DNA of 64,000 bases, taken from NCBI GenBank assembly GCA_052426225.1, contig JBNJNM010000008.1:1674001-1738000 (forward strand), written 5' to 3'. Both the position numbers and the translations under genes were made by a program. The notes beneath the pieces were generated by a model. The model made no database searches. It saw only the letters and a list, made by a program, of their open reading frames with translations, and was not told the DNA's origin. Of the stretch, positions 1-64,000 are shown in pieces. The first letter of the stretch is position 1. Each line of letters opens with the position of its first letter. The stretch is from Zancudomyces culisetae HAW-14-8 (taxonomy: Eukaryota; Fungi; Kickxellomycota).

Positions 1-322
1 AAGCACAACAAGAGACCAGAGAATCTGGATGAAGGTAAACCAGAAACAGCTTAAGACACAAGTTATCTATGAAGCCACTCACTTTTTTATTTTACAGGCA
101 TACTTTCGAACCTTTTTTTAGTTTGATGTTAATAATATTCAATTCAGCAAATAAACATGTAATGAAATGAGGAAGCTGCTTGAGGGGAAGGGGAGGGAGG
201 GTTAGTATATTGGGATACTTGGATGTTACGGGGAAGTATATAGGAAAAAGTTTAAATACTAATTAATACAAGTTTTTTGAATAAGCGAGTGTGGTGGAGA
301 AGGGAGGTTAACGCCTTGTGTC

Positions 323-3009
323 TCAGTGGTAAACTTTGAGCTTACTACAACTATCCAAGTCTGATAGTTTTCCAGGCGACTCCCACCCAACACTCTGTAG
401 CTGTTTTTCGAATATAGGCCAGGAATTATGTACGAATTCGTTTACAGCCTCCAGTTCGATTCCATAGAGCAAAGAAAGGCATAAACAGTGCGAATGAAGG
501 AATCCCTTGAGTTGATCAATGTGCGTAGACGTCGTGGAATACCAGAGATTCACGGCTGCAAAATGTGAGCTGTTTCCTTTGGGTGACTCAGTTTGAAAGG
601 ATGAGGTAGGGGCGCGTGTGTTAAAGCTGAAAAAGTAACTGTAATCGTTTGAAAAATATATATAATCCTCTTGAGGCACGGGGTCGGTATCCTTTGGACG
701 CTTTTTACTCGCTGTCCCTTTGACTTTTTCATTCGCAACATGCGGATACCTAACCTGAGGGTTAGGTTGCAGAGTTTTTAGGTAGCTTGAAACACTTGGA
801 AAAAAAGTCAGATCTACCTTTTGAATATGCCCAGGGTTGTTGTTTTCTGCATTTCTGTTATGTGTATTGCTTACCGAGTATGAGATTGTGCGTTTATTGC
901 GAAAAACAATGCTGGTGTTAAAATCAGTACCATTTGAGTCAGTTGCATCAAATATTTTGCTTCTTACGCCATTCAAAGTCACTATTGGTTCTAATTTTGC
1001 AACGAATTCGGGCGAATGGATGTGGTCTGTAGCCAACCCAAGTTTATACCCCCGACCGTTTGGCCCGTCACACTGTCTCACGGTTATGCAATTTTGCAGT
1101 ATAATTTTTGAACGGCTAATATTTAATGACCTAAGTGAGATTGCTGAAACAGCTTTATAGTTTGCGTAGATTGCCATCAAGCTAATTGGGATAAAAAAAA
1201 CCAATAGCTGATAGTTTTTCCTTTGATTTTCTCCAAGTGACTCTGAACCAGTATCAAAAGATCCTGGAATTATCTCGCTAGAAGAATTGATAGAATTTGT
1301 CGCGGAATCAGCAGTGCTATCTGTACTTTTGTCGCTCTGGTTGAAGAACAACAGGTAGCTAAGCCCAATCCCGATGGCCGTTCCTATCAGTCCGGCGGCT
1401 GTAGCCTGCGACCCGCTTTTGGCTGTCACATCACCCATGTTATCAGCATTACATAGTGCCTTGTTTATAGTTGCTCGTGTGGCGGATATGGCTAGCCAAC
1501 TCATATTTTTACCGATATTGGCAATTGAACCTAACAAGATAAACAGGGTGGGAAAACATGGGGTCATCATCTCTAACAGTATTGATAGCTGTAACGTTAG
1601 TGACCCCCAAAACCTCACTAGTTTTGTCTCGCTGTCTAGTTTGTTTCCCATGATGTAGGCAAAAAAAACTCCGCCAAATTGACCTATTCCGTCCTTAATG
1701 ACCCAGTTTAACGAAGCTGACAACTATTTCCACATTTATCGCCATTTAGAACAAAAGACTTGATATTTTGGTAAGTAGATATCAAGGTATTTACAGAAAG
1801 AGCAAAATCTAACGAGATAACAGTCTTGGTTCCTTACTGGAATAGAACTCGATCCTAGTCCAACCGCTAACAGTAGTGATTGCATTGAAAACACTAAAGA
1901 TGACACATATTATATATATGTTATATATGTTTATATAGGATATAGTTGAGCAAAAATACAAGTCGGTATGTAAGAATAAGAGAAAAGAATAATATGTTAC
2001 CTCCAGCCGCACTTCCTAAAACATTATGAACAAAAGTCCATGTGGTAAATTTAGTATAACTGCTAGCATCTACTGATGCTGGATAATTCACGGGGAAAAA
2101 GCCAGCAATTACAAAACTTTTCAATTTTGCTGACAGGATATTGTACATAGTTTTCAGCGAAAATTGTTTTTCGATTTTAGAACCCCCAGTGTAAGTGAGT
2201 CCGTTTAACTGTGTATCAAGTAGATGATGTTCATTACTGTGTGGGTCTTTTTGAGATGAGGAAGGCTGTGGTGCAGTATTTACCGCTACCAACCTGGCTC
2301 TGATAATTGGTGAAGTATGTCGAGGGTTAGAAGAAAATGTGTCATCGCCTTTGGCGGTAGCCCCGTCAATGTCTGCTTCTTGATGCTCTAGCTCTAGAAA
2401 TTTATATCCGGTGCTATAATCATTGGTTTTCCCCCTTCTAATGTGAGAAGTCTGTTGTGAATCCACTGGCTTAATGCTATCAAAAAGGGTGGTGCGTTTG
2501 AATATGGAAGGAAAGGCGGAGGTTTCTTGATATACCAATGTTATTTTTTTTGATCCTGTAGGAGAACCGGTTGTCTGAACCCGATTAGTTGCTTTTACCG
2601 AAGTTAAGGGCGAGGGCGAGGAGGAGGTCGAGGTAGAATGTAGATTTGGATCTAGTGTTGTGTTTGGAGCACCATTACCGTTTTCACTAGTTTGAGCTGC
2701 AATTTGGGTACTTGAAGATCGTTTGTAAGTAAAGATAGGAGTACTTATCGTGAATTTGGGTTTTAAGTTCGAAAAGGTCCTTTGGCAAAAATACCTGCCA
2801 GGAATTTGGATCCGAAAAGAGCCTCGGTTTGGATATCTATAGCTATGAGGTACATTTGTGTGGTAGAGACAATGATGTAATCCAGAATGAATTTTCGAAC
2901 AGGTGGTTGTGCGGGATCCTTCAAGTTGAAATAATGACAATACACATTTAGTTTTCTGATCGAAAATACCCTTGTGTGGTAGCAACGTTTTGCTATATTT
3001 GTATTTCAT
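323..3009 (-). CDS. RUS1/DUF647 (root UVB sensitive, RUSF1-like) family protein; 3 exons 3009-2001, 1893-1838, 1723-323
   Basis: Splicing at GT..AG sites restores the family sequence FFPVNYPASV...[46 protein letters not shown]...NMGDVTAKSGSQATAAGLIG. Exon phases are consistent. Confidence 0.85.
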
Positions 3010-3724
3010 TGCGACTCGTTCGTTGAGGAAAAAAAATACAAACAAAGTGTTTAAGGTTAATAAATTACGAGTTTAATGTAAAGCCAGAAAGAACAGAGTT
3101 AAACATACAATGAAGCCCGCTTTTAGTCTTTTTTTTTGAAAGAGAGGCTTGTTCAGCTTTGATTTCCAGGTCCTTTTAATCTGTTTAAGGTTTTAGGTGC
3201 AGAAATGGCGAATATCAAGACGATATCCAAAAAAATAGCACCTGTGATGGAATTTGGAAGTTAGAAATCACTGAACACACCAATTAGGTGAAGCGATAAA
3301 AAACAGGCCAATGCGAGAAAAGCGATCATTGGGAGGAAGGCAGTCAAGCCATAGGGATGGAAGGATAGGCGAAAATATTTGGTTAATATCGGAGAGTTGG
3401 AATAGTGAGAAGAGAATTCAAGGTGGTTGCGAAATTAGTTGCTGGAAAAAAAATATTTTTTGTAGGGCGAAATTTTATTTCTCATGATGAGAGCAAAATC
3501 CGAATCAAACCCACGGAACACAAAAAAGTGCATGGAGCAAACAGTGAGAATAATATAGGATAGCAATTATTCTTATTAGCATTATTGAGAAAATAAATAT
3601 ACACATAAAATAAATAAAGTGATAGTTTTAATATAAAGGAAGCCTAATATTTGTAGAGCACAAGAAAAATAAGGATAGAAACTGAATAATTTAAAAATAA
3701 ACGAGAATTAGAAAAATTAGAAAA

Positions 3725-5128
3725 ATGGTAGAAGGGATGGGACCACCGACGGCATATAAACGACAAAGGGAGAGTAATGGCAGAAGGGGTATTAAAGCAA
3801 AAGAGGGAATGAAAAAAGGACGGGGATACGATGGGGAATCGGAGGAATCGGAGGGGGAGGAACAAGAGGATTTGGAGTATGATATTAGGAGCAAAAGATA
3901 CAAGCTACGAGATAATGAGTATGATGTGAATAGTAGCACAGATGAGGAGGAGGAAAAGAGAAATTACCGCAGTGATAGTTCAGATTCGGAAGAGGAAGAT
4001 AGAAAGAGTAGACGATACAGAGCCCAAAGCGACGAGGAGGGAGGTGATGGGAGAGAGGACGAGGAAGAAGAAGAGGACGAAGAGGAGGATATGTTTTCAG
4101 AGAAACCTACAAGTAGCAAGGGTAGCAGCAGCAAGGTAAAAGTAGTGAAAAGAGAGAAAGGGAGGTTAGATATAAGTGAAATTGAGGGACAGGAGGAAAT
4201 GGAGCAAGATAGTGATGATGATGACGAGGAGGAAGAGGAAGAGGAAGAAGAAGAAGAAGAAGAAGGGGAGGGACGAGAAGAAGGAGAGAAGGGGAAAGAG
4301 AAAAAGAAAAAGAAAAGAATAAAAATGGAGCCATTTAATATGAAGGAGGAGTATAAAGAGGGAAAGTTTGACGAAGAGGGTAACTATACATGGAATGAGC
4401 GAGAGGAAAAAGGAGAGGCAAAGGACGAGCAGCTGTATGATGAATGGCTAAAAGGAATAAGTAAGAAGGAAATAAAAAGGGCCAAGGAGGAGCAAGACAA
4501 AGTACTTGAGCAATCTAGGATGAAGAACATGAAGATAGCCCAGGAAAATGCACAGCTGCTTGGGGATAACAAAAGGTTGTTTACAAAAGAACAGCTTTTG
4601 GGCGCGTTGATTGCACGGGATGAGGTTACTGGGGAGAGGATGATTATGGGAAATGAGAGTATTTCCAGTAAACTATGCATTCTTGGGAGAAAAAACAAAA
4701 GTAAAAACAACAAAAATAAGAATAAGGGGGGGAATAAGGAGGAGGATAATGAAGATCAACAAAACAAGAAAAAGATAGAAAAATTAACAGAGATAGCAAA
4801 TAGATTAGTCAGGATTGGGTATTTAGAGTGCTATGAATGGAGCTATCAAGATATTTTGGAGCAGCTAGGAAGGACAGAAGCAGGGGCAGCAATAGTGGCA
4901 AAGGAGATAGGGCATCAAGAGCAGGAAGTAGGGGAGGGTATAGACAAATGGGAGTACAAATGGAATACGCAGGAGGGAAACGAGGAGTGGTGGGGGCCAT
5001 TTAGTGGGCAGCAGATGCAGGAATGGAGAGACGGGGGATATTTTACCGACCCAAACATTGTATTCAGAAAACAGGGAGCGCAAGGCGAAGAGGAAATAAA
5101 GGCAATAGAAGAGGTAAGATTTATTTAG
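3725..5128 (+). CDS. LIN1: LIN1/CD2BP2 (U5-52K) GYF-domain U5 snRNP protein
   Basis: Acidic N-terminus, MEPFNMKEEYKEGKFDEEGNY motif, IEKLTEIANRL helix, and C-terminal GYF domain (WEYKW...WGPFSGQQMQEWRDGGYF). Confidence 0.88.
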   Translation: MVEGMGPPTAYKRQRESNGRRGIKAKEGMKKGRGYDGESEESEGEEQEDLEYDIRSKRYKLRDNEYDVNSSTDEEEEKRNYRSDSSDSEEEDRKSRRYRAQSDEEGGDGREDEEEEEDEEEDMFSEKPTSSKGSSSKVKVVKREKGRLDISEIEGQEEMEQDSDDDDEEEEEEEEEEEEEGEGREEGEKGKEKKKKKRIKMEPFNMKEEYKEGKFDEEGNYTWNEREEKGEAKDEQLYDEWLKGISKKEIKRAKEEQDKVLEQSRMKNMKIAQENAQLLGDNKRLFTKEQLLGALIARDEVTGERMIMGNESISSKLCILGRKNKSKNNKNKNKGGNKEEDNEDQQNKKKIEKLTEIANRLVRIGYLECYEWSYQDILEQLGRTEAGAAIVAKEIGHQEQEVGEGIDKWEYKWNTQEGNEEWWGPFSGQQMQEWRDGGYFTDPNIVFRKQGAQGEEEIKAIEEVRFI

Positions 5129-6995
5129 ATGGAGTAGAAGCGCAGAGCTCTGTCCAAGCCGCAGGTCACAAACGCATTGGAGTTGTCGTCCAGCCAAGAC
5201 AACCCAGTTGTTTCCATGGTATTTTCAGACAGCACGGTCAGCTCTGACCATGCCTTGGTTTTGTAGATACGGGAATCCTCGCCACACACAGCCAGATATG
5301 AACCAGATCTATCAAATTGCAGGTCTTGTACCACGCTTTCGGCAGCCCAGGGGGTCGCAGAAGCAGAAGATGGCACCCACAACTGCAGGGTGTGGACTGC
5401 AGCCTTTTTACGCAAATCCAGAATCTGAACCAGACCGTTGTTGGATGCAGCTAGGTAGTAGCCATTCTCGCTGAACGAAAGTGCCTGAACATGTCCAAAT
5501 GTTGCACTGTTGATGCTACTGTTGCTGTTTGAAAGCGAGTTGTCCATCACATTAAAACTCATCAAGTGCTGTCTCGCCTTGACATCCCATATCCGCAACT
5601 CGCCGTCCTTGGCGCCTCCTGTACACAAAATAAGACCGTCTGGATGAAGCTTGGCGGATACAATCGGACTGTGGTCTTCTGTTGATGCTGTAAACACAGT
5701 TGTACACGTTTCTATGTCGTTCAGCGCCCAGAGACCTTCGGTACTGGCACTCATGAAGTGGCTCTGTGTAGGATGTACATCTAGTCCTGAAATCGCCGTT
5801 GAGTGCGTCGAGTCGATTGAACCTGCGTGTCTCCACTGCTCTTTCTCGTTATCATAGCTCCACATCCGTACTGTTTTGTCGTCCGACCCACTAAAACATG
5901 CTGTTTCCGACCATTTCACGTGTGTGACCTTTTTGCTGTGGCCTTTCAAAACCGCCACGTTGGTTGCTGTCGATCGCTGAAATATCTCTACAATCGAGTC
6001 GACTCCTCCTGTCAATATGTACTCTCCTGTCTTATCTGCTGAAACCGAAAGAATCCCCGGTTTCGATGACATATGTTTGCCCTCTACCACCTGGCTCTGC
6101 TTGATCTTGCTCATGTCCTCGGCCGTGCAAACACCCGCATTGGCTGCCTTGCGCTTCTTTCGCGCACTTGTCAGTACTTTAGCCTTTGCTGAAATTGCCT
6201 CAAGTGCCCTTTCTTCCATTTCCTTATTAACCTTGTTTTCTGTTTCTGTTTTGGTTTCTGTAGGAACTGATTTAGTAGGTATTTTGCCATTTTGACTTGC
6301 TGCCACGGAGTTGGCATGGGCTTGGATGTTTTCCAGAGCATTTCTTGCCTCGTCTCGCTCCCTAATCAATCTTGCTATAACTCTACAAGCCGCATCGTTT
6401 TGGTATAATGCTTGCGTCAGCTCTTGTCTGACTTGTTGGTATAGCCGCTTCAGGGTGAATGTTTCCAAAACGACTGCATCCCATTCATTCTGGAATACTG
6501 ATAATAGGGATGGTATTGATGTCAATGTTGGTGGTCTTGGTGGGACGATTGGCACTTCTATTTGTATATATTTAACCACGTTTTTAGCACAATTTTTTTT
6601 ATCGCTCGTTTTTTAAGCCATTCTACAATTCTACTCTCTTAATATTCCTCTTGGCAATCCTTGTGTGTATTCCAATATTTTATTAAAAACAATTTTCACT
6701 TCATCTTACCTGTATTCACAGCCAACAAATCATCTGGCTGAAATTCTGCGTCGACATCTGGCTCTTTACCATTAATCTCGACATATTTCATAATAAACTC
6801 CCTGTCATATATTTTGCCACTCTTTTTCGATACAACTGGTACCTTTGGCACCTGCCCACTAACTATAAAAAAAAATTTTTTTTTTGTTATTAATTAAAGT
6901 TGGGTTTAGATGAGATTTATATTTATCGCTTGAAGAAAATGTAGTAGCTGCATTATAACTGTAATAAAACATTGGTACTTACTCGAACACAACAT
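5125..6995 (-). CDS. PRP19: Pre-mRNA splicing factor Prp19 (U-box, coiled coil, WD40); exons 6995-6983, 6862-6710, 6557-5125
   Basis: Spliced N-terminus MLCSISGQVPKVPVVSKKSGKIYDRE (U-box), PPRPPTLTSIPSLLSVFQNEWDAVVLETF...ALYQNDAACRVIARL, then WD40 repeats. Confidence 0.95.
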
Positions 6996-7940
6996 ATTTG
7001 CTAAAGATCTGGGTGTTTCAAAATTAGGATTCTTTTATTGTATTCTTCGAGCAACTTGCAAGTCTTTTATTTTCTACTAGTTTGTAAATATGATGAAATT
7101 ACAAGACGATTTTAATTTTTAATTTCAATTTTTTGAAAACTAAAAAAAATCTATAATTCTAATGTTTGCTTATGTTATTAATACCACAAATTGAGATGTA
7201 ACAATTTTTTTTTCTATACTTTGTGTATACAATTTAATAAACAAATGAAAAAAATAAAAATAAATGAATACCCAGGCTTCGTGATGGTGGGTATTATGGG
7301 ATAAAGAATACATGATACTCACAAATAAAAGTATAAAACTAAACATTTTGAACTGTCACAGATGCACTTATAGTAAATATAGGCTACTAGTTATTTTGCG
7401 GACTAAATGTAACTGTTATGCACCAATTTTTGCAAGACACGAAAATATTTTTTTCAGAGTAGCGTTTTGCTTGTGGAGCTCTATATCTTTGTAATACTGA
7501 ATGTAGCATATTTTGCGATGACAAGTTTGTAGAAGCAGTCGTGCTAAACTTTAATAGTTTATTTAGATCTCCAACATTTGTTCTTACAAAATATCCATAC
7601 CAGGCATCTTCCTATTCACAGTTATTCAAAGTAAATGCAATATCATTTTTAGCCAGTGCTATCCAAGCAGAGTGTATAGTAGTTTCAAGTTTCAAGTTTC
7701 AAGATCATCAAAAAAAAAAAAGGTGCTATAATATTCTCAGAAAAATAAAAAGAATTGCAGAACCAATAGAATTGCAATTGTACTTTTGGATTCAAGAAAA
7801 CTTTTCAAAAAAAAAAAAATTTTTTTTGCGAAAAGAGAACAAAAAAATTCCAACTTACAAAACTAGTGAAAAAAAGAGAGAAACGGCTCTTTAATATATT
7901 ATTTTATAGTATAATCGAAAAAGCAAATCAAAAATAAAAG

Positions 7941-9440
7941 ATGGTAAGTACCAAGGATATATATACATTTGTTGTTATACCATATTTTTAAATCGGTCCG
8001 TCATGCGTGTGTTACAACTCAATACTGCACCATTATCGTTATTTCTATGAAAGCCGATATTTGAATAATTGAAATGTCAAGGATTTGAAAGCAATAAAAT
8101 TGGATTCAACTCGGCTATATCTGTTTAAATTAAACATGATTTTAAAAAATGCGATGCGATGGAATTTATGATTAAACGATGTGTCGAGTATACTTGTGAT
8201 GTATATTCACGAAAAAGGAGACGACTTTAACTCGTCATTCGATCCAATGTACCAATAAAAAGTGTTTTCAGTATCTAACATTTGTATTTTATAATTTAAA
8301 CAGGCAGCAAGACCAGTAGTATCAATCTTCAGCTCCAAGGGAGACAAAGTCGACTCATCAGCAGTCCCACTCCCATCGGTATTCACCACACCAATCCGTC
8401 CAGACTTGATCCAGTTTGTTCACAAGAACATGGCTAAGAACCACCGTCAACCATACGCCGTTGCAAGAAACGCCGGTGAACAAACCTCAGCCGAGTCATG
8501 GGGTACTGGTCGTGCCGTTGCACGTATCCCACGTGTAGGTGGAGGTGGTACTCACCGTGCCGGACAGGCTGCTTTCGGAAACATGTGTCGTGGTGGTCGT
8601 ATGTTCTCACCAAACAAGGTGTGGCGCAGATGGCACGTAAAGACCAACACTAATCAAAAGAGATACGCCGTTGCTTCAGCTGTAGCTGCATCAGGTGTCA
8701 CCTCCTTGGTTATGTCACGTGGTCACAGAATCGAGAAGATCAACGAAGTTCCTCTCGTTATCTCCAATGACGCCGAGTCATTGACCAAGACACGCGATGC
8801 CGTAGCTCTCCTCAAGGCCCTCAATGCCTACGCTGACGTCGAAAAGGTTCTTGCTTCCCGCAAGGTCAGAGCTGGAAGAGGAAAGATGAGAAACAGAACT
8901 CACCGTCAACGTCTCGGTCCTCTTGTTGTATACGCCACCGACAACGGAATTACTCGTGCTTTCCGCAACATCCCAGGTGTTGAGCTCACTCAAGTCTCTC
9001 GCTTGAACCTCTTGGATCTTGCTCCAGGTGGTCACTTGGGTAGATTTATCATCTGGACTCAAGCTGCCTTTGAGGCTCTTGAGAAGGTCTTTGGATCAAC
9101 CACTGTTGCCAGCGAACAAAAATCCAACTACACTCTGCCACAATCCATCCTCTTCAACGCTGACATTACCCGTATTATCAACTCTGCTGAAATCCAATCC
9201 GCTCTCCGCGCCAAGGGTCCAGCCAAGGTTAAGCGCCCATACACTCAAAAGAAGAACCCACTCCGCAACAGAGCCGTCCGTGTCCGCCTCAACCCATATG
9301 CTCAAACCGTTGCCCGTAACGAGATCCTCGGTGTCAACAAGAAGTACACCAACAAGAACCAAAAGACCAAGAAGCTCATCCACAGAGCCAAGCCAGAATC
9401 CGCCTCAAAGAAGTTCGTCACTCTCCTCAAGTCTGATTAA
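7941..9440 (+). CDS. RPL4: 60S ribosomal protein L4 (uL4); ATG exon 7941-7943, intron 7944-8303, exon 8304-9440
   Basis: ATG|GTAAGT ... CAG|GCAGCAAGACCA gives [10 protein letters not shown]. Also [17 protein letters not shown] and [10 protein letters not shown]. Strong codon bias. Confidence 0.97.
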
Positions 9441-9657
9441 GTATGTTTTTTCTAGGCTTGTTTCACTGTCTTGTTTAACTAGAATTTTAATTGCTCCATG
9501 ATCCATCTTAAAGGTTAAATAAACAGTTGTTAACTATATATCTTTTTTCTCTGCTGTTTTGCAAGCAAGTGGATTGTATATTTTATTGAGTTGCTAAACA
9601 TATGAAATGACTTGATTGTATTCAGTTCTAAAAAATAGTGGTTTATACAGTTGGTTC

Positions 9658-10041
9658 AAAGACAAGTCGAATATTACAAAGTGGATAAAGGAAGTTGGAG
9701 CAGGCCGACAAAGGAATTGGGTCGACTTACAAGCGGCCTTTCCACAGTACATGAAACACATTCTTTTCGTAGGTCGAATTCGAATAGGCCAATTTTGGAC
9801 CGCCACGAGATTAGCAAATTCGGGTTTTATAGATCCAGATTACAAAGCCAAATGTCCGTTCTGTAAGAAAGAAGAAAAAGAAACAGTTGAGCATTATTTA
9901 TTAGATTGCAGCAGATGGGACGAAATTAGGAAGGATTTACTTACTGAATTTATAGATTTTTATAGTTCTTTTTTATCTAGCACGATTTCCGAGTGTGTTG
10001 AGCTTCGCAGGAAAATCGTGGGTAAACTCCTGGGGGAGGAG
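9658..10041 (+). mobile_element. Internal ORF2 fragment of LINE family A (no 3' end)
   Basis: Near-identical to 10749-11131 and to the full-length element (KDKSNITKW...GKLLGEE). It ends abruptly where the next copy begins. Confidence 0.9.
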
Positions 10042-11410
10042 TGCAGCAATGGTGTCAGAGGTGGGACATGAAGGTGAATGCTAGCAAGAGTGCGATTATG
10101 ACAGTTGAAGCAGTGAATAGAACAAGTGACGAAAACAACAATAATATTGAAATTACGATTCCAGAATACTTTTTGGGAAGTGCAAAAGTACCAGAAGTAG
10201 ATGAATATAAATACTTGGGTGTTATATTCAATAAATATTGGAATAACAAGCTACACATACAGGAGAGGAAAGAAAAAGTACAAAGAGCAACCATGAGCAA
10301 CTACTATCTACTCAAAGACAGAAATACACCGCTGTTGATGAAAAAGATGGTAATTAGGTCGATAGTCATTGCGGTCGCTGGGTATGGAGGTGAAATGTTC
10401 GGCATGTCTGAAGCAAGGGTAAAACCGATACAGCAAGCTGTGGACAACACATTAAGAATAGCCATGGGAGTGGGCAGATCGACATGCATGAGGAGATTGC
10501 GAGAAGAATTAAATATAACAGATATTTACAGTAGAACGACCAGAGCTAGAGACAGAGCATTCCATAAATGGAGTGGCATGAAAACATGGATAGCAGATTT
10601 AATACAGAACCCCTTCAAACACTCGAAGGACACTTGGGTCACAGGGTACACAAGGTGGTCTAACAGATTCAACAGGATCAAGATTGATAATGTACCAACC
10701 GGAGAGGTAAGAAAAACTAAGGAGACACTCGAGATAAACAACAGGTTGAAAGACAAGTCGAATATTACAAAGTGGATAAAGGAAGTTGGAGCAGGCCGAC
10801 AAAGGAATTGGGTCGACTTACAAGCAGCTTTCCCGCAGTACATGAAACACATTCTTTTCGTAGGTCGAATTCGAATAGGTCAATTTTGGACCGCCACGAG
10901 ATTAGCAAATTCGGGTTTCATAGATCCAGATTACAAAGCCAAATGTCCGTTCTGTAAGAAAGAAGAAAAAGAAACAGTTGAGCATTACTTATTAGATTGC
11001 AGCAGATGGGACGAGATTAGGAAGGATTTACTTACTGAATTTATAGATTATTATAGTTCTTTTTTATCTAGCACGATTTCCGAGTGTGTTGAGCTTCGCA
11101 GGAAAATCGTGGGTAAACTCCTGGGGGAGGAGTTAAAGCTCAAACTACCTGGGATTCTTCGGGATCCAAACGCCACTTGCGTTAGAGCAGTGGTTTCCAC
11201 AGCCCGGTTTCTTAACGAGACCTTTTTACCTCGCTACCTAGTGTTGAAAGATATTAGTGTAGTCCCACTCCCCTTGAACCAATGCCCATCGGGTACGGAG
11301 ACTCTAGAGAGTCGAAGGGGAATAGGATGAGTTTAGAATATAGATTGTTTTTATTTTTAGGAACTTTTTATTTTCTAAATAAATTTTTTTTCTACCGAAA
11401 AAAAAAAAAA
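10042..11410 (+). mobile_element. 5'-truncated LINE family A copy (RT C-terminus, Zn finger, 3'UTR, poly(A))
   Basis: Matches the ORF2 C-terminus of the full-length element from MQQWCQ onward, then a 3'UTR with AATAAA and an A-tail. Confidence 0.95.
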
Positions 11411-11726
11411 ATAAAAATAAAATTTGTAGGACGACTCCTTGGAGGGGAGTCAAAAAGAATGGTTACTCTCTCCGTTAAGAAGAGAGAAACCGAAGCACCG
11501 TCTTTGGATGAGCTGGTAACGACACAATTTTTGGACGGAATATGTCGAACCAGCATGCAAATCTTAGACCGACTTATATCAGAAAAAACCTCCTTGAACC
11601 AACGCCCGGTGGGTATGGAGTCTCTAGAGCGACGGAGGGGAATTGGTTAGCTAGATATTTTATAGGATTATTTCTTGTAGTTTTATGGGATATTTATTTA
11701 ATAAATTCATCTATCATAAAAAAAAA
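11411..11726 (+). mobile_element. 3' end of related LINE family B with poly(A)
   Basis: Encodes KFVGRLLGGE...LNQRPVGMESLERRRGIG*, homologous to the family A terminus KIVGKLLGEE...LNQCPSGTETLESRRGIG*. It has a different 3'UTR and an A-tail. Confidence 0.9.
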
Positions 11727-12924
11727 TTGGTGCTGACACTACTGAGCATATTGTGTCGATCATGGGGATTGCGAACCACCTAAATGATCAAAAGTTTATT
11801 GACTACTGCCAAACTCAGGTGAAGAAACTTAAGCGAAGAAAGTGGCCGTTTAATTTGAAAATATTTGGTTGGGGTTACAACTAGTTTACTATGCCGTGTG
11901 TAGACTAGTGTGTTGTATTTTTATCTTGTGAACAGTCACTATCCAATGCTATTTGGTTGATATGTGTATTTTAGTTATCTATATTAACAAAACTTTATCT
12001 ATAATTTAGAGATATATTTGTTAAAATGTGTTGGCACGCTTTGTGGATATTGTTTTTTGTAGAGTATGAGTTTTACGACTTATTTATGAATAAAATTCTT
12101 AGGATAACATTACTACCATATAATTTCAGATTGGCCAGTGAATAAAATAAGTGATCTATCGATGTAGTAAAGTATTAGATATTATTATGTTCCTTGATGT
12201 CTCGCACAAGTTGGTTTTTTTTAGCTATCTCCTATTAATCGAGGTACAGTTTATTTCGAATATATTGGTTTAAACATCTCATTAAGCTTGACTCAATACC
12301 CATATATTGAAGAGTATAGAAATTAATACAAGTTCAGATGAATTTTAAAATAATATACAATACATTGATTTGTATTTTACTATATATAAATTAGATATAC
12401 ATTGTTGCTAGTTGAAATATTTATCAGGTTGAATAAATCATTCAAGTTTGACATTTATTAAGAATTAAATAATAAAATAGGTTTATTAATCTTATCTAGT
12501 ATATGAGCAGTTAACATATACAATACTAAAAAATATTTCAATCATTTGTTTCTTATAATATAAATACTAATATATTTGTAATTCAGATTGCAATACCAGA
12601 AAAAAAAGTATAAAAGCAATTGTAAAAGATGAAAGAAAAGGAAAAAGTTGAGAGAATGGTAGTAGGAATTAAGAGGAAAGAGAAATAGCGATATGGCTTT
12701 GAATCAAGTTGTGTGTGATCTTGTAGTGCGGGAAATACAACTTTATGGACATTTAGATAGCTTGGTTGAATATTTGCTCATTAAATGATTTCAGCCAGCG
12801 TGTGGTTAGATTATGGGAACTCTCAAAGAGATTAGCACATTTTAATAGTAACACACGTGAGGATGGAAGGTTTTTCCATGATTCTAGAGAACCCAGGCTT
12901 TGGCCGAGTTTTTACATTCATTCA

Positions 12925-13047
12925 AAACCAGGTGGGTTATTAAGTTCATAGCAAAGACAGAAAGGAATTGGTTAGGTAGATATTACACAGGATTCTTTTT
13001 TTGTAGTTTTATGTGGTATTAATTTGATAAATCCATCTAGCAAAAAA
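12925..13047 (+). mobile_element. Degenerate family-B-like LINE 3' end
   Basis: aaccaggtgggt...ggaattggttaggtagatatt...ttgtagttttatg...ataaatccatctagcaaaaaa aligns by eye with the B 3' end (59320-59446). Confidence 0.75.
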
Positions 13048-13850
13048 TATAGATTAACCTTCTAAGTACAGAAAGTACTACGTGTACCAAAATCGGACTG
13101 CTCATTGACATAATAACACTAGCTATCCTTTTCAATATCTTTAATTACTTGTGTTGGCACAAGCATCGACCAAGTGTGTAGAATTCATTGACTACCATAC
13201 TTGTGCTGGAGTGTTTGGCACATATCATACCGCCTGACTGGGATGTACTCTTGGCAGATAAAACCAAATGCTGAAAAAAACAGCTCATCTTATACAATTT
13301 CAACCATGAGAGGCCTTAAGGTTGCCAGTGCACTATTCAGCAGATCTATTCTTTTTTGTTTGGTTTTTATTTGCTCTAAGAAATGAATATCACGTGGGTT
13401 TCGGTTTTGGTGGTTCTCAAGATGTATTCCCCTTCACTTGGCATATCTATTGGTCAGGTTGTTTGTTTTGCCAACAAGTATTCAGTATAATTTATGTAAA
13501 TTACTCGCAAACAATCTACAAAGATGAATAATTTACAATCTACACCAAATATTTCTTGGAATTGAGATTTGATTGCTTGAAAACACAAAGAAAAATACAT
13601 TCCAATAATTCTGATAAATGAAAATAAAGATAGTAAATACAATATTCAACAGTATTAATGGTTTCATCAATTTTTATTCTCTTTTGTTTTTAATCAACAT
13701 CGAATTATAGGTGGAATTGATTTATGGATATGTAGGAAAATACTATATAAATAGAGCAAATATTTCATTAAAATACATAACTACACTTATTCTTAACTCC
13801 TTTTAACAATCGATAGATACGAGGCTAATATATAATAAAAAGTAATAGCA

Positions 13851-14951
13851 ATGAGATTGAACAACAAATCACTTTGTAAACATATAATTACAGCACTCTC
13901 GCTTGGAAGTATAGTTAGTACACATGCTTCCTAAGTTGATAATGTAGACACCAATATTGACATATCACAGAGCGGAGATGGTGACCTAAGTAACAATGCG
14001 AGAATCCTAATTGGGGAACCAGCAAAGAAAGAAGATTTTCCGTATTTTGGGGTATTGAAGACAATTGGTGAGGCTACTTCTAGAAGTTGTGGTGCTTCAC
14101 TAATATCTAATCGAGTAGCAGTGACTGCAGCTAGCTGTTTATTTGACGAAGACGGCAAAGTAAAGCAAGATCTTAGCCTAACATCAGTTTACATTGATAT
14201 CGGAGATACAAAGTCTAGTGCTGTGAGTTTTTTAGTATTGCGTAAAATACATATTCATCCCGAGTTTTCTCCAGTGAACTTAGAAAACGACATAGCTGTT
14301 ATCGAACTAGGATCATCAGAAACAAGTTTTTTTGCCGCGCCTGTGGCAATATACAGTGGAAATTTAGCGGATGATATGGATTTGGTCACGGTAGGTTGGA
14401 ATATAACTTCGGGTGGACAATCAATGGCATCAGGATATTCACTAAGCAAAATTACACAACCACCTTCTTCTTCAAGCTTTTGTAAAGATGCCAATCCCAA
14501 CTGGTTAGATAACAACAAAAATCTGATCTGTACAATGTTAAAGGATATCAAGGGTTTGGGAAATGGGGACAGAGGAAACCCCTTGACATACGAAAATAAC
14601 GGAGTAAATTTACTTGTTGGTATCGCAAGCAATTCACTTAGATCTGGGGATGGTGCTGCTGTTGGTCCAGAAGATGCTCAACCGAACTACTACACGCATG
14701 TGTACAGCTACATTGACTGGATTGTAAAGGTCTCAGGGCTTAAAGAATCGTACCTACTGGATACAACTGCACGACCCTCGCCTGGTTACTTGACGGCTAC
14801 TGCTACTGCTACTGCTACAAATATAAATACAAACACTGATAAAAACACTAGCGGGGATCAAAATACTTCCACTTCTGCCTCAACTATTTTGCAGAGTACT
14901 GGATTTACATTAGCAATACTCTTATTGTCACTGTTAGCTTTACTATTTTAG
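13851..14951 (+). pseudogene. Secreted, probably GPI-anchored, catalytically inactive trypsin-like (S1) protein with an in-frame premature TAA at 13932-13934
   Basis: ATG 13851 with a hydrophobic leader, TAA at codon 28, then in frame R-ILIGEPAKKEDFPY, CGASLI, TAASC (His->Ser), NDIA and GDRGNP (Ser->Arg). S/T-rich stalk and hydrophobic tail. Confidence 0.75.
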
Positions 14952-15167
14952 AGTCATCAATGGCTTTTTGAACTATATGTTGATGCTTAATTAGCTTTTT
15001 TCGTACAGATGAATTTAAGATTGCGATTGATTGTTGTGTCCGATAAGTACAAAACTACAGTCTAAGTGTTTTACCATCTATAAAATCAATTAACTTTTAT
15101 CCTTAATAAAATACCTTGTATTTCACCATGATAAAACACATTGAGTTGAAATAGGGTAGAGATCTGA

Positions 15168-15282
15168 TGGTGGGGCATGGAGTTCCTAGAAGAATTGAGT
15201 AGGGTTGGTTAGGTAGATTTCGTGTAGAACTATTATTGTAGTTTCTGTGGTGTTTATTATTGATCTAATTATTAAGACAAAA
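15168..15282 (+). mobile_element. Degenerate family-B-like LINE 3' end
   Basis: ggggcatggagttcctaga...gggttggttaggtagattt...attattgtagtttctgtgg resembles B ggtatggagtccctaga...ttggttaggtagatatt...ttgtagttttatgg. Confidence 0.65.
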
Positions 15283-15544
15283 CGTATAAAATCAAATGAA
15301 GTATTTATTAGATTTTGTATTATCATAAACTCTATAAAAGCAAAAATTTTAAATTGCTATATAATAAACAACAATACCTTTCTATGATAGAAACAAAAAA
15401 AATAGCATTAAGAAAGTCGTTTTGAGGAATTGTGAATCTAGTGAACCATGGTATATTAAAGTATACCAAACATAAAATAACTCTAGTTTAAAGCCACTGA
15501 GTATGTTGCATTGATGATGCGTACTAAAATTACAGGGGTTTTCT

Positions 15545-15808
15545 TTATTTTTTGTCTTCGTAAATGGCTTGGTCGTACGATGGTGGTGCCTGCAAGCAAT
15601 ACGCGTTGTGTGAGTTCATAATAGACTTTTTCAAACCTCTCCAAACAAAATCATTTCGATCAAATGGTGGGCTATTAAGTAGGCGTATTTGACAACCATC
15701 TTTTCCGCATCGTCTGTCCTTGTAGTCGTCGTAGTTATATGGGTCTACGGATTTGCGATTAAATTTTTGTTTTGCACTAAAAAATCTAGCAAATTCAATA
15801 CTATTCAT
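15545..15808 (-). CDS. Small hypothetical protein (about 87 aa) with a C-terminal PPSY motif
   Basis: ATG at 15808, ORF more GC-rich than its flanks, APPSY motif. No family recognised. Confidence 0.45.
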   Translation of the reverse strand: MNSIEFARFFSAKQKFNRKSVDPYNYDDYKDRRCGKDGCQIRLLNSPPFDRNDFVWRGLKKSIMNSHNAYCLQAPPSYDQAIYEDKK

Positions 15809-16499
15809 TTTTAAGTGTATATGTGTGAGTGTATATGTGCTAATTAAAATATTCAAGGTTTTATTTTTAATCTAAAGAATACTAAGACTTTTGTCTATAT
15901 ATGTTACTTTAATTTTTTAGGTTTGGAAAAAACGCGAATATATACGTATTTTTACAAAAGTGTGTGGCGAGTCTCTCTAGTTGCAAAAAAGTAATTCCAG
16001 TGTGATCGCTATTTATGTGCCAGCTGATAACGTGTTTCATAATTCTCCAAATGCCGACACTAATATTAACCTGTTGGGAAAATGCCAAGAAAATCAAAGA
16101 CATTAGAAAGGGTAAACAAACTCATGTGAATGTTTTATTTGGAAATTCACACATACTGGCCCATCCGTTAAATAGTGCCCGACTCCTACATTCTTTACAT
16201 TTTACTTTTACATTTAATGTTTAATTTATTGGTTCCTATATACCTATGCCTTGTTATTACTCGCAAACCAAGTCACGCATACAATTATTAATCTCATTTC
16301 TCTTGAATTTTTAGATAATCACCAATTAATCTTGGTATCAAATAGTGGATTGAAACAAAATCAAGGGGTTTTTATCTTTAAAAACCATGCAATCTCGTGA
16401 TGTAATGAAAAAAGATTGTGCAATGAGAGAGCTCAAAAAATCAAACAGATAGTTTTCCATCTCTTTGCATTCACACATTATGTTTTCTTTGCTATTTAG

Positions 16500-16770
16500 C
16501 TAATGTTTTATTCTAACTAATCAACCCTGTTAATTTTATACCAATAATTTTGTGGCGTACTTTGAAATAACGAACCATATATGCTCACATTCCACTTATT
16601 TATGCATTTTACAATGATTATTGATTTCCATAAATCCAACAAACTGGGTATTAATATTCAAATATAACACTAGTATAGGAAATTCTAAATATATCTAAAC
16701 AACCAGCTCCTCTTTTCGTAATGGGCAAATTAATTAGTCTCTGTGATCCCTTTCCAGAGAGTCTACCCAA
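16500..16770 (-). mobile_element. Highly degenerate B-like LINE 3'-end relic(s)
   Basis: The reverse strand has aagaggagctggttgtttagatatatttag and agggttgattagttagaata, which resemble B gaggggaattggttaggtagatatt. Confidence 0.35.
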
Positions 16771-16967
16771 AAAACATGTCTCTATTTTCATTCCCATCTC
16801 TATTTCTCACTCTCCAATCTCTAGCCTTCTCAACTTAATTATTCTTGGATTGTGTAATTCCAGATAGAAATTTTGAGGTGAGAGCTAATACTATCAGTCG
16901 AAAAGTGTATGATTAATTGTATCCGTAATTTTGAAAAAAAATATTTACTATTCTACAGTCATAGTAA

Positions 16968-18059
16968 TTAATTCAGACAATTGCCTCGATAAATGGAGTG
17001 TTGTCGAAATTTCATCCGTCTCTTTTCAACCACTACCGTCGTATTACATTTGCAGAACCTAATCAAGTCATGATCATTTGTGTCTTTTGCAATCTCCATG
17101 ATAGATTCGGTATATGAACTCACATTAGCGCCATACTTTATCAACAGTTTGATCATTTCTGCATTTCTGTGGCGACATGCCTCCTTGATTCCAAAACCCC
17201 TGTTTAGAATCAAATTAGGATTTTTTTCAAACAGTAGTTTTAATACTTCGAGATTATTATTCTTACAGGCTTGTATGACCCCACTATGAAATCCTTTCTG
17301 TATCCTTGCTCCATTTTCAAGTAAAATCCTCAACATTTCTATATTGTTGTTTTTAATAGTTTTGATCACTCCGTTGGTAAATTTATCCTTTACATCCGCC
17401 CCCTTTTCAAATACCAGTTTTAACATTTCCACGTTATTCGATCTACAGGCGTAGTATATGAAATCAAATTTGCTGTTATAAAGTGTAGTGGTATCTTTTA
17501 AGATTAATCTAACCACCTCTATCCTGTTTTTATCAATAGCAGATTGAAGTAAGTATGAGGCACCACGAACACCTGGAGAACAAGTTAACAGTAACTTTAA
17601 TGTTTCGTTGTCATCTAAATTAACATACTTTAAATATTTTGAATACCAGTATATTTTTGCACCATGTAGTAATAGTAACCTGATAATTTCAGCGTTCTTT
17701 TCTTTAAGTGCAATTTCCAGCACATATGTATCACCATTAACACATGACCTGTTTTCCAATAATACTTTCACCACCTCAACTTTCCCTGCCTCTATGGCTG
17801 CACCCAGTATTTTAAAATCTCTATCAAGGTCAAACTTGTAAGTAAGTAGTAGTTTCAGTAATTTGATGTTGGATACCGCAATCGACGCCTTTATCCCATC
17901 CAATAAATCGATGTTTTGGATGAGTTTACCTTTTTCAAGTAAAGCATTAGTGATCTTGCGTTTCTCAAAGAGACCAATATTTTTATAACTCAAAAATGAA
18001 TCAATTTGCAATTCTTCCCCCTTCGTATCTGTATTTTCCTTTCTTTCCAATATCCCCAA
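16968..18059 (-). CDS. Ankyrin-repeat protein; 5' part appears disrupted (possible pseudogene)
   Basis: Repeated ankyrin units (AIEAGKVEVVKVLLENR, ACKNNNLEVLKLLFE, ACRHRNAEMIKLLIKYGANV). The ORF opens at TTG, and an upstream coding-like stretch (LSANILSTIFVLAQNPQLSFLNK, about 18180-18270) is separated from it by a stop and frameshift. Confidence 0.8.
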   Translation of the reverse strand: MGILERKENTDTKGEELQIDSFLSYKNIGLFEKRKITNALLEKGKLIQNIDLLDGIKASIAVSNIKLLKLLLTYKFDLDRDFKILGAAIEAGKVEVVKVLLENRSCVNGDTYVLEIALKEKNAEIIRLLLLHGAKIYWYSKYLKYVNLDDNETLKLLLTCSPGVRGASYLLQSAIDKNRIEVVRLILKDTTTLYNSKFDFIYYACRSNNVEMLKLVFEKGADVKDKFTNGVIKTIKNNNIEMLRILLENGARIQKGFHSGVIQACKNNNLEVLKLLFEKNPNLILNRGFGIKEACRHRNAEMIKLLIKYGANVSSYTESIMEIAKDTNDHDLIRFCKCNTTVVVEKRRMKFRQHSIYRGNCLN

Positions 18060-19279
18060 ATCTTATACTACTCGAGAATCATCTTTACTAACCCAATATC
18101 CTCAATCAACTTTGTAAATTCTAGTTGATAATGACGAACACCCTCAACTACAGTATTAAAGGTGCTCACTATTTGCAAAAAATAGTGTATATTTTTGTTT
18201 AAGAATGATAGTTGAGGATTCTGGGCAAGCACAAATATGGTTGACAGAATATTTGCTGAAAGTCAATTAAAAAGACAAGAATTATAGCAGTGTGAATACT
18301 CTAAGTCGGAGAATTCGGTATAGGTAAAAATAATTAAAGCACTTGGCATTACACTTCTCGAAATTTGTTGCCCAAGATACCAGACGGGTCAATTCCAATA
18401 TAATGATTATCAGTATCAAGAACCATCAGGTGTTATTTTAATTTTCTCGAATACAATATTAGTTTTCCTTATTTAATGCTTTGGTTAATTTATTTATTTT
18501 TAGTACTAAAACTGCTAAAACTCGAACAAAAAAAGCAAAATAAACAAAAAGTCATCAAATAGTTGCCACCCCTCCTCCAATCTTTAGGTTTATTTTCATC
18601 CTGTATCCGTAAAACCTACAATGGAGCCTCTGTATAAAAACCGGATACAGCGTCGATTCATAAGTATATGGAAACTGACCGTTGTAACAGTCACACCATG
18701 AAAAGCTAATTCATTCGTTGCTCACTCGCATAACTTGGAGGTGACCCTATTGTTGTTGATATTAATGCTGTATTCATTCTGACTGCTCTATTTTCTTCTT
18801 TTATCGCTTCTAAAATCCTTCGTAACTTTATGTGATCATAGATTAGAAATATTAACATTAGGAATGTTAAAACAGATATACCTTCTACTATAAAAGTATG
18901 GTAATTACTGGTATACTCTATGATTAAAATTTTTGTTTTGCTGAATGTACAAATAGTTGCTGAACAAATGTAGCTAGAAAAATGATACTAGTTAGCAATA
19001 TCGTGGTTGATAGTGGTTTTTTTAAGCTTGAGGTAGTTGTCATATTAGGTACCGCTAGTTGGTTTTTTCGAGAGTATTTTTATGGTTATAGGTATATTCT
19101 ATAGTTGATTTTGAGTATAATAGCAAGCTTGAAAAATATATGAAAAATATAATGCACTTTATTGCTTATATTAAACTTCAATTATTTTAAAATAGAAAAA
19201 GCATAAACTCAATATCAATATATATTTCAACGAGCTCTATTTTTTTGAATAAGAAATATACTCTATTGAAAAAAGTATA

Positions 19280-19600
19280 ACGTAAATATATTTTTGAGAT
19301 TATGTTACAAAGGTAGTATAGTTGTTTAAATTATTTTCATTGTGGCGTGAATACGGAGAAAGTTAAACATTAGTAAATTATTATTCATTCTGTTTCTATT
19401 TTGCTAGTTTTAATTGAAGGAATTGGAAGTAATAATACTTGCTTTCAGACTTTTTTTTATTCAATAGCTCTATATCTGATAAACCAATATATAGTTTGAT
19501 CTAATTTAGTGCTGAATGTGAAGAATCACTGTTTATTTTTATTCTTTGTTGACAGATAAATAATAAAAGTCATTGAGTATAGTTTTAAAACAGTATTATG
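19280..19600 (+). repeat. Diverged direct repeat, copy 1 (copy 2 at about 24190-24470)
   Basis: Shared blocks ttacaaagg.a.tatagtt, cattagtaaattatt, ttgcta...aagga.tgga and ttgtt.a.agataaat occur in the same order. Confidence 0.6.
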
Positions 19601-20072
19601 CCGTGGACTTGTTCCCTCAAATATAAAAATTTAAGCAGTAAAAATCAAAGTGATTATGGATGTTGAACTATATAACAAACAAACCAAATAATGCTATGAG
19701 TTGAACTTCATTATAACTAAAGACATAGAGCTGACTCCATGAATATAACGGATGAATGTAGCTATCACTACTATGCATCCCGTTTGTTGTTCGCATTCTT
19801 GAATCTTTTTTTTAGTTCAATGCAAAAGCTCCGAAACTCCTAATAGTTCATATTCAACCATCTGAATATTTCCTAATCAAATGCAAATATTTCATCACAA
19901 CCACTAGATATATAATTGTTTGTTACACATTCATTAAAAAATACTCCATTAAACGCAAATCCAAAAAAACAATGTAGAAACAAAAAAAAAGGCAGTATAC
20001 AAAATAGAACCAACTAAATTCTAAACAGAAAGGTTGGAATTAAAAAAAAGCAATCTAATAATTGCATCACTT

Positions 20073-23000
20073 CTACAATATATTTACGAAAGCGATCAAT
20101 GAGGTTAGACAGATACCAATTTGACGGTATTCCCAGAAGCCACAGCTAAAACAGTGTACAAAAAGGAATGTGTAAGACTAACACTCTTTGATCGTATCAA
20201 TGAAATTCTTGGGTCCATGAGTGGTGAATTTCTGACTGGCATCGCTATTTTAGCCACGATATAAATTGGAAGTGAGGTTTCTATCATTGATACCTCTGAT
20301 GTTTTTAGAATTATCTGTATTTACGAGATTGCTGTTATTTACACTAGTGCTGGTATTTAGAGGTGTAGTTGCAGTTGTATTTGCACTTGTATTCACAATG
20401 TTGTTAAAGTTGGAAATAGAATCGAGATACCGAGAGTAGTTACGAGGGGTTCCACTTTGAACAAGCTTGATAGATTTGATAACAATAAATCCAATATTGG
20501 TATCAAAATGAAATCTATTAAATGGACCATCACGCAAAGAAGCATCCAAATTATTCGAGGCGGCAGGATTCATATTAGCAGCCATAGAATTGACGGACGG
20601 ATGATCGGAAAGTGGATCAAAGGAAGAATGAGAAGATGCATCGTCAGCATATGTTGTAGGTTCAACAAGGGGTGAAGAAGCGCTGTGGTGTTGAAATTAG
20701 AGAGGAAGCAAGTCGAATAAAAGTGCAGGATTAAAGTCTACACAGATATCAGAGACGGAATAAACGACAGTATTTGGAGGAGAATATTAAGCCAAAAAGT
20801 TGGTTTAGGATTGATATTTGTAGTATGATGGTAGCTCAATTGAAAGGTTTAGAGGTAAGTTCATTGATAAAATGTTGATTTTTTGAAGGTAGCTGGGGAT
20901 AAATAAAGAAAAGGATGGAGAGTTTAAGAGGTAGAAAGTCGAGGGTAACGAAACGTTGTCATTATTATTGTTACCAATATTCTTACTACTATTTTTATCG
21001 CTACAGCCGCTAATGGTGTCAATACCAACACTACCAATATTGGTATTGGTATTATTTTGTTTTTCACTAGTCAAAGCCAGTGAAAATTTGTTTACAGAAG
21101 AATCAATGTTCTGATATTCAGGCTTTGTATACAGCGTGTTACCAAACAAAACAAACAAATCAAATGTCCAAAGCTCCCAAGAAAATTGAAAAGAGGAACA
21201 GTAGCCAACCGCATTGTTACCAACTAAACTGCCATTTTGAGTGCCACCAGCCTTAGAACCTTTGCTCCTAGATGAATAACCTGCTTTGCTACTAGACAGT
21301 TCAAAGTCATTTGGAAGTCCAAGATGGCCTAGTTCGCCAAAAGTATTGCTGTTGTTGGTCGCTTGAAAGTAAATATCAGTATCGCTACAACCCAAGAAAC
21401 CCCATCCCCTCATAATGTTGTAAATGACCTGGATGAACTTAAACTTGGGCTGTTTCTTATGTTACGATTCGATTTTTTGGTAGACTGAGTAACTTGATGA
21501 TATTGAAAATGGTGCGGTATATCAACTTAGATAACACACAAAACCAGTACCACGCATCAGATACAGGTTGCCCTAGCAGTGAAGCATTTTTCTTGATGAA
21601 GAATCAATGGTACTCTCATATGGTGAAATTTCATAATCTTCTACTGTAGTATTTGAGTTCAATTTGAGTTTATTACTTTTGTGATTGTGTTCATGTTTGT
21701 GATTAATTTTTGAATCGTGATAAATCGGGTCGAATTAGATCTAAAACCCTTTTGGTATCGACTTTTCTTATTATTGCAAGTGTGGAATGTCGTCAATTCA
21801 TCCGATGTCAACCCCAAGTACCCAAAACACGGGGCTTTTGCTTTTTTGTTCAGGATTTTGTAGCTAGGAACCAATCCTTTACGGAACAAACCCTCATGGT
21901 CTCTTTGAAAATCTACAGCAAATTTTCGGAACTTTGGATAGTTTGGCGTATCTACCATATCAATCAGATATACAAAATTACTGGAATTGACTTTGCTGCT
22001 ATCACTGGTGTTATATATCCCTATCTTTTGCGACTGTGATATGGCTGCCACAAATTCCGAATCGTTACTAAGAATACACGCGCCAACTATTCCCTCTTGA
22101 AATATTTGTGGATCAAAATACTTGACAGGAACACCAGACCTACTAATTTGGCTAAACACTGCCTCACCCATTTCTGTTCTGAAGGATTCTATAATACTTT
22201 GAACCAAACTCACACTTGAAAACCGTAATTCATCGAATCCACACAAATTGGGTCTCAATACACCTACACATACACTCGAGATTGAACACAAATACCTTGC
22301 TGTTTTTTTCTGTGTCACCACCCTCTGGTAATCCATCATTTTTTCTATTCCTGGCCAAACCATTTTTTAACTGTATACTTGAAACTCTCTCTTTCGCACT
22401 TTCCCATTCCTGGACTTTTTACTTCCCTTTACTACCCCCACTAACTGTCTCTTGTTCCTTTTGTACAATCGATTCAACACCTAGGCTCCTAAAATTCTTC
22501 ATAGTTATTCTATCAACTCCAAGATCCCATCAAAATATCGACCCATTTTCACTTATCGCTACTATGTTTTTGTCACTTCCACCGTCTCTACCAACAGCTA
22601 CACCTATTATATCCTTTGCTAACTCCTCAGCATTTAAGGTAATTTCAAATTCTATTTTTTTACTTATTCTGCCATATTCAATTGCACTAGGTTGTTTCTT
22701 TTCTCTTAACTAAAAAAACCCTCAAGCCCCCTTCTTTAAATTGGAAGACTTTCATTCATCCCAAGCGCCTTGTTTTTCAAAATATTCTGGATCGTGCTAA
22801 ACCTCACTTGTTGCGCTCCCACTGCAGTATTACCCTTAGCTCCCTATTCTTCGATTGACTTTAAATTGGTGTTGGACTGTTCATTAAGGTTTGTGGTCGC
22901 CGTGAAATTTGCTTCCTCCGCCGTATTTACCAAAGTATCTTTTGAATTGATTCCCAACTTTACAAAATTTCAAATATTTCCCTGTGCTTACTTGCTCCAA

Positions 23001-23140
23001 GCAAACTTGAGTATCTCTCAAATAACCACTCAATCAGATTTAGGTCTAATATTAACTTTAGGTCCAGTAAAAGATAATCGTCAATTATTCAAAATTCATC
23101 ATTTATTGTCTGTACCAAATTCAGTTGATAACATTATACT
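20073..23140 (-). pseudogene. Large disrupted gene of unknown family (beta-propeller-like segments)
   Basis: A single frame runs from 21413 to about 20073 with only in-frame stops. Upstream coding-like blocks (NIVAISENGSIF*WDLG; DSEFVAAISQSQKIGIY) are joined by frameshifts. The 5' boundary is uncertain. Confidence 0.6.
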
Positions 23141-23414
23141 CATACATGTTTATTTTTAAGAATCTGGAAGAAAAAGCAGGGAATTATAATTGATTTTCAA
23201 AATTCGATATATTGTAAGGTATAGATTATTTTGGTTCATTTTATTCATGAAAAATAAATATTAACAAATTTTCAATTTGAGGATGATGAAGGTGGGAGAT
23301 TGATAGTAAATTTATATTTATTCATTTGTATTCTTGAATATTAGAAAAAGCTAATCGAAGGAAATCTGTAACTTGATAAAAAAAAATAGCGTTAAAGAAT
23401 AACAAACAGCAAAG

Positions 23415-23891
23415 TCATTCTGAGTTTATGGATAATAATTTTTTTGGCTCTGGTTTAGATTTATATCGCTTTCTCAGCTTATCGATATCCAGAGCTCCCT
23501 TAGAATTTTTTAATTCGTATTCTAAAAGAATTATATCAATCATATTACCCTGTTCCACTTGTAATTTTTTTTCCTCGAACTCATGCTTTTCTTTCTCGAA
23601 GGCCAGTTTTTTTTCCTCTAAGGCTATTCGATCCTTTTCCTTCTTTTCCTCAAATTCATATCTCCATTTCTCGCCAAAGAGGTTTTTGATTTGTATGGAT
23701 AAAATAATAAAGAGACCAAAATATTCGAACTTGGTAATGTTATTCAATACAAAGCTCTCCGTGATTGTTTCTAGTAAAAAGTCTGTTTGTAGTATTAATT
23801 CTGGTCTGGCTAATATAATTATGGAAATAGTGTTTGTTAGCCTCTTTATCGTGGATGACGATGGTCTTTTTATACTTGAAGAGGTTGCCAT
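23415..23891 (-). CDS. Hypothetical protein with an E/K-rich coiled coil
   Basis: 158-aa ATG ORF containing FEEKKEKDRIALEEKKLAFEKEKHEFEEKKL. No family recognised. Confidence 0.35.
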   Translation of the reverse strand: MATSSSIKRPSSSTIKRLTNTISIIILARPELILQTDFLLETITESFVLNNITKFEYFGLFIILSIQIKNLFGEKWRYEFEEKKEKDRIALEEKKLAFEKEKHEFEEKKLQVEQGNMIDIILLEYELKNSKGALDIDKLRKRYKSKPEPKKLLSINSE

Positions 23892-24189
23892 ATTCGGTAT
23901 CAGTGAAGTCTTTATTTCAATTCTAGATATACTCTATACTTGTTTTTCCAAGTATCACAAACAAATTCGAATGGTATAATGTTCAATATAATGGTCTTTA
24001 TTACCATCTATACAAAGGTTAATGATTCTTTGCAAAGAAATCAAGTCAATTCAACATCAACAAGTTATTCGGTATTTATATAATATATTCATAAAGCAAA
24101 GAAAATCAACAACATCTATAAACATTTCAATAAACTCTTTGTGCATTGAATGAGCAAATTTATTGTATCTGGTAGAAAAATAGATGGAA

Positions 24190-24470
24190 TATACTTTTGA
24201 AATGTGATTTTACAAAGGCAATATAGTTATTTATGTTTTTCTGTAGTGCTACGAATTAGTGAAAATTTAGCATTAGTAAATTATTCATCAAAGACAGTTT
24301 CATTTTTTTGCTAATGTTAAAAGGAGTGGAAAGTAAAAGCGTACTTGATATTGACTTTATTTTTCAAACAGTGGTCTTAATTTCATATACCTATACTATA
24401 ATTGTAAAATGTTTCTTTTTGTTAAAAGATAAATCATCATAGTAATTCACTACAACTTTAAATTAATCAA
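24190..24470 (+). repeat. Diverged direct repeat, copy 2
   Basis: See 19280-19600. Confidence 0.6.
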
Positions 24471-25457
24471 TAAATTGTGATTCTGTTTTCTTGAAAGTTA
24501 AATAAACAGTTTAGATGTAAAAGTCAATGTGTTTATTTATTACAAAACATCTAACAAGCAAATATCAAAAAATACTAATAAGTTCATTTCCTTTGTAATA
24601 ACAAAACCTGATTTGGTCGAGATATTGAGGAAGGTTATGCCCCTAAAAACCTATTTGCTCAATTTTTTTTTTCTTTTCCCTTCACCTTTATAGTTGTTAT
24701 TACCTTAGAGACATTTACTTTGTTTAAAGACAATTTGGTTCCTGTATCGTAACACAGCTCTTTATAGTAAATACCCCCCCAAAAAACATATATTTGCTAT
24801 TGATCTAGAGTCAACCTACAAACATCCAATTACCAATATGAATAATTCCAAGTCAAAACAAATTGACTTTTGACTTTACTAGATCTTTGTTAATTTATAC
24901 ATACATTTTGTTTTAACTATATATTTTTTATAGTACAATTTAGTTATGTTGCACCCAACAAGGTTTGGCTCACCATAGTAGTTGCTATCCAACTCAACCG
25001 AGAATAATAAGCTGACTATCTAACATTTTGTTTACCATGATTTCAAACAGTTTTAAAAAAACATTTAATGCTTTATTTTTATTTCGATATCACAATAGTT
25101 TCTATATCTCGTTTCTAGACACAGACTCCAAAACCACTACTAGGTTTTGAACCTACTAAGATTCCATATTTTTTTCCCCTCTTAATATTTATATTGTATT
25201 TTGTTAAACTTTTTGACTGAACGATATTAGGCCAGTCTACCAAAAGTTGTAACTCAACCAACTATTTTAACATTAAATATTGATGTTTTGAAAATACTAG
25301 AAGCTGGTCTATCCAATATTAATATTATAATATATTTTACTATTATACACTGTGGTTCTTGTGTAATCACTTTATTTTTGTAAAATAGAACATAGAGTAT
25401 ATTTCATTTAACGTTCAACACCAATGTACAATCAACTACAATATCTGAGGACAGTTA

Positions 25458-25716
25458 TTTTTTTGCTTAGATTTATTTATTAAATAAATATCACATAAAA
25501 CTACAAGAAATAATCCTATAAAATATCTACCTAACCAATTCCCCTCCGTCCCTCTAGGAACTCCATACCCACCGGGTGTTGGTTCAAGGAGGTTGTTTCT
25601 AGTTTAAGTCGTTCTAAGATTTGCGTGCTGGTTCGACATACTCCGTTCAAAAATTGTGCCGTTACCAGCTCAACCAAGGACGATGCTTCGGTTTCTCTCT
25701 TCTTAACAGACAGAGC
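25458..25716 (-). mobile_element. LINE family B 3' end with poly(A)
   Basis: Encodes LSVKKRETEASSL...LNQHPVGMEFLEGRRGIG*, followed by the B 3'UTR and an A-run. Confidence 0.9.
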
Positions 25717-25845
25717 TTTTTTTTGGTAGAAAATAAAATACATTTAGAAAATAAAAAGTTCCTAAAAAAACAATATATAATATAGACTCATCCTATTCTT
25801 CTTCGACTCTCTAAAGTTTGCGTACCCGGTAGACTTTGGTTCAAG
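25717..25845 (-). mobile_element. Short diverged LINE family A 3' end with poly(A), abutting the B tail
   Basis: cttgaacc...gggtacg...agagagtcgaag...aataggatgagt...tttctacc aaaaaaaa matches the A terminus. Confidence 0.85.
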
Positions 25846-26503
25846 AAGTACCGTATTGATTTTTTTAAGGGTATTATGCGGTATACATATAATGGGGTCA
25901 TTGATCAAATATACATTTACATCTTTCCTATCTTTCATACAAAAGTAATAAGGGATTTTTTTTTACGTAATCAAGTATTATTTTGCATAACAAAAAGGAA
26001 ACCATGTCAAGTATGCTGACTAGCCCATTTATGGGGGGTTTTTTTATTGTTTCATGAACATATATATGTCAACTTTCATATTCATGTGATATTTAGACTA
26101 TTTATCTGTTTATAAGATCAGGATTGTGGATAGTCCAAAAAGTATACTTTCTTAAATGTGTCCATTTCAAAGTTATAATTCTCATTACACGGAAAAATGC
26201 ATGTTTTAATCTGGGAAAAAGAAATTTGGTTGTTACAAATCGTCGCTAAATTTTGAAACATTGTAAATGTTTTTTTTAGCTGAGTGGAGAGAAGAGCAAG
26301 GCCAAAAGTTAATTTGCAAACAAGATATAGTTTCATGCTGACCAGGTTATTCAACTTGACACAACTACTTTTGTTCATTTGACATCTGTCCAATTACTCA
26401 CCTCGACATATATATAAATCGCTTTTCCTTGTCTATTTTTACTTTGCAATAACAATTTATTTCTCAAGACAAAAACTCTTAAACCACAAAAAAACCAAAG
26501 AAA

Positions 26504-27712
26504 ATGACTGTAGATCAAGAACCAGCTTCAGTATCCAGATTCAGAAAGTACCTCCAAATCAAGAGTGTACACCCAAAGCCTGACTATGAATCAATCAAAA
26601 ACTATTTGATTCAGCAGGCAGAAGAAATTGGTTTAGAGCATCAAGTTGTTGAGTGTGTTGAGGGCAAGCCAATAATTATTATCAAACTCGCTGGCTCAGA
26701 CCCCACTCAAAAATCCATACTGCTGAACTCACATACCGATGTGGTGCCAGTATTTGAAGATCAATGGAAATATCCTCCGTTTGCTGCAGAGAGAGTGCTT
26801 GAGGATGGTGAATACAAAATATACGCACGTGGATCACAAGACATGAAGGCACAAGGATTCTCGTACATGGAAGCATTGAGAGCAATAAAGAATTCAGGTC
26901 AAAAGCTGACCAGAAATGTGTTTGCAGTATATGTACCAGATGAGGAGATAGGAGGAGCCGATGGTATGGGTGCATTTACTGAAACAAAGGAGTTTGAGGA
27001 CCTGAATGCAGGATTTGACGTAGATGAGGGTGTGAATGCTCCAACCGACTTCACATTTCTATCAACATCCGAACGCCTTGGAAGTGCCGTTAAATTCACT
27101 GCACATGGAAACACGGGACACGGAAGTCAGTTTATTGAAGGAACAGCGATTGAAAAACTGCTACCAGTTATAAACGCCGTGATGGCTCTTCGAGACATAG
27201 AGTACAAAAAATATAGCGTGATGGGTGCTGCTAAACTTCTTCGACAAGGCGAAGCCACAGCAATAAATCTGACTATACTGGAAGGAGGAAAGCAACAAAA
27301 CGTGGTTCCAGCCACCTATTCTGTTACCTTTGACATCAGAGTAGCACCTAATCGCGATATATTAGAATTCAGAAAAATGATCTCCGACATTGCTGAAACA
27401 AACGGTGTTGAGTGTCAGTTCCTTTCCACCGATACTGTAAACCCAGTCACTAAATTTGACTTACAAGACCCATTCTTTGCGGCCATAGATAGAACATTCA
27501 AGAAGCATGATCAAAAATATTCTGAATTCATCATGCCTGCCTTTACAGACGCTAGATATGTTAGGCGTAAGGGAATCCCTGCCGTTGGAATATCACCATG
27601 CTTAAATCAACCTATTTTAGCACATGCCCACAATGAGTTTGTATTTGAAAGTGGTTATCTAAAGGCGATTGAATTCTACACTGATTTGATTATAGATTTG
27701 TCCAATGTCTAA
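26504..27712 (+). CDS. ACY1: Aminoacylase-1 (peptidase M20A)
   Basis: LLNSHTDVVP, IYARGSQDMK, VPDEEIGG, GHGSQF, TDARY and HAHNE motifs. Confidence 0.92.
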   Translation: MTVDQEPASVSRFRKYLQIKSVHPKPDYESIKNYLIQQAEEIGLEHQVVECVEGKPIIIIKLAGSDPTQKSILLNSHTDVVPVFEDQWKYPPFAAERVLEDGEYKIYARGSQDMKAQGFSYMEALRAIKNSGQKLTRNVFAVYVPDEEIGGADGMGAFTETKEFEDLNAGFDVDEGVNAPTDFTFLSTSERLGSAVKFTAHGNTGHGSQFIEGTAIEKLLPVINAVMALRDIEYKKYSVMGAAKLLRQGEATAINLTILEGGKQQNVVPATYSVTFDIRVAPNRDILEFRKMISDIAETNGVECQFLSTDTVNPVTKFDLQDPFFAAIDRTFKKHDQKYSEFIMPAFTDARYVRRKGIPAVGISPCLNQPILAHAHNEFVFESGYLKAIEFYTDLIIDLSNV

Positions 27713-28371
27713 TTTTTTTCCCTTTATTTATTTTATTTATGAGGAATATTTGTTTGACTATTTTTTTTGGTGATACAGTTGAGACAAAACAATTATAATA
27801 AAGTTGGTATTTTTTGAGCTACTTCTCAAAAACTGATACAAAACATCTACAACCCAAATCTATAACACTTGTTGGTCTGAAGTATTAAGGCTGTATTGTC
27901 TTGATGCTGGCAAAGCTTACAAATACCATATATGTAAGGCTTCCCTTGTGGTTGTTACCCCAATAACTAGTATTCTTGCTGAATATTAATGTAAGTGTGT
28001 TGTGCCAATATTAAAAGAAGCAAAAATTAAGGAACTGCAATTTCTCATGTTTCCGCGTTTTTCTATTAACATCACGTTAATAAACCGAATTCCTGTTCTT
28101 TTCATATTTTATTTTTTTTAGTAAACAGCAAAAGCAATGCTGAAAATTTTTTTTCTTAATTCGTAACACTGTAAAGTAGTTGATATAACCCGGCTATGAA
28201 AAGTCTTGTAAAAAAAAAAAAGTTTGTATTATTTGACTATTGGTTAAAAGTGCACTTTATGCTATTCTTTAGAAATTAATGAAATTAATAAAAAAAAATG
28301 AAAAAACACGAAAAAGGCGTATAGAAATAATCAAATAAAAAAGAAAAACAGATATAGCTGATCTAAATTAA

Positions 28372-30102
<1,731 letters not shown>

Positions 30103-30492
30103 TTCTCAATTTTTTATTCTTTTTACATTTTTACTCCCTGAGCACAAGAGCTTACCAACACACATTAGTTTTCTAAATATACCGGTTACATAAGCACGAA
30201 ACGCCGCAATGACTCTACCAACTTTTGTTTTTCATCAAAACCAGCTGGCTGACTTGCACTAGCGCGAATAACTAACACACACACAAGCAAATAATTTTGG
30301 AAAAACATTCTTTTTAGTTTTAATAGGTATAACTTTGCCTCTGGGATTTATTTTCAACAATTTTAGAAAAAATAGAGATAGGAAAAATCTTGTGGCTTTT
30401 CATCTAAACAATCGTTGAGATGGAAATTTTGCTAAATCAAACCGATCTCATAACTCGTTTAAAAACTATCGTTATTCCGCATTTTTCCCAGA

Positions 30493-30780
30493 TTAATGAC
30501 CTGCGGCCTTGTGTTTCTTAGCCTGAAGCTCCTCATAGTATGGGTTGTTTGGATCATCAACAAATTTGTCGGCTATTGAATTTTATCAGTGAAGGGGGTG
30601 ATATAGTATAATTTTATTAAAGTGCCTATTTTTATTATTAATGCAAACTTGCAACTTACCCATACATGCAACTCTTTGGATCTTGTTTGCATAGTACAAA
30701 GTAACGCCACCGCCTATAAAGAACGGGTACATTAGTTTAACATATGGGAAAGGAAATCTTCTCATACCAAGGAATGTCAT
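30493..30780 (-). CDS. ATP18: Mitochondrial ATP synthase subunit i/j; exons 30780-30660, 30572-30493; probable 5'UTR intron 30914-30781
   Basis: Spliced product MTFLGMRRFPFPYVKLMYPFFIGGGVTLYYANKIQRVACMADKFVDDPNNPYYEELQAKKHKAAGH* has the Atp18 pattern RFPxP..YPFF..G...F..DP.NP. Confidence 0.85.
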
Positions 30781-31558
30781 CTATTTTTTTCAGTTTTGTA
30801 GTTTAAAACACAATCAAGTACATATTGAATCCCTGTAAGAACAATGAATCGAAGTATATTATATCGGAAAATTAAACCTTACAGTTTTAAAAGTAATTAG
30901 TATTGGAAACTTACCTTGAATCAACCGCACAAATGTTCACTCGATTTTATGTATTTAAAAAAATTTTACTTAATATTTACTTTAAAATATATAGTAATAT
31001 ACAATAAAGATTTTTTTTCATAAAGTTTATCAGCGATTTAATCTTGCCCCTCCCCCCTAACTTTAATTCTCAATTTTATTATTATTATTTTTTTTTTCGA
31101 AATGCCGCTGATAACATAAAACAGATTAGTTAGCATTCAATTTTCAAACCAAATTGCAGTTTAGCTCGTTCAAAAAACACAGGAGTTGTTTTTTTTTTCG
31201 CAGTTCTTGCGGGGACAGGGGGGGTATAAAAATTATGAATTGTTCCAAATAGTACTAAGCCCTCGAAATATGGGCGGAAATGCGAATGAAAGTGTGCAAA
31301 CATTTTTCCCTGTGATAAAATTCCCATCTGGATCACCACTCATTTGAAGCCCCCCCCCACCCACATACAATTTCAACTTCACCAGCCAATATGCAATAAA
31401 AAAAATTTTCGGCTGAAATCGATTAGCTGATATCTTTATTTTTCAAGAAAAACAAAACTCGCCCTAAATATATCATTTTATGCAATTTTGCTAATGTAAA
31501 GAGGCATCAACCTACTTTTTGTAAAAAAAATATCAATCATCAATTAAAATAACACAAA

Positions 31559-32166
31559 ATGTCCAAGGTACTTAAGGGAATCGTCGAAAAATCAGGCCTA
31601 TCCAACACTGACAAATATTTGGCCAAGGACAAAAACATATTTAGCTTGCTGAACACTCAGAAAAATAGCGGAATAGGCTGCAAAGTGGTAAGTAAACCTA
31701 TTCAATTTTGATCTGTAACTGTTGTATTAAAGGTATATTGGAGTCTGTATTTGCTTGTGCTAAATTACTTTTCTGTTTCTTTAAACAAAATCTAGATTCC
31801 TGCTGAATTTGTAAAGAAAAATCTAAAGAATTGTTACTTTGAAATTACCCGAATTAAATACAGATTATACAATGGCGAGCCTAAACATGGAAAAGCATTT
31901 GGTGTAAAAGTGTGGAATGGTAAGTAGAATGTCAGAATGCTATCAAAATTAATAGTTCAAATACTCTACTTTAAAATTATAATCCCTTCCGTTAATGATA
32001 TTGACTGTAAATGCTTTTACTGATCTATTTATTTGTTTACTTCTTTACAGGTCACGTATCAAGAGAAATCAAAAAGATACCAAATGTTTATAGAAAACCT
32101 TGGTATATATATTCAGACAGTCTGTTTAGCAGCTCCTCAGTTCGGAAGACAGAGAACAAGGAATAA
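31559..32166 (+). CDS. Mitochondrial ribosomal protein mS34-like; exons 31559-31687, 31796-31919, 32051-32166 (absent from the ORF track)
   Basis: Spliced product has KNIFSLL...GIGCKV...CYFEITRIK...KHGKAFGVKVWNG...YRKPW, a pattern like MRP-S34 (G.G..V, Y..ITRV, HGKAWG, W). Introns are canonical. Confidence 0.75.
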
Positions 32167-32405
32167 ATTTTTAGTTACTTTTCCCTTTAGATTAGCTGCT
32201 GTATGAAAACACAGCTTTTATTGATGTCATTCTTCTAGATTAGCCATTAAAACTTTTTATATTCTGTAGATTTGAGGAAAAGCCTTTAGCCTTGTTACTC
32301 ATTAATTTGAAACTATTTCAGTGTTATATTAATCATTCTAAACTCAGTATAGAATGCTCGAGATGTCTTTTATCGCAGAAAAAAGATTATTTAGATAACA
32401 AACAG

Positions 32406-32503
32406 TTTTTTGTGTTAGTTGGTTTTATTAAAAATATATCACATTGGATTACAAAATAATTCTACATAACATCTATCTACCGATTTCCCTTCAATTTTTA
32501 TTC
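32406..32503 (-). mobile_element. Degenerate family-B-like LINE 3'UTR at the distal end of the RPS28 stack
   Basis: Reverse strand aagggaaatcggtagatagatgttatgtagaattattttgta...atttttaataaaaccaactaacacaaaaaa aligns with the B 3'UTR. Confidence 0.65.
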
Positions 32504-32526
32504 TTTTCTCAATATTTATCTGTTTA

Positions 32527-33023
32527 TTTTCTGTAGAAAAAAAATTTATTTAGAAAATAAACAGTTCCTAAAAATAAAAACAATCTATATTCTAAACTCA
32601 TCCTATCCCCCTTCAACTCTCTAGAGTCTCCGTACCCGATGGGCATTGGTTCAAGGGGAGTGGGACTACACTAATGTCTTTCAACACTAGGTAGCGAGGT
32701 AAAAAGGTCTCGTTAAGAAACCGGGCTGTGGAAACCACTGCTCTAACGCAAGTGGCGTTTGGATCCCGAAGAATCCCAGGTAGTTTGAGCTTTAACTCCT
32801 CCCCCAGGAGTTTACCCACGATTTTCCTGCGAAGCTCAACACACTCGGAAATCGTGCTAGATAAAAAAGAACTATAATAATCTATAAATTCAGTAAGTAA
32901 ATCCTTCCTAATCTCGTCCCATCTACTGCAATCTAATAAGTAATGCTCAACTGTTTCTTTTTCTTCTTTCTTACAGAACGGACATTTGGCTTTGTAATCT
33001 GGATCTATGAAACCCGAATTTGC
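32527..33023 (-). mobile_element. 5'-truncated LINE family A copy
   Basis: Starts at gcaaattcggg (ANSGFID) directly after the poly(A) of the next copy and runs through the A 3'UTR. Confidence 0.93.
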
Positions 33024-33595
33024 TTTTTTTTTTTTTTTTTTCGGTAGAAAAAAGAATTTATTTAGAAAATAAAAAGTTCCTAAAAATAAAAACAATCTAT
33101 ATTCTAAACTCATCCTATTCCCCTTCGACTCTCTAGAGTCTCCGTACCCGATGGGCATTGGTTCAAGGGGAGTGGGACTACACTAATATCTTTCAACACT
33201 AGGTAGCGAGGTAAAAAGGTCTCGTTAAGAAACCGGGCTGTGGAAACCACTGCTCTAACGCAAGTGGCGTTTGGATCCCGAAGAATCCCAGGTAGTTTGA
33301 GCTTTAACTCCTCCCCCAGGAGTTTACCCACGATTTTCCTGCGAAGCTCAACACACTCGGAAATCGTGCTAGATAAAAAAGAACTATAATAATCTATAAA
33401 TTCAGTAAGTAAATCCTTCCTAATCTCGTCCCATCTGCTGCAATCTAATAAGTAATGCTCAACTGTTTCTTTTTCTTCTTTCTTACAGAACGGACATTTG
33501 GCTTTGTAATCTGGATCTATGAAACCCGAATTTGCTAATCTCGTGGCGGTCCAAAATTGACCTATTCGAATTCGACCTACGAAAAGAATGTGTTT
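33024..33595 (-). mobile_element. 5'-truncated LINE family A copy (host of the full-length insertion; its 5' stub is at 39579-39615)
   Basis: A-family ORF2 end, 3'UTR and an 18-nt poly(A). The sequence continues at 39579-39615 through the TSD. Confidence 0.93.
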
Positions 33596-33685
33596 TTTTT
33601 TTTTTTTTTTTTTCGGTAGAAAAAAAAATTTATTTAGAAAATAAACAGTTCCTATAAACAATTAAAAACAATCTATAATCTAAAC

Positions 33686-36600
33686 TCATCCTATCCCCCT
33701 TCGACTCTCTAGAGTCTCCGTACCCGATGGGCATTGGTTCAAGGGGAGTGGGACTACACTAATGTCTTTCAACACTAGGTAGCGAGGTAAAAAGGTCTCG
33801 TTAAGAAACCGGGCTGTGGAAACCACTGCTCTAACGCAAGTGGCGTTTGGATCCCGAAGAATCCCAGGTAGTTTGAGCTTTAACTCCTCCCCCAGGAGTT
33901 TACCCACGATTTTCCTGCGAAGCTCAACACACTCGGAAATCGTGCTAGATAAAAAAGAACTATAAAAATCTATAAATTCGGTAAGTAAATCATTCCTAAT
34001 TTCGTCCCATCTGCTGCAATCTAATAGGTAATGTTCAACTGTTTCTTTTTCTTCTTTCTTACAGAACGGACATTTGGCTTTGTAATCTGGATCTATAAAA
34101 CCCGAATTTGCTAATCTCGTGGCGGTCCAAAATTGGCCTATTCGAATTCGACCTACGAAAAGAATGTGTTTCATGTACTGTGGAAAGGCCGCTTGTAAGT
34201 CGACCCAGTTCCTTTGTCGGCCTGCTCCAACTTCCTTTATCCACTTTGTAATATTCGACTTGTCTTTCAGTCTGTTGTTTATCTCGAGTGTCTCTTTGGT
34301 TTTTCTTATCTCTCCGGTTGGTACATTATCAATCTTGATCCTGTTGAATCTGTTAGACCACCTTGTGTACCCTGTGACCCAAGTGTCCTTCGAGTGTTTG
34401 AAGGGGTTCTGTATTAAATCTGCTATCCATGTTTTCATGCCACTCCATTTGTGGAATGCTCTGTCTCTAGCTCTGGTCGTTCTACTGTAAATATCTGTTA
34501 TATTTAATTCTTCTCGCAATCTCCTCATACATGTCGATCTGCCCACTCCCATGGCTATTCTTATCGCGTTGTCCACGGCTTGCTGTATCGGTTTTACCCT
34601 TGCTTCAGACATGCCGAACATTTCACCTCCATACCCAGCGACCGCAATGACTATCGACCTAATTACCATCTTTTTCATCAACAGCGGTGTATTTCTGTCT
34701 TTGAGTAGATAGTAGTTGCTCATGGTTGCTCTTTGTACTTTTTCTTTCCTCTCCTGTATGTGTAGCTTGTTATTCCAATATTTATTGAATATAACACCCA
34801 AGTATTTATATTCATCTACTTCTGGTACTTTTGCACTTCCCAAAAAGTATTCTGGAATCGTAATTTCAATATTATTGTTATTTTCGTCGCTTGTTCTATT
34901 CACTGCTTCAACTGTCATAATCGCACTCTTGCTAGCATTCACCTTCATGTCCCACTTCTGACACCATTGCTGCATCATGTTAAGAGCTTCTTGCATCTGT
35001 TCTGGGGTGTCTGACAATAAAACTGTATCGTCTGCAAATAGTAGTCCCGGAATTTTTTCTTGAATTCCTGGTACTTCTATTCCCTCCATTCCTTCAAATA
35101 TATCGTTGATAAAAATATCAAAAAGCATTGGTGAGGCTGGGCATCCTTGGCGAACACCTCTTTCGAAGTTCATCGCCTCCGATAATCCATTTCCTACCCT
35201 TACTTTTATTTTTGCGTTATTATAGAGTTCTTTAATTACTGCCAGTAATTTACCATTAATTTTGTTCATTTTTAATTTTTTGAATAATAAATTGTGTTGC
35301 ACTTTGTCGTAGGCTTTTTCAAAATCAATAAAACAAATTATGGTTTTTGTATTATTGATTTTTCGCCTTTTTATAATTTCGTATAGCGCTGTGGCTTGAG
35401 CTACGCATTCCTCCAGTGTCCTGAATCCCGCTTGCTCTTTTGCTAATAATATATGTCTATTATCTATTAATCTTAATTTATTAGCGACTATTTTGGCTAT
35501 AAGTTTGGTTATGGTTGGGATTAGCGAAATCCCCCTATAATTGTTTGGGTCTTTAGTGTTTCCTTTTTTGAAAATAGGAACGATTACGCTGGTATTGTTT
35601 TCACTGTTTAACTTTGGATTATTCCAGAATTTTTTAATTATGGTTAATAAAAGTACTGCAAGTTCCGATTCTGGATCTTCATCGCTCTGTATAAATTTCC
35701 AGATTTCGCTCGGAATGCCATCTTCACCCGCTGCTTTGTTTCTCGGAGTTTCTTTTAGCGCTTCTTTAACTTCTGTCCATGTTGGTTCTTCGTCGCATTC
35801 TCTGAAGTAGTCCACTTCCTCCTCTCTTTCTTCTGGGATTGTGTTTAATGCTGAGTTTTCATTCTTCGATAGCTTGTAGAAATGTTTTATCCATACTTTG
35901 AGTTTTTCTGCCTCCTCTGTTATCTCCCTTCCTGATTCATCCAGGACTCCTCCGTTATTAAACACAGATTTTTTATTTAGAGCTCTCATTTTTAACCATC
36001 TCCACATCGTCTTGGCATCATTGCCTTTGATGTGTTCACATAGTTTCACTAACTCCTTTTTATTATGTAATTTTTGGTCACTTTTTATTAGCTTTGAAGT
36101 TTTAGATTTCATCTGGACGTAATCATTATAAAACAGCTCTTTCTCGTGTTCATCACAAGTTCTGAGCATTTTTTTGAACAATTTGCAACGAAGTTTGATC
36201 ATCTTTCGCGTTTTTTTACTTAAAAAATGTTGATTTTTTTTGGCTTCGGAATTTTTTTCGGCCAATTTCTCATTATTTTTTGGGTTTGGATTATTTTTTC
36301 TTGTAATCTTATCCATCAATTTTTTAGTCTCATTAACGGTTTCACTGATTAGTTCGTCAGTTTCGTTAAGAGATGTCAAAATTGAAAATTTATTGTGAGT
36401 TCTGAACAGTTCTGATTTTTGGTCCAATAGTTTCCGGTTGACAATTTTTTTTTGCTGCTCTGGTTTAATTTCCTCAATGGTAAAGTTGGCTGTAATAGCC
36501 AGATGATCACTGAGGTCAATTTTTTTGTGTAGTTTTGTTGTCACGAATTGTCCTACTGTGGGGGTATAAAAGATGTGATCGATGGTGTTCTTCAGTCGCT

Positions 36601-37432
36601 TTTTTGTTATCCTAGTTCCGCTTCGTTTCCTTGTCGGGGCTCTCCTGACTATACACCTGAGTTTTTTCAACCATGGTGTGACGATGCTCGTCCTCATGTT
36701 GAAGTCTCCGCATAGTATTATTTTTATTTCTCTGTTTCTACCGTATTCTTTGTTTATAAAGTCTTCTACTTCCTTCTTCATCTGTGTCCTTTCTCTGGGC
36801 TTGTGTGGTGTGTGTACATTCACAACCATCACTTCCAGTCTTTTATGCTCCTTTTCTGTATATCCATGTATTTTTGCGGCCATCCAGGTATTATTATTTT
36901 TATACTCCTCTATGTGCCAGCCAATATTTTTTTTTACCCCCACTAGAAGACCAGAACCCGTCTTTAGTGTCGGCCTTTTTGACTCTACACATGTGTAGCC
37001 ATTTATGTTCATCCTCCCAGACTTCTCCTGCAGGTGGGTCTCCTGCAAGCATAGTATGGTTGGATTTACTTTGGTTAAAAAATAATCTAATTCATATTTT
37101 TTATTTTTTATTGAGCATACGTTGTATGTCATTATTTTTAGGTTAATTTTTTCATTTTTTTTTTCAATTTTTTTTTGGTATAAATTTTTTGTTTTTTTGT
37201 TTTTTAAATTTTTCTCTCTTTCATTTTTATTTTCTTCAACTTTTAGTATACACTTTAATTTTTTTTCCAACTTCAATTTATTTAGGTCGGTAATGCGAAT
37301 CATGGAGCCGTCGATTTTTTGGATTTCGAAGCGGTAAGATTTATTTTTCTGTTTGATTTTTTTAACGTGTAAATTTTTTTTTTCGATTTTTGTGATGAAC
37401 GAAAAAAAATATTTTACAGTTTTCTGAGACAA
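33686..37432 (-). CDS. LINE ORF2: APE endonuclease, reverse transcriptase and C-terminal CCHC zinc finger
   Basis: IMTYNV, LCLQET, CGDFN, IDHIF and SDH (APE); KAAGEDG, NYRGISL, FIDFEKAYDKV, GVRQGCPASP, LFADD and YKYLG (RT); CPFC...EHYLLDC. The ORF opens at TTG and the first ATG is at 37303. Confidence 0.97.
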   Translation of the reverse strand: MSQKTVKYFFSFITKIEKKNLHVKKIKQKNKSYRFEIQKIDGSMIRITDLNKLKLEKKLKCILKVEENKNEREKNLKNKKTKNLYQKKIEKKNEKINLKIMTYNVCSIKNKKYELDYFLTKVNPTILCLQETHLQEKSGRMNINGYTCVESKRPTLKTGSGLLVGVKKNIGWHIEEYKNNNTWMAAKIHGYTEKEHKRLEVMVVNVHTPHKPRERTQMKKEVEDFINKEYGRNREIKIILCGDFNMRTSIVTPWLKKLRCIVRRAPTRKRSGTRITKKRLKNTIDHIFYTPTVGQFVTTKLHKKIDLSDHLAITANFTIEEIKPEQQKKIVNRKLLDQKSELFRTHNKFSILTSLNETDELISETVNETKKLMDKITRKNNPNPKNNEKLAEKNSEAKKNQHFLSKKTRKMIKLRCKLFKKMLRTCDEHEKELFYNDYVQMKSKTSKLIKSDQKLHNKKELVKLCEHIKGNDAKTMWRWLKMRALNKKSVFNNGGVLDESGREITEEAEKLKVWIKHFYKLSKNENSALNTIPEEREEEVDYFRECDEEPTWTEVKEALKETPRNKAAGEDGIPSEIWKFIQSDEDPESELAVLLLTIIKKFWNNPKLNSENNTSVIVPIFKKGNTKDPNNYRGISLIPTITKLIAKIVANKLRLIDNRHILLAKEQAGFRTLEECVAQATALYEIIKRRKINNTKTIICFIDFEKAYDKVQHNLLFKKLKMNKINGKLLAVIKELYNNAKIKVRVGNGLSEAMNFERGVRQGCPASPMLFDIFINDIFEGMEGIEVPGIQEKIPGLLFADDTVLLSDTPEQMQEALNMMQQWCQKWDMKVNASKSAIMTVEAVNRTSDENNNNIEITIPEYFLGSAKVPEVDEYKYLGVIFNKYWNNKLHIQERKEKVQRATMSNYYLLKDRNTPLLMKKMVIRSIVIAVAGYGGEMFGMSEARVKPIQQAVDNAIRIAMGVGRSTCMRRLREELNITDIYSRTTRARDRAFHKWSGMKTWIADLIQNPFKHSKDTWVTGYTRWSNRFNRIKIDNVPTGEIRKTKETLEINNRLKDKSNITKWIKEVGAGRQRNWVDLQAAFPQYMKHILFVGRIRIGQFWTATRLANSGFIDPDYKAKCPFCKKEEKETVEHYLLDCSRWDEIRNDLLTEFIDFYSSFLSSTISECVELRRKIVGKLLGEELKLKLPGILRDPNATCVRAVVSTARFLNETFLPRYLVLKDISVVPLPLNQCPSGTETLESRRGIG

Positions 37433-37547
37433 TTCTGGTATGTTGAGTACCAGTAGTTTATCAGTTATGATATTTGTTGTTATTTTTGTTTGTGTTGTTG
37501 TTGTTGTTATTGTTGTACTTATGTATTTCTGTTACTTGAATAGGATG

Positions 37548-39209
37548 TTAATCCATTACATTTATCGGAGATGAAGGAGGGTCTTCCTCCATCTCCGCAT
37601 CATGGATGCTGGGACCGATTTGATTGCTGTTGTCTTGATCCGGAGGTTTTCCGGTTCCGCTGTCTTCCGCCTCGCCGTGTGGTGCCTCTTGCTGGTTTTG
37701 CGTTTGATTCTGTTCCTGTGCTTGCTGTTGTTCTTGTACTTGCTCTTGTCCTTGTTGCTGCTCTTGTCCTTGTTGCTGCTCTTGTCCTTGTTGCTGCTCT
37801 TGTAGTTGTTGTTGTTCTTGCCCTTGTTCCTCTTGTTGTGGCTGTGCTTCCATTCGTGTCTCCCCTTCTGCTGTAAGTGATTCTCTTTCTATTCTTTCTT
37901 TTACTTCTTTTTCCTTCATCGCAAGCTTTTGTGCCAGCCTTATGACTGCATTGTCTTCCTTATTTTTTTTTTGTTTATTGATCTTTTTGATCTGTTTTTG
38001 TTTACTGCTTTGTTTCAGTATTTTGAATTTTTGTTTTTTTGTTTTTTTTTTACTAATGTTGTTATTAAAGATAACTTCGTTGATGATATTTTCCACCTCC
38101 ATGTTTTCTGCTTTCTCCAGTTCTGCTTGTTTTCGTGCTTCCTCTTCATTTTGTACTCGTTCTTGTTTTTCCTCTTCCGAGTCGTAACCTTCGTCCATAC
38201 GACTTTCGTAGTCGTCGTCAAAGCTTTCTTTATCGCTTGCCCTTTCCTTCTCATTTTCATTTTCATTATCAGCTTCGTTTTCCGCTTCCTTTTCGGCTTC
38301 TTTTTGCTGCTTTTCCCGTTCCTGGCGTTTTTCCTGTTCTTGTTGTCTTTTTTTTTCGTGTTGGTTTTCTAGTTCATTCTGCATTTCTAACTCCTTATTC
38401 ATTTCCATTTCTTTTTGTCTCTCCTGTTCAATCTGGTTTTTACCTTCTGTTATCATTTGTTTTATTTCTCTGTACCTGTCTGGTCTGTTTCTTTTTCTTT
38501 GTTTTGCCAGTTCAGGGCATTCACTCTTCCAGTGACCCTCAATCTTGCAGTATGTGCAAGAGGCTGGCGCCCCATCCCAGATCAGATTGATCTTTTCATC
38601 CTTTACCACTATTGTTGTAGGCAGTTTAGCTCCCTTGTGCATCCTTATTAGTACCTTTAGGCTGTTGACAACGAAGTGATCGTTGCCCGCCACCCTTAAT
38701 GCCATAATGTCTGCAATCTCACCATAGTGCTTCATTACTTGGTATAGATTTGCGACGAATCCATGGATCTCATCGTTCTTGAATGATGGTATGGTCACCA
38801 CTTTCGTTACTTCTGTGTGTTGAAAGGTGTTCCACAGATCTAGCTCCTTTCCTGACACAGTTTTTTTGATCTTTCTAGCCGCTTCTGCGTCTTCCACTGT
38901 TTTGAACCAGACAAACAGAACTCCTCTTTCTCTGTCTTGGTCGAATGATACTTCAAAGTCTTTTAGGGTATCAGAGATCTCACCCATTGCTGCATCATAG
39001 TTTGCGTTGATGCTTCTGGTTCGGATGGCGAGTTTTCGCTCATCTCTGGTTCTGCAAACAATCATATTCCCTACATCGGGTCTCTCATCGACCCAGTGGA
39101 GGATAGAGTATTGTTGGTAGAGCATCGCTCTACCTCCTCTTGCAGCTTGGTAGCTGCCCCTTTGCGCAGTTTGCGCATAGGACTTTTCTTTCGTCTGCGT
39201 TGATGCCAT
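37548..39209 (-). CDS. LINE ORF1 (gag-like): RRM-like region, CCHC zinc knuckle, coiled coil, Q/E repeats
   Basis: CTYCKIEGHWKSEC (CX2CX4HX4C), YGEI motif, E/K/Q-rich coiled coil and QEQQQG repeats. Lies upstream of ORF2. Confidence 0.92.
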   Translation of the reverse strand: MASTQTKEKSYAQTAQRGSYQAARGGRAMLYQQYSILHWVDERPDVGNMIVCRTRDERKLAIRTRSINANYDAAMGEISDTLKDFEVSFDQDRERGVLFVWFKTVEDAEAARKIKKTVSGKELDLWNTFQHTEVTKVVTIPSFKNDEIHGFVANLYQVMKHYGEIADIMALRVAGNDHFVVNSLKVLIRMHKGAKLPTTIVVKDEKINLIWDGAPASCTYCKIEGHWKSECPELAKQRKRNRPDRYREIKQMITEGKNQIEQERQKEMEMNKELEMQNELENQHEKKRQQEQEKRQEREKQQKEAEKEAENEADNENENEKERASDKESFDDDYESRMDEGYDSEEEKQERVQNEEEARKQAELEKAENMEVENIINEVIFNNNISKKKTKKQKFKILKQSSKQKQIKKINKQKKNKEDNAVIRLAQKLAMKEKEVKERIERESLTAEGETRMEAQPQQEEQGQEQQQLQEQQQGQEQQQGQEQQQGQEQVQEQQQAQEQNQTQNQQEAPHGEAEDSGTGKPPDQDNSNQIGPSIHDAEMEEDPPSSPINVMD

Positions 39210-39578
39210 ATCTTCGCAGACGTTTCTTAGGGTTTTTTTGGATTTAAGGTCAGTTAAATTTAGTAGATTTAGGTTTAGATTTATGTTCAGTTGGACTAAA
39301 TGTGTCGAGATCAGTACTAATCTCGGTTTAGACGTGTTTTTTATGAGTTTTTTATGACCTTTTGGGTACTTTTTACTATGTTTTTTGGGTTTTTTATAAC
39401 TTTTTTTGTTATCTTTTTGTTATCTTTTTATGTTTTTTCTTATGTTTTTTTATTGCTATATATCTTTTTTTTTTCTTATGGTTTTTAATGTTTTTAGGCT
39501 TGTTTTAAAGGTAATAATTTATTTAAGATGTTGTGTGATTTTAGTCGCTGTCAATAGTCGATATCGCTATATTTTTCC

Positions 39579-39615
39579 CGAAAAGAATGTGTTTCATGTA
39601 CTGCGGAAAAGCTGC
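39579..39615 (-). mobile_element. 5' stub of the host LINE A copy, including the TSD
   Basis: The reverse strand gcagcttttccgcagtacatgaaacacattcttttcg is ORF2-internal sequence (AAFPQYMKHILF). Confidence 0.9.
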
Positions 39616-39835
39616 ATCTTGTTTCTATACGCACTGATATAGCTGTTTAGCTAAAGATTATTCATAGTTTGTTGTACTTTTTAAAAAACATGAACTGTAA
39701 CATACGCACTGTGGTTCAATTAATATATAATATAAAAACAATTGTTTATTTATTTCATGATTACATGATCAACGTATATTCAACAACACTAACATAAAAA
39801 GAAAGAGACACTATGCAGTGGCCTTGTCATTTATT

Positions 39836-40572
39836 TTAACGGAGTCTACGGGCTTCACGTTCGGACTCGAGCAAAGTCAAGATATCGTTTTCGCGTACTG
39901 GTCCCTTAACGTTACGGATGATTGATCTAGATGTGTCGTCCATGAATTCAACTCTGACTTGAGTGACACCACCACGTGATCCTGTACGTCCGAGTACTTT
40001 GATGACTTTAGCAAGCTTTACTTGTGTTTTTTGGTCCTATAAAATTTGATTTAAAGACAACAGTAAGTCAAAATGCGCACAGAGGCTCGAATGAATCAAA
40101 AGAATATATACTGCCAACAAACGAGTTATAATATACATCTCACTAAAACACGCCCAATCCCTTCTTGTAGAAGTTCATTATACTGGTTTTATCCAAAACA
40201 ACCACTAACTGTAATAGATTTGCCCAACTACACACATGCGTACTGTAAAAAGAAATGCAGCATGTATCCATCAACCATAAACTCGACCATACAACACATC
40301 ACCAATGCAGATTGTTCCCTTCAAACCAAAACGCCTGCTCCGACAACATATCTCCCTTATCAAAGCGCTTTTGTTTCGACTGTATACCCTTCACGCCCTT
40401 CATTATTCGAATTTTTCGTTCCCACACATTCGTCAACATGCACTTTTATATACACATCGTTTGGATTCAAATAATACGCCATGGATTCGATATAAAATAA
40501 ATCTAAAAATCTTCTGGCGGTTGTACAAGTTCTCAAATGGACAGTATTATGCTGTATAAGATGACTTACCAT
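39836..40572 (-). CDS. RPS28: 40S ribosomal protein S28 (eS28); ATG exon 40572-40570, intron 40569-40037, exon 40036-39836 (absent from the ORF track)
   Basis: [67 protein letters not shown]. Confidence 0.97.
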
Positions 40573-41443
40573 TTTAGTATATATCTAGTCTGAAAACGTG
40601 TATAATTCTGGATTACCCGTACTGTACCCGACAAACAAAATTTCTCTTTTTGTATTGTTAGCTTAGAAGCCTCTACTTTGTTCTTGTAAAAAATTAAAAT
40701 ACAAACTTTTTTTTAACTTTTGTCCTCTGAAAATTTTTTTTGCGCCTGTTTTTGTTGGTCTCTTTTTTTTCTTGTATTTTTCTGGTGGTTAGATTCACGT
40801 TTTCCTTCAAAATACAAAAAATATCAAAATTGTTAATCCCTATTGGATAACTAACATAATTTCAAAAAGCTCTTAATTTTAGGGAAATACAAACCTCTCA
40901 TGGCAATTAGAGGAAACATTGGCACTAGAATAATCTCCTTTTAATTATACTAGTATTGCTTCTCAGTTAATACACTGTCTACTTGTTGACTATTTGTTGA
41001 CTATATTCTGGTTTTCCACATCGACAGATCTATGAAAAATATACCTGAAGTATTGAGAGACATAAAATTACTCTTTATTGCTGACCAAATATAGTCATAG
41101 TTTGTTATTGAATACACTCGGTAGACTATCAAAATGTATACACTGAACTGTTTTCTGTTACATCTCTTAATCTCAATATGATAATGGTAGTGGTAGTGGT
41201 TAAAAGTAACTGTAATCCAAGATAGACAGATTGGTAACCCCAGTGTGTATATCTCTTCTTTTTTGATGCTAAATTTTATCACGCACAACTATAATAGCTA
41301 AATTCGAAACTCAATGGAAAAAACTCTTTTTTATTCTCTTTTTATCACTCATTATCCATTGCAAAAAACAAACAACGCGGCTAAAACATAAAAAAAAAGT
41401 TGAAAAGAAGGGGCTTAAAGGTTTTTGACTAAGATTGTACTGT

Positions 41444-42130
41444 TCATGGGTAGCCGCAGTAAACAGAGTCAAGGCCGTTCTGTTTGCATACTGTTCCAGG
41501 ACCACAGCGGAAAACCTGGTACTCACCGCGCACACATTGCAAATAGTTCTGATTGTTGTCTTTTGCACAGACAAATGTATTTTCCTGACATACGCCTGTA
41601 GTTGAGATTTCGTTGCAACTGATAGACGAAGAGGCTGGACTTGTGTATATAGACACCTCTCCCGAGCCATTGCATGACGTGGTAGTGTAGTTTGGAAGTG
41701 GTGGAAGACTGGTATTGGCTGTGGTTGTGTAAGCAATGGTAGGAGACGCAACGCTCTCACCTGTACACCAATGTTTATGGCATCTTGTAAACTTGTTATC
41801 AAGGTTTGGAATGATTGTACCATAGATCACTTTAGGAAAGTTTACGTTCTTATAACTACCCGGTCTTCTTCCGCCGTAGTGCGAACCACCATCATAATTA
41901 CCATGATGGTTATGATGGTTGTGATGGTTATGATGGTTATGATGGTCATGATGGTCATGATGGTTGTGATGGTTGTGATGGTTGTGATGGTTGTGATGGT
42001 TGTGATGGTTGTGATGGTTGTGATGGTTATGGTGATGATCCCTGTTCTCCTTTTGAAGATAGGCGTGGGTTTTCTGGAATTTAAAAACAAATACCAGTAT
42101 TAACATCGCGATATACTTGAAGTTTCTCAT
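41444..42130 (-). CDS. Secreted His-rich protein with a C-terminal CBM19-like chitin-binding module
   Basis: Hydrophobic signal peptide, (HHN/HHD)n tract, T/P linker, and Cys module CQENTFVC...YLQCVRGEYQVFRCGPGTVC...C. Confidence 0.75.
   Translation of the reverse strand: MRNFKYIAMLILVFVFKFQKTHAYLQKENRDHHHNHHNHHNHHNHHNHHNHHNHHNHHDHHDHHNHHNHHNHHNHHGNYDGGSHYGGRRPGSYKNVNFPKVIYGTIIPNLDNKFTRCHKHWCTGESVASPTIAYTTTANTSLPPLPNYTTTSCNGSGEVSIYTSPASSSISCNEISTTGVCQENTFVCAKDNNQNYLQCVRGEYQVFRCGPGTVCKQNGLDSVYCGYP
41902..42040 (-). repeat. 9-bp tandem repeat (CATCACAAC and variants) encoding HHN/HHD
   Basis: About 15 units of gttgtgatg/gttatgatg/gtcatgatg on the + strand. Confidence 0.95.
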
Positions 42131-43266
42131 TTCTTTCTGTCTTTTTTATTTTATTTCTTGTATTTTCTTGTGCTTTCTAGTACTTTCTTTTCTTTTGATT
42201 TCTTTTTTTCTTTCTTTATTTTGGTAGTTGATAGCAAAAGGCAGGAATAACGGTAAAACGAAGAGTATATATACATTTCTGTTAAGCTATCACAAATTAC
42301 TAATTTTACACACACTAATAGTAACCAACAAATATCCGTATTAAAAATTTGGTATATACGCAACACACACCGTCTTTGTTTTTTTAAACTCCTGCTCAAC
42401 TAGCTTTACAGTCTGCCTTGATAATTGTTAAAAGTACACCCGGTTAATTATAATATTTTTCATACATTAAAACAAGAAAAAGACAAGCAGCATTTCATTA
42501 AAATCGGATGATAGCGAAAGGGATGTACCCGATGATGGTCCAAATCAAAGAGAAAATTACTATTAGTAAAAAATAAAATATATTAAAATGTTGTTCAAGT
42601 GGGAGAAGGGAAGTAGATTATCAGCTAATCCGGCTTTCTGGTAATGAATAGAAAAATAAATCAGATATTAATCCATACTACATTTAAGCCTCAACTCTAT
42701 TACCCATATATACGTAAAGCTACGAGTAATTCTAAGCTTGAGAGTTGGAATTACTTTTAAAACTGTATACTACCTTTAGGCAAGCTCCGGTTGTTACCGG
42801 TGGCAGTGATTATAATGCTGCTGATTTGCAATCGTGTTTTTTTTTTCGGAACTTTATATTATAACAATTGAAATAATCACACAAGCAGGGTTTAATAAAG
42901 CGGATCTTTTTTTGGGTAAAATTGTTGTCCTCTAGTACTAAAAAAAACAGGTATTTTCTTTCTTCAAATAGTTTATGGCTAAATGAGATGGGAAAGAAAG
43001 CACATCTCATCATATGTATTGGAATGGGGCATGGTATCACATAGTAATAGTCCAAGAAAACTTATTCCCAATTTAAACAAGTATAGAAACAGAATAAATT
43101 TGATAAAAGAAAAAAAGTACAAATCAAAATAGTCTAGTAAAACCTATAGCAGGGGGAGGGGGTTATGATGATTTATGGACAAACTCGGTGGGTGGATAGA
43201 GTCAAAATAGCATAGGCCCTTAACATATTTGTCATTTATGATAATAAAGGCAAAAGGTGTATCAAC

Positions 43267-45703
43267 CTATTGTGGTGGTTGGTATTTGGGGTGGGGAGAG
43301 CCGAATTGGGGTTGTTGGTATTGTGGTTGGGTTTGTTGATATATATGCTGTTGAGTAGGGGGGATAGTGGAATGTGGGGGAGTTTGGCCAGGGTAAAGTG
43401 AGGAAGTTGAAGGTGGAGTGGCTTGGGGGTGGCCAAAGTTAGGTGGAGGATTGTATGGTGGGTATTGTTGTTGAGGCTGCTGTTGGGGTTGCTGTTGAGG
43501 TTGTTGTTGTATAGGTTGTTGAGGTTGCTGTTGTATAGGTTGTTGTTGAGAGGGAGGTGGGGGTGGAGGTGTTTGTTGCTGCTGAGGTTGTTGGAACTGC
43601 TGAAACTGTTGAAATTGCTGAGGTATTTGCTGCTGATGGGAATATGGTTGATGTGCTTGGAGTTGTTGAGGCTGCTGGAGCTGTTGTTGAGATTGTTGCT
43701 GTATTTGCTGAGGATTTTGATAGTTTTGGGGATATAAGGAGGCGGGCGGGGCAGCAAGAGAAGGATTATAGTTGGGGTTTTGTAGGTTTTGAGATGCACC
43801 AGACATCATAGTATCATAAGTATAAAGAGCATCAGTCAGTTGATTTTCTAATGCAACATACTCTTGATTTTTTTTCCTAAATTCTTCAATGAGCTTTACT
43901 ATCTTGGGTCTAAGATTTAGTGTGGTGAAGTACAAGGCTTGGATTTCTTTATTTTGGGATAGATTATTGTCTTTCGCTGGGTCTAATCTGCTCAGCATCC
44001 GCAGTAGCACCTCGATGTTGTGAGCCTCGTTCAATACCTCATCCTCAAGACTGTTTATCTGTACCTGTTCGCTTTTATGATCTCTAATTGCTTGAACAAA
44101 GTTTGCAGGGAAAATCCCTTTTCTTCCCCTAATCTCACCCTTCCACCAATCTCGATATTTCTGATCAAGAACTGAAATTATCTCGCCCTTAACAAACCCT
44201 AGCTCACCTTGCTCTGTAGGAACAAAGTCATAAAGTGCTTGTACTTTTATTTTACCACTGCCCTCCGCTGTGCTATCGTTTACCTCCTTTGTAGCCTTTT
44301 TAACTGTTACATGCTTTTTTATTTCGTCTCTTAATGTTGCTGGTGACTATTGTTATTATTTATTTATTTTACGTCTTGGTTCAGATTGGGCATTACGAAC
44401 AAATTATGTTTAGTCTTTTTTTGATTTTTAAATAATCTGAGAGTGGAGTTACTGACCTGGTAATTTGGCGCCTTATTTTTGTGGTCAACATCTGAAAGCG
44501 AAAGCGCAAGGGCCAATTCAAGCTCGTAGTCCTCACTTTCCTCCTTTCCTTCACGCTAATCATTTTTAACAGCCCATACAGTAAGTCATAATTCATATCT
44601 ATAGTAACAGCTAAATTATCCTGTACTAATAACTATTATTAAATACCTGCTTCGGAAGCTTCAATGGTTTCTTTGGCTCTGGAAATTTGACCCCTAATTA
44701 CAAAAGTTCCTTATTAATTCTGCAACACAGCAATATACACATAGAAAAACAATAAAATAGGAAAGTAAGTCAAACCTTTTGAGAGAAGCTTGCTGTAAGT
44801 CTCCTCCATCAAACTCAGATCCGTATCCTGACGAAAATCAAAAGCCCATTTTTGTATATCGCTTAAAATCCTCGTTTTTACTTTTTCATTTACCGACTAG
44901 TCAAAGAATAATTTCCTACTGTTACTTCATCATATCATGGTGTACATAGTTCTCCCTCCCTCCAAATACACATTTTTATTACATGCAAAAAAGACAAATA
45001 AATACAAAAGGAACCCAAAAAAGTTCACGTCGATGAAATTACCTTATCTTTCAGTATTCTAATCAAGGTTGTGGTGAATGAACGTGATGCTACCTGCGAT
45101 TGTACCGCTTTGCCACAGTTTTCTACCAACGATTCAACCAGCTATTTCAATTTATTTCTTTTGTTTGTTAATTTATTGAAAAGTATATATTTTCATATTA
45201 AATATTCCCCTTGGTTTCTAGGAGAAAGAAAGTAATAATATTTCTCAACTTACCGATAGGGTATACATTACAACATTTGGATTTCGGTTCAACAGCCTCT
45301 TTTTGATGGCCTCAAAGCACTCCACGGCCCTAAAAATGCAATTTCAATTCAGAGCTTTGGTACAAACTGCAACCAAGACTATGTGTTTAAAAAGAAATTA
45401 ATAAAAGTATTTACTCGATGTGATTTGTCCCCACTTTGTCACATATTTCTAGGATGGTGCTCCAATCTTCTGCTGTTAGCTTTTCACTTGTAGCTACATC
45501 TATGTTTTTTTTAAACATTATTTACGATTTTGTATAGTTTGTTGTTTTTTCTAATAAATGTTTTTTTGAACATTGTCTACTAAGTAATCATATGGATATT
45601 ATGTATAGATATTAATAGTATAATAGCGGGTTTACAGGTCCAAAGAACTCATTTTCCCTCACTTACTAACTAACTTTTCGGTTTTGCTTTGCGACTTGAA
45701 CAT
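43267..45703 (-). CDS. HSE1: ESCRT-0 subunit Hse1/STAM (VHS, SH3, GAT, Q/P-rich tail); multi-exon
   Basis: [12 protein letters not shown]|[23 protein letters not shown]...[10 protein letters not shown]...ENCGK (VHS); [51 protein letters not shown] (SH3); LRPKIVKLI (GAT). Internal exon boundaries are approximate. Confidence 0.9.
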
Positions 45704-47898
45704 CCTTTTTTTAAGCTTTTGTGGTTTACTTGTAATTTTTTAATTCTAATGTATTAGATCCCAGATTTTAAAGTCCCACCAAAATAAAATGCACCTTCCT
45801 TGTAGTGATATAAAAGTATAATTTTGTTTTCTAGTTTAAGTTTGTATTTTAAAGCTTTGCTTTAAATGTTACCAAAACGAACCTAATTGGTATCACACGA
45901 GCAGTTTTTCTTGGGTTGCTTCTAAAAAAGGTAAATGTCAGTGAGGTTTGGGTTTTGCTAACCACAGTTGGGCTATTTGCCGCAGGCCTCTAAACAGCAT
46001 GGTTTGCTATTATTTTTTTTCATTTGTCTTGGAGTAGCCTATCATATTACTAAGCATACGCATTGTAATATTTCCCAATCAACTAATTTCAACCCATTTT
46101 CCCGGGAATAAAATACAACTATTTCTTGGAGGGGCGGGGGAGGAGCAATAGATTTATGCTCTGCTAAAAAGTAGGTTACCATCAAAGTACACGGAGAAAT
46201 TACGCATTCGAATACAAGATAGAATGGACTCAAGCGAGTTCAGGCTAGTACGTGTTGGCGACCGGTTGGAAACCAACCTTTACATTGTCTACCATTTGAT
46301 ATAGCGTGTATTTACTCGCATCTTTATTTTTGTTGGAGGGGCTAGATATTAGATATCTAGAGTTTTGGGTGCTAAGAATATAGTAAACATCTATATAAAC
46401 TGAATTTTATTATACTGCTTCAGCAACAACTAAAAGTGCCAAGGAAGCACCAACATGGCCAAATATCTACGAGTTGTTTCTTATTAATTTTGCCAATTAT
46501 GGGATGGCAATCTTGATTATACCAAGCCAAACAAAATATACAACCAGTTGTCAAACCCAGTTTTCTAGACCGATTTTTAAGCTTTTCTTGGCAAAAGTTA
46601 GCAGCTAAAATTGTACAAAAAAAAACTTAGCAGACAAGTTCACCTACATCATTCCTGAATTTTTTAAAAAAAAAACCAGTGAATGGAAAGACAAGAGATG
46701 CTTTGCCCACTTGAAAAAAAAAGTGTTTTACATGTGAAGGATAAAGAATAGGTGCGTCATAAAATTGATGCAATAATTTTTGGCTATTGAAATACTAACG
46801 AATGTATAGAACCATTAATATAGTCGTGATATGTGAGCACATCAAGTTGAGCATAATATTTCTATTTGTTTTTTTGTTCTTTGAACAGTAATCAGTTTAA
46901 GATATAAGTCAGTTCGATCCTGCTTTCGAGCCAGCTTTTAGGTGTGAAAAAAGAAAAACAGGAAAACATGTGTGTCAGAGGACAATATCACTACAATACT
47001 CAGCCAAGATGGTTGATCCAGAGGCCGCACTGGTTACCAATAACTACTAGGTAGTATATATAATGCAATGTTCTGGTTATCTTTGTGTTGGTATGAACCC
47101 CACTTGAAATATCAACCAAAATAGTCGGTAATGGTCAACTCTGGGATTTACATCCACATATACAAATGCTACCAATGTACTCAATACACTAAATCCATTG
47201 CGTTGATATTACTAATACACAGCCACGTGAGCTTTTAAAGACAGCCAGGTACTAGCTGATGTATTTTTCCTCGAACACCACAACCCTTTAAAGCTTCTTG
47301 AGGTGATATTGAAAGTACTACATAATGGCCTTAAGTTCAAAAAAAGGATGATGATGCAGAACGAAACAATAACAAAAAATATGTCTGTTATATATCTTCT
47401 TGCTCCCAACATATCTTGAAAGCACTTTTGTCATTTATCTATTTCATGGGCCAACCTATGTATATTTTTGCTTACTTGAATTTTCAAGTGAAAAAATTTT
47501 CCTCAGTTTATCTGATTACAAAGCATGAAAAATAGTGCAGCAATTTAACAAAATGAAACTGGCCAAACAAAAAAAAATCTAGGCAAAAATCCGGGAGTGT
47601 ATGCATCGAATCATCAAAGTGGTGGGCATGTAAATATAAATATAAATTTAATGTAAAAATCAATTTTGGTGATATATCCCCCCTTCGTTAAGTAATATTA
47701 GCACCTAGATCAAATCTTAATCTTTTGCAGTCTTTCTGTCCAAGGACAAAACTAATTATTAGGGTAGCATAGTGACGTACAAACCCTGGGAATTAACAGC
47801 AAAGAAAGTGAAGATACAAGAACAAAGGAGGAAGTGTGGAGATTAAGCTAGCAGAGTACTGATTATTATTTTATTGAAAACGCTAGGAAATAAACAGA

Positions 47899-49680
47899 AT
47901 GCGACAACTAATATCAAAAACTCTCAGAAGGGATTTTCTGACAGATTCCCTTATAAAAAAGCTGCCGGCACGAGGAATAGTTGGGAAAATTGGCTTGAGA
48001 AATGTACTTGCATTGAAACGCACTAACAGCCCCATCTTGAACACCGTGAGATATAAAACGGATACCACAACACTTAAGGACAAAAACCAAACGATTCCTA
48101 AAGCCGAAGATCTGAAACATCCAAAAATATATAAAAAAGATGAGGGGGAACCAATGGTAACGACCTTGAAAAATGGATTGCAAATAGTTTCTGAAAACAA
48201 ACCTGGACATTTTTCTGTGGTTGGCGTATATGTGGATTCTGGCTCAAGATATGAAACACAAGAGACGATAGGATATAGCTATGTTCTCGACCGTATGTCT
48301 TTTAAAGCCACCAAAAGATTCAACAGTGAGCTAATAAAGGAAAAAATAGAAGAATTAGGTGGGAGCATTTCAAGTTTTGCGACCAAGGAATGTATGATGT
48401 ATCAAGCTGCTATATTTCCCGAAGACGTGGGAAAGACCGTTGAGCTTTTGGGAGAAGCTGTACTGAAACCAAAGTTTTTAAAAGAGGACCTAGAGGAAAC
48501 TTTGCTGGGGATTCCTTGGGAATTGGAGGATATCAAATCGAAAGATGAAATATATCTACCGGAACTATTCCACAGCGTTGCATACAGTAACAAAACGTTG
48601 GGAAACAATATTCTGGAGCTTCTTAGAAATATCGAAACAATAACTACCGAGACTCTCAACGAATATCATAAAAAATGGTACACACCTGACCGCATAGTTA
48701 TAGCTGCAGTAGGTGTTGAGCATGATAAATTTGTTGAGCTGTGCAAGAAAGCAGGTTTTGGTGAAGAGCCTTGTTCAGATCAGGCCTCAGCGCTCATAGA
48801 AACAGAGGTAGATGCCAATAAAGGCCACAAGTCCACCAAATTTAGCTTCCGTGATATATTGTTTAAAAAAACAGAAAACATTAACCCAGTATCATCAATG
48901 GATGTGCCTGTGCTGTCAAAACTAAAAGCAAACTATACCGGTGGCACTTTGTTTGTACCAGATCCTGCTGCAGAATTTACTTCTTTGTACCTTGGCTTTG
49001 AATCCTCAGGGATTTTTGACGAAAAAAAGCTATACGCATACGCCACTCTACAGATGCTTCTAGGAGGAGGAGGGTCGTTTTCTGCTGGAGGTCCTGGAAA
49101 GGGGATGTATTCCAGGCTTTACACCAGAGTACTAAATCAATGTAGCTGGGCCGAATCCTGTGTCGCATTTCATCATTGTTATAATGACACTGGGCTATTT
49201 GGAATCAGTGCATCGTGCCATCCGGGTTCTGAACACGCAATGCTGGAGACTGTAATAAAGGAATTTTTTGCAGTAGCCAATCTTTCTTCTACAAAAAACC
49301 AGTTTGTGAATACCGGCTCGTCCTCTTCTAATGGATCCTTCACTCTTTCTGGATATGGACCTTGGTCAACTTCTGGGCAGTCTCTAACCAACATTGAGGT
49401 CAGCAGAGCTAAAAACATGCTGAAAAGTAGCCTGCTAATGAACATTGAGAGCAGGGCTGTTCAGCTGGAAGATTTGGGTCGTCAGATTCAAGTTTTAGGC
49501 AAAAAGATATCGCCTGAAGAGGTTGTAGCAAAGATAGAGGAGGTGACGGCCGAAGACCTTAATCAGGTTGCTGCCGAGCTTTTGACCAAGCCTGCCACCG
49601 TTCTGGCTGTGGGTCAGGTGAAAGGGCTGGAGAATTTTGCCTTGAAAATGCTACAATCTTATGGCTTAACTACATTCTAA
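47899..49680 (+). CDS. MAS2: Mitochondrial processing peptidase alpha subunit (M16)
   Basis: TTLKNGL, VDSGSRYE, the glycine-rich loop LLGGGGSFSAGGPGKGMYSRLY, and an Arg-rich presequence. Confidence 0.95.
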   Translation: MRQLISKTLRRDFLTDSLIKKLPARGIVGKIGLRNVLALKRTNSPILNTVRYKTDTTTLKDKNQTIPKAEDLKHPKIYKKDEGEPMVTTLKNGLQIVSENKPGHFSVVGVYVDSGSRYETQETIGYSYVLDRMSFKATKRFNSELIKEKIEELGGSISSFATKECMMYQAAIFPEDVGKTVELLGEAVLKPKFLKEDLEETLLGIPWELEDIKSKDEIYLPELFHSVAYSNKTLGNNILELLRNIETITTETLNEYHKKWYTPDRIVIAAVGVEHDKFVELCKKAGFGEEPCSDQASALIETEVDANKGHKSTKFSFRDILFKKTENINPVSSMDVPVLSKLKANYTGGTLFVPDPAAEFTSLYLGFESSGIFDEKKLYAYATLQMLLGGGGSFSAGGPGKGMYSRLYTRVLNQCSWAESCVAFHHCYNDTGLFGISASCHPGSEHAMLETVIKEFFAVANLSSTKNQFVNTGSSSSNGSFTLSGYGPWSTSGQSLTNIEVSRAKNMLKSSLLMNIESRAVQLEDLGRQIQVLGKKISPEEVVAKIEEVTAEDLNQVAAELLTKPATVLAVGQVKGLENFALKMLQSYGLTTF

Positions 49681-50087
49681 TACTTTTACTGTAGCGTATT
49701 TGTTTTTATTCCTTGTTCTTGCAAACCCTCTACCACATCACTTTTTATTATTATTAATCTGTGCTTTTTTAAACATTTTTCACTATTCTCACCACCACTA
49801 AACGTAAGATACAAATCAAAAAGCAGACTTTGAGTTAATTCACGCTTGGCTTGCGCTTTACGAGTTTTTATTACTCAGGCACTATTCGGGTGTGGGGGGA
49901 GGAGAGAGAGAGATAAAAGCCCCTATATATTAAATTTAAAGTGCACTTATTTTAGCTAATTAGTTGGTATATTCTAAACATCTAAATTAAAATGTATAAG
50001 AACAAAGTAAAATAAGTTTCTATCAACAGAATGGAAAATTTTATTCGATGGTCAGGCGAATTTACACGTATATCTTTACGATGGTAT

Positions 50088-51026
50088 TTAATCTTTTGTG
50101 TATATTATTTTATCCTTGCAGCCATATGAACCTAGCCATTTATTTTTAACCAAATCATTCATTACTGGAATAATGCCTATCTCGCTTATGCTTTTCCCAG
50201 AAGTGTGTTTCAAATATTCAGCTGTTACAAAAGTGGTTGCACAGGACATTGATACTGCATAGCTATCTAAATTCTCCAAGCTATCAAGTTCAAAAGTTTT
50301 CTTGGACTTATCCTCCACATCATTCACTGTTTCTTTATTATCTTTTTGCTGGACTTTGTCAGTATCTTGTTTGCCTGCGTGTGGGGCCGAGCAGCTAAAA
50401 CATAGCAGGTCCCAATTTTCACCTAATTCTTGTCGAATACTGACCATTTTTTGCCTAACATCCTTTACCATGTTTGTACTGTCAGACAATATCAGTGCGC
50501 CATTCTCGTAGCCATTATCCACAATTCGCTGATATATATCCATATGTACTTTTGTGATTTCGTCTGTGTTCTTTCTAACAAATTCGAATTTAACACCTAG
50601 CTCCTTTAACAAGTCTCGCATCCGCACTCTGCCCTTAGAATCGGTCGCTGAGGAAATGACATATACTTTGTCAAATCCAAGTGTGTTGCTTCTTTCCGAC
50701 TTTCCCTTTATATTCTGGTACTTATCACTCATCACATTTCTGCTTCCTATACCTGCATAATCTAGATATTTGGCAATGCCATCCATATTCACCAAGGGCT
50801 TGGGTTCTTTGATTTCGTAGTTTCCTCTACCCAAATCACTATCCAGCCTTTGAATGATTTCTAGTTTCTGTTCGGCATTCAGTCCGTTATACTCATGCCA
50901 GGTTGGTACATGTACAGTTTTTCGGCTTAATACCAGGTATACCAGCAACATTGATGTAGTTGCCACAAATGATGCTAAGATTAACCGTATTATTGGCTTG
51001 GTAAGTCCTAGTCGCCTCCTTATCAT
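50088..51026 (-). CDS. Glycosyltransferase family 25-like type II membrane protein
   Basis: N-terminal TM anchor, TLGFDKVYVIS, HMDIYQRIVDNGYENGALILSD, WDLL and YAVS motifs. Confidence 0.7.
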   Translation of the reverse strand: MIRRRLGLTKPIIRLILASFVATTSMLLVYLVLSRKTVHVPTWHEYNGLNAEQKLEIIQRLDSDLGRGNYEIKEPKPLVNMDGIAKYLDYAGIGSRNVMSDKYQNIKGKSERSNTLGFDKVYVISSATDSKGRVRMRDLLKELGVKFEFVRKNTDEITKVHMDIYQRIVDNGYENGALILSDSTNMVKDVRQKMVSIRQELGENWDLLCFSCSAPHAGKQDTDKVQQKDNKETVNDVEDKSKKTFELDSLENLDSYAVSMSCATTFVTAEYLKHTSGKSISEIGIIPVMNDLVKNKWLGSYGCKDKIIYTKD

Positions 51027-52372
51027 CCTATTCTTCTGTTTTCCGTTTTCTTTGTTTGTTTTAGTTTTTTCTTACAACTGCGCTAATAAGTGCAAGGCTA
51101 AAAGTAAAAGTAAAAGTAAAAGTGAAAGTATTCAGCACCTATGTTGTGTTATTGTTGGTGTATTCTATTTTTATTTTACCTGTCGTTTTTTTTTCGCTTC
51201 TGCAAATATAGTAAAAATAGGAATTTATCAAAGTGGTTTGGTGGGATCTTGGGATAAGTCTTTTTTCTTTTTTGCTGATCAACTTGCTGCTTCCATAAAA
51301 AGAAAAATATTCATGCCGATAAACCGTTGGCCTGTTCATGTTCTTTGTGGGTTTACTTTTGTGATTGAGCGGGTTGAAAGAAAAAACTATTGTGCATTTA
51401 TTTTGCGCTCTGTTAATTTGCTAAAATATTGCTAAAGTGTACAATGTAAATGGTGAAATAATGAAGCAGCACATGGCCGAGAAATCTGAATTTTCATGCC
51501 AATGCTTTATACAATTGAGTGTATTAACCCAAAGCTAGTCTCGAATTTCACGACTAATTAAGAGGTTTCAATACTACATAAAAAAATAAAAAGAAGCTAA
51601 AAAAGCTACCCACAGATAACTAAATTAGCGTGCTAAAGTAGTCGTTGAATGCACCTATGAAGATTTGGATATCTCAGAGCTAAGGGATCAAAGCAAAATA
51701 AATTAATATCGTTGGCGCTATATATTTTAAATCCTTGTATGTAATGCCCAACAACAAGTATAATACGGAACTTTTAGTTTTCACAAGTTTTGTTGTTCAT
51801 AACAGTCTTGGCTCTCTTGAGATTGTTAAATGCACCACCACTATTATCAATCTAGTCGTGAATGTAACCACGATACCTCCATTGCTCAAAATACGTTTTC
51901 GCTCATTAGAACCCTTTAATATCAGATTAAAAAACGAACTGCTAGTGGAGAGGAGAAGGGTCAGAGGTACTAGCATTCCGTACCCCAGAAAACTGGATAG
52001 GCTGACGCTAAAAAGTGGTAAATCCTTGGAAGGGTTTGTTTGGTTTTTAAACTCCATAAAAAAAGGCTCAAGCAAATGTGAGCTTTTCTGGAAAAACTAT
52101 AGCAATTGTTGTAACTGCTGATTTATTCATTTGATGCTGACTGTTAATATACAATACGTCCATGCTTAGACAATCGTTTTTTTTACAATTTCTTTTTAGT
52201 GAAACCCAAGTTTAGTTTCATTTACGAAATAATAATATTTTTAGTATAGTAAGCCCGACAATCATACAAAAAAAAAATAACTGAGTATCGAATACTGATT
52301 AATTCAACTAACTAGAAAATTGTACCCACCATCGCCACCATCGCCACCATCACCACCATCACCACCGCGGAC

Positions 52373-55294
52373 CTAGTCTACCTTAAACGCGTCTTTTACT
52401 GACTGGACAGCGAATTGAACACACTTGGCATTTAAGCGGTATAGATCACCATCAACACCGTTCGCTGATAAGGTAGAGAGCTTTTGAGAACTTGTATACG
52501 TTTGTACCAAGTCACCACCAGTGTTTTGTTTCTCGGCTGGTTTCATATTTCTGATTTTTACAGTAAATTCGGAAGGTTTCTGTGGTTGGGCTTTGTGAGC
52601 AAATGCATTTGCAATCAGGGAAATACGGTGAGCTTTTTTGGCGGCCTTTGCAGCCTTGTCAGAAAGCGATGGCCAGGTTGAGTTTAAGACAGCTTTAAAT
52701 AGTCCAAACGAAATCAAAAACACATGTTCAGCCAAGAAAGCGCAATACAGAGCCACATTCCAATTTGTTCTTCCAGAAAAGGATATGGTTTCGGCGGTAT
52801 CTTCAGGTGATCCTGCGGACGGGTAGTCAAACAAAAAGAAGTTTTTACTGAATTGGTACACCAAAAGCGTGTTTGCGATCGACCCTAGCCAAGCGGTCAA
52901 TCTCAGAATATACAACCACTGACCGATAGAGTTTGCACGCACTGGAACAGGCCTTTGAAACGAGGAGCATATTTTTGCGGCATCCGAACGCAGTTCTATT
53001 CCGTTGTTGAGAAATGCAACAAGCGGAGCCAGCGGCCAGGCTACTGAGTAGAAAGTAACATACCCGAATTGCGTTGCCATCTCAGCGTAGTCTGAATAGA
53101 TAGAGTATACGGGTAAATCGGCCTCCCTAGTTACTTGATGAATGAAGCGTGCCTGGTAAAGCCCTAGTTGAGGAAGGTTGGCAAGTTCGTTCACACTTTG
53201 TTCATCTCCTTCGGCACTGATAGTATTGTATCCTAGAAATGACTCTGCAAAATCAAATGTAGATAAAAACGTAGCCGATTTTCCTTTTAGATTTCTTATG
53301 CTTCGCCTGTTCGATACTTGACCTGCAAAGTTCTTTGAGCCAAGACGAGGTCTTACGCCTACTTCTCCCTTACTAGCTGAATCTTCCATCTTACCCGCAG
53401 GTGAGGATACGGATTCCTCTTTTGAGTCTGCTACATTTTTTTTGATTTGTTTGCGGGCATCCCACCATCTCATTACAGCAGGTATTATAGAACCAGTGAT
53501 TTGCGAAACTACTCTTTCTGTAAGAACCGAGTATATCAACAACGCTTGAAGTTTGTTTGCGGCAGGTACAGAGTTGTGTTTCAGGGCCTGTGCTACCGAA
53601 CTTGTAAGCCTACGTCCTTTCCTAAACGGATAAAGTATGAGCTTATAAAACTTTGACCAGACTGTGCGACAACCTGCCTCAAACCCTCTTCTGAATGGAA
53701 GAAACACCCATGCCATCAATAACATTGATCCTTGGTCTCGCAAAAATTGAAACGTGAATAGCTTGAGCAAATACTGTTGTGAGTATTCAGAGTCATACTC
53801 ATAATTTTCAAAGTCATTTAACGATTCCGCAATTTTTTCACATATACTAGTGAAGGTTGGAACTAGAAGCGAATAAATAACAGTTGGTAAAAACACCAGA
53901 ATGGACGAAAATGGTCCGTCGTACATATCTTCCATAAATATTTGGAGTGCAAACATCGCTGATATAAGCCCCGCCATTGCCACCAAGAATAACAACATTA
54001 CTGGTAAACCAACAGCCCTTCGCATCCACCGCTCTAGCTGTGAAAATTCTGGAACTGCTTCTCCTGTAGCGCTGTCAACGCCAAATGTTTTAGGTTTGAA
54101 ATCAATTCTTCGGCTTTCCTTTTCTCTAATATCACCTTGAAGACCCCAAACTGTCGCTAAATCATCCTGTTTCCTCTCCCACGTCTCTGTAAATGCTATA
54201 CTCCATAACATTGTTGTGATCGAGACAACAATTGAGAATGAGTCGATAAAGAAAAACGCAATCACACCAATAACTGTAGGTATAGCCAACATCATCAGAT
54301 AGTGTTGTAGAAATCCAAAATATATTGCTATTTCCTCCCCAAAATGCGTCCTCAACTCACAAATGTCCCGATTGTTAATAAACCATTTTGTCGACCATTT
54401 TTTCAGCCACTCCTTGTTGTACTGTCGATCGTGCAACGGAAAAATACCCCTAACCCACCTTTCTCTGTCCAAGCGTATATTAGCACCTCCCTCTTGTGTT
54501 GGACCGGTTATTATCCCATATACCAGTCTCTGTCTTTCTGCCTCGGCCAACCAGATACCACTGGAGTCTGCACGCATGTCGGATTTTGTCGTTTCGCTGT
54601 CTCTTTTTTCATATTGCATTCTATTTTTTATCAAATCGATCGGTTCTATTGTTGATTGACCATATTGGTACTGTTTTTTCCTATATTCGTGTTCTATACG
54701 TGCTTTACTACAAGAAACAAACAGTAAAAGCTGATTCTCATTCATAAATATGTTGTATTTTTCTAGCTCTTCAGTACACGAACGAGGCCTAGCACCCTCA
54801 GCTGTAGGTGTTTTCGCTTCTTTACCATTTTTTCTCTCCAACCTGCTTATACCCCTTCTTATTTCTACGTATAAACCAGCATCAGTCAATCTACTTATAA
54901 TGTCCGTTATGGATCTCTCAACCATTCGTTGTTTTTCTGCTCTTTTTTTTCCAAGTTCCTCGGCACCTAAAGCTCTGTCCTTTATAGCTGTGAACATACC
55001 CGATTTTGAAGGTGGAGTGTATTTGAAGACAATGACAAAATCGGAGTATAGCTCGTTTTCTGAGTCCAAAGCACGTTCAACAAATTCCTCTTTGATATAT
55101 TTATTTCTTCGAACCTCTTGCTGCCGATTCCAGTGAATACGGATATTCTCCATAAATGTCAGTCTACTCTGGTATTCTGTTATATCTGCAGTCTTTTCGC
55201 TATCACTGCCATATCCAAGATCCGGGTTGTCATTAATAGTTGAAGTGTCCAGTGATAGCTGGGCTTTGCTGCGGTTTTTTGTTTCCTCTTTCAT
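52373..55294 (-). CDS. IST2: Anoctamin/TMEM16 family (Ist2-like) Ca-activated scramblase/channel
   Basis: IFPLHD, HFGEEIAIYFGFL, LNDFENY, DYAEMATQFGY, WPLAPL, NNGIELRSDAAKI, QRPVP.RA.SIG.W and multiple TM helices. Confidence 0.9.
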   Translation of the reverse strand: MKEETKNRSKAQLSLDTSTINDNPDLGYGSDSEKTADITEYQSRLTFMENIRIHWNRQQEVRRNKYIKEEFVERALDSENELYSDFVIVFKYTPPSKSGMFTAIKDRALGAEELGKKRAEKQRMVERSITDIISRLTDAGLYVEIRRGISRLERKNGKEAKTPTAEGARPRSCTEELEKYNIFMNENQLLLFVSCSKARIEHEYRKKQYQYGQSTIEPIDLIKNRMQYEKRDSETTKSDMRADSSGIWLAEAERQRLVYGIITGPTQEGGANIRLDRERWVRGIFPLHDRQYNKEWLKKWSTKWFINNRDICELRTHFGEEIAIYFGFLQHYLMMLAIPTVIGVIAFFFIDSFSIVVSITTMLWSIAFTETWERKQDDLATVWGLQGDIREKESRRIDFKPKTFGVDSATGEAVPEFSQLERWMRRAVGLPVMLLFLVAMAGLISAMFALQIFMEDMYDGPFSSILVFLPTVIYSLLVPTFTSICEKIAESLNDFENYEYDSEYSQQYLLKLFTFQFLRDQGSMLLMAWVFLPFRRGFEAGCRTVWSKFYKLILYPFRKGRRLTSSVAQALKHNSVPAANKLQALLIYSVLTERVVSQITGSIIPAVMRWWDARKQIKKNVADSKEESVSSPAGKMEDSASKGEVGVRPRLGSKNFAGQVSNRRSIRNLKGKSATFLSTFDFAESFLGYNTISAEGDEQSVNELANLPQLGLYQARFIHQVTREADLPVYSIYSDYAEMATQFGYVTFYSVAWPLAPLVAFLNNGIELRSDAAKICSSFQRPVPVRANSIGQWLYILRLTAWLGSIANTLLVYQFSKNFFLFDYPSAGSPEDTAETISFSGRTNWNVALYCAFLAEHVFLISFGLFKAVLNSTWPSLSDKAAKAAKKAHRISLIANAFAHKAQPQKPSEFTVKIRNMKPAEKQNTGGDLVQTYTSSQKLSTLSANGVDGDLYRLNAKCVQFAVQSVKDAFKVD

Positions 55295-57057
55295 TTCCAC
55301 TTTGTAAAAGGAGGCTCAATAGTTTAAATTCAATCTTTTTTTTTCTCCAGTCTTGCGGAAATACAGTAAAATATATGCCTAAATCGATACTACTCTAATG
55401 TTTTATTTTGTTATGTCTGTTCGTAAACCCTTTGAACGCTTTTAGACCATATTTAACTCTTTCTGACTTTAGCGCAATTCAAGCAAATTCCGAATGAAAA
55501 TAACGTGGGAATAAATTCATCCGATTTTTTGTCTGAGCTCAAAAATCCTGAGGATCAGTTAAAATGGAAATTGGCTATTTCTTTTTGTTTTTACTTGCAG
55601 TAAATAAATGCCATCCATAAACGAGAGAAAACATAAAGCGCTAATGGGCTATCTCACATAAAAAGGCTATTTTCTCATCCAATATAATTAAAAAGTTAGC
55701 TAGATTTACGTAATTGTTTGCTATTGAAACCAACAAACAATAATTTTTTTCTGCGATTCAACTTATCCTAGACAAATCGTTTACGCCAATAGTTTGTCTT
55801 TGCAGGCCCACTGCAAACTATGACCACTTGTTACAGGGTGAGTCTTGATCAGGAAAATGCACCTAAAATTATTCATTAAGCAAGTATCATTCTAAAACAC
55901 AGCTGAGCAATATTGTGTTTGTGAAAAAAAGGAAAGGGGCGTATATGTGTATGTATGTACTTATATGTTATTCATGCGTGTATTTATGTGTGCCTTATTA
56001 AAGATAGGACGGGGGAAATACTGGAACAATTGAATTGGTAAATGCTCTTGCGAGTGATGTGGAATAAGGATGGAAAACTAGAGTATGTTATTTATAAAAA
56101 AATACAAGTTTAGCTCCAGAAGCTTTTGGTTTGTAGTTTTGTTGAGTAAACAGGGAACGGGAATATCGTAGTTAGTGATAATATTGCGTATGCATCCCCG
56201 CTCAGCTAGAACAAACCTCATAGCTTATATCTTTTCTTAAAGGTCTTTTTTTTTAAAAAAAAAAAAAGGTATGAAAGCTAGCACTTGGTCTTTCGGAAAA
56301 AGTGACCAGCAGCTTTATAGTACTGCTAACTAAACCGTTGACCCAAGAAAGTCAGATAGTCGCCTTGATGGCTAATGAAAAAATTGGCTTGATATTAAAA
56401 TGTGATCATGTGTTACGCATCGTAATACGCAAAGAGTCTATACCAATCTCTAAAAAGAAGAAAAATAACACAAGCCCAGTTTAAACGCTTTGAAAGGATT
56501 TTACAAGAAAGAGCTGGTATTAGTGTATAAAATGCTGGTAAATACTAACAACAACGCAGGTAGGCAAAACAGTTTCTATGCTTTCAAAAGACAAAAAAAG
56601 AATATTCGTACGCAGGCCAAAACGGGTGGGGGAGTATTACATTATTTCTCTACGGGCTCTACTGCTACTAATATCATTACATAGCCATCTCACTAGTAGA
56701 CAGTTTTTTTTCACTTTTTTAGAGAAATCTACTATACTATCTTTATAGTTTCGGCAAACACTTTGGCAAAACTACGGTAAAAAATTTTTTTATCAAAACC
56801 AACATCCCCAGGTCTAAAATGAAAATTTTAAATGAAATCAAAATAAAGGAGAAATAGATTAGCCAATTTGCTAGGAACTCAAATGGGCCAATAGCAATTT
56901 AGATAAAAAAATTTCAAAAAAAAATCGAGGATAGAGTAGAAAGCTGAAAAAAAATCAGGAATAATAGAATAAAAATAATAATAGTAACACTTTTCAAAAT
57001 TATCCTTTTTTTTTCAAGACTATAGGTAATAGTTTGGTGGAATAAAGTACTAGAAGA

Positions 57058-57959
57058 ATGGGTAAGTTTAAGTCAGATATATGATATGTTAAGTCTAGAA
57101 TTGAACAATGATAAGCGGAGTGATATGTTAATGAAAAGCATATAGTAAGAATCAAAAATTGGAACGTACTAATTTTGGATTCAATTAGCAAAGCGAGTTT
57201 AATAATCGATTTCGGATTGCGGCTAGTACCGCGCTATTTAATTTGAATCCTTAAAACTTTAAGAATTAAATAAGCAAGTGTGAAGCAGTGATGTGTCAAC
57301 GGTCAGAAATTTAACAGAACATGAATATTTAAATACAATTAGGTATAAGTAGAGATTCACGCCACAAGCGTTCACACACTGGTGCCAAACGTGCCCACTA
57401 TAGAAAGAAGAGAAAGTTTGAGCTCGGACGTCAACCAGCAAACACCAAGATCGGAGCAAAGAGAATACACGAGGTCAGAGTTAGAGGTGGAAACAGAAAA
57501 TTCAGAGCCTTGAGACTCGAAACAGGAAATTTCACATGGGCATCTCAATCTACCACCCGTAAGACACGTATTGTTGTTGTGTCATACAACGCCTCAAACA
57601 ACGAGTTGGTTCGTACAAACACCTTGGTTAAGGGATCAGTTATCCAAATTGACGCAACTCCATTCCGTCAATGGTACGAAAACCACTATGCTTTGCCTTT
57701 GGGAAAGAAGAAGCGTCAAGGAAAGGATGCCAATGAGGAATCTGAGGAATCCAAGAAACGATCAAACCACTTGATGCGCAAAGTTGAGGCACGTAGAGAT
57801 GATGCTAAGATTGACCAACATCTTGAAGAACAATTCAACTCCGGCCGTTTGTATGCTATTATCACCTCACGCCCAGGTCAATCTGGACGTTGTGATGGAT
57901 ATATTCTTGAAGGCAAAGAGCTCGACTTCTACCTAAGAAAGATCCGCTCCAAGAAATAA
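57058..57959 (+). CDS. RPS8: 40S ribosomal protein S8 (eS8); exon 57058-57061, intron 57062-57342, exon 57343-57959
   Basis: [18 protein letters not shown]...[18 protein letters not shown]...[19 protein letters not shown]. Confidence 0.97.
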
Positions 57960-58094
57960 ATGATACTTCTAGTATATATTCTTTGTCTTTGATAAATGTT
58001 TGACTTTTCATTACAACCTTTATAAATAAACTATTTATTTAATTTGGTTGTGTTTCCAAACAAATAAATATGTCTTCACATGTATTTCTTGTAG

Positions 58095-58275
58095 GTAGGT
58101 GAATAGAGGAGTGCTTATGTTTTTGAGGAGGGGTAATAAAGAAAAGATGAAAAAGTATATTGGATCGGAAAAGGACAAAACAGCGAGGAGCGTACTATTA
58201 GAAAGATGCTCTCGTAATGACAAGTCTAAAATCTCAAGATGGCTGTTAGACAGGAATCTCGAGGGAATGAGTAAA
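58095..58275 (+). mobile_element. Divergent LINE ORF2 fragment (probably family B)
   Basis: The translation ...RNDKSKISRWLLDRNL resembles the A ORF2 stretch LKDKSNITKWIKEVG. It abuts the A copy. Confidence 0.55.
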
Positions 58276-59128
58276 AGCATTCCATAAATGGAGTGGCATG
58301 AAAACATGGATAGCAGATTTAATACAGAACCCCTTCAAACACTCGAAGGACACTTGGGTCACAGGGTACACAAGGTGGTCTAACAGATTCAACAGGATCA
58401 AGATTGATAATGTACCAACCGGAGAGGTAAGAAAAACCAAAGAGACACTCGAGATAAACAACAGGCTGAAAGACAAGTCGAATATTACAAAGTGGATAAA
58501 GGAAGTTGGAGCAGGCCGACAAAGGAATTGGGTCGACTTACAAGCGGCCTTTCCACAGTACATGAAACACATTCTTTTCGTAGGTCGAATTCGAATAGGT
58601 CAATTTTGGACCGCCACGAGATTAGCAAATTCGGGTTTTATAGATCCAGATTACAAAGCCAAATGTCCGTTCTGTAAGAAAGAAGAAAAAGAAACAGTTG
58701 AGCATTACTTATTAGATTGCAGTAGATGGGACGAAATTAGGAAGGATTTACTTACTGAATTTATAGATTTTTATAGTTCTTTTTTATCTAGCACGATTTC
58801 CGAGTGTGTTGAGCTTCGCAGGAAAATCGTGGGTAAACTCCTGGGGGAGGAGTTAAAGCTCAAACTACCTGGGATTCTTCGGGATCCAAACGCCACTTGC
58901 GTTAGAGCAGTGGTCTCCACAGCCCGGTTTCTTAACGAGACCTTTTTACCTCGCTACCTAGTGTTGAAAGATATTAGTGTAGTCCCACTCCCCTTGAACC
59001 AATGCCCATCGGGTACGGAGACTCTAGAGAGTCAAAGGGGGATATGATGAGTTTAGATTATAGATTGTTTTTATTTTTAGGAACTGTTTATTTTCTAAAT
59101 AAATTTTTTTTCTACCGAAAAAAAAAAA
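58276..59128 (+). mobile_element. 5'-truncated LINE family A copy with poly(A)
   Basis: Near-identical to the A ORF2 end from agcattccataaatgg, followed by the 3'UTR and A-tail. Confidence 0.95.
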
Positions 59129-59446
59129 GTAAATAAATAAAATTTGTAGGACGACTCCTTGGAGGGGAGTCAAAAAGAATGGTTACTCTCTCCGTTAAGA
59201 AGAGAAAAACCGAAGCACCGTCTTTGGATGAGCTGGTAACGACACAATTTTTGGACGGAATATGTTGAACGAGGATACAAATCTTAGACCGACTTAGATC
59301 AGAAACAACCTCCTTAAACCAACGCCCGGTGGGTATGGAGTCCCTAGAGGGACGGAGGGGAATTGGTTAGGTAGATATTTTATAGGATTATTTTTTGTAG
59401 TTTTATGGGATATTTATTTAATAAATTCATCTATCATAAAAAAAAA
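59129..59446 (+). mobile_element. LINE family B 3' end with poly(A)
   Basis: About 12 differences from 11411-11726 over about 315 bp (counted by eye). Contains an in-frame TGA. Confidence 0.92.
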
Positions 59447-61166
59447 TTCACAGAGGAAAAAAAACATCTAATCAAAAAATTTTAGTAAATTCAACTAGTA
59501 AAATATTACTACATTAAAGTTATGTAACCAAACAATAAAGAAAAGCTGCTTGGGCTTTGCTAATTAAAACCTGGGATAGCCTTGAATTGTCAAGATGAAG
59601 AGTCAAAAATTTGCTGATGATGGGGCGATAACGACTTGTTCATGTATTTGAGCAGTTAAAAATTGCTTTGGTGCTCTGTTTCGCATAATTTGTAAATATA
59701 ATAAGGTAGAGGATCTCACACAGGTTACACTGCAATGTGGTGGGACAAAAACTATTGAAATGTGAATTATCGTTTTTTTTATGACGAATTTGATCTAAAA
59801 GTCCGAAAAAGTAGATATATTGAAGAGAATTTAATTTGATTGGAACGAAATAGCTTCGATAGCAAATATAAAACATCATGTAGAAGCATCGAGGTTGCTG
59901 AGTGTCACAGGAACATGAAACATATTAGAGAAGGATCAGCTTCAGTATTATTGAATAAGACACTAGCTAGCTACAAACACTTTAAACTTCGGAAAGGGTA
60001 TATCAAATTCAATTATACAGACAAACGAAAAAAAGAGGATAGCAGATGGTTCGATTTTTGAACCAGAGTGAGTGCCCGCACTCCATACATTCAAAAACGG
60101 ATGATGATATCGCACACTTATGTTGTTCCCCAACCTTTTCTAAATTTTTTTCTGTATAAAAAAATATAGGTAATTGAAAGTTCATGCAACACTAAACTAT
60201 ATTGGTACCTGAGAACAATAGTAACTATATAGAAATAGCCACTACACCACTAGAGAATAGTTGAAACACACAATAAACACACATGCATATAAAATTGCAT
60301 ATATTATGTACTATTGTACTATACTGCGGAAAGTAGGAGCAACACGGCTCTTGTTTCTTACACAAATTTATGGGGATAATAACAATAAGCGAATTGATGT
60401 GACGAGATCATACAAACATCATCCTATCTCCGCCTATTTCATTGACAAAAATAGCATAAAAGTTGTTTATCGCACTTTCCCGGGTGCTAAATAGTTATAT
60501 AGAGATACAAAGGGCAATATTTGATCGTATAGCCCACTTTTTATGTATTTTTATGTTTGTTAACACACATTTTTTCATGTGCCCATTAAAGAAAACGAAC
60601 ATATTTTAACAGCTTATTAAACAAATCTCTGTTCAATACCTTGATCGTACGACATTTTTGAAAAGATATTTAGTTTCATCACCAAACCCGTATTATTGTC
60701 ATATCATCTATTCATTCTTGATTTGCAGACTCCACAACTTCACACATCCCCCTCTCTGCCTGAACGGTGTGCATAAAATTTTTTTGTTTGAAATAAATTC
60801 CATATCTAAATGACTCTTTTACCCCTTTTTTTAGCTAAAAAAAAGTTGGGTAACTCTCCAATTTTCCCAATGATATGAATCATCCAAATGAATTTCGAAT
60901 CAAGCTGCCCACCAATCATTTCTTAGAATTTCTAAAATTTTATCATATTGTTTTATCTTTGCCCCGCAATAGATGATAGGCGATTCTAGAAAAATGCCGT
61001 TAGTTTGTAAAATAGAAAAAAATCTATAAATACTAGTTCGATTTCCCATATCACAAGTTCAATATAGTGTGTATTTTATTTATTTAGAGCACTTTGGTTT
61101 ATTGTTTTTTTTACACCGCAGAAGAAAAAATAGAGCGTTACTCTGTCTACTAGCCCAATTATAAAG

Positions 61167-62789
61167 ATGTTTACAAACGACCCAGGACTTCCTAGCAAGA
61201 ACCCAACACGATCAGTTTGGCTAGATGAAAACCCACTCAAGAATTACAAGAGCTCTGAAAAGCCACCTAAATTTACTGATATTGTGGTAATTGGCTCAGG
61301 ATTTTCCGGTGCCTCAATCTCATACCACCTTCTTGTCGATCCTAGAACCAAGATCAATAAAGATGCGAGAAATCCTGCCTCTCACCTAACCGTTACTATG
61401 CTTGAGGCTAGAGAGCCTTGTGGAGGAGCCACGGGAAGAAATGGTGGGCACTTGATACCATCCAATCACCGCGATTTCATTGAAGACTGCAAGGGTGGCA
61501 AAGTACAAGAAGAGTTTGCTGTTTCAAATCGATTGTTCGAGCAAATAGGTGCACTTGAAGTGAAGAAGTTTATTGAGGATTCTGAAATTGACTGTGAGTT
61601 TAGATTTAGAGGAAATCTTCAGGTATACGAAGACAAAAAGGAATTTGAAGAGGACTTGGTATCGCTTAAAGAGGCAAGAAAATGGGGAATAGGCGGTCAA
61701 CAGATTTACTCGCACGAAGATTTGGTTAAAGAGTTTGGACCCAATGACTTTGTCGGAGGAATAAAAATCCCGGGAGGACAAGTTTTTCCAGCCAAACTAA
61801 TCTGGCATATGATCACCAAGTCAATCGAACAAGGGCTGTTGTTGTATTCTAATACACCAGTTACTAAAATTGATCTGGCTTCACCTGCTGAGGTCATTGG
61901 TTTAGCATTAACAAATAAACCAAGACCACAGGGTTCACAAAATGTTTGGAAAGTGACAACCGAGAATGGGGACATAATCTATACACACAACGTAGTACAT
62001 GCTACAAACGCGTATGTTTCTCATCTACTGAAGGAATTCCGCTCGCACGTATTCCCTGTTAGAGCACAAGTCATCTCTCCTGCACCCCAATACTGTACCA
62101 ACCTGTTTGACTATGGTCTAAGCTTAAGATATGGTTTGGAATATGCCATTCAGAGGGATTATCCTAAAGGAAGATTAATCTTTGGTGGGCGTCGTACATC
62201 CTCAAAAACACTTGAAGTGGATACCGCCAACGACGCTGAATTAAACCCCGACCTGTGCCGTGATCTTAGAAACGATTTGAAAACACCACAGCTCGGAAAT
62301 ATAGGCAATCATCCAGAAATTGAGTACGACCTTAGAGAATGGACTGGAATCATGGGCTTTTCTGACGATGTCTACCCTTATGTTGGTCAGCTATTAGGTC
62401 AAGATGGAGCGCTTGTGGGAGGACAATATGCTTCCGTTGGATTTTCAGGACATGGAATGCCAAAGTGCTTTAGATGCGGCCGTGAAGTCGCACGTCTTAT
62501 TTCTGAGTCTTACATCGCTCCTTCCGATGCAGTGGCGATTAGAAATAACTCCAGCTCTGTAAAGAACACAGATTATGAATATCTGCGTCAAATGGCTGAG
62601 TTTTCTGACCAAAAGGCTACAAAGAAACTGGACACCAGTGTTTGGCAACCAGTTGGAGTCCATGATATAGATACTTGGGACTACCCACTTCCAAATGCCT
62701 TTAAAATTACACCAGAAAGAATGAGCTCTGTTAACTCGGCGAACTGGGCAAACAGAACCCTGATTGCTATCCCCGATTCAAAATTGTAG
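61167..62789 (+). CDS. FAD-dependent oxidoreductase (DAO/PuuB-like family)
   Basis: VVIGSGFSG, LEAREPCGGATGRNGGH, VVHATNAY, WTGIMGFSDD and GFSGHGMP motifs. Confidence 0.9.
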   Translation: MFTNDPGLPSKNPTRSVWLDENPLKNYKSSEKPPKFTDIVVIGSGFSGASISYHLLVDPRTKINKDARNPASHLTVTMLEAREPCGGATGRNGGHLIPSNHRDFIEDCKGGKVQEEFAVSNRLFEQIGALEVKKFIEDSEIDCEFRFRGNLQVYEDKKEFEEDLVSLKEARKWGIGGQQIYSHEDLVKEFGPNDFVGGIKIPGGQVFPAKLIWHMITKSIEQGLLLYSNTPVTKIDLASPAEVIGLALTNKPRPQGSQNVWKVTTENGDIIYTHNVVHATNAYVSHLLKEFRSHVFPVRAQVISPAPQYCTNLFDYGLSLRYGLEYAIQRDYPKGRLIFGGRRTSSKTLEVDTANDAELNPDLCRDLRNDLKTPQLGNIGNHPEIEYDLREWTGIMGFSDDVYPYVGQLLGQDGALVGGQYASVGFSGHGMPKCFRCGREVARLISESYIAPSDAVAIRNNSSSVKNTDYEYLRQMAEFSDQKATKKLDTSVWQPVGVHDIDTWDYPLPNAFKITPERMSSVNSANWANRTLIAIPDSKL

Positions 62790-63061
62790 TTTTTTTTTTC
62801 TCATGCAACCCTCTCTTTTTTTTCTCGTTTGGTCCACTACTCCTACTTATTTCTCTACAAATAACATAAACAGATGAAATAAGCATAGACTTTTTACTCG
62901 CAAATAACATAAATTATATATCACCTCCCCCCCCCAACCTCCTTGTGCACAGACGTCGGTTTTTTTATTTACAGTGTGTGTATTATAATGCGTTTGTTGG
63001 TTACACTTCATTTTCATTTTCTCCCATTTTTTGCAAATAAGAATAGTATACCCCCCAGAAA

Positions 63062-63132
63062 CGAACTCCTTAAACCAAACCTGGTGGGTATAAAACCTAA
63101 AAGATATTGAGTGTGTTTGGTTAGGCAGCTAC
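63062..63132 (+). mobile_element. Degenerate B-like LINE 3'-end relic
   Basis: actccttaaaccaaacctggtgggtat...ttggttagg matches B acctccttaaaccaacgcccggtgggtat...ttggttagg. Confidence 0.6.
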
Positions 63133-64000
63133 AATTTGAAAAATAATTGTAGCATTTTCGTAATTTTCTACTTTATAAGTCCGGCATGTAAAAAAACTAA
63201 TGATTAGACATGGGACAGTATTTTTCCCTCCCTGTTGGTTTTGGATGCCAAAGTATACTTTTCTCAGGACTTCAAAGCGGTGGAGAAAAGTTGAGTAACT
63301 AAAAAATATGGCAGTATACACAACATGCTATTGTGAAACAAAAATTGCGTATATATGCATACTAGTAGCTGGCTTGTCACAAAGGAATGTGTTAACGCCA
63401 GTAAAACCGCCACACTTATATAGAGAGAACCTGCGTTTGTTAGTGGCTGTATTCCCAATTAGGGGTTTTTCAGGGATTACTGCAATTAGTGTTGAATCAA
63501 CCTATAAAGTAAGTACAGTTATCGGTATTTATAAGGGTGTTGAGAGGAGCAAACTAAAAGCAATTCTGGTAACCCAAGAAAATGTGAATAACTACTTTTG
63601 GTTGACAACCAAGTAGCCAATATTGTATATTATTTCAAAAATATCTAGGAATAAGAAAAACTTCGAGTGGTTGGTGGAAGGTGATTCTATAGAAATGTTA
63701 ATATAAGTTCATCCAACAAGTTCTGATATGGAGAGGAAGAGAAAAAAGAGGGGGTCTAAAGGCGATTGAAACTTAAGAGTGTATGCACAAACACGCGAGA
63801 CTGCATTTTATTTGACAACGAAAACCTTGAAGATACATAAGGTGAATTAGTAGAACCACATCTATTGGTATAGGTGAGGTGAGAACAAAAGCGGAAGAGG
63901 AGGAAGGGTTAAAAAAAATGGTTCGATATTTCCTAACTATACCACGAATACAGTCAAGAGGTATTTCTAAACTCATGTTTTAGGAGATTGAGTATTAAAT

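Follow-up and report, generated by a model that had tools for sequence, protein, structure and literature searches.

LINE retrotransposons in the genome of the mosquito-gut fungus Zancudomyces culisetae HAW-14-8 lie downstream of ribosomal-protein (RP) genes with a specificity of position, orientation and gene class, and they arrived there by independent TPRT events, at sites with no target sequence and no Pol III genes. The explanation that we favour, and consider probable, is that the two families involved, A and B, are L1-type LINEs that insert by ordinary TPRT at sites set by gene context and not by DNA sequence, their ribonucleoprotein being tethered at Pol II gene ends and, for family A, to a feature of the RP regulon.

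The window, i.e. the whole stretch of 64,000 nucleotides that was analysed (contig JBNJNM010000008.1, positions 1,674,001 to 1,738,000), contains RPL4, RPS28 and RPS8, and behind each of them same-strand LINE copies begin 173-221 nt past the stop codon. The features, in window coordinates, are as follows.

8406..9440, + strand: last exon of RPL4 (uL4), stop codon ending at 9440 (Pfam Ribosomal_L4 and Ribos_L4_asso_C; 99% identity to Z. culisetae 60S L4-A)
9518..9523, + strand: AATAAA, poly(A)-signal-like hexamer of RPL4 (read from sequence)
9658..10042, + strand: family-A fragment, part of the ORF2 C-terminus, without poly(A), abutting the next copy (blastn 98%; junction read)
10042..11422, + strand: 5'-truncated family-A LINE of 1.38 kb with A-rich tail (blastn 97%; tail read)
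11423..11728, + strand: family-B 3' end (last 70 codons of ORF2, 3' UTR, A-tail), oldest part of the RPL4 stack (at least 42 genome copies; continues the B ORF2 in L037)
12923..13047, + strand: decayed B-like tail remnant farther downstream of the RPL4 stack (self-blast 80-81%)
25455..25845, - strand: old A-like and B-tail remnant (blast comparison)
32400..32514, - strand: remnant of a B-like 3' end, lowest in the RPS28 stack (judged by eye to resemble the B tail)
32515..33024, - strand: 5'-truncated family-A copy of 510 nt with poly(A) (blastn, junction read)
33024..33595, - strand: 3' portion of an older family-A copy of 613 nt, into which the full-length element inserted (full-length copy flanked by a 14-16 bp duplication)
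33596..39578, - strand: near-full-length family-A LINE with poly(A) tail (Pfam; nearest solved protein human L1 ORF2p)
37548-39209, - strand: its ORF1, with RRM and CCHC (Pfam)
33686-37432, - strand: its ORF2, with APE, RT and zinc-binding domain (Pfam)
39579..39615, - strand: 5' 37 nt of the older family-A copy, including the first LINE base behind RPS28 (blastn, junction read)
39745..39750, - strand: AATAAA of RPS28 (read from sequence)
39836..40036, - strand: last exon of RPS28 (eS28), stop codon ending at 39836 (ORF translation read as eS28)
57333..57959, + strand: last exon of RPS8 (eS8), stop codon ending at 57959 (ORF translation read as eS8)
58132..58275, + strand: family-B ORF2 fragment behind RPS8 (tblastn 84%, blastn 87% to B)
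58276..59142, + strand: 5'-truncated family-A copy behind RPS8 with A-rich tail (blastn)
59143..59448, + strand: family-B 3' end behind RPS8, with an A-to-B junction identical to that of RPL4 (self-blast, genome copies)

An earlier note on this DNA had placed the stop codon, the AATAAA and the first LINE base, in sense, at 9440, 9518-9523 and 9658 for RPL4, and at 39836, 39745-39750 and 39615 for RPS28, all of which match the sequence. For RPS8, the stop codon at 57959 and the family-A copy at 58276 stand, but the LINE-like sequence said to start at ~58095 does not, family-B ORF2 homology being seen from ~58132. In agreement with the note, none of the window copies interrupts a host CDS, and sense stacks follow the RP genes in 3/3 cases; the remnant at 25455-25845 on the minus strand, with no same-strand gene upstream, is an exception. 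The 300-nt unit that follows family A was considered as a SINE and rejected, as it is the 3' end of family-B ORF2 with its UTR.

The family-A ORF2 (1248 aa) carries Pfam matches to Exo_endo_phos (7e-12) followed by RVT_1 (8e-40), and its best solved relative is human L1 ORF2p (1e-26). At the C-terminus a zf-RVT match falls below Pfam's cut-off (4e-4), and Pfam gave neither an RNase H match in ORF2 nor an extra recognisable domain in ORF1 or ORF2; that no additional domain points to a host partner counts against the favoured explanation. The nearest database proteins to ORF2 share at most 33% identity and lie on short contigs, with no closer LINE relative found. The domain order and the hallmarks of TPRT (poly(A) tail, variable 5' truncation, target-site duplications) are those expected of an L1-type (APE-type) LINE, to which we assign family A on sequence grounds. 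Genome copies are ~99-100% identical; since copies reach 99.9-100% identity and the window copy has intact ORFs, the family is active. Its 5' UTR has no Rfam match even at E<=1 and folds no better than shuffles (z = -1.45). Transductions of 9-11 nt at the 5' end show that transcripts begin, or are cut, ~10 nt upstream of the element; they fit an upstream start site as well as read-through transcription, to which they lend indirect support.

Family A was counted over the 27-Mb genome by a pattern search for its 3' ends, with a reversed-pattern control that gave 0, and the occupied genes were recognised as RP genes by Pfam and by reading of ORF translations. Of the 56 ends, 48 sit in stacks behind 28 RP genes, four behind the gene for ribosome-associated Stm1, and four, judged by coordinates, have no assigned gene (C15:233482, C15:238674, C21:803873 and C16:3956); a copy with a variant tail makes RPS5 the 29th occupied RP gene. 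RP genes account for 29/34 family-A loci (P = 5e-54, with 80 RP genes among 8,484 genes) and the element is in sense in 29/29 RP cases (P = 4e-9), so that the enrichment behind RP genes and the orientation bias, both predicted in the earlier note, are borne out genome-wide. Up to 6 family-A ends are found at one gene, in stacks that reach up to 16 kb. The suggestion that every RP gene is followed by a LINE is correct for the window (3/3) but not for the genome, where family A occupies 29 of ~79 RP genes (~37%) and RPL3, whose convergent neighbour ends 270 nt away, has no LINE. We note that this occupancy and the empty RPL3 count against the explanation favoured here.

Family B, whose ORF2 is 38% identical to that of family A, is older, its copies being 78-96% identical. 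Its 3' end is present in at least 42 copies in the genome; the pattern census recovered 23 ends, and as B is diverged, B numbers are lower bounds. In all, 21 of 22 family-B loci are in sense and 17 of these lie at 140-341 nt; the genes in front of them are of any kind, kinase, RasGEF, LIM, transporter and transcription-factor genes among them.

With 8,484 genes in 27 Mb, the Z. culisetae genome is compact (PMC12611240), and insertion could be random, with purifying selection removing all copies but those that lie harmlessly between a terminator and the promoter that follows. The compactness itself, the empty RPL3 with its close convergent neighbour and the old family-B copies all agree with such a scenario. 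It is nevertheless very improbable, as it cannot place 85% of a young family behind 1% of the genes, give up to six events per gene or force one orientation on promoter-less fragments of 300-600 nt; kilobases of neutral DNA farther downstream also stay unused (a further 1.7-2.8 kb of intergenic DNA beyond the window stacks). Selection after insertion must still have shaped the picture, especially for family B, since all copies are fixed insertions in one genome.

The distance from stop codon to LINE has a median of 223 nt and a spread of 110-742 nt, with 17/26 family-A distances falling within 165-262 nt, and the LINE starts ~100-170 nt past AATAAA. The spread is far looser than that of tRNA-targeting elements, and counts against the favoured explanation. 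No hidden repeats lie between stop codon and LINE in the long-distance outliers (RPS16, RPL39, RPL27A, RPL35, RPL10 and others).

L1 forms chimeras with abundant RNAs, and the arrangement could be an artefact of chimeric RP-mRNA/LINE retrocopies made by template switching, or reflect a hidden Pol III gene behind RP genes. We give this virtually no credence. The junctions behind RP genes hold a spacer of 110-740 nt that is not mRNA, and most of them lack poly(A); the RP genes contain introns, and the GYF-Prp19-RPL4 synteny is conserved in three Smittium species. Neither tRNA genes (ARAGORN) nor Rfam RNA families were detected in the window or in 32 flanks, and family A is not a member of the Pol III-gene-targeted class, in which a tRNA or other Pol III gene lies within ~20-200 bp.

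Six single family-A insertions in unique DNA are flanked by target-site duplications of 11-15 bp with no common sequence. A seventh has a 14-bp duplication inside a family-B copy, and the nested insertion at RPS28 one of 14-16 bp. The 150 nt before the junctions have no common k-mer except AATAAA-like words. A conserved target sequence, as in R1, R2, Tx1 and NeSL-like LINEs, is thus absent, the duplications being unrelated and a motif lacking. The unrelated duplications and the lack of any neighbouring tRNA or Rfam RNA show targeting to be positional and not sequence-specific. Several stacks do contain copies starting at common internal element positions (~5239, 5589, 5618, 5641), and tandem same-start copies occur, as might be expected if the target were a motif common to RP terminators or if elements homed into resident copies, the first seeds having landed behind RP genes by chance. 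We regard this as extremely improbable, given the six insertions in unique, unrelated DNA, the lack of a motif before the junctions and the variable interruption points within resident copies, from the 5' UTR to position 5818. Indeed, differing duplications and truncation points mark family-A insertions as independent TPRT events that struck the same genes repeatedly, and non-random distance and orientation with recurrent independent hits make the elements position-specific retrotransposons.

An A-run precedes or starts the target-site duplication in 8/10 cases, and the sense strand is richer in A over the last 20 nt before the junction (36% A). These values are compatible with a simpler scheme, in which nucleosome-free DNA at gene ends is merely the most accessible, and the preference of an L1-like endonuclease for sense-strand A-runs sets the orientation with no specific tether. 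Open chromatin downstream of transcript ends attracts some transposons (PMC7337890), and family B has no gene-class specificity. We find this scheme unlikely, since it leaves unexplained why RP genes and Stm1 account for at least 52 of 56 family-A events and why none is seen at EF-1alpha, GAPDH, enolase and eIF5A; promoters are nucleosome-free too, yet unused, and a weak A-run preference cannot yield 29/29 insertions in sense.

In growing yeast, RP genes represent a very large share of Pol II initiation. A tether with no RP-specific factor could accordingly deliver insertions in proportion to Pol II termination events, with RP genes dominating through their share of transcription, and the abundance of the ribosome-associated Stm1 protein is in line with this. 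However, no family-A end was found, judging by coordinates, near two EF-1alpha, two GAPDH, one enolase and one eIF5A locus; for these classic top-expressed loci, 0/6 corresponds to ~P = 0.06 in a small test if they were struck as often as RP genes. Family B, moreover, lies behind kinase, RasGEF and transcription-factor genes. This variant is, in our judgement, rather improbable. As to the earlier proposal that strongly transcribed genes are the target, the lack of family A at the loci above and the presence of family B behind kinase, RasGEF, LIM and transporter genes speak against it, and strong transcription is doubtful as a determinant of family-A sites.

Under the tethering explanation, integration would take place ~110-740 nt (median 223 nt) downstream of the stop codon, just past the poly(A) signal, with the nick always on the template strand of the gene, which would leave the element in sense. 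We infer that what tethers the element ribonucleoprotein is some protein or chromatin feature in the zone of Pol II 3'-end processing and termination. For the young, active family A, which is restricted almost wholly to ribosome-component genes (29 RP genes and Stm1), this feature would be peculiar to genes of the RP regulon, whereas the older family B uses the same zone behind any kind of gene. New copies would land in this zone, either upstream of a resident copy or within its 5' part, so that older copies come to lie farther from the gene, in ordered stacks of up to 16 kb. The 3' flank of an RP gene could in this way serve as a safe haven in a compact genome.

Outside Z. culisetae, a diverged LINE ORF2 fragment follows the Stm1 gene of Smittium simulii in the same orientation, starting ~190 nt past its stop codon. 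In two Smittium species contigs end 180 and 749 nt behind RPL4, which is only suggestive, no LINE homology being demonstrable there. A bolder version of the tethering explanation, which we put forward tentatively, is that what family A reads is not the level of transcription but a feature confined to the 3' ends of genes for ribosome components, such as a factor specific to the RP regulon or a loop between promoter and terminator. If so, family A would be the first case of a retrotransposon with a tether at the Pol II terminators of one regulon, and family B would stand for a wider mode of 'gene-end' homing, not seen before and conserved in Harpellales.

Known safe havens of retrotransposons are Pol III genes, rDNA, telomeres, heterochromatin and Pol II promoters. 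We found no earlier report of a retrotransposon targeting RP-gene flanks, and the Z. culisetae genome paper (PMC12611240) does not mention one. Strand-specific homing of a LINE to Pol II genes on their terminator side, confined in its young form to the RP regulon, would extend this list by a further class of target. It implies that RP gene ends carry some host mark which an L1-type ribonucleoprotein can read, and makes testable what sets the 3' ends of RP genes apart. A naturally active element with weak sequence requirements may also help to understand how TPRT machinery could be directed to places where it does no harm, and the stacks would account for the breaks that short-read Harpellales assemblies show immediately behind RP genes.

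With the Tx1 group, family A shares the L1 superfamily and an ORF1 with RRM and CCHC, but Tx1 elements target defined repeats or small-RNA genes, and no such target was found here. The Leishmania SIDER elements and trypanosomatid ingi/L1Tc-derived retroposons are also LINE-derived and lie mainly behind coding regions in sense; SIDERs, however, are short, extinct elements that sit within 3' UTRs in polycistronic units and show no RP specificity, whereas the element described here is active and autonomous and lies past the poly(A) signal. Ty1, Ty3 and Tf1 integrate by tethering to transcription machinery or DNA-bound factors near genes, as we propose here, and Tf1 is a precedent for the use of Pol II genes. 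They are integrase-based LTR elements that insert upstream of Pol III genes or, via Sap1, at Pol II promoters, while here a LINE inserts downstream, strand-specifically, at one gene class. R1 and R2 likewise target ribosome-making genes in sense, possibly require transcription of the host gene and are tolerated in multiple copies, but they recognise one exact 28S sequence, R2 with a restriction-like endonuclease, whereas here the duplications share no sequence and the target lies outside the gene. Dictyostelium TRE5 and TRE3 resemble family A in being APE-type LINEs with an endonuclease of little sequence specificity, in keeping a set distance and orientation to a transcription unit, and in returning repeatedly to the same genes, which offer a safe haven where the genome is compact; TRE3, too, lands on the downstream side of its target gene. 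Their targets are Pol III genes, reached via TFIIIB/TFIIIC within a few tens of bp, in contrast to family A, which occupies the 3' flank of Pol II protein-coding genes at 110-740 nt with no tRNA gene involved.

The window is compact eukaryotic DNA (36% GC, short intergenic regions) from an assembly of 27 Mb in 25 contigs; the HiFi genome paper for Z. culisetae gives 27.2 Mb and 8,484 genes (PMC12611240). The products of RPL4 and of Stm1, the gene for the ribosome-associated protein Stm1/HABP4, share 99% identity with annotated proteins of Z. culisetae. An earlier note on this DNA had described LINEs lying shortly 3' of the stop codons of ribosomal-protein (RP) genes, on the same strand, and we reproduced its coordinates for RPL4, RPS28 and RPS8, all three in sense:

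8406-9440, same strand as the LINE: last exon of RPL4 (Pfam)
9518-9523: AATAAA of RPL4; first LINE base at 9658
39836, same strand as the LINE: end of the RPS28 stop codon; AATAAA at 39745-39750; first LINE base at 39615
57959, same strand as the LINE: end of the RPS8 stop codon; family-B ORF2 fragment from ~58132, family A from 58276

An exception is an old remnant at 25455-25845 (-), which has no same-strand gene ahead of it.

Family A, the younger of two related LINE families, is ~6 kb long; its 5' UTR is A-rich and unstructured, and it ends in a poly(A) tail. ORF1 (553 aa) gives weak RRM and CCHC matches and carries a long charged tail, and ORF2 (1248 aa) comprises APE, RT and a zinc-binding C-terminal domain (Pfam), human L1 ORF2p being its best solved relative. 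Since identity among genome copies reaches 100% and both ORFs are open in the window copy, family A is active, or was until very recently. The ORF2 of family B is 38% identical to that of family A, and the 300-nt unit at 11423-11728 and 59143-59448 is the family-B 3' end, present in at least 42 genome copies at 78-96% identity. A variant element (locus sequences L011/L034, at G000:C6:2587000-2592900 on contig C6 of the assembly, and L013/L014), to which the RPL37 copy also belongs, combines an A-like ORF2 (90-93%) with an ORF1 that shares just 27% identity with the family-A ORF1, and is apparently a recombinant or a sister family. The A copies at RPS5 and RPL10A (3' ends of L025 and L002; L067, L081) have in common a longer, different tail followed by ~100 nt of shared sequence, which may represent a variant of the tail or a further repeat that inserted into it.

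The genome was searched with the full family-A element and its 3' end, upstream flanks were fetched, and the upstream genes were read. A census based on a 30-nt pattern in the family-A tail recovered 56 ends in the whole genome, and the reversed-pattern control none. Stacks of LINE copies behind 28 RP genes account for 48 of the 56 ends; four lie behind Stm1 (on contig C21 and the duplicate contig C19) and four were unplaced. RPS5, whose copy has the variant tail, is the 29th occupied RP gene. Upstream genes were identified as RP by Pfam in 17 cases, and by translation for RPL27A, RPL39, RPS3, RPL11, uL2, eL20, RPL23, RPL37 and RPL36. Five A-type loci have no RP gene: Stm1, an ankyrin gene (L033), L015, the duplicated pair L013/L014, and a copy on C16 truncated by the contig start. 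The RP enrichment and orientation bias anticipated in the earlier note thus extend genome-wide, with 29 of 34 A loci behind RP genes (P = 5e-54, for 80 RP among 8,484 genes) and 29/29 of these in sense (P = 4e-9). Its claim that every RP gene is followed by a LINE is true of the three in the window and fails in the genome: RPL3, behind which a convergent gene ends at 270 nt, has no LINE, and ~50 RP genes are without a family-A copy, so the pattern of occupied sites is partly shaped by selection.

RPL12, RPS3, RPL32 and RPL15 lie within ~65 kb (G000:C21:2582000-2645000; L010, L026-L028, L020, L012), each LINE-stacked, the RPS3 stack reaching ~16 kb with six A ends. At the divergent RPL39/RPL36 pair (L004, G000:C8:1154760-1159060), a family-A copy sits in the 3' flank of each gene, in that gene's sense orientation. 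Near-identical flanks occur twice in several cases (C19:16310-17587 vs C21:2324989-2326269; L035/L040, L036/L039, L050/L059, L062/L063, L013/L014), and these loci are segmental duplications or uncollapsed haplotigs of the assembly.

At 26 RP loci, the first LINE-derived base lies 110-742 nt past the stop codon, with a median of 223 nt and 17/26 within 165-262 nt. The first AATAAA is typically found 40-160 nt past the stop codon, placing most insertions ~60-170 nt beyond it. In the long-distance outliers, the spacers between stop codon and LINE are unique sequence, with no hidden repeats. Clear 11-15 bp duplications in unique DNA were seen at six single insertions (RPS16, RPL27A, RPL15, RPL35, RPL39 and P2), and a seventh insertion, at RPS24, lies within a family-B copy and is marked by a duplication of 14 bp. 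These seven target-site duplications show no mutual resemblance, the 150 nt ahead of junctions hold no common word except AATAAA-like ones, and neither tRNA genes nor Rfam families were found in 32 flanks or in the 64-kb window. In 8/10 nick sites an A-run borders the duplication on its 5' side, a weak L1-like preference. Resident copies are often targeted, sometimes twice at one internal nick site; self-homing is excluded as the primary rule, however, because six single insertions with duplications lie in unique DNA. Tandem or separate A copies (L032:5961-6922; C21:2623227-2624190; window 32515-33024; C15:862277-862753) share internal starts, at ~5589, 5618 and 5641 of the element and, at six loci, at ~5233-5245. 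Such shared starts suggest that the same resident nick sites are reused, with homology-assisted 5' joining.

In every stack of the window, the gene-proximal layer is the youngest. The RPS28 stack holds a near-full-length A copy (33596-39578), bordered by a 14-16 bp duplication and nested in an older 613-nt A copy; further out lie a 510-nt A copy and then a B-like remnant. The order is A fragment, 1.38-kb A copy and B tail at RPL4, and B fragment, 0.86-kb A copy and B tail at RPS8. The composite of A copy and B tail, including the junction, is 97% identical between RPL4 (10556-11728) and RPS8 (58276-59448), which may have arisen by 3' transduction of both parts together or by stack-to-stack recombination; RPL23 (L042) is also backed by a similar B-A-B arrangement. 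At 10042, a copy whose 5' end is element position 4727 directly follows an A fragment that stops at position 5818; no poly(A) separates the two, and the rest of the fragment is absent. The junction resembles the product of template switching by the reverse transcriptase, or of a deletion in the target.

Strongly transcribed gene ends had been proposed as the target. The gene-end zone was upheld; strength of transcription is doubtful as the determinant, as EF-1alpha and GAPDH (each present as two identical copies), enolase and eIF5A have no A end in the same contig region in the census, nor do they occur among the family-B matches listed. The probability of 0/6 is ~0.06 if these non-RP loci were occupied at the RP rate (37%). 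The sole certain non-RP target of family A, Stm1, itself encodes a ribosome-associated protein. The six empty loci, together with Stm1, therefore point, though not decisively, to specificity for the RP regulon rather than transcript abundance as the guide of family A. This RP specificity weakens the two main rival explanations, namely that open chromatin and endonuclease bias determine placement, and that insertion rate is proportional to Pol II termination events.

Family B is likewise placed in sense at gene ends. Among the 22 non-redundant B loci with a long upstream ORF, 21 share the strand of their nearest ORF (P = 1e-5), and 17 of these 21 lie 140-341 nt from it. Genes ahead of B encode an MFS transporter, a LIM protein, a protein kinase, a RasGEF, a Rua1-like regulator and a NamZ-like enzyme, as well as RPS25, RPL13 and RPL23, and this mixture indicates placement unrestricted by gene class. 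B or B-like remnants also lie beneath the A stacks of RPL4, RPS8, RPS28, RPS24, eL8, RPS15A, RPS14, RPL11 and RPS3. Because B is old, selection may be a larger contributor to its pattern.

Full-length copies at P2, RPL11 and RPS3 start with 9-11 nt matching the flank of the RPS24-site copy, and the RPL39 copy with 11 nt from the flank of the eL8-site copy. Judging from these 5' transductions, the template RNA starts, or is cut, ~10 nt upstream of the element, which fits either an upstream start site set by an internal promoter or processed RP read-through. The transductions (L007, L029, L026/L027, L004, L003) are usable for tracing master-daughter lineages.

Insertion occurs by target-primed reverse transcription with weak sequence preference, and with specificity for position, strand and gene class; targeting is recurrent. 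Selection alone, sequence targeting, self-targeting and chimeric retrocopies are contradicted. We propose that a polar feature of the Pol II termination zone would recruit the LINE ribonucleoprotein, and that for family A this feature would be specific to RP-type genes.

A fragment of LINE ORF2 in Smittium simulii (44-51% identity to A and B) is oriented like Stm1 and runs from ~190 nt past that gene's stop codon to the contig end; S. culicis has a LINE fragment 571 nt behind a Pyridox_ox_2 gene, also on the strand of the gene. Since these fragments stand behind genes in the same orientation, the gene-end behaviour probably predates the genus. GYF-Prp19-RPL4 synteny is kept in S. simulii, S. 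culicis and S. angustum; the contig ends 749 nt behind RPL4 in S. simulii and 180 nt in S. culicis, and S. angustum has no LINE behind RPL4, with a convergent gene 217 nt away. Behind Stm1 of S. culicis (L089:11080-11976), ~50-nt tandem repeats extend to the contig end.

A full-text literature search turned up no description of retrotransposon targeting to sites behind RP genes, and the Z. culisetae genome paper does not mention LINE targeting of RP-gene flanks (PMC12611240). The targeting described here is a variant of position-specific retrotransposition. In behaviour, the closest known system to family A is that of Dictyostelium TRE3/TRE5, from which it differs in polymerase class, gene side, window width and gene-class specificity.
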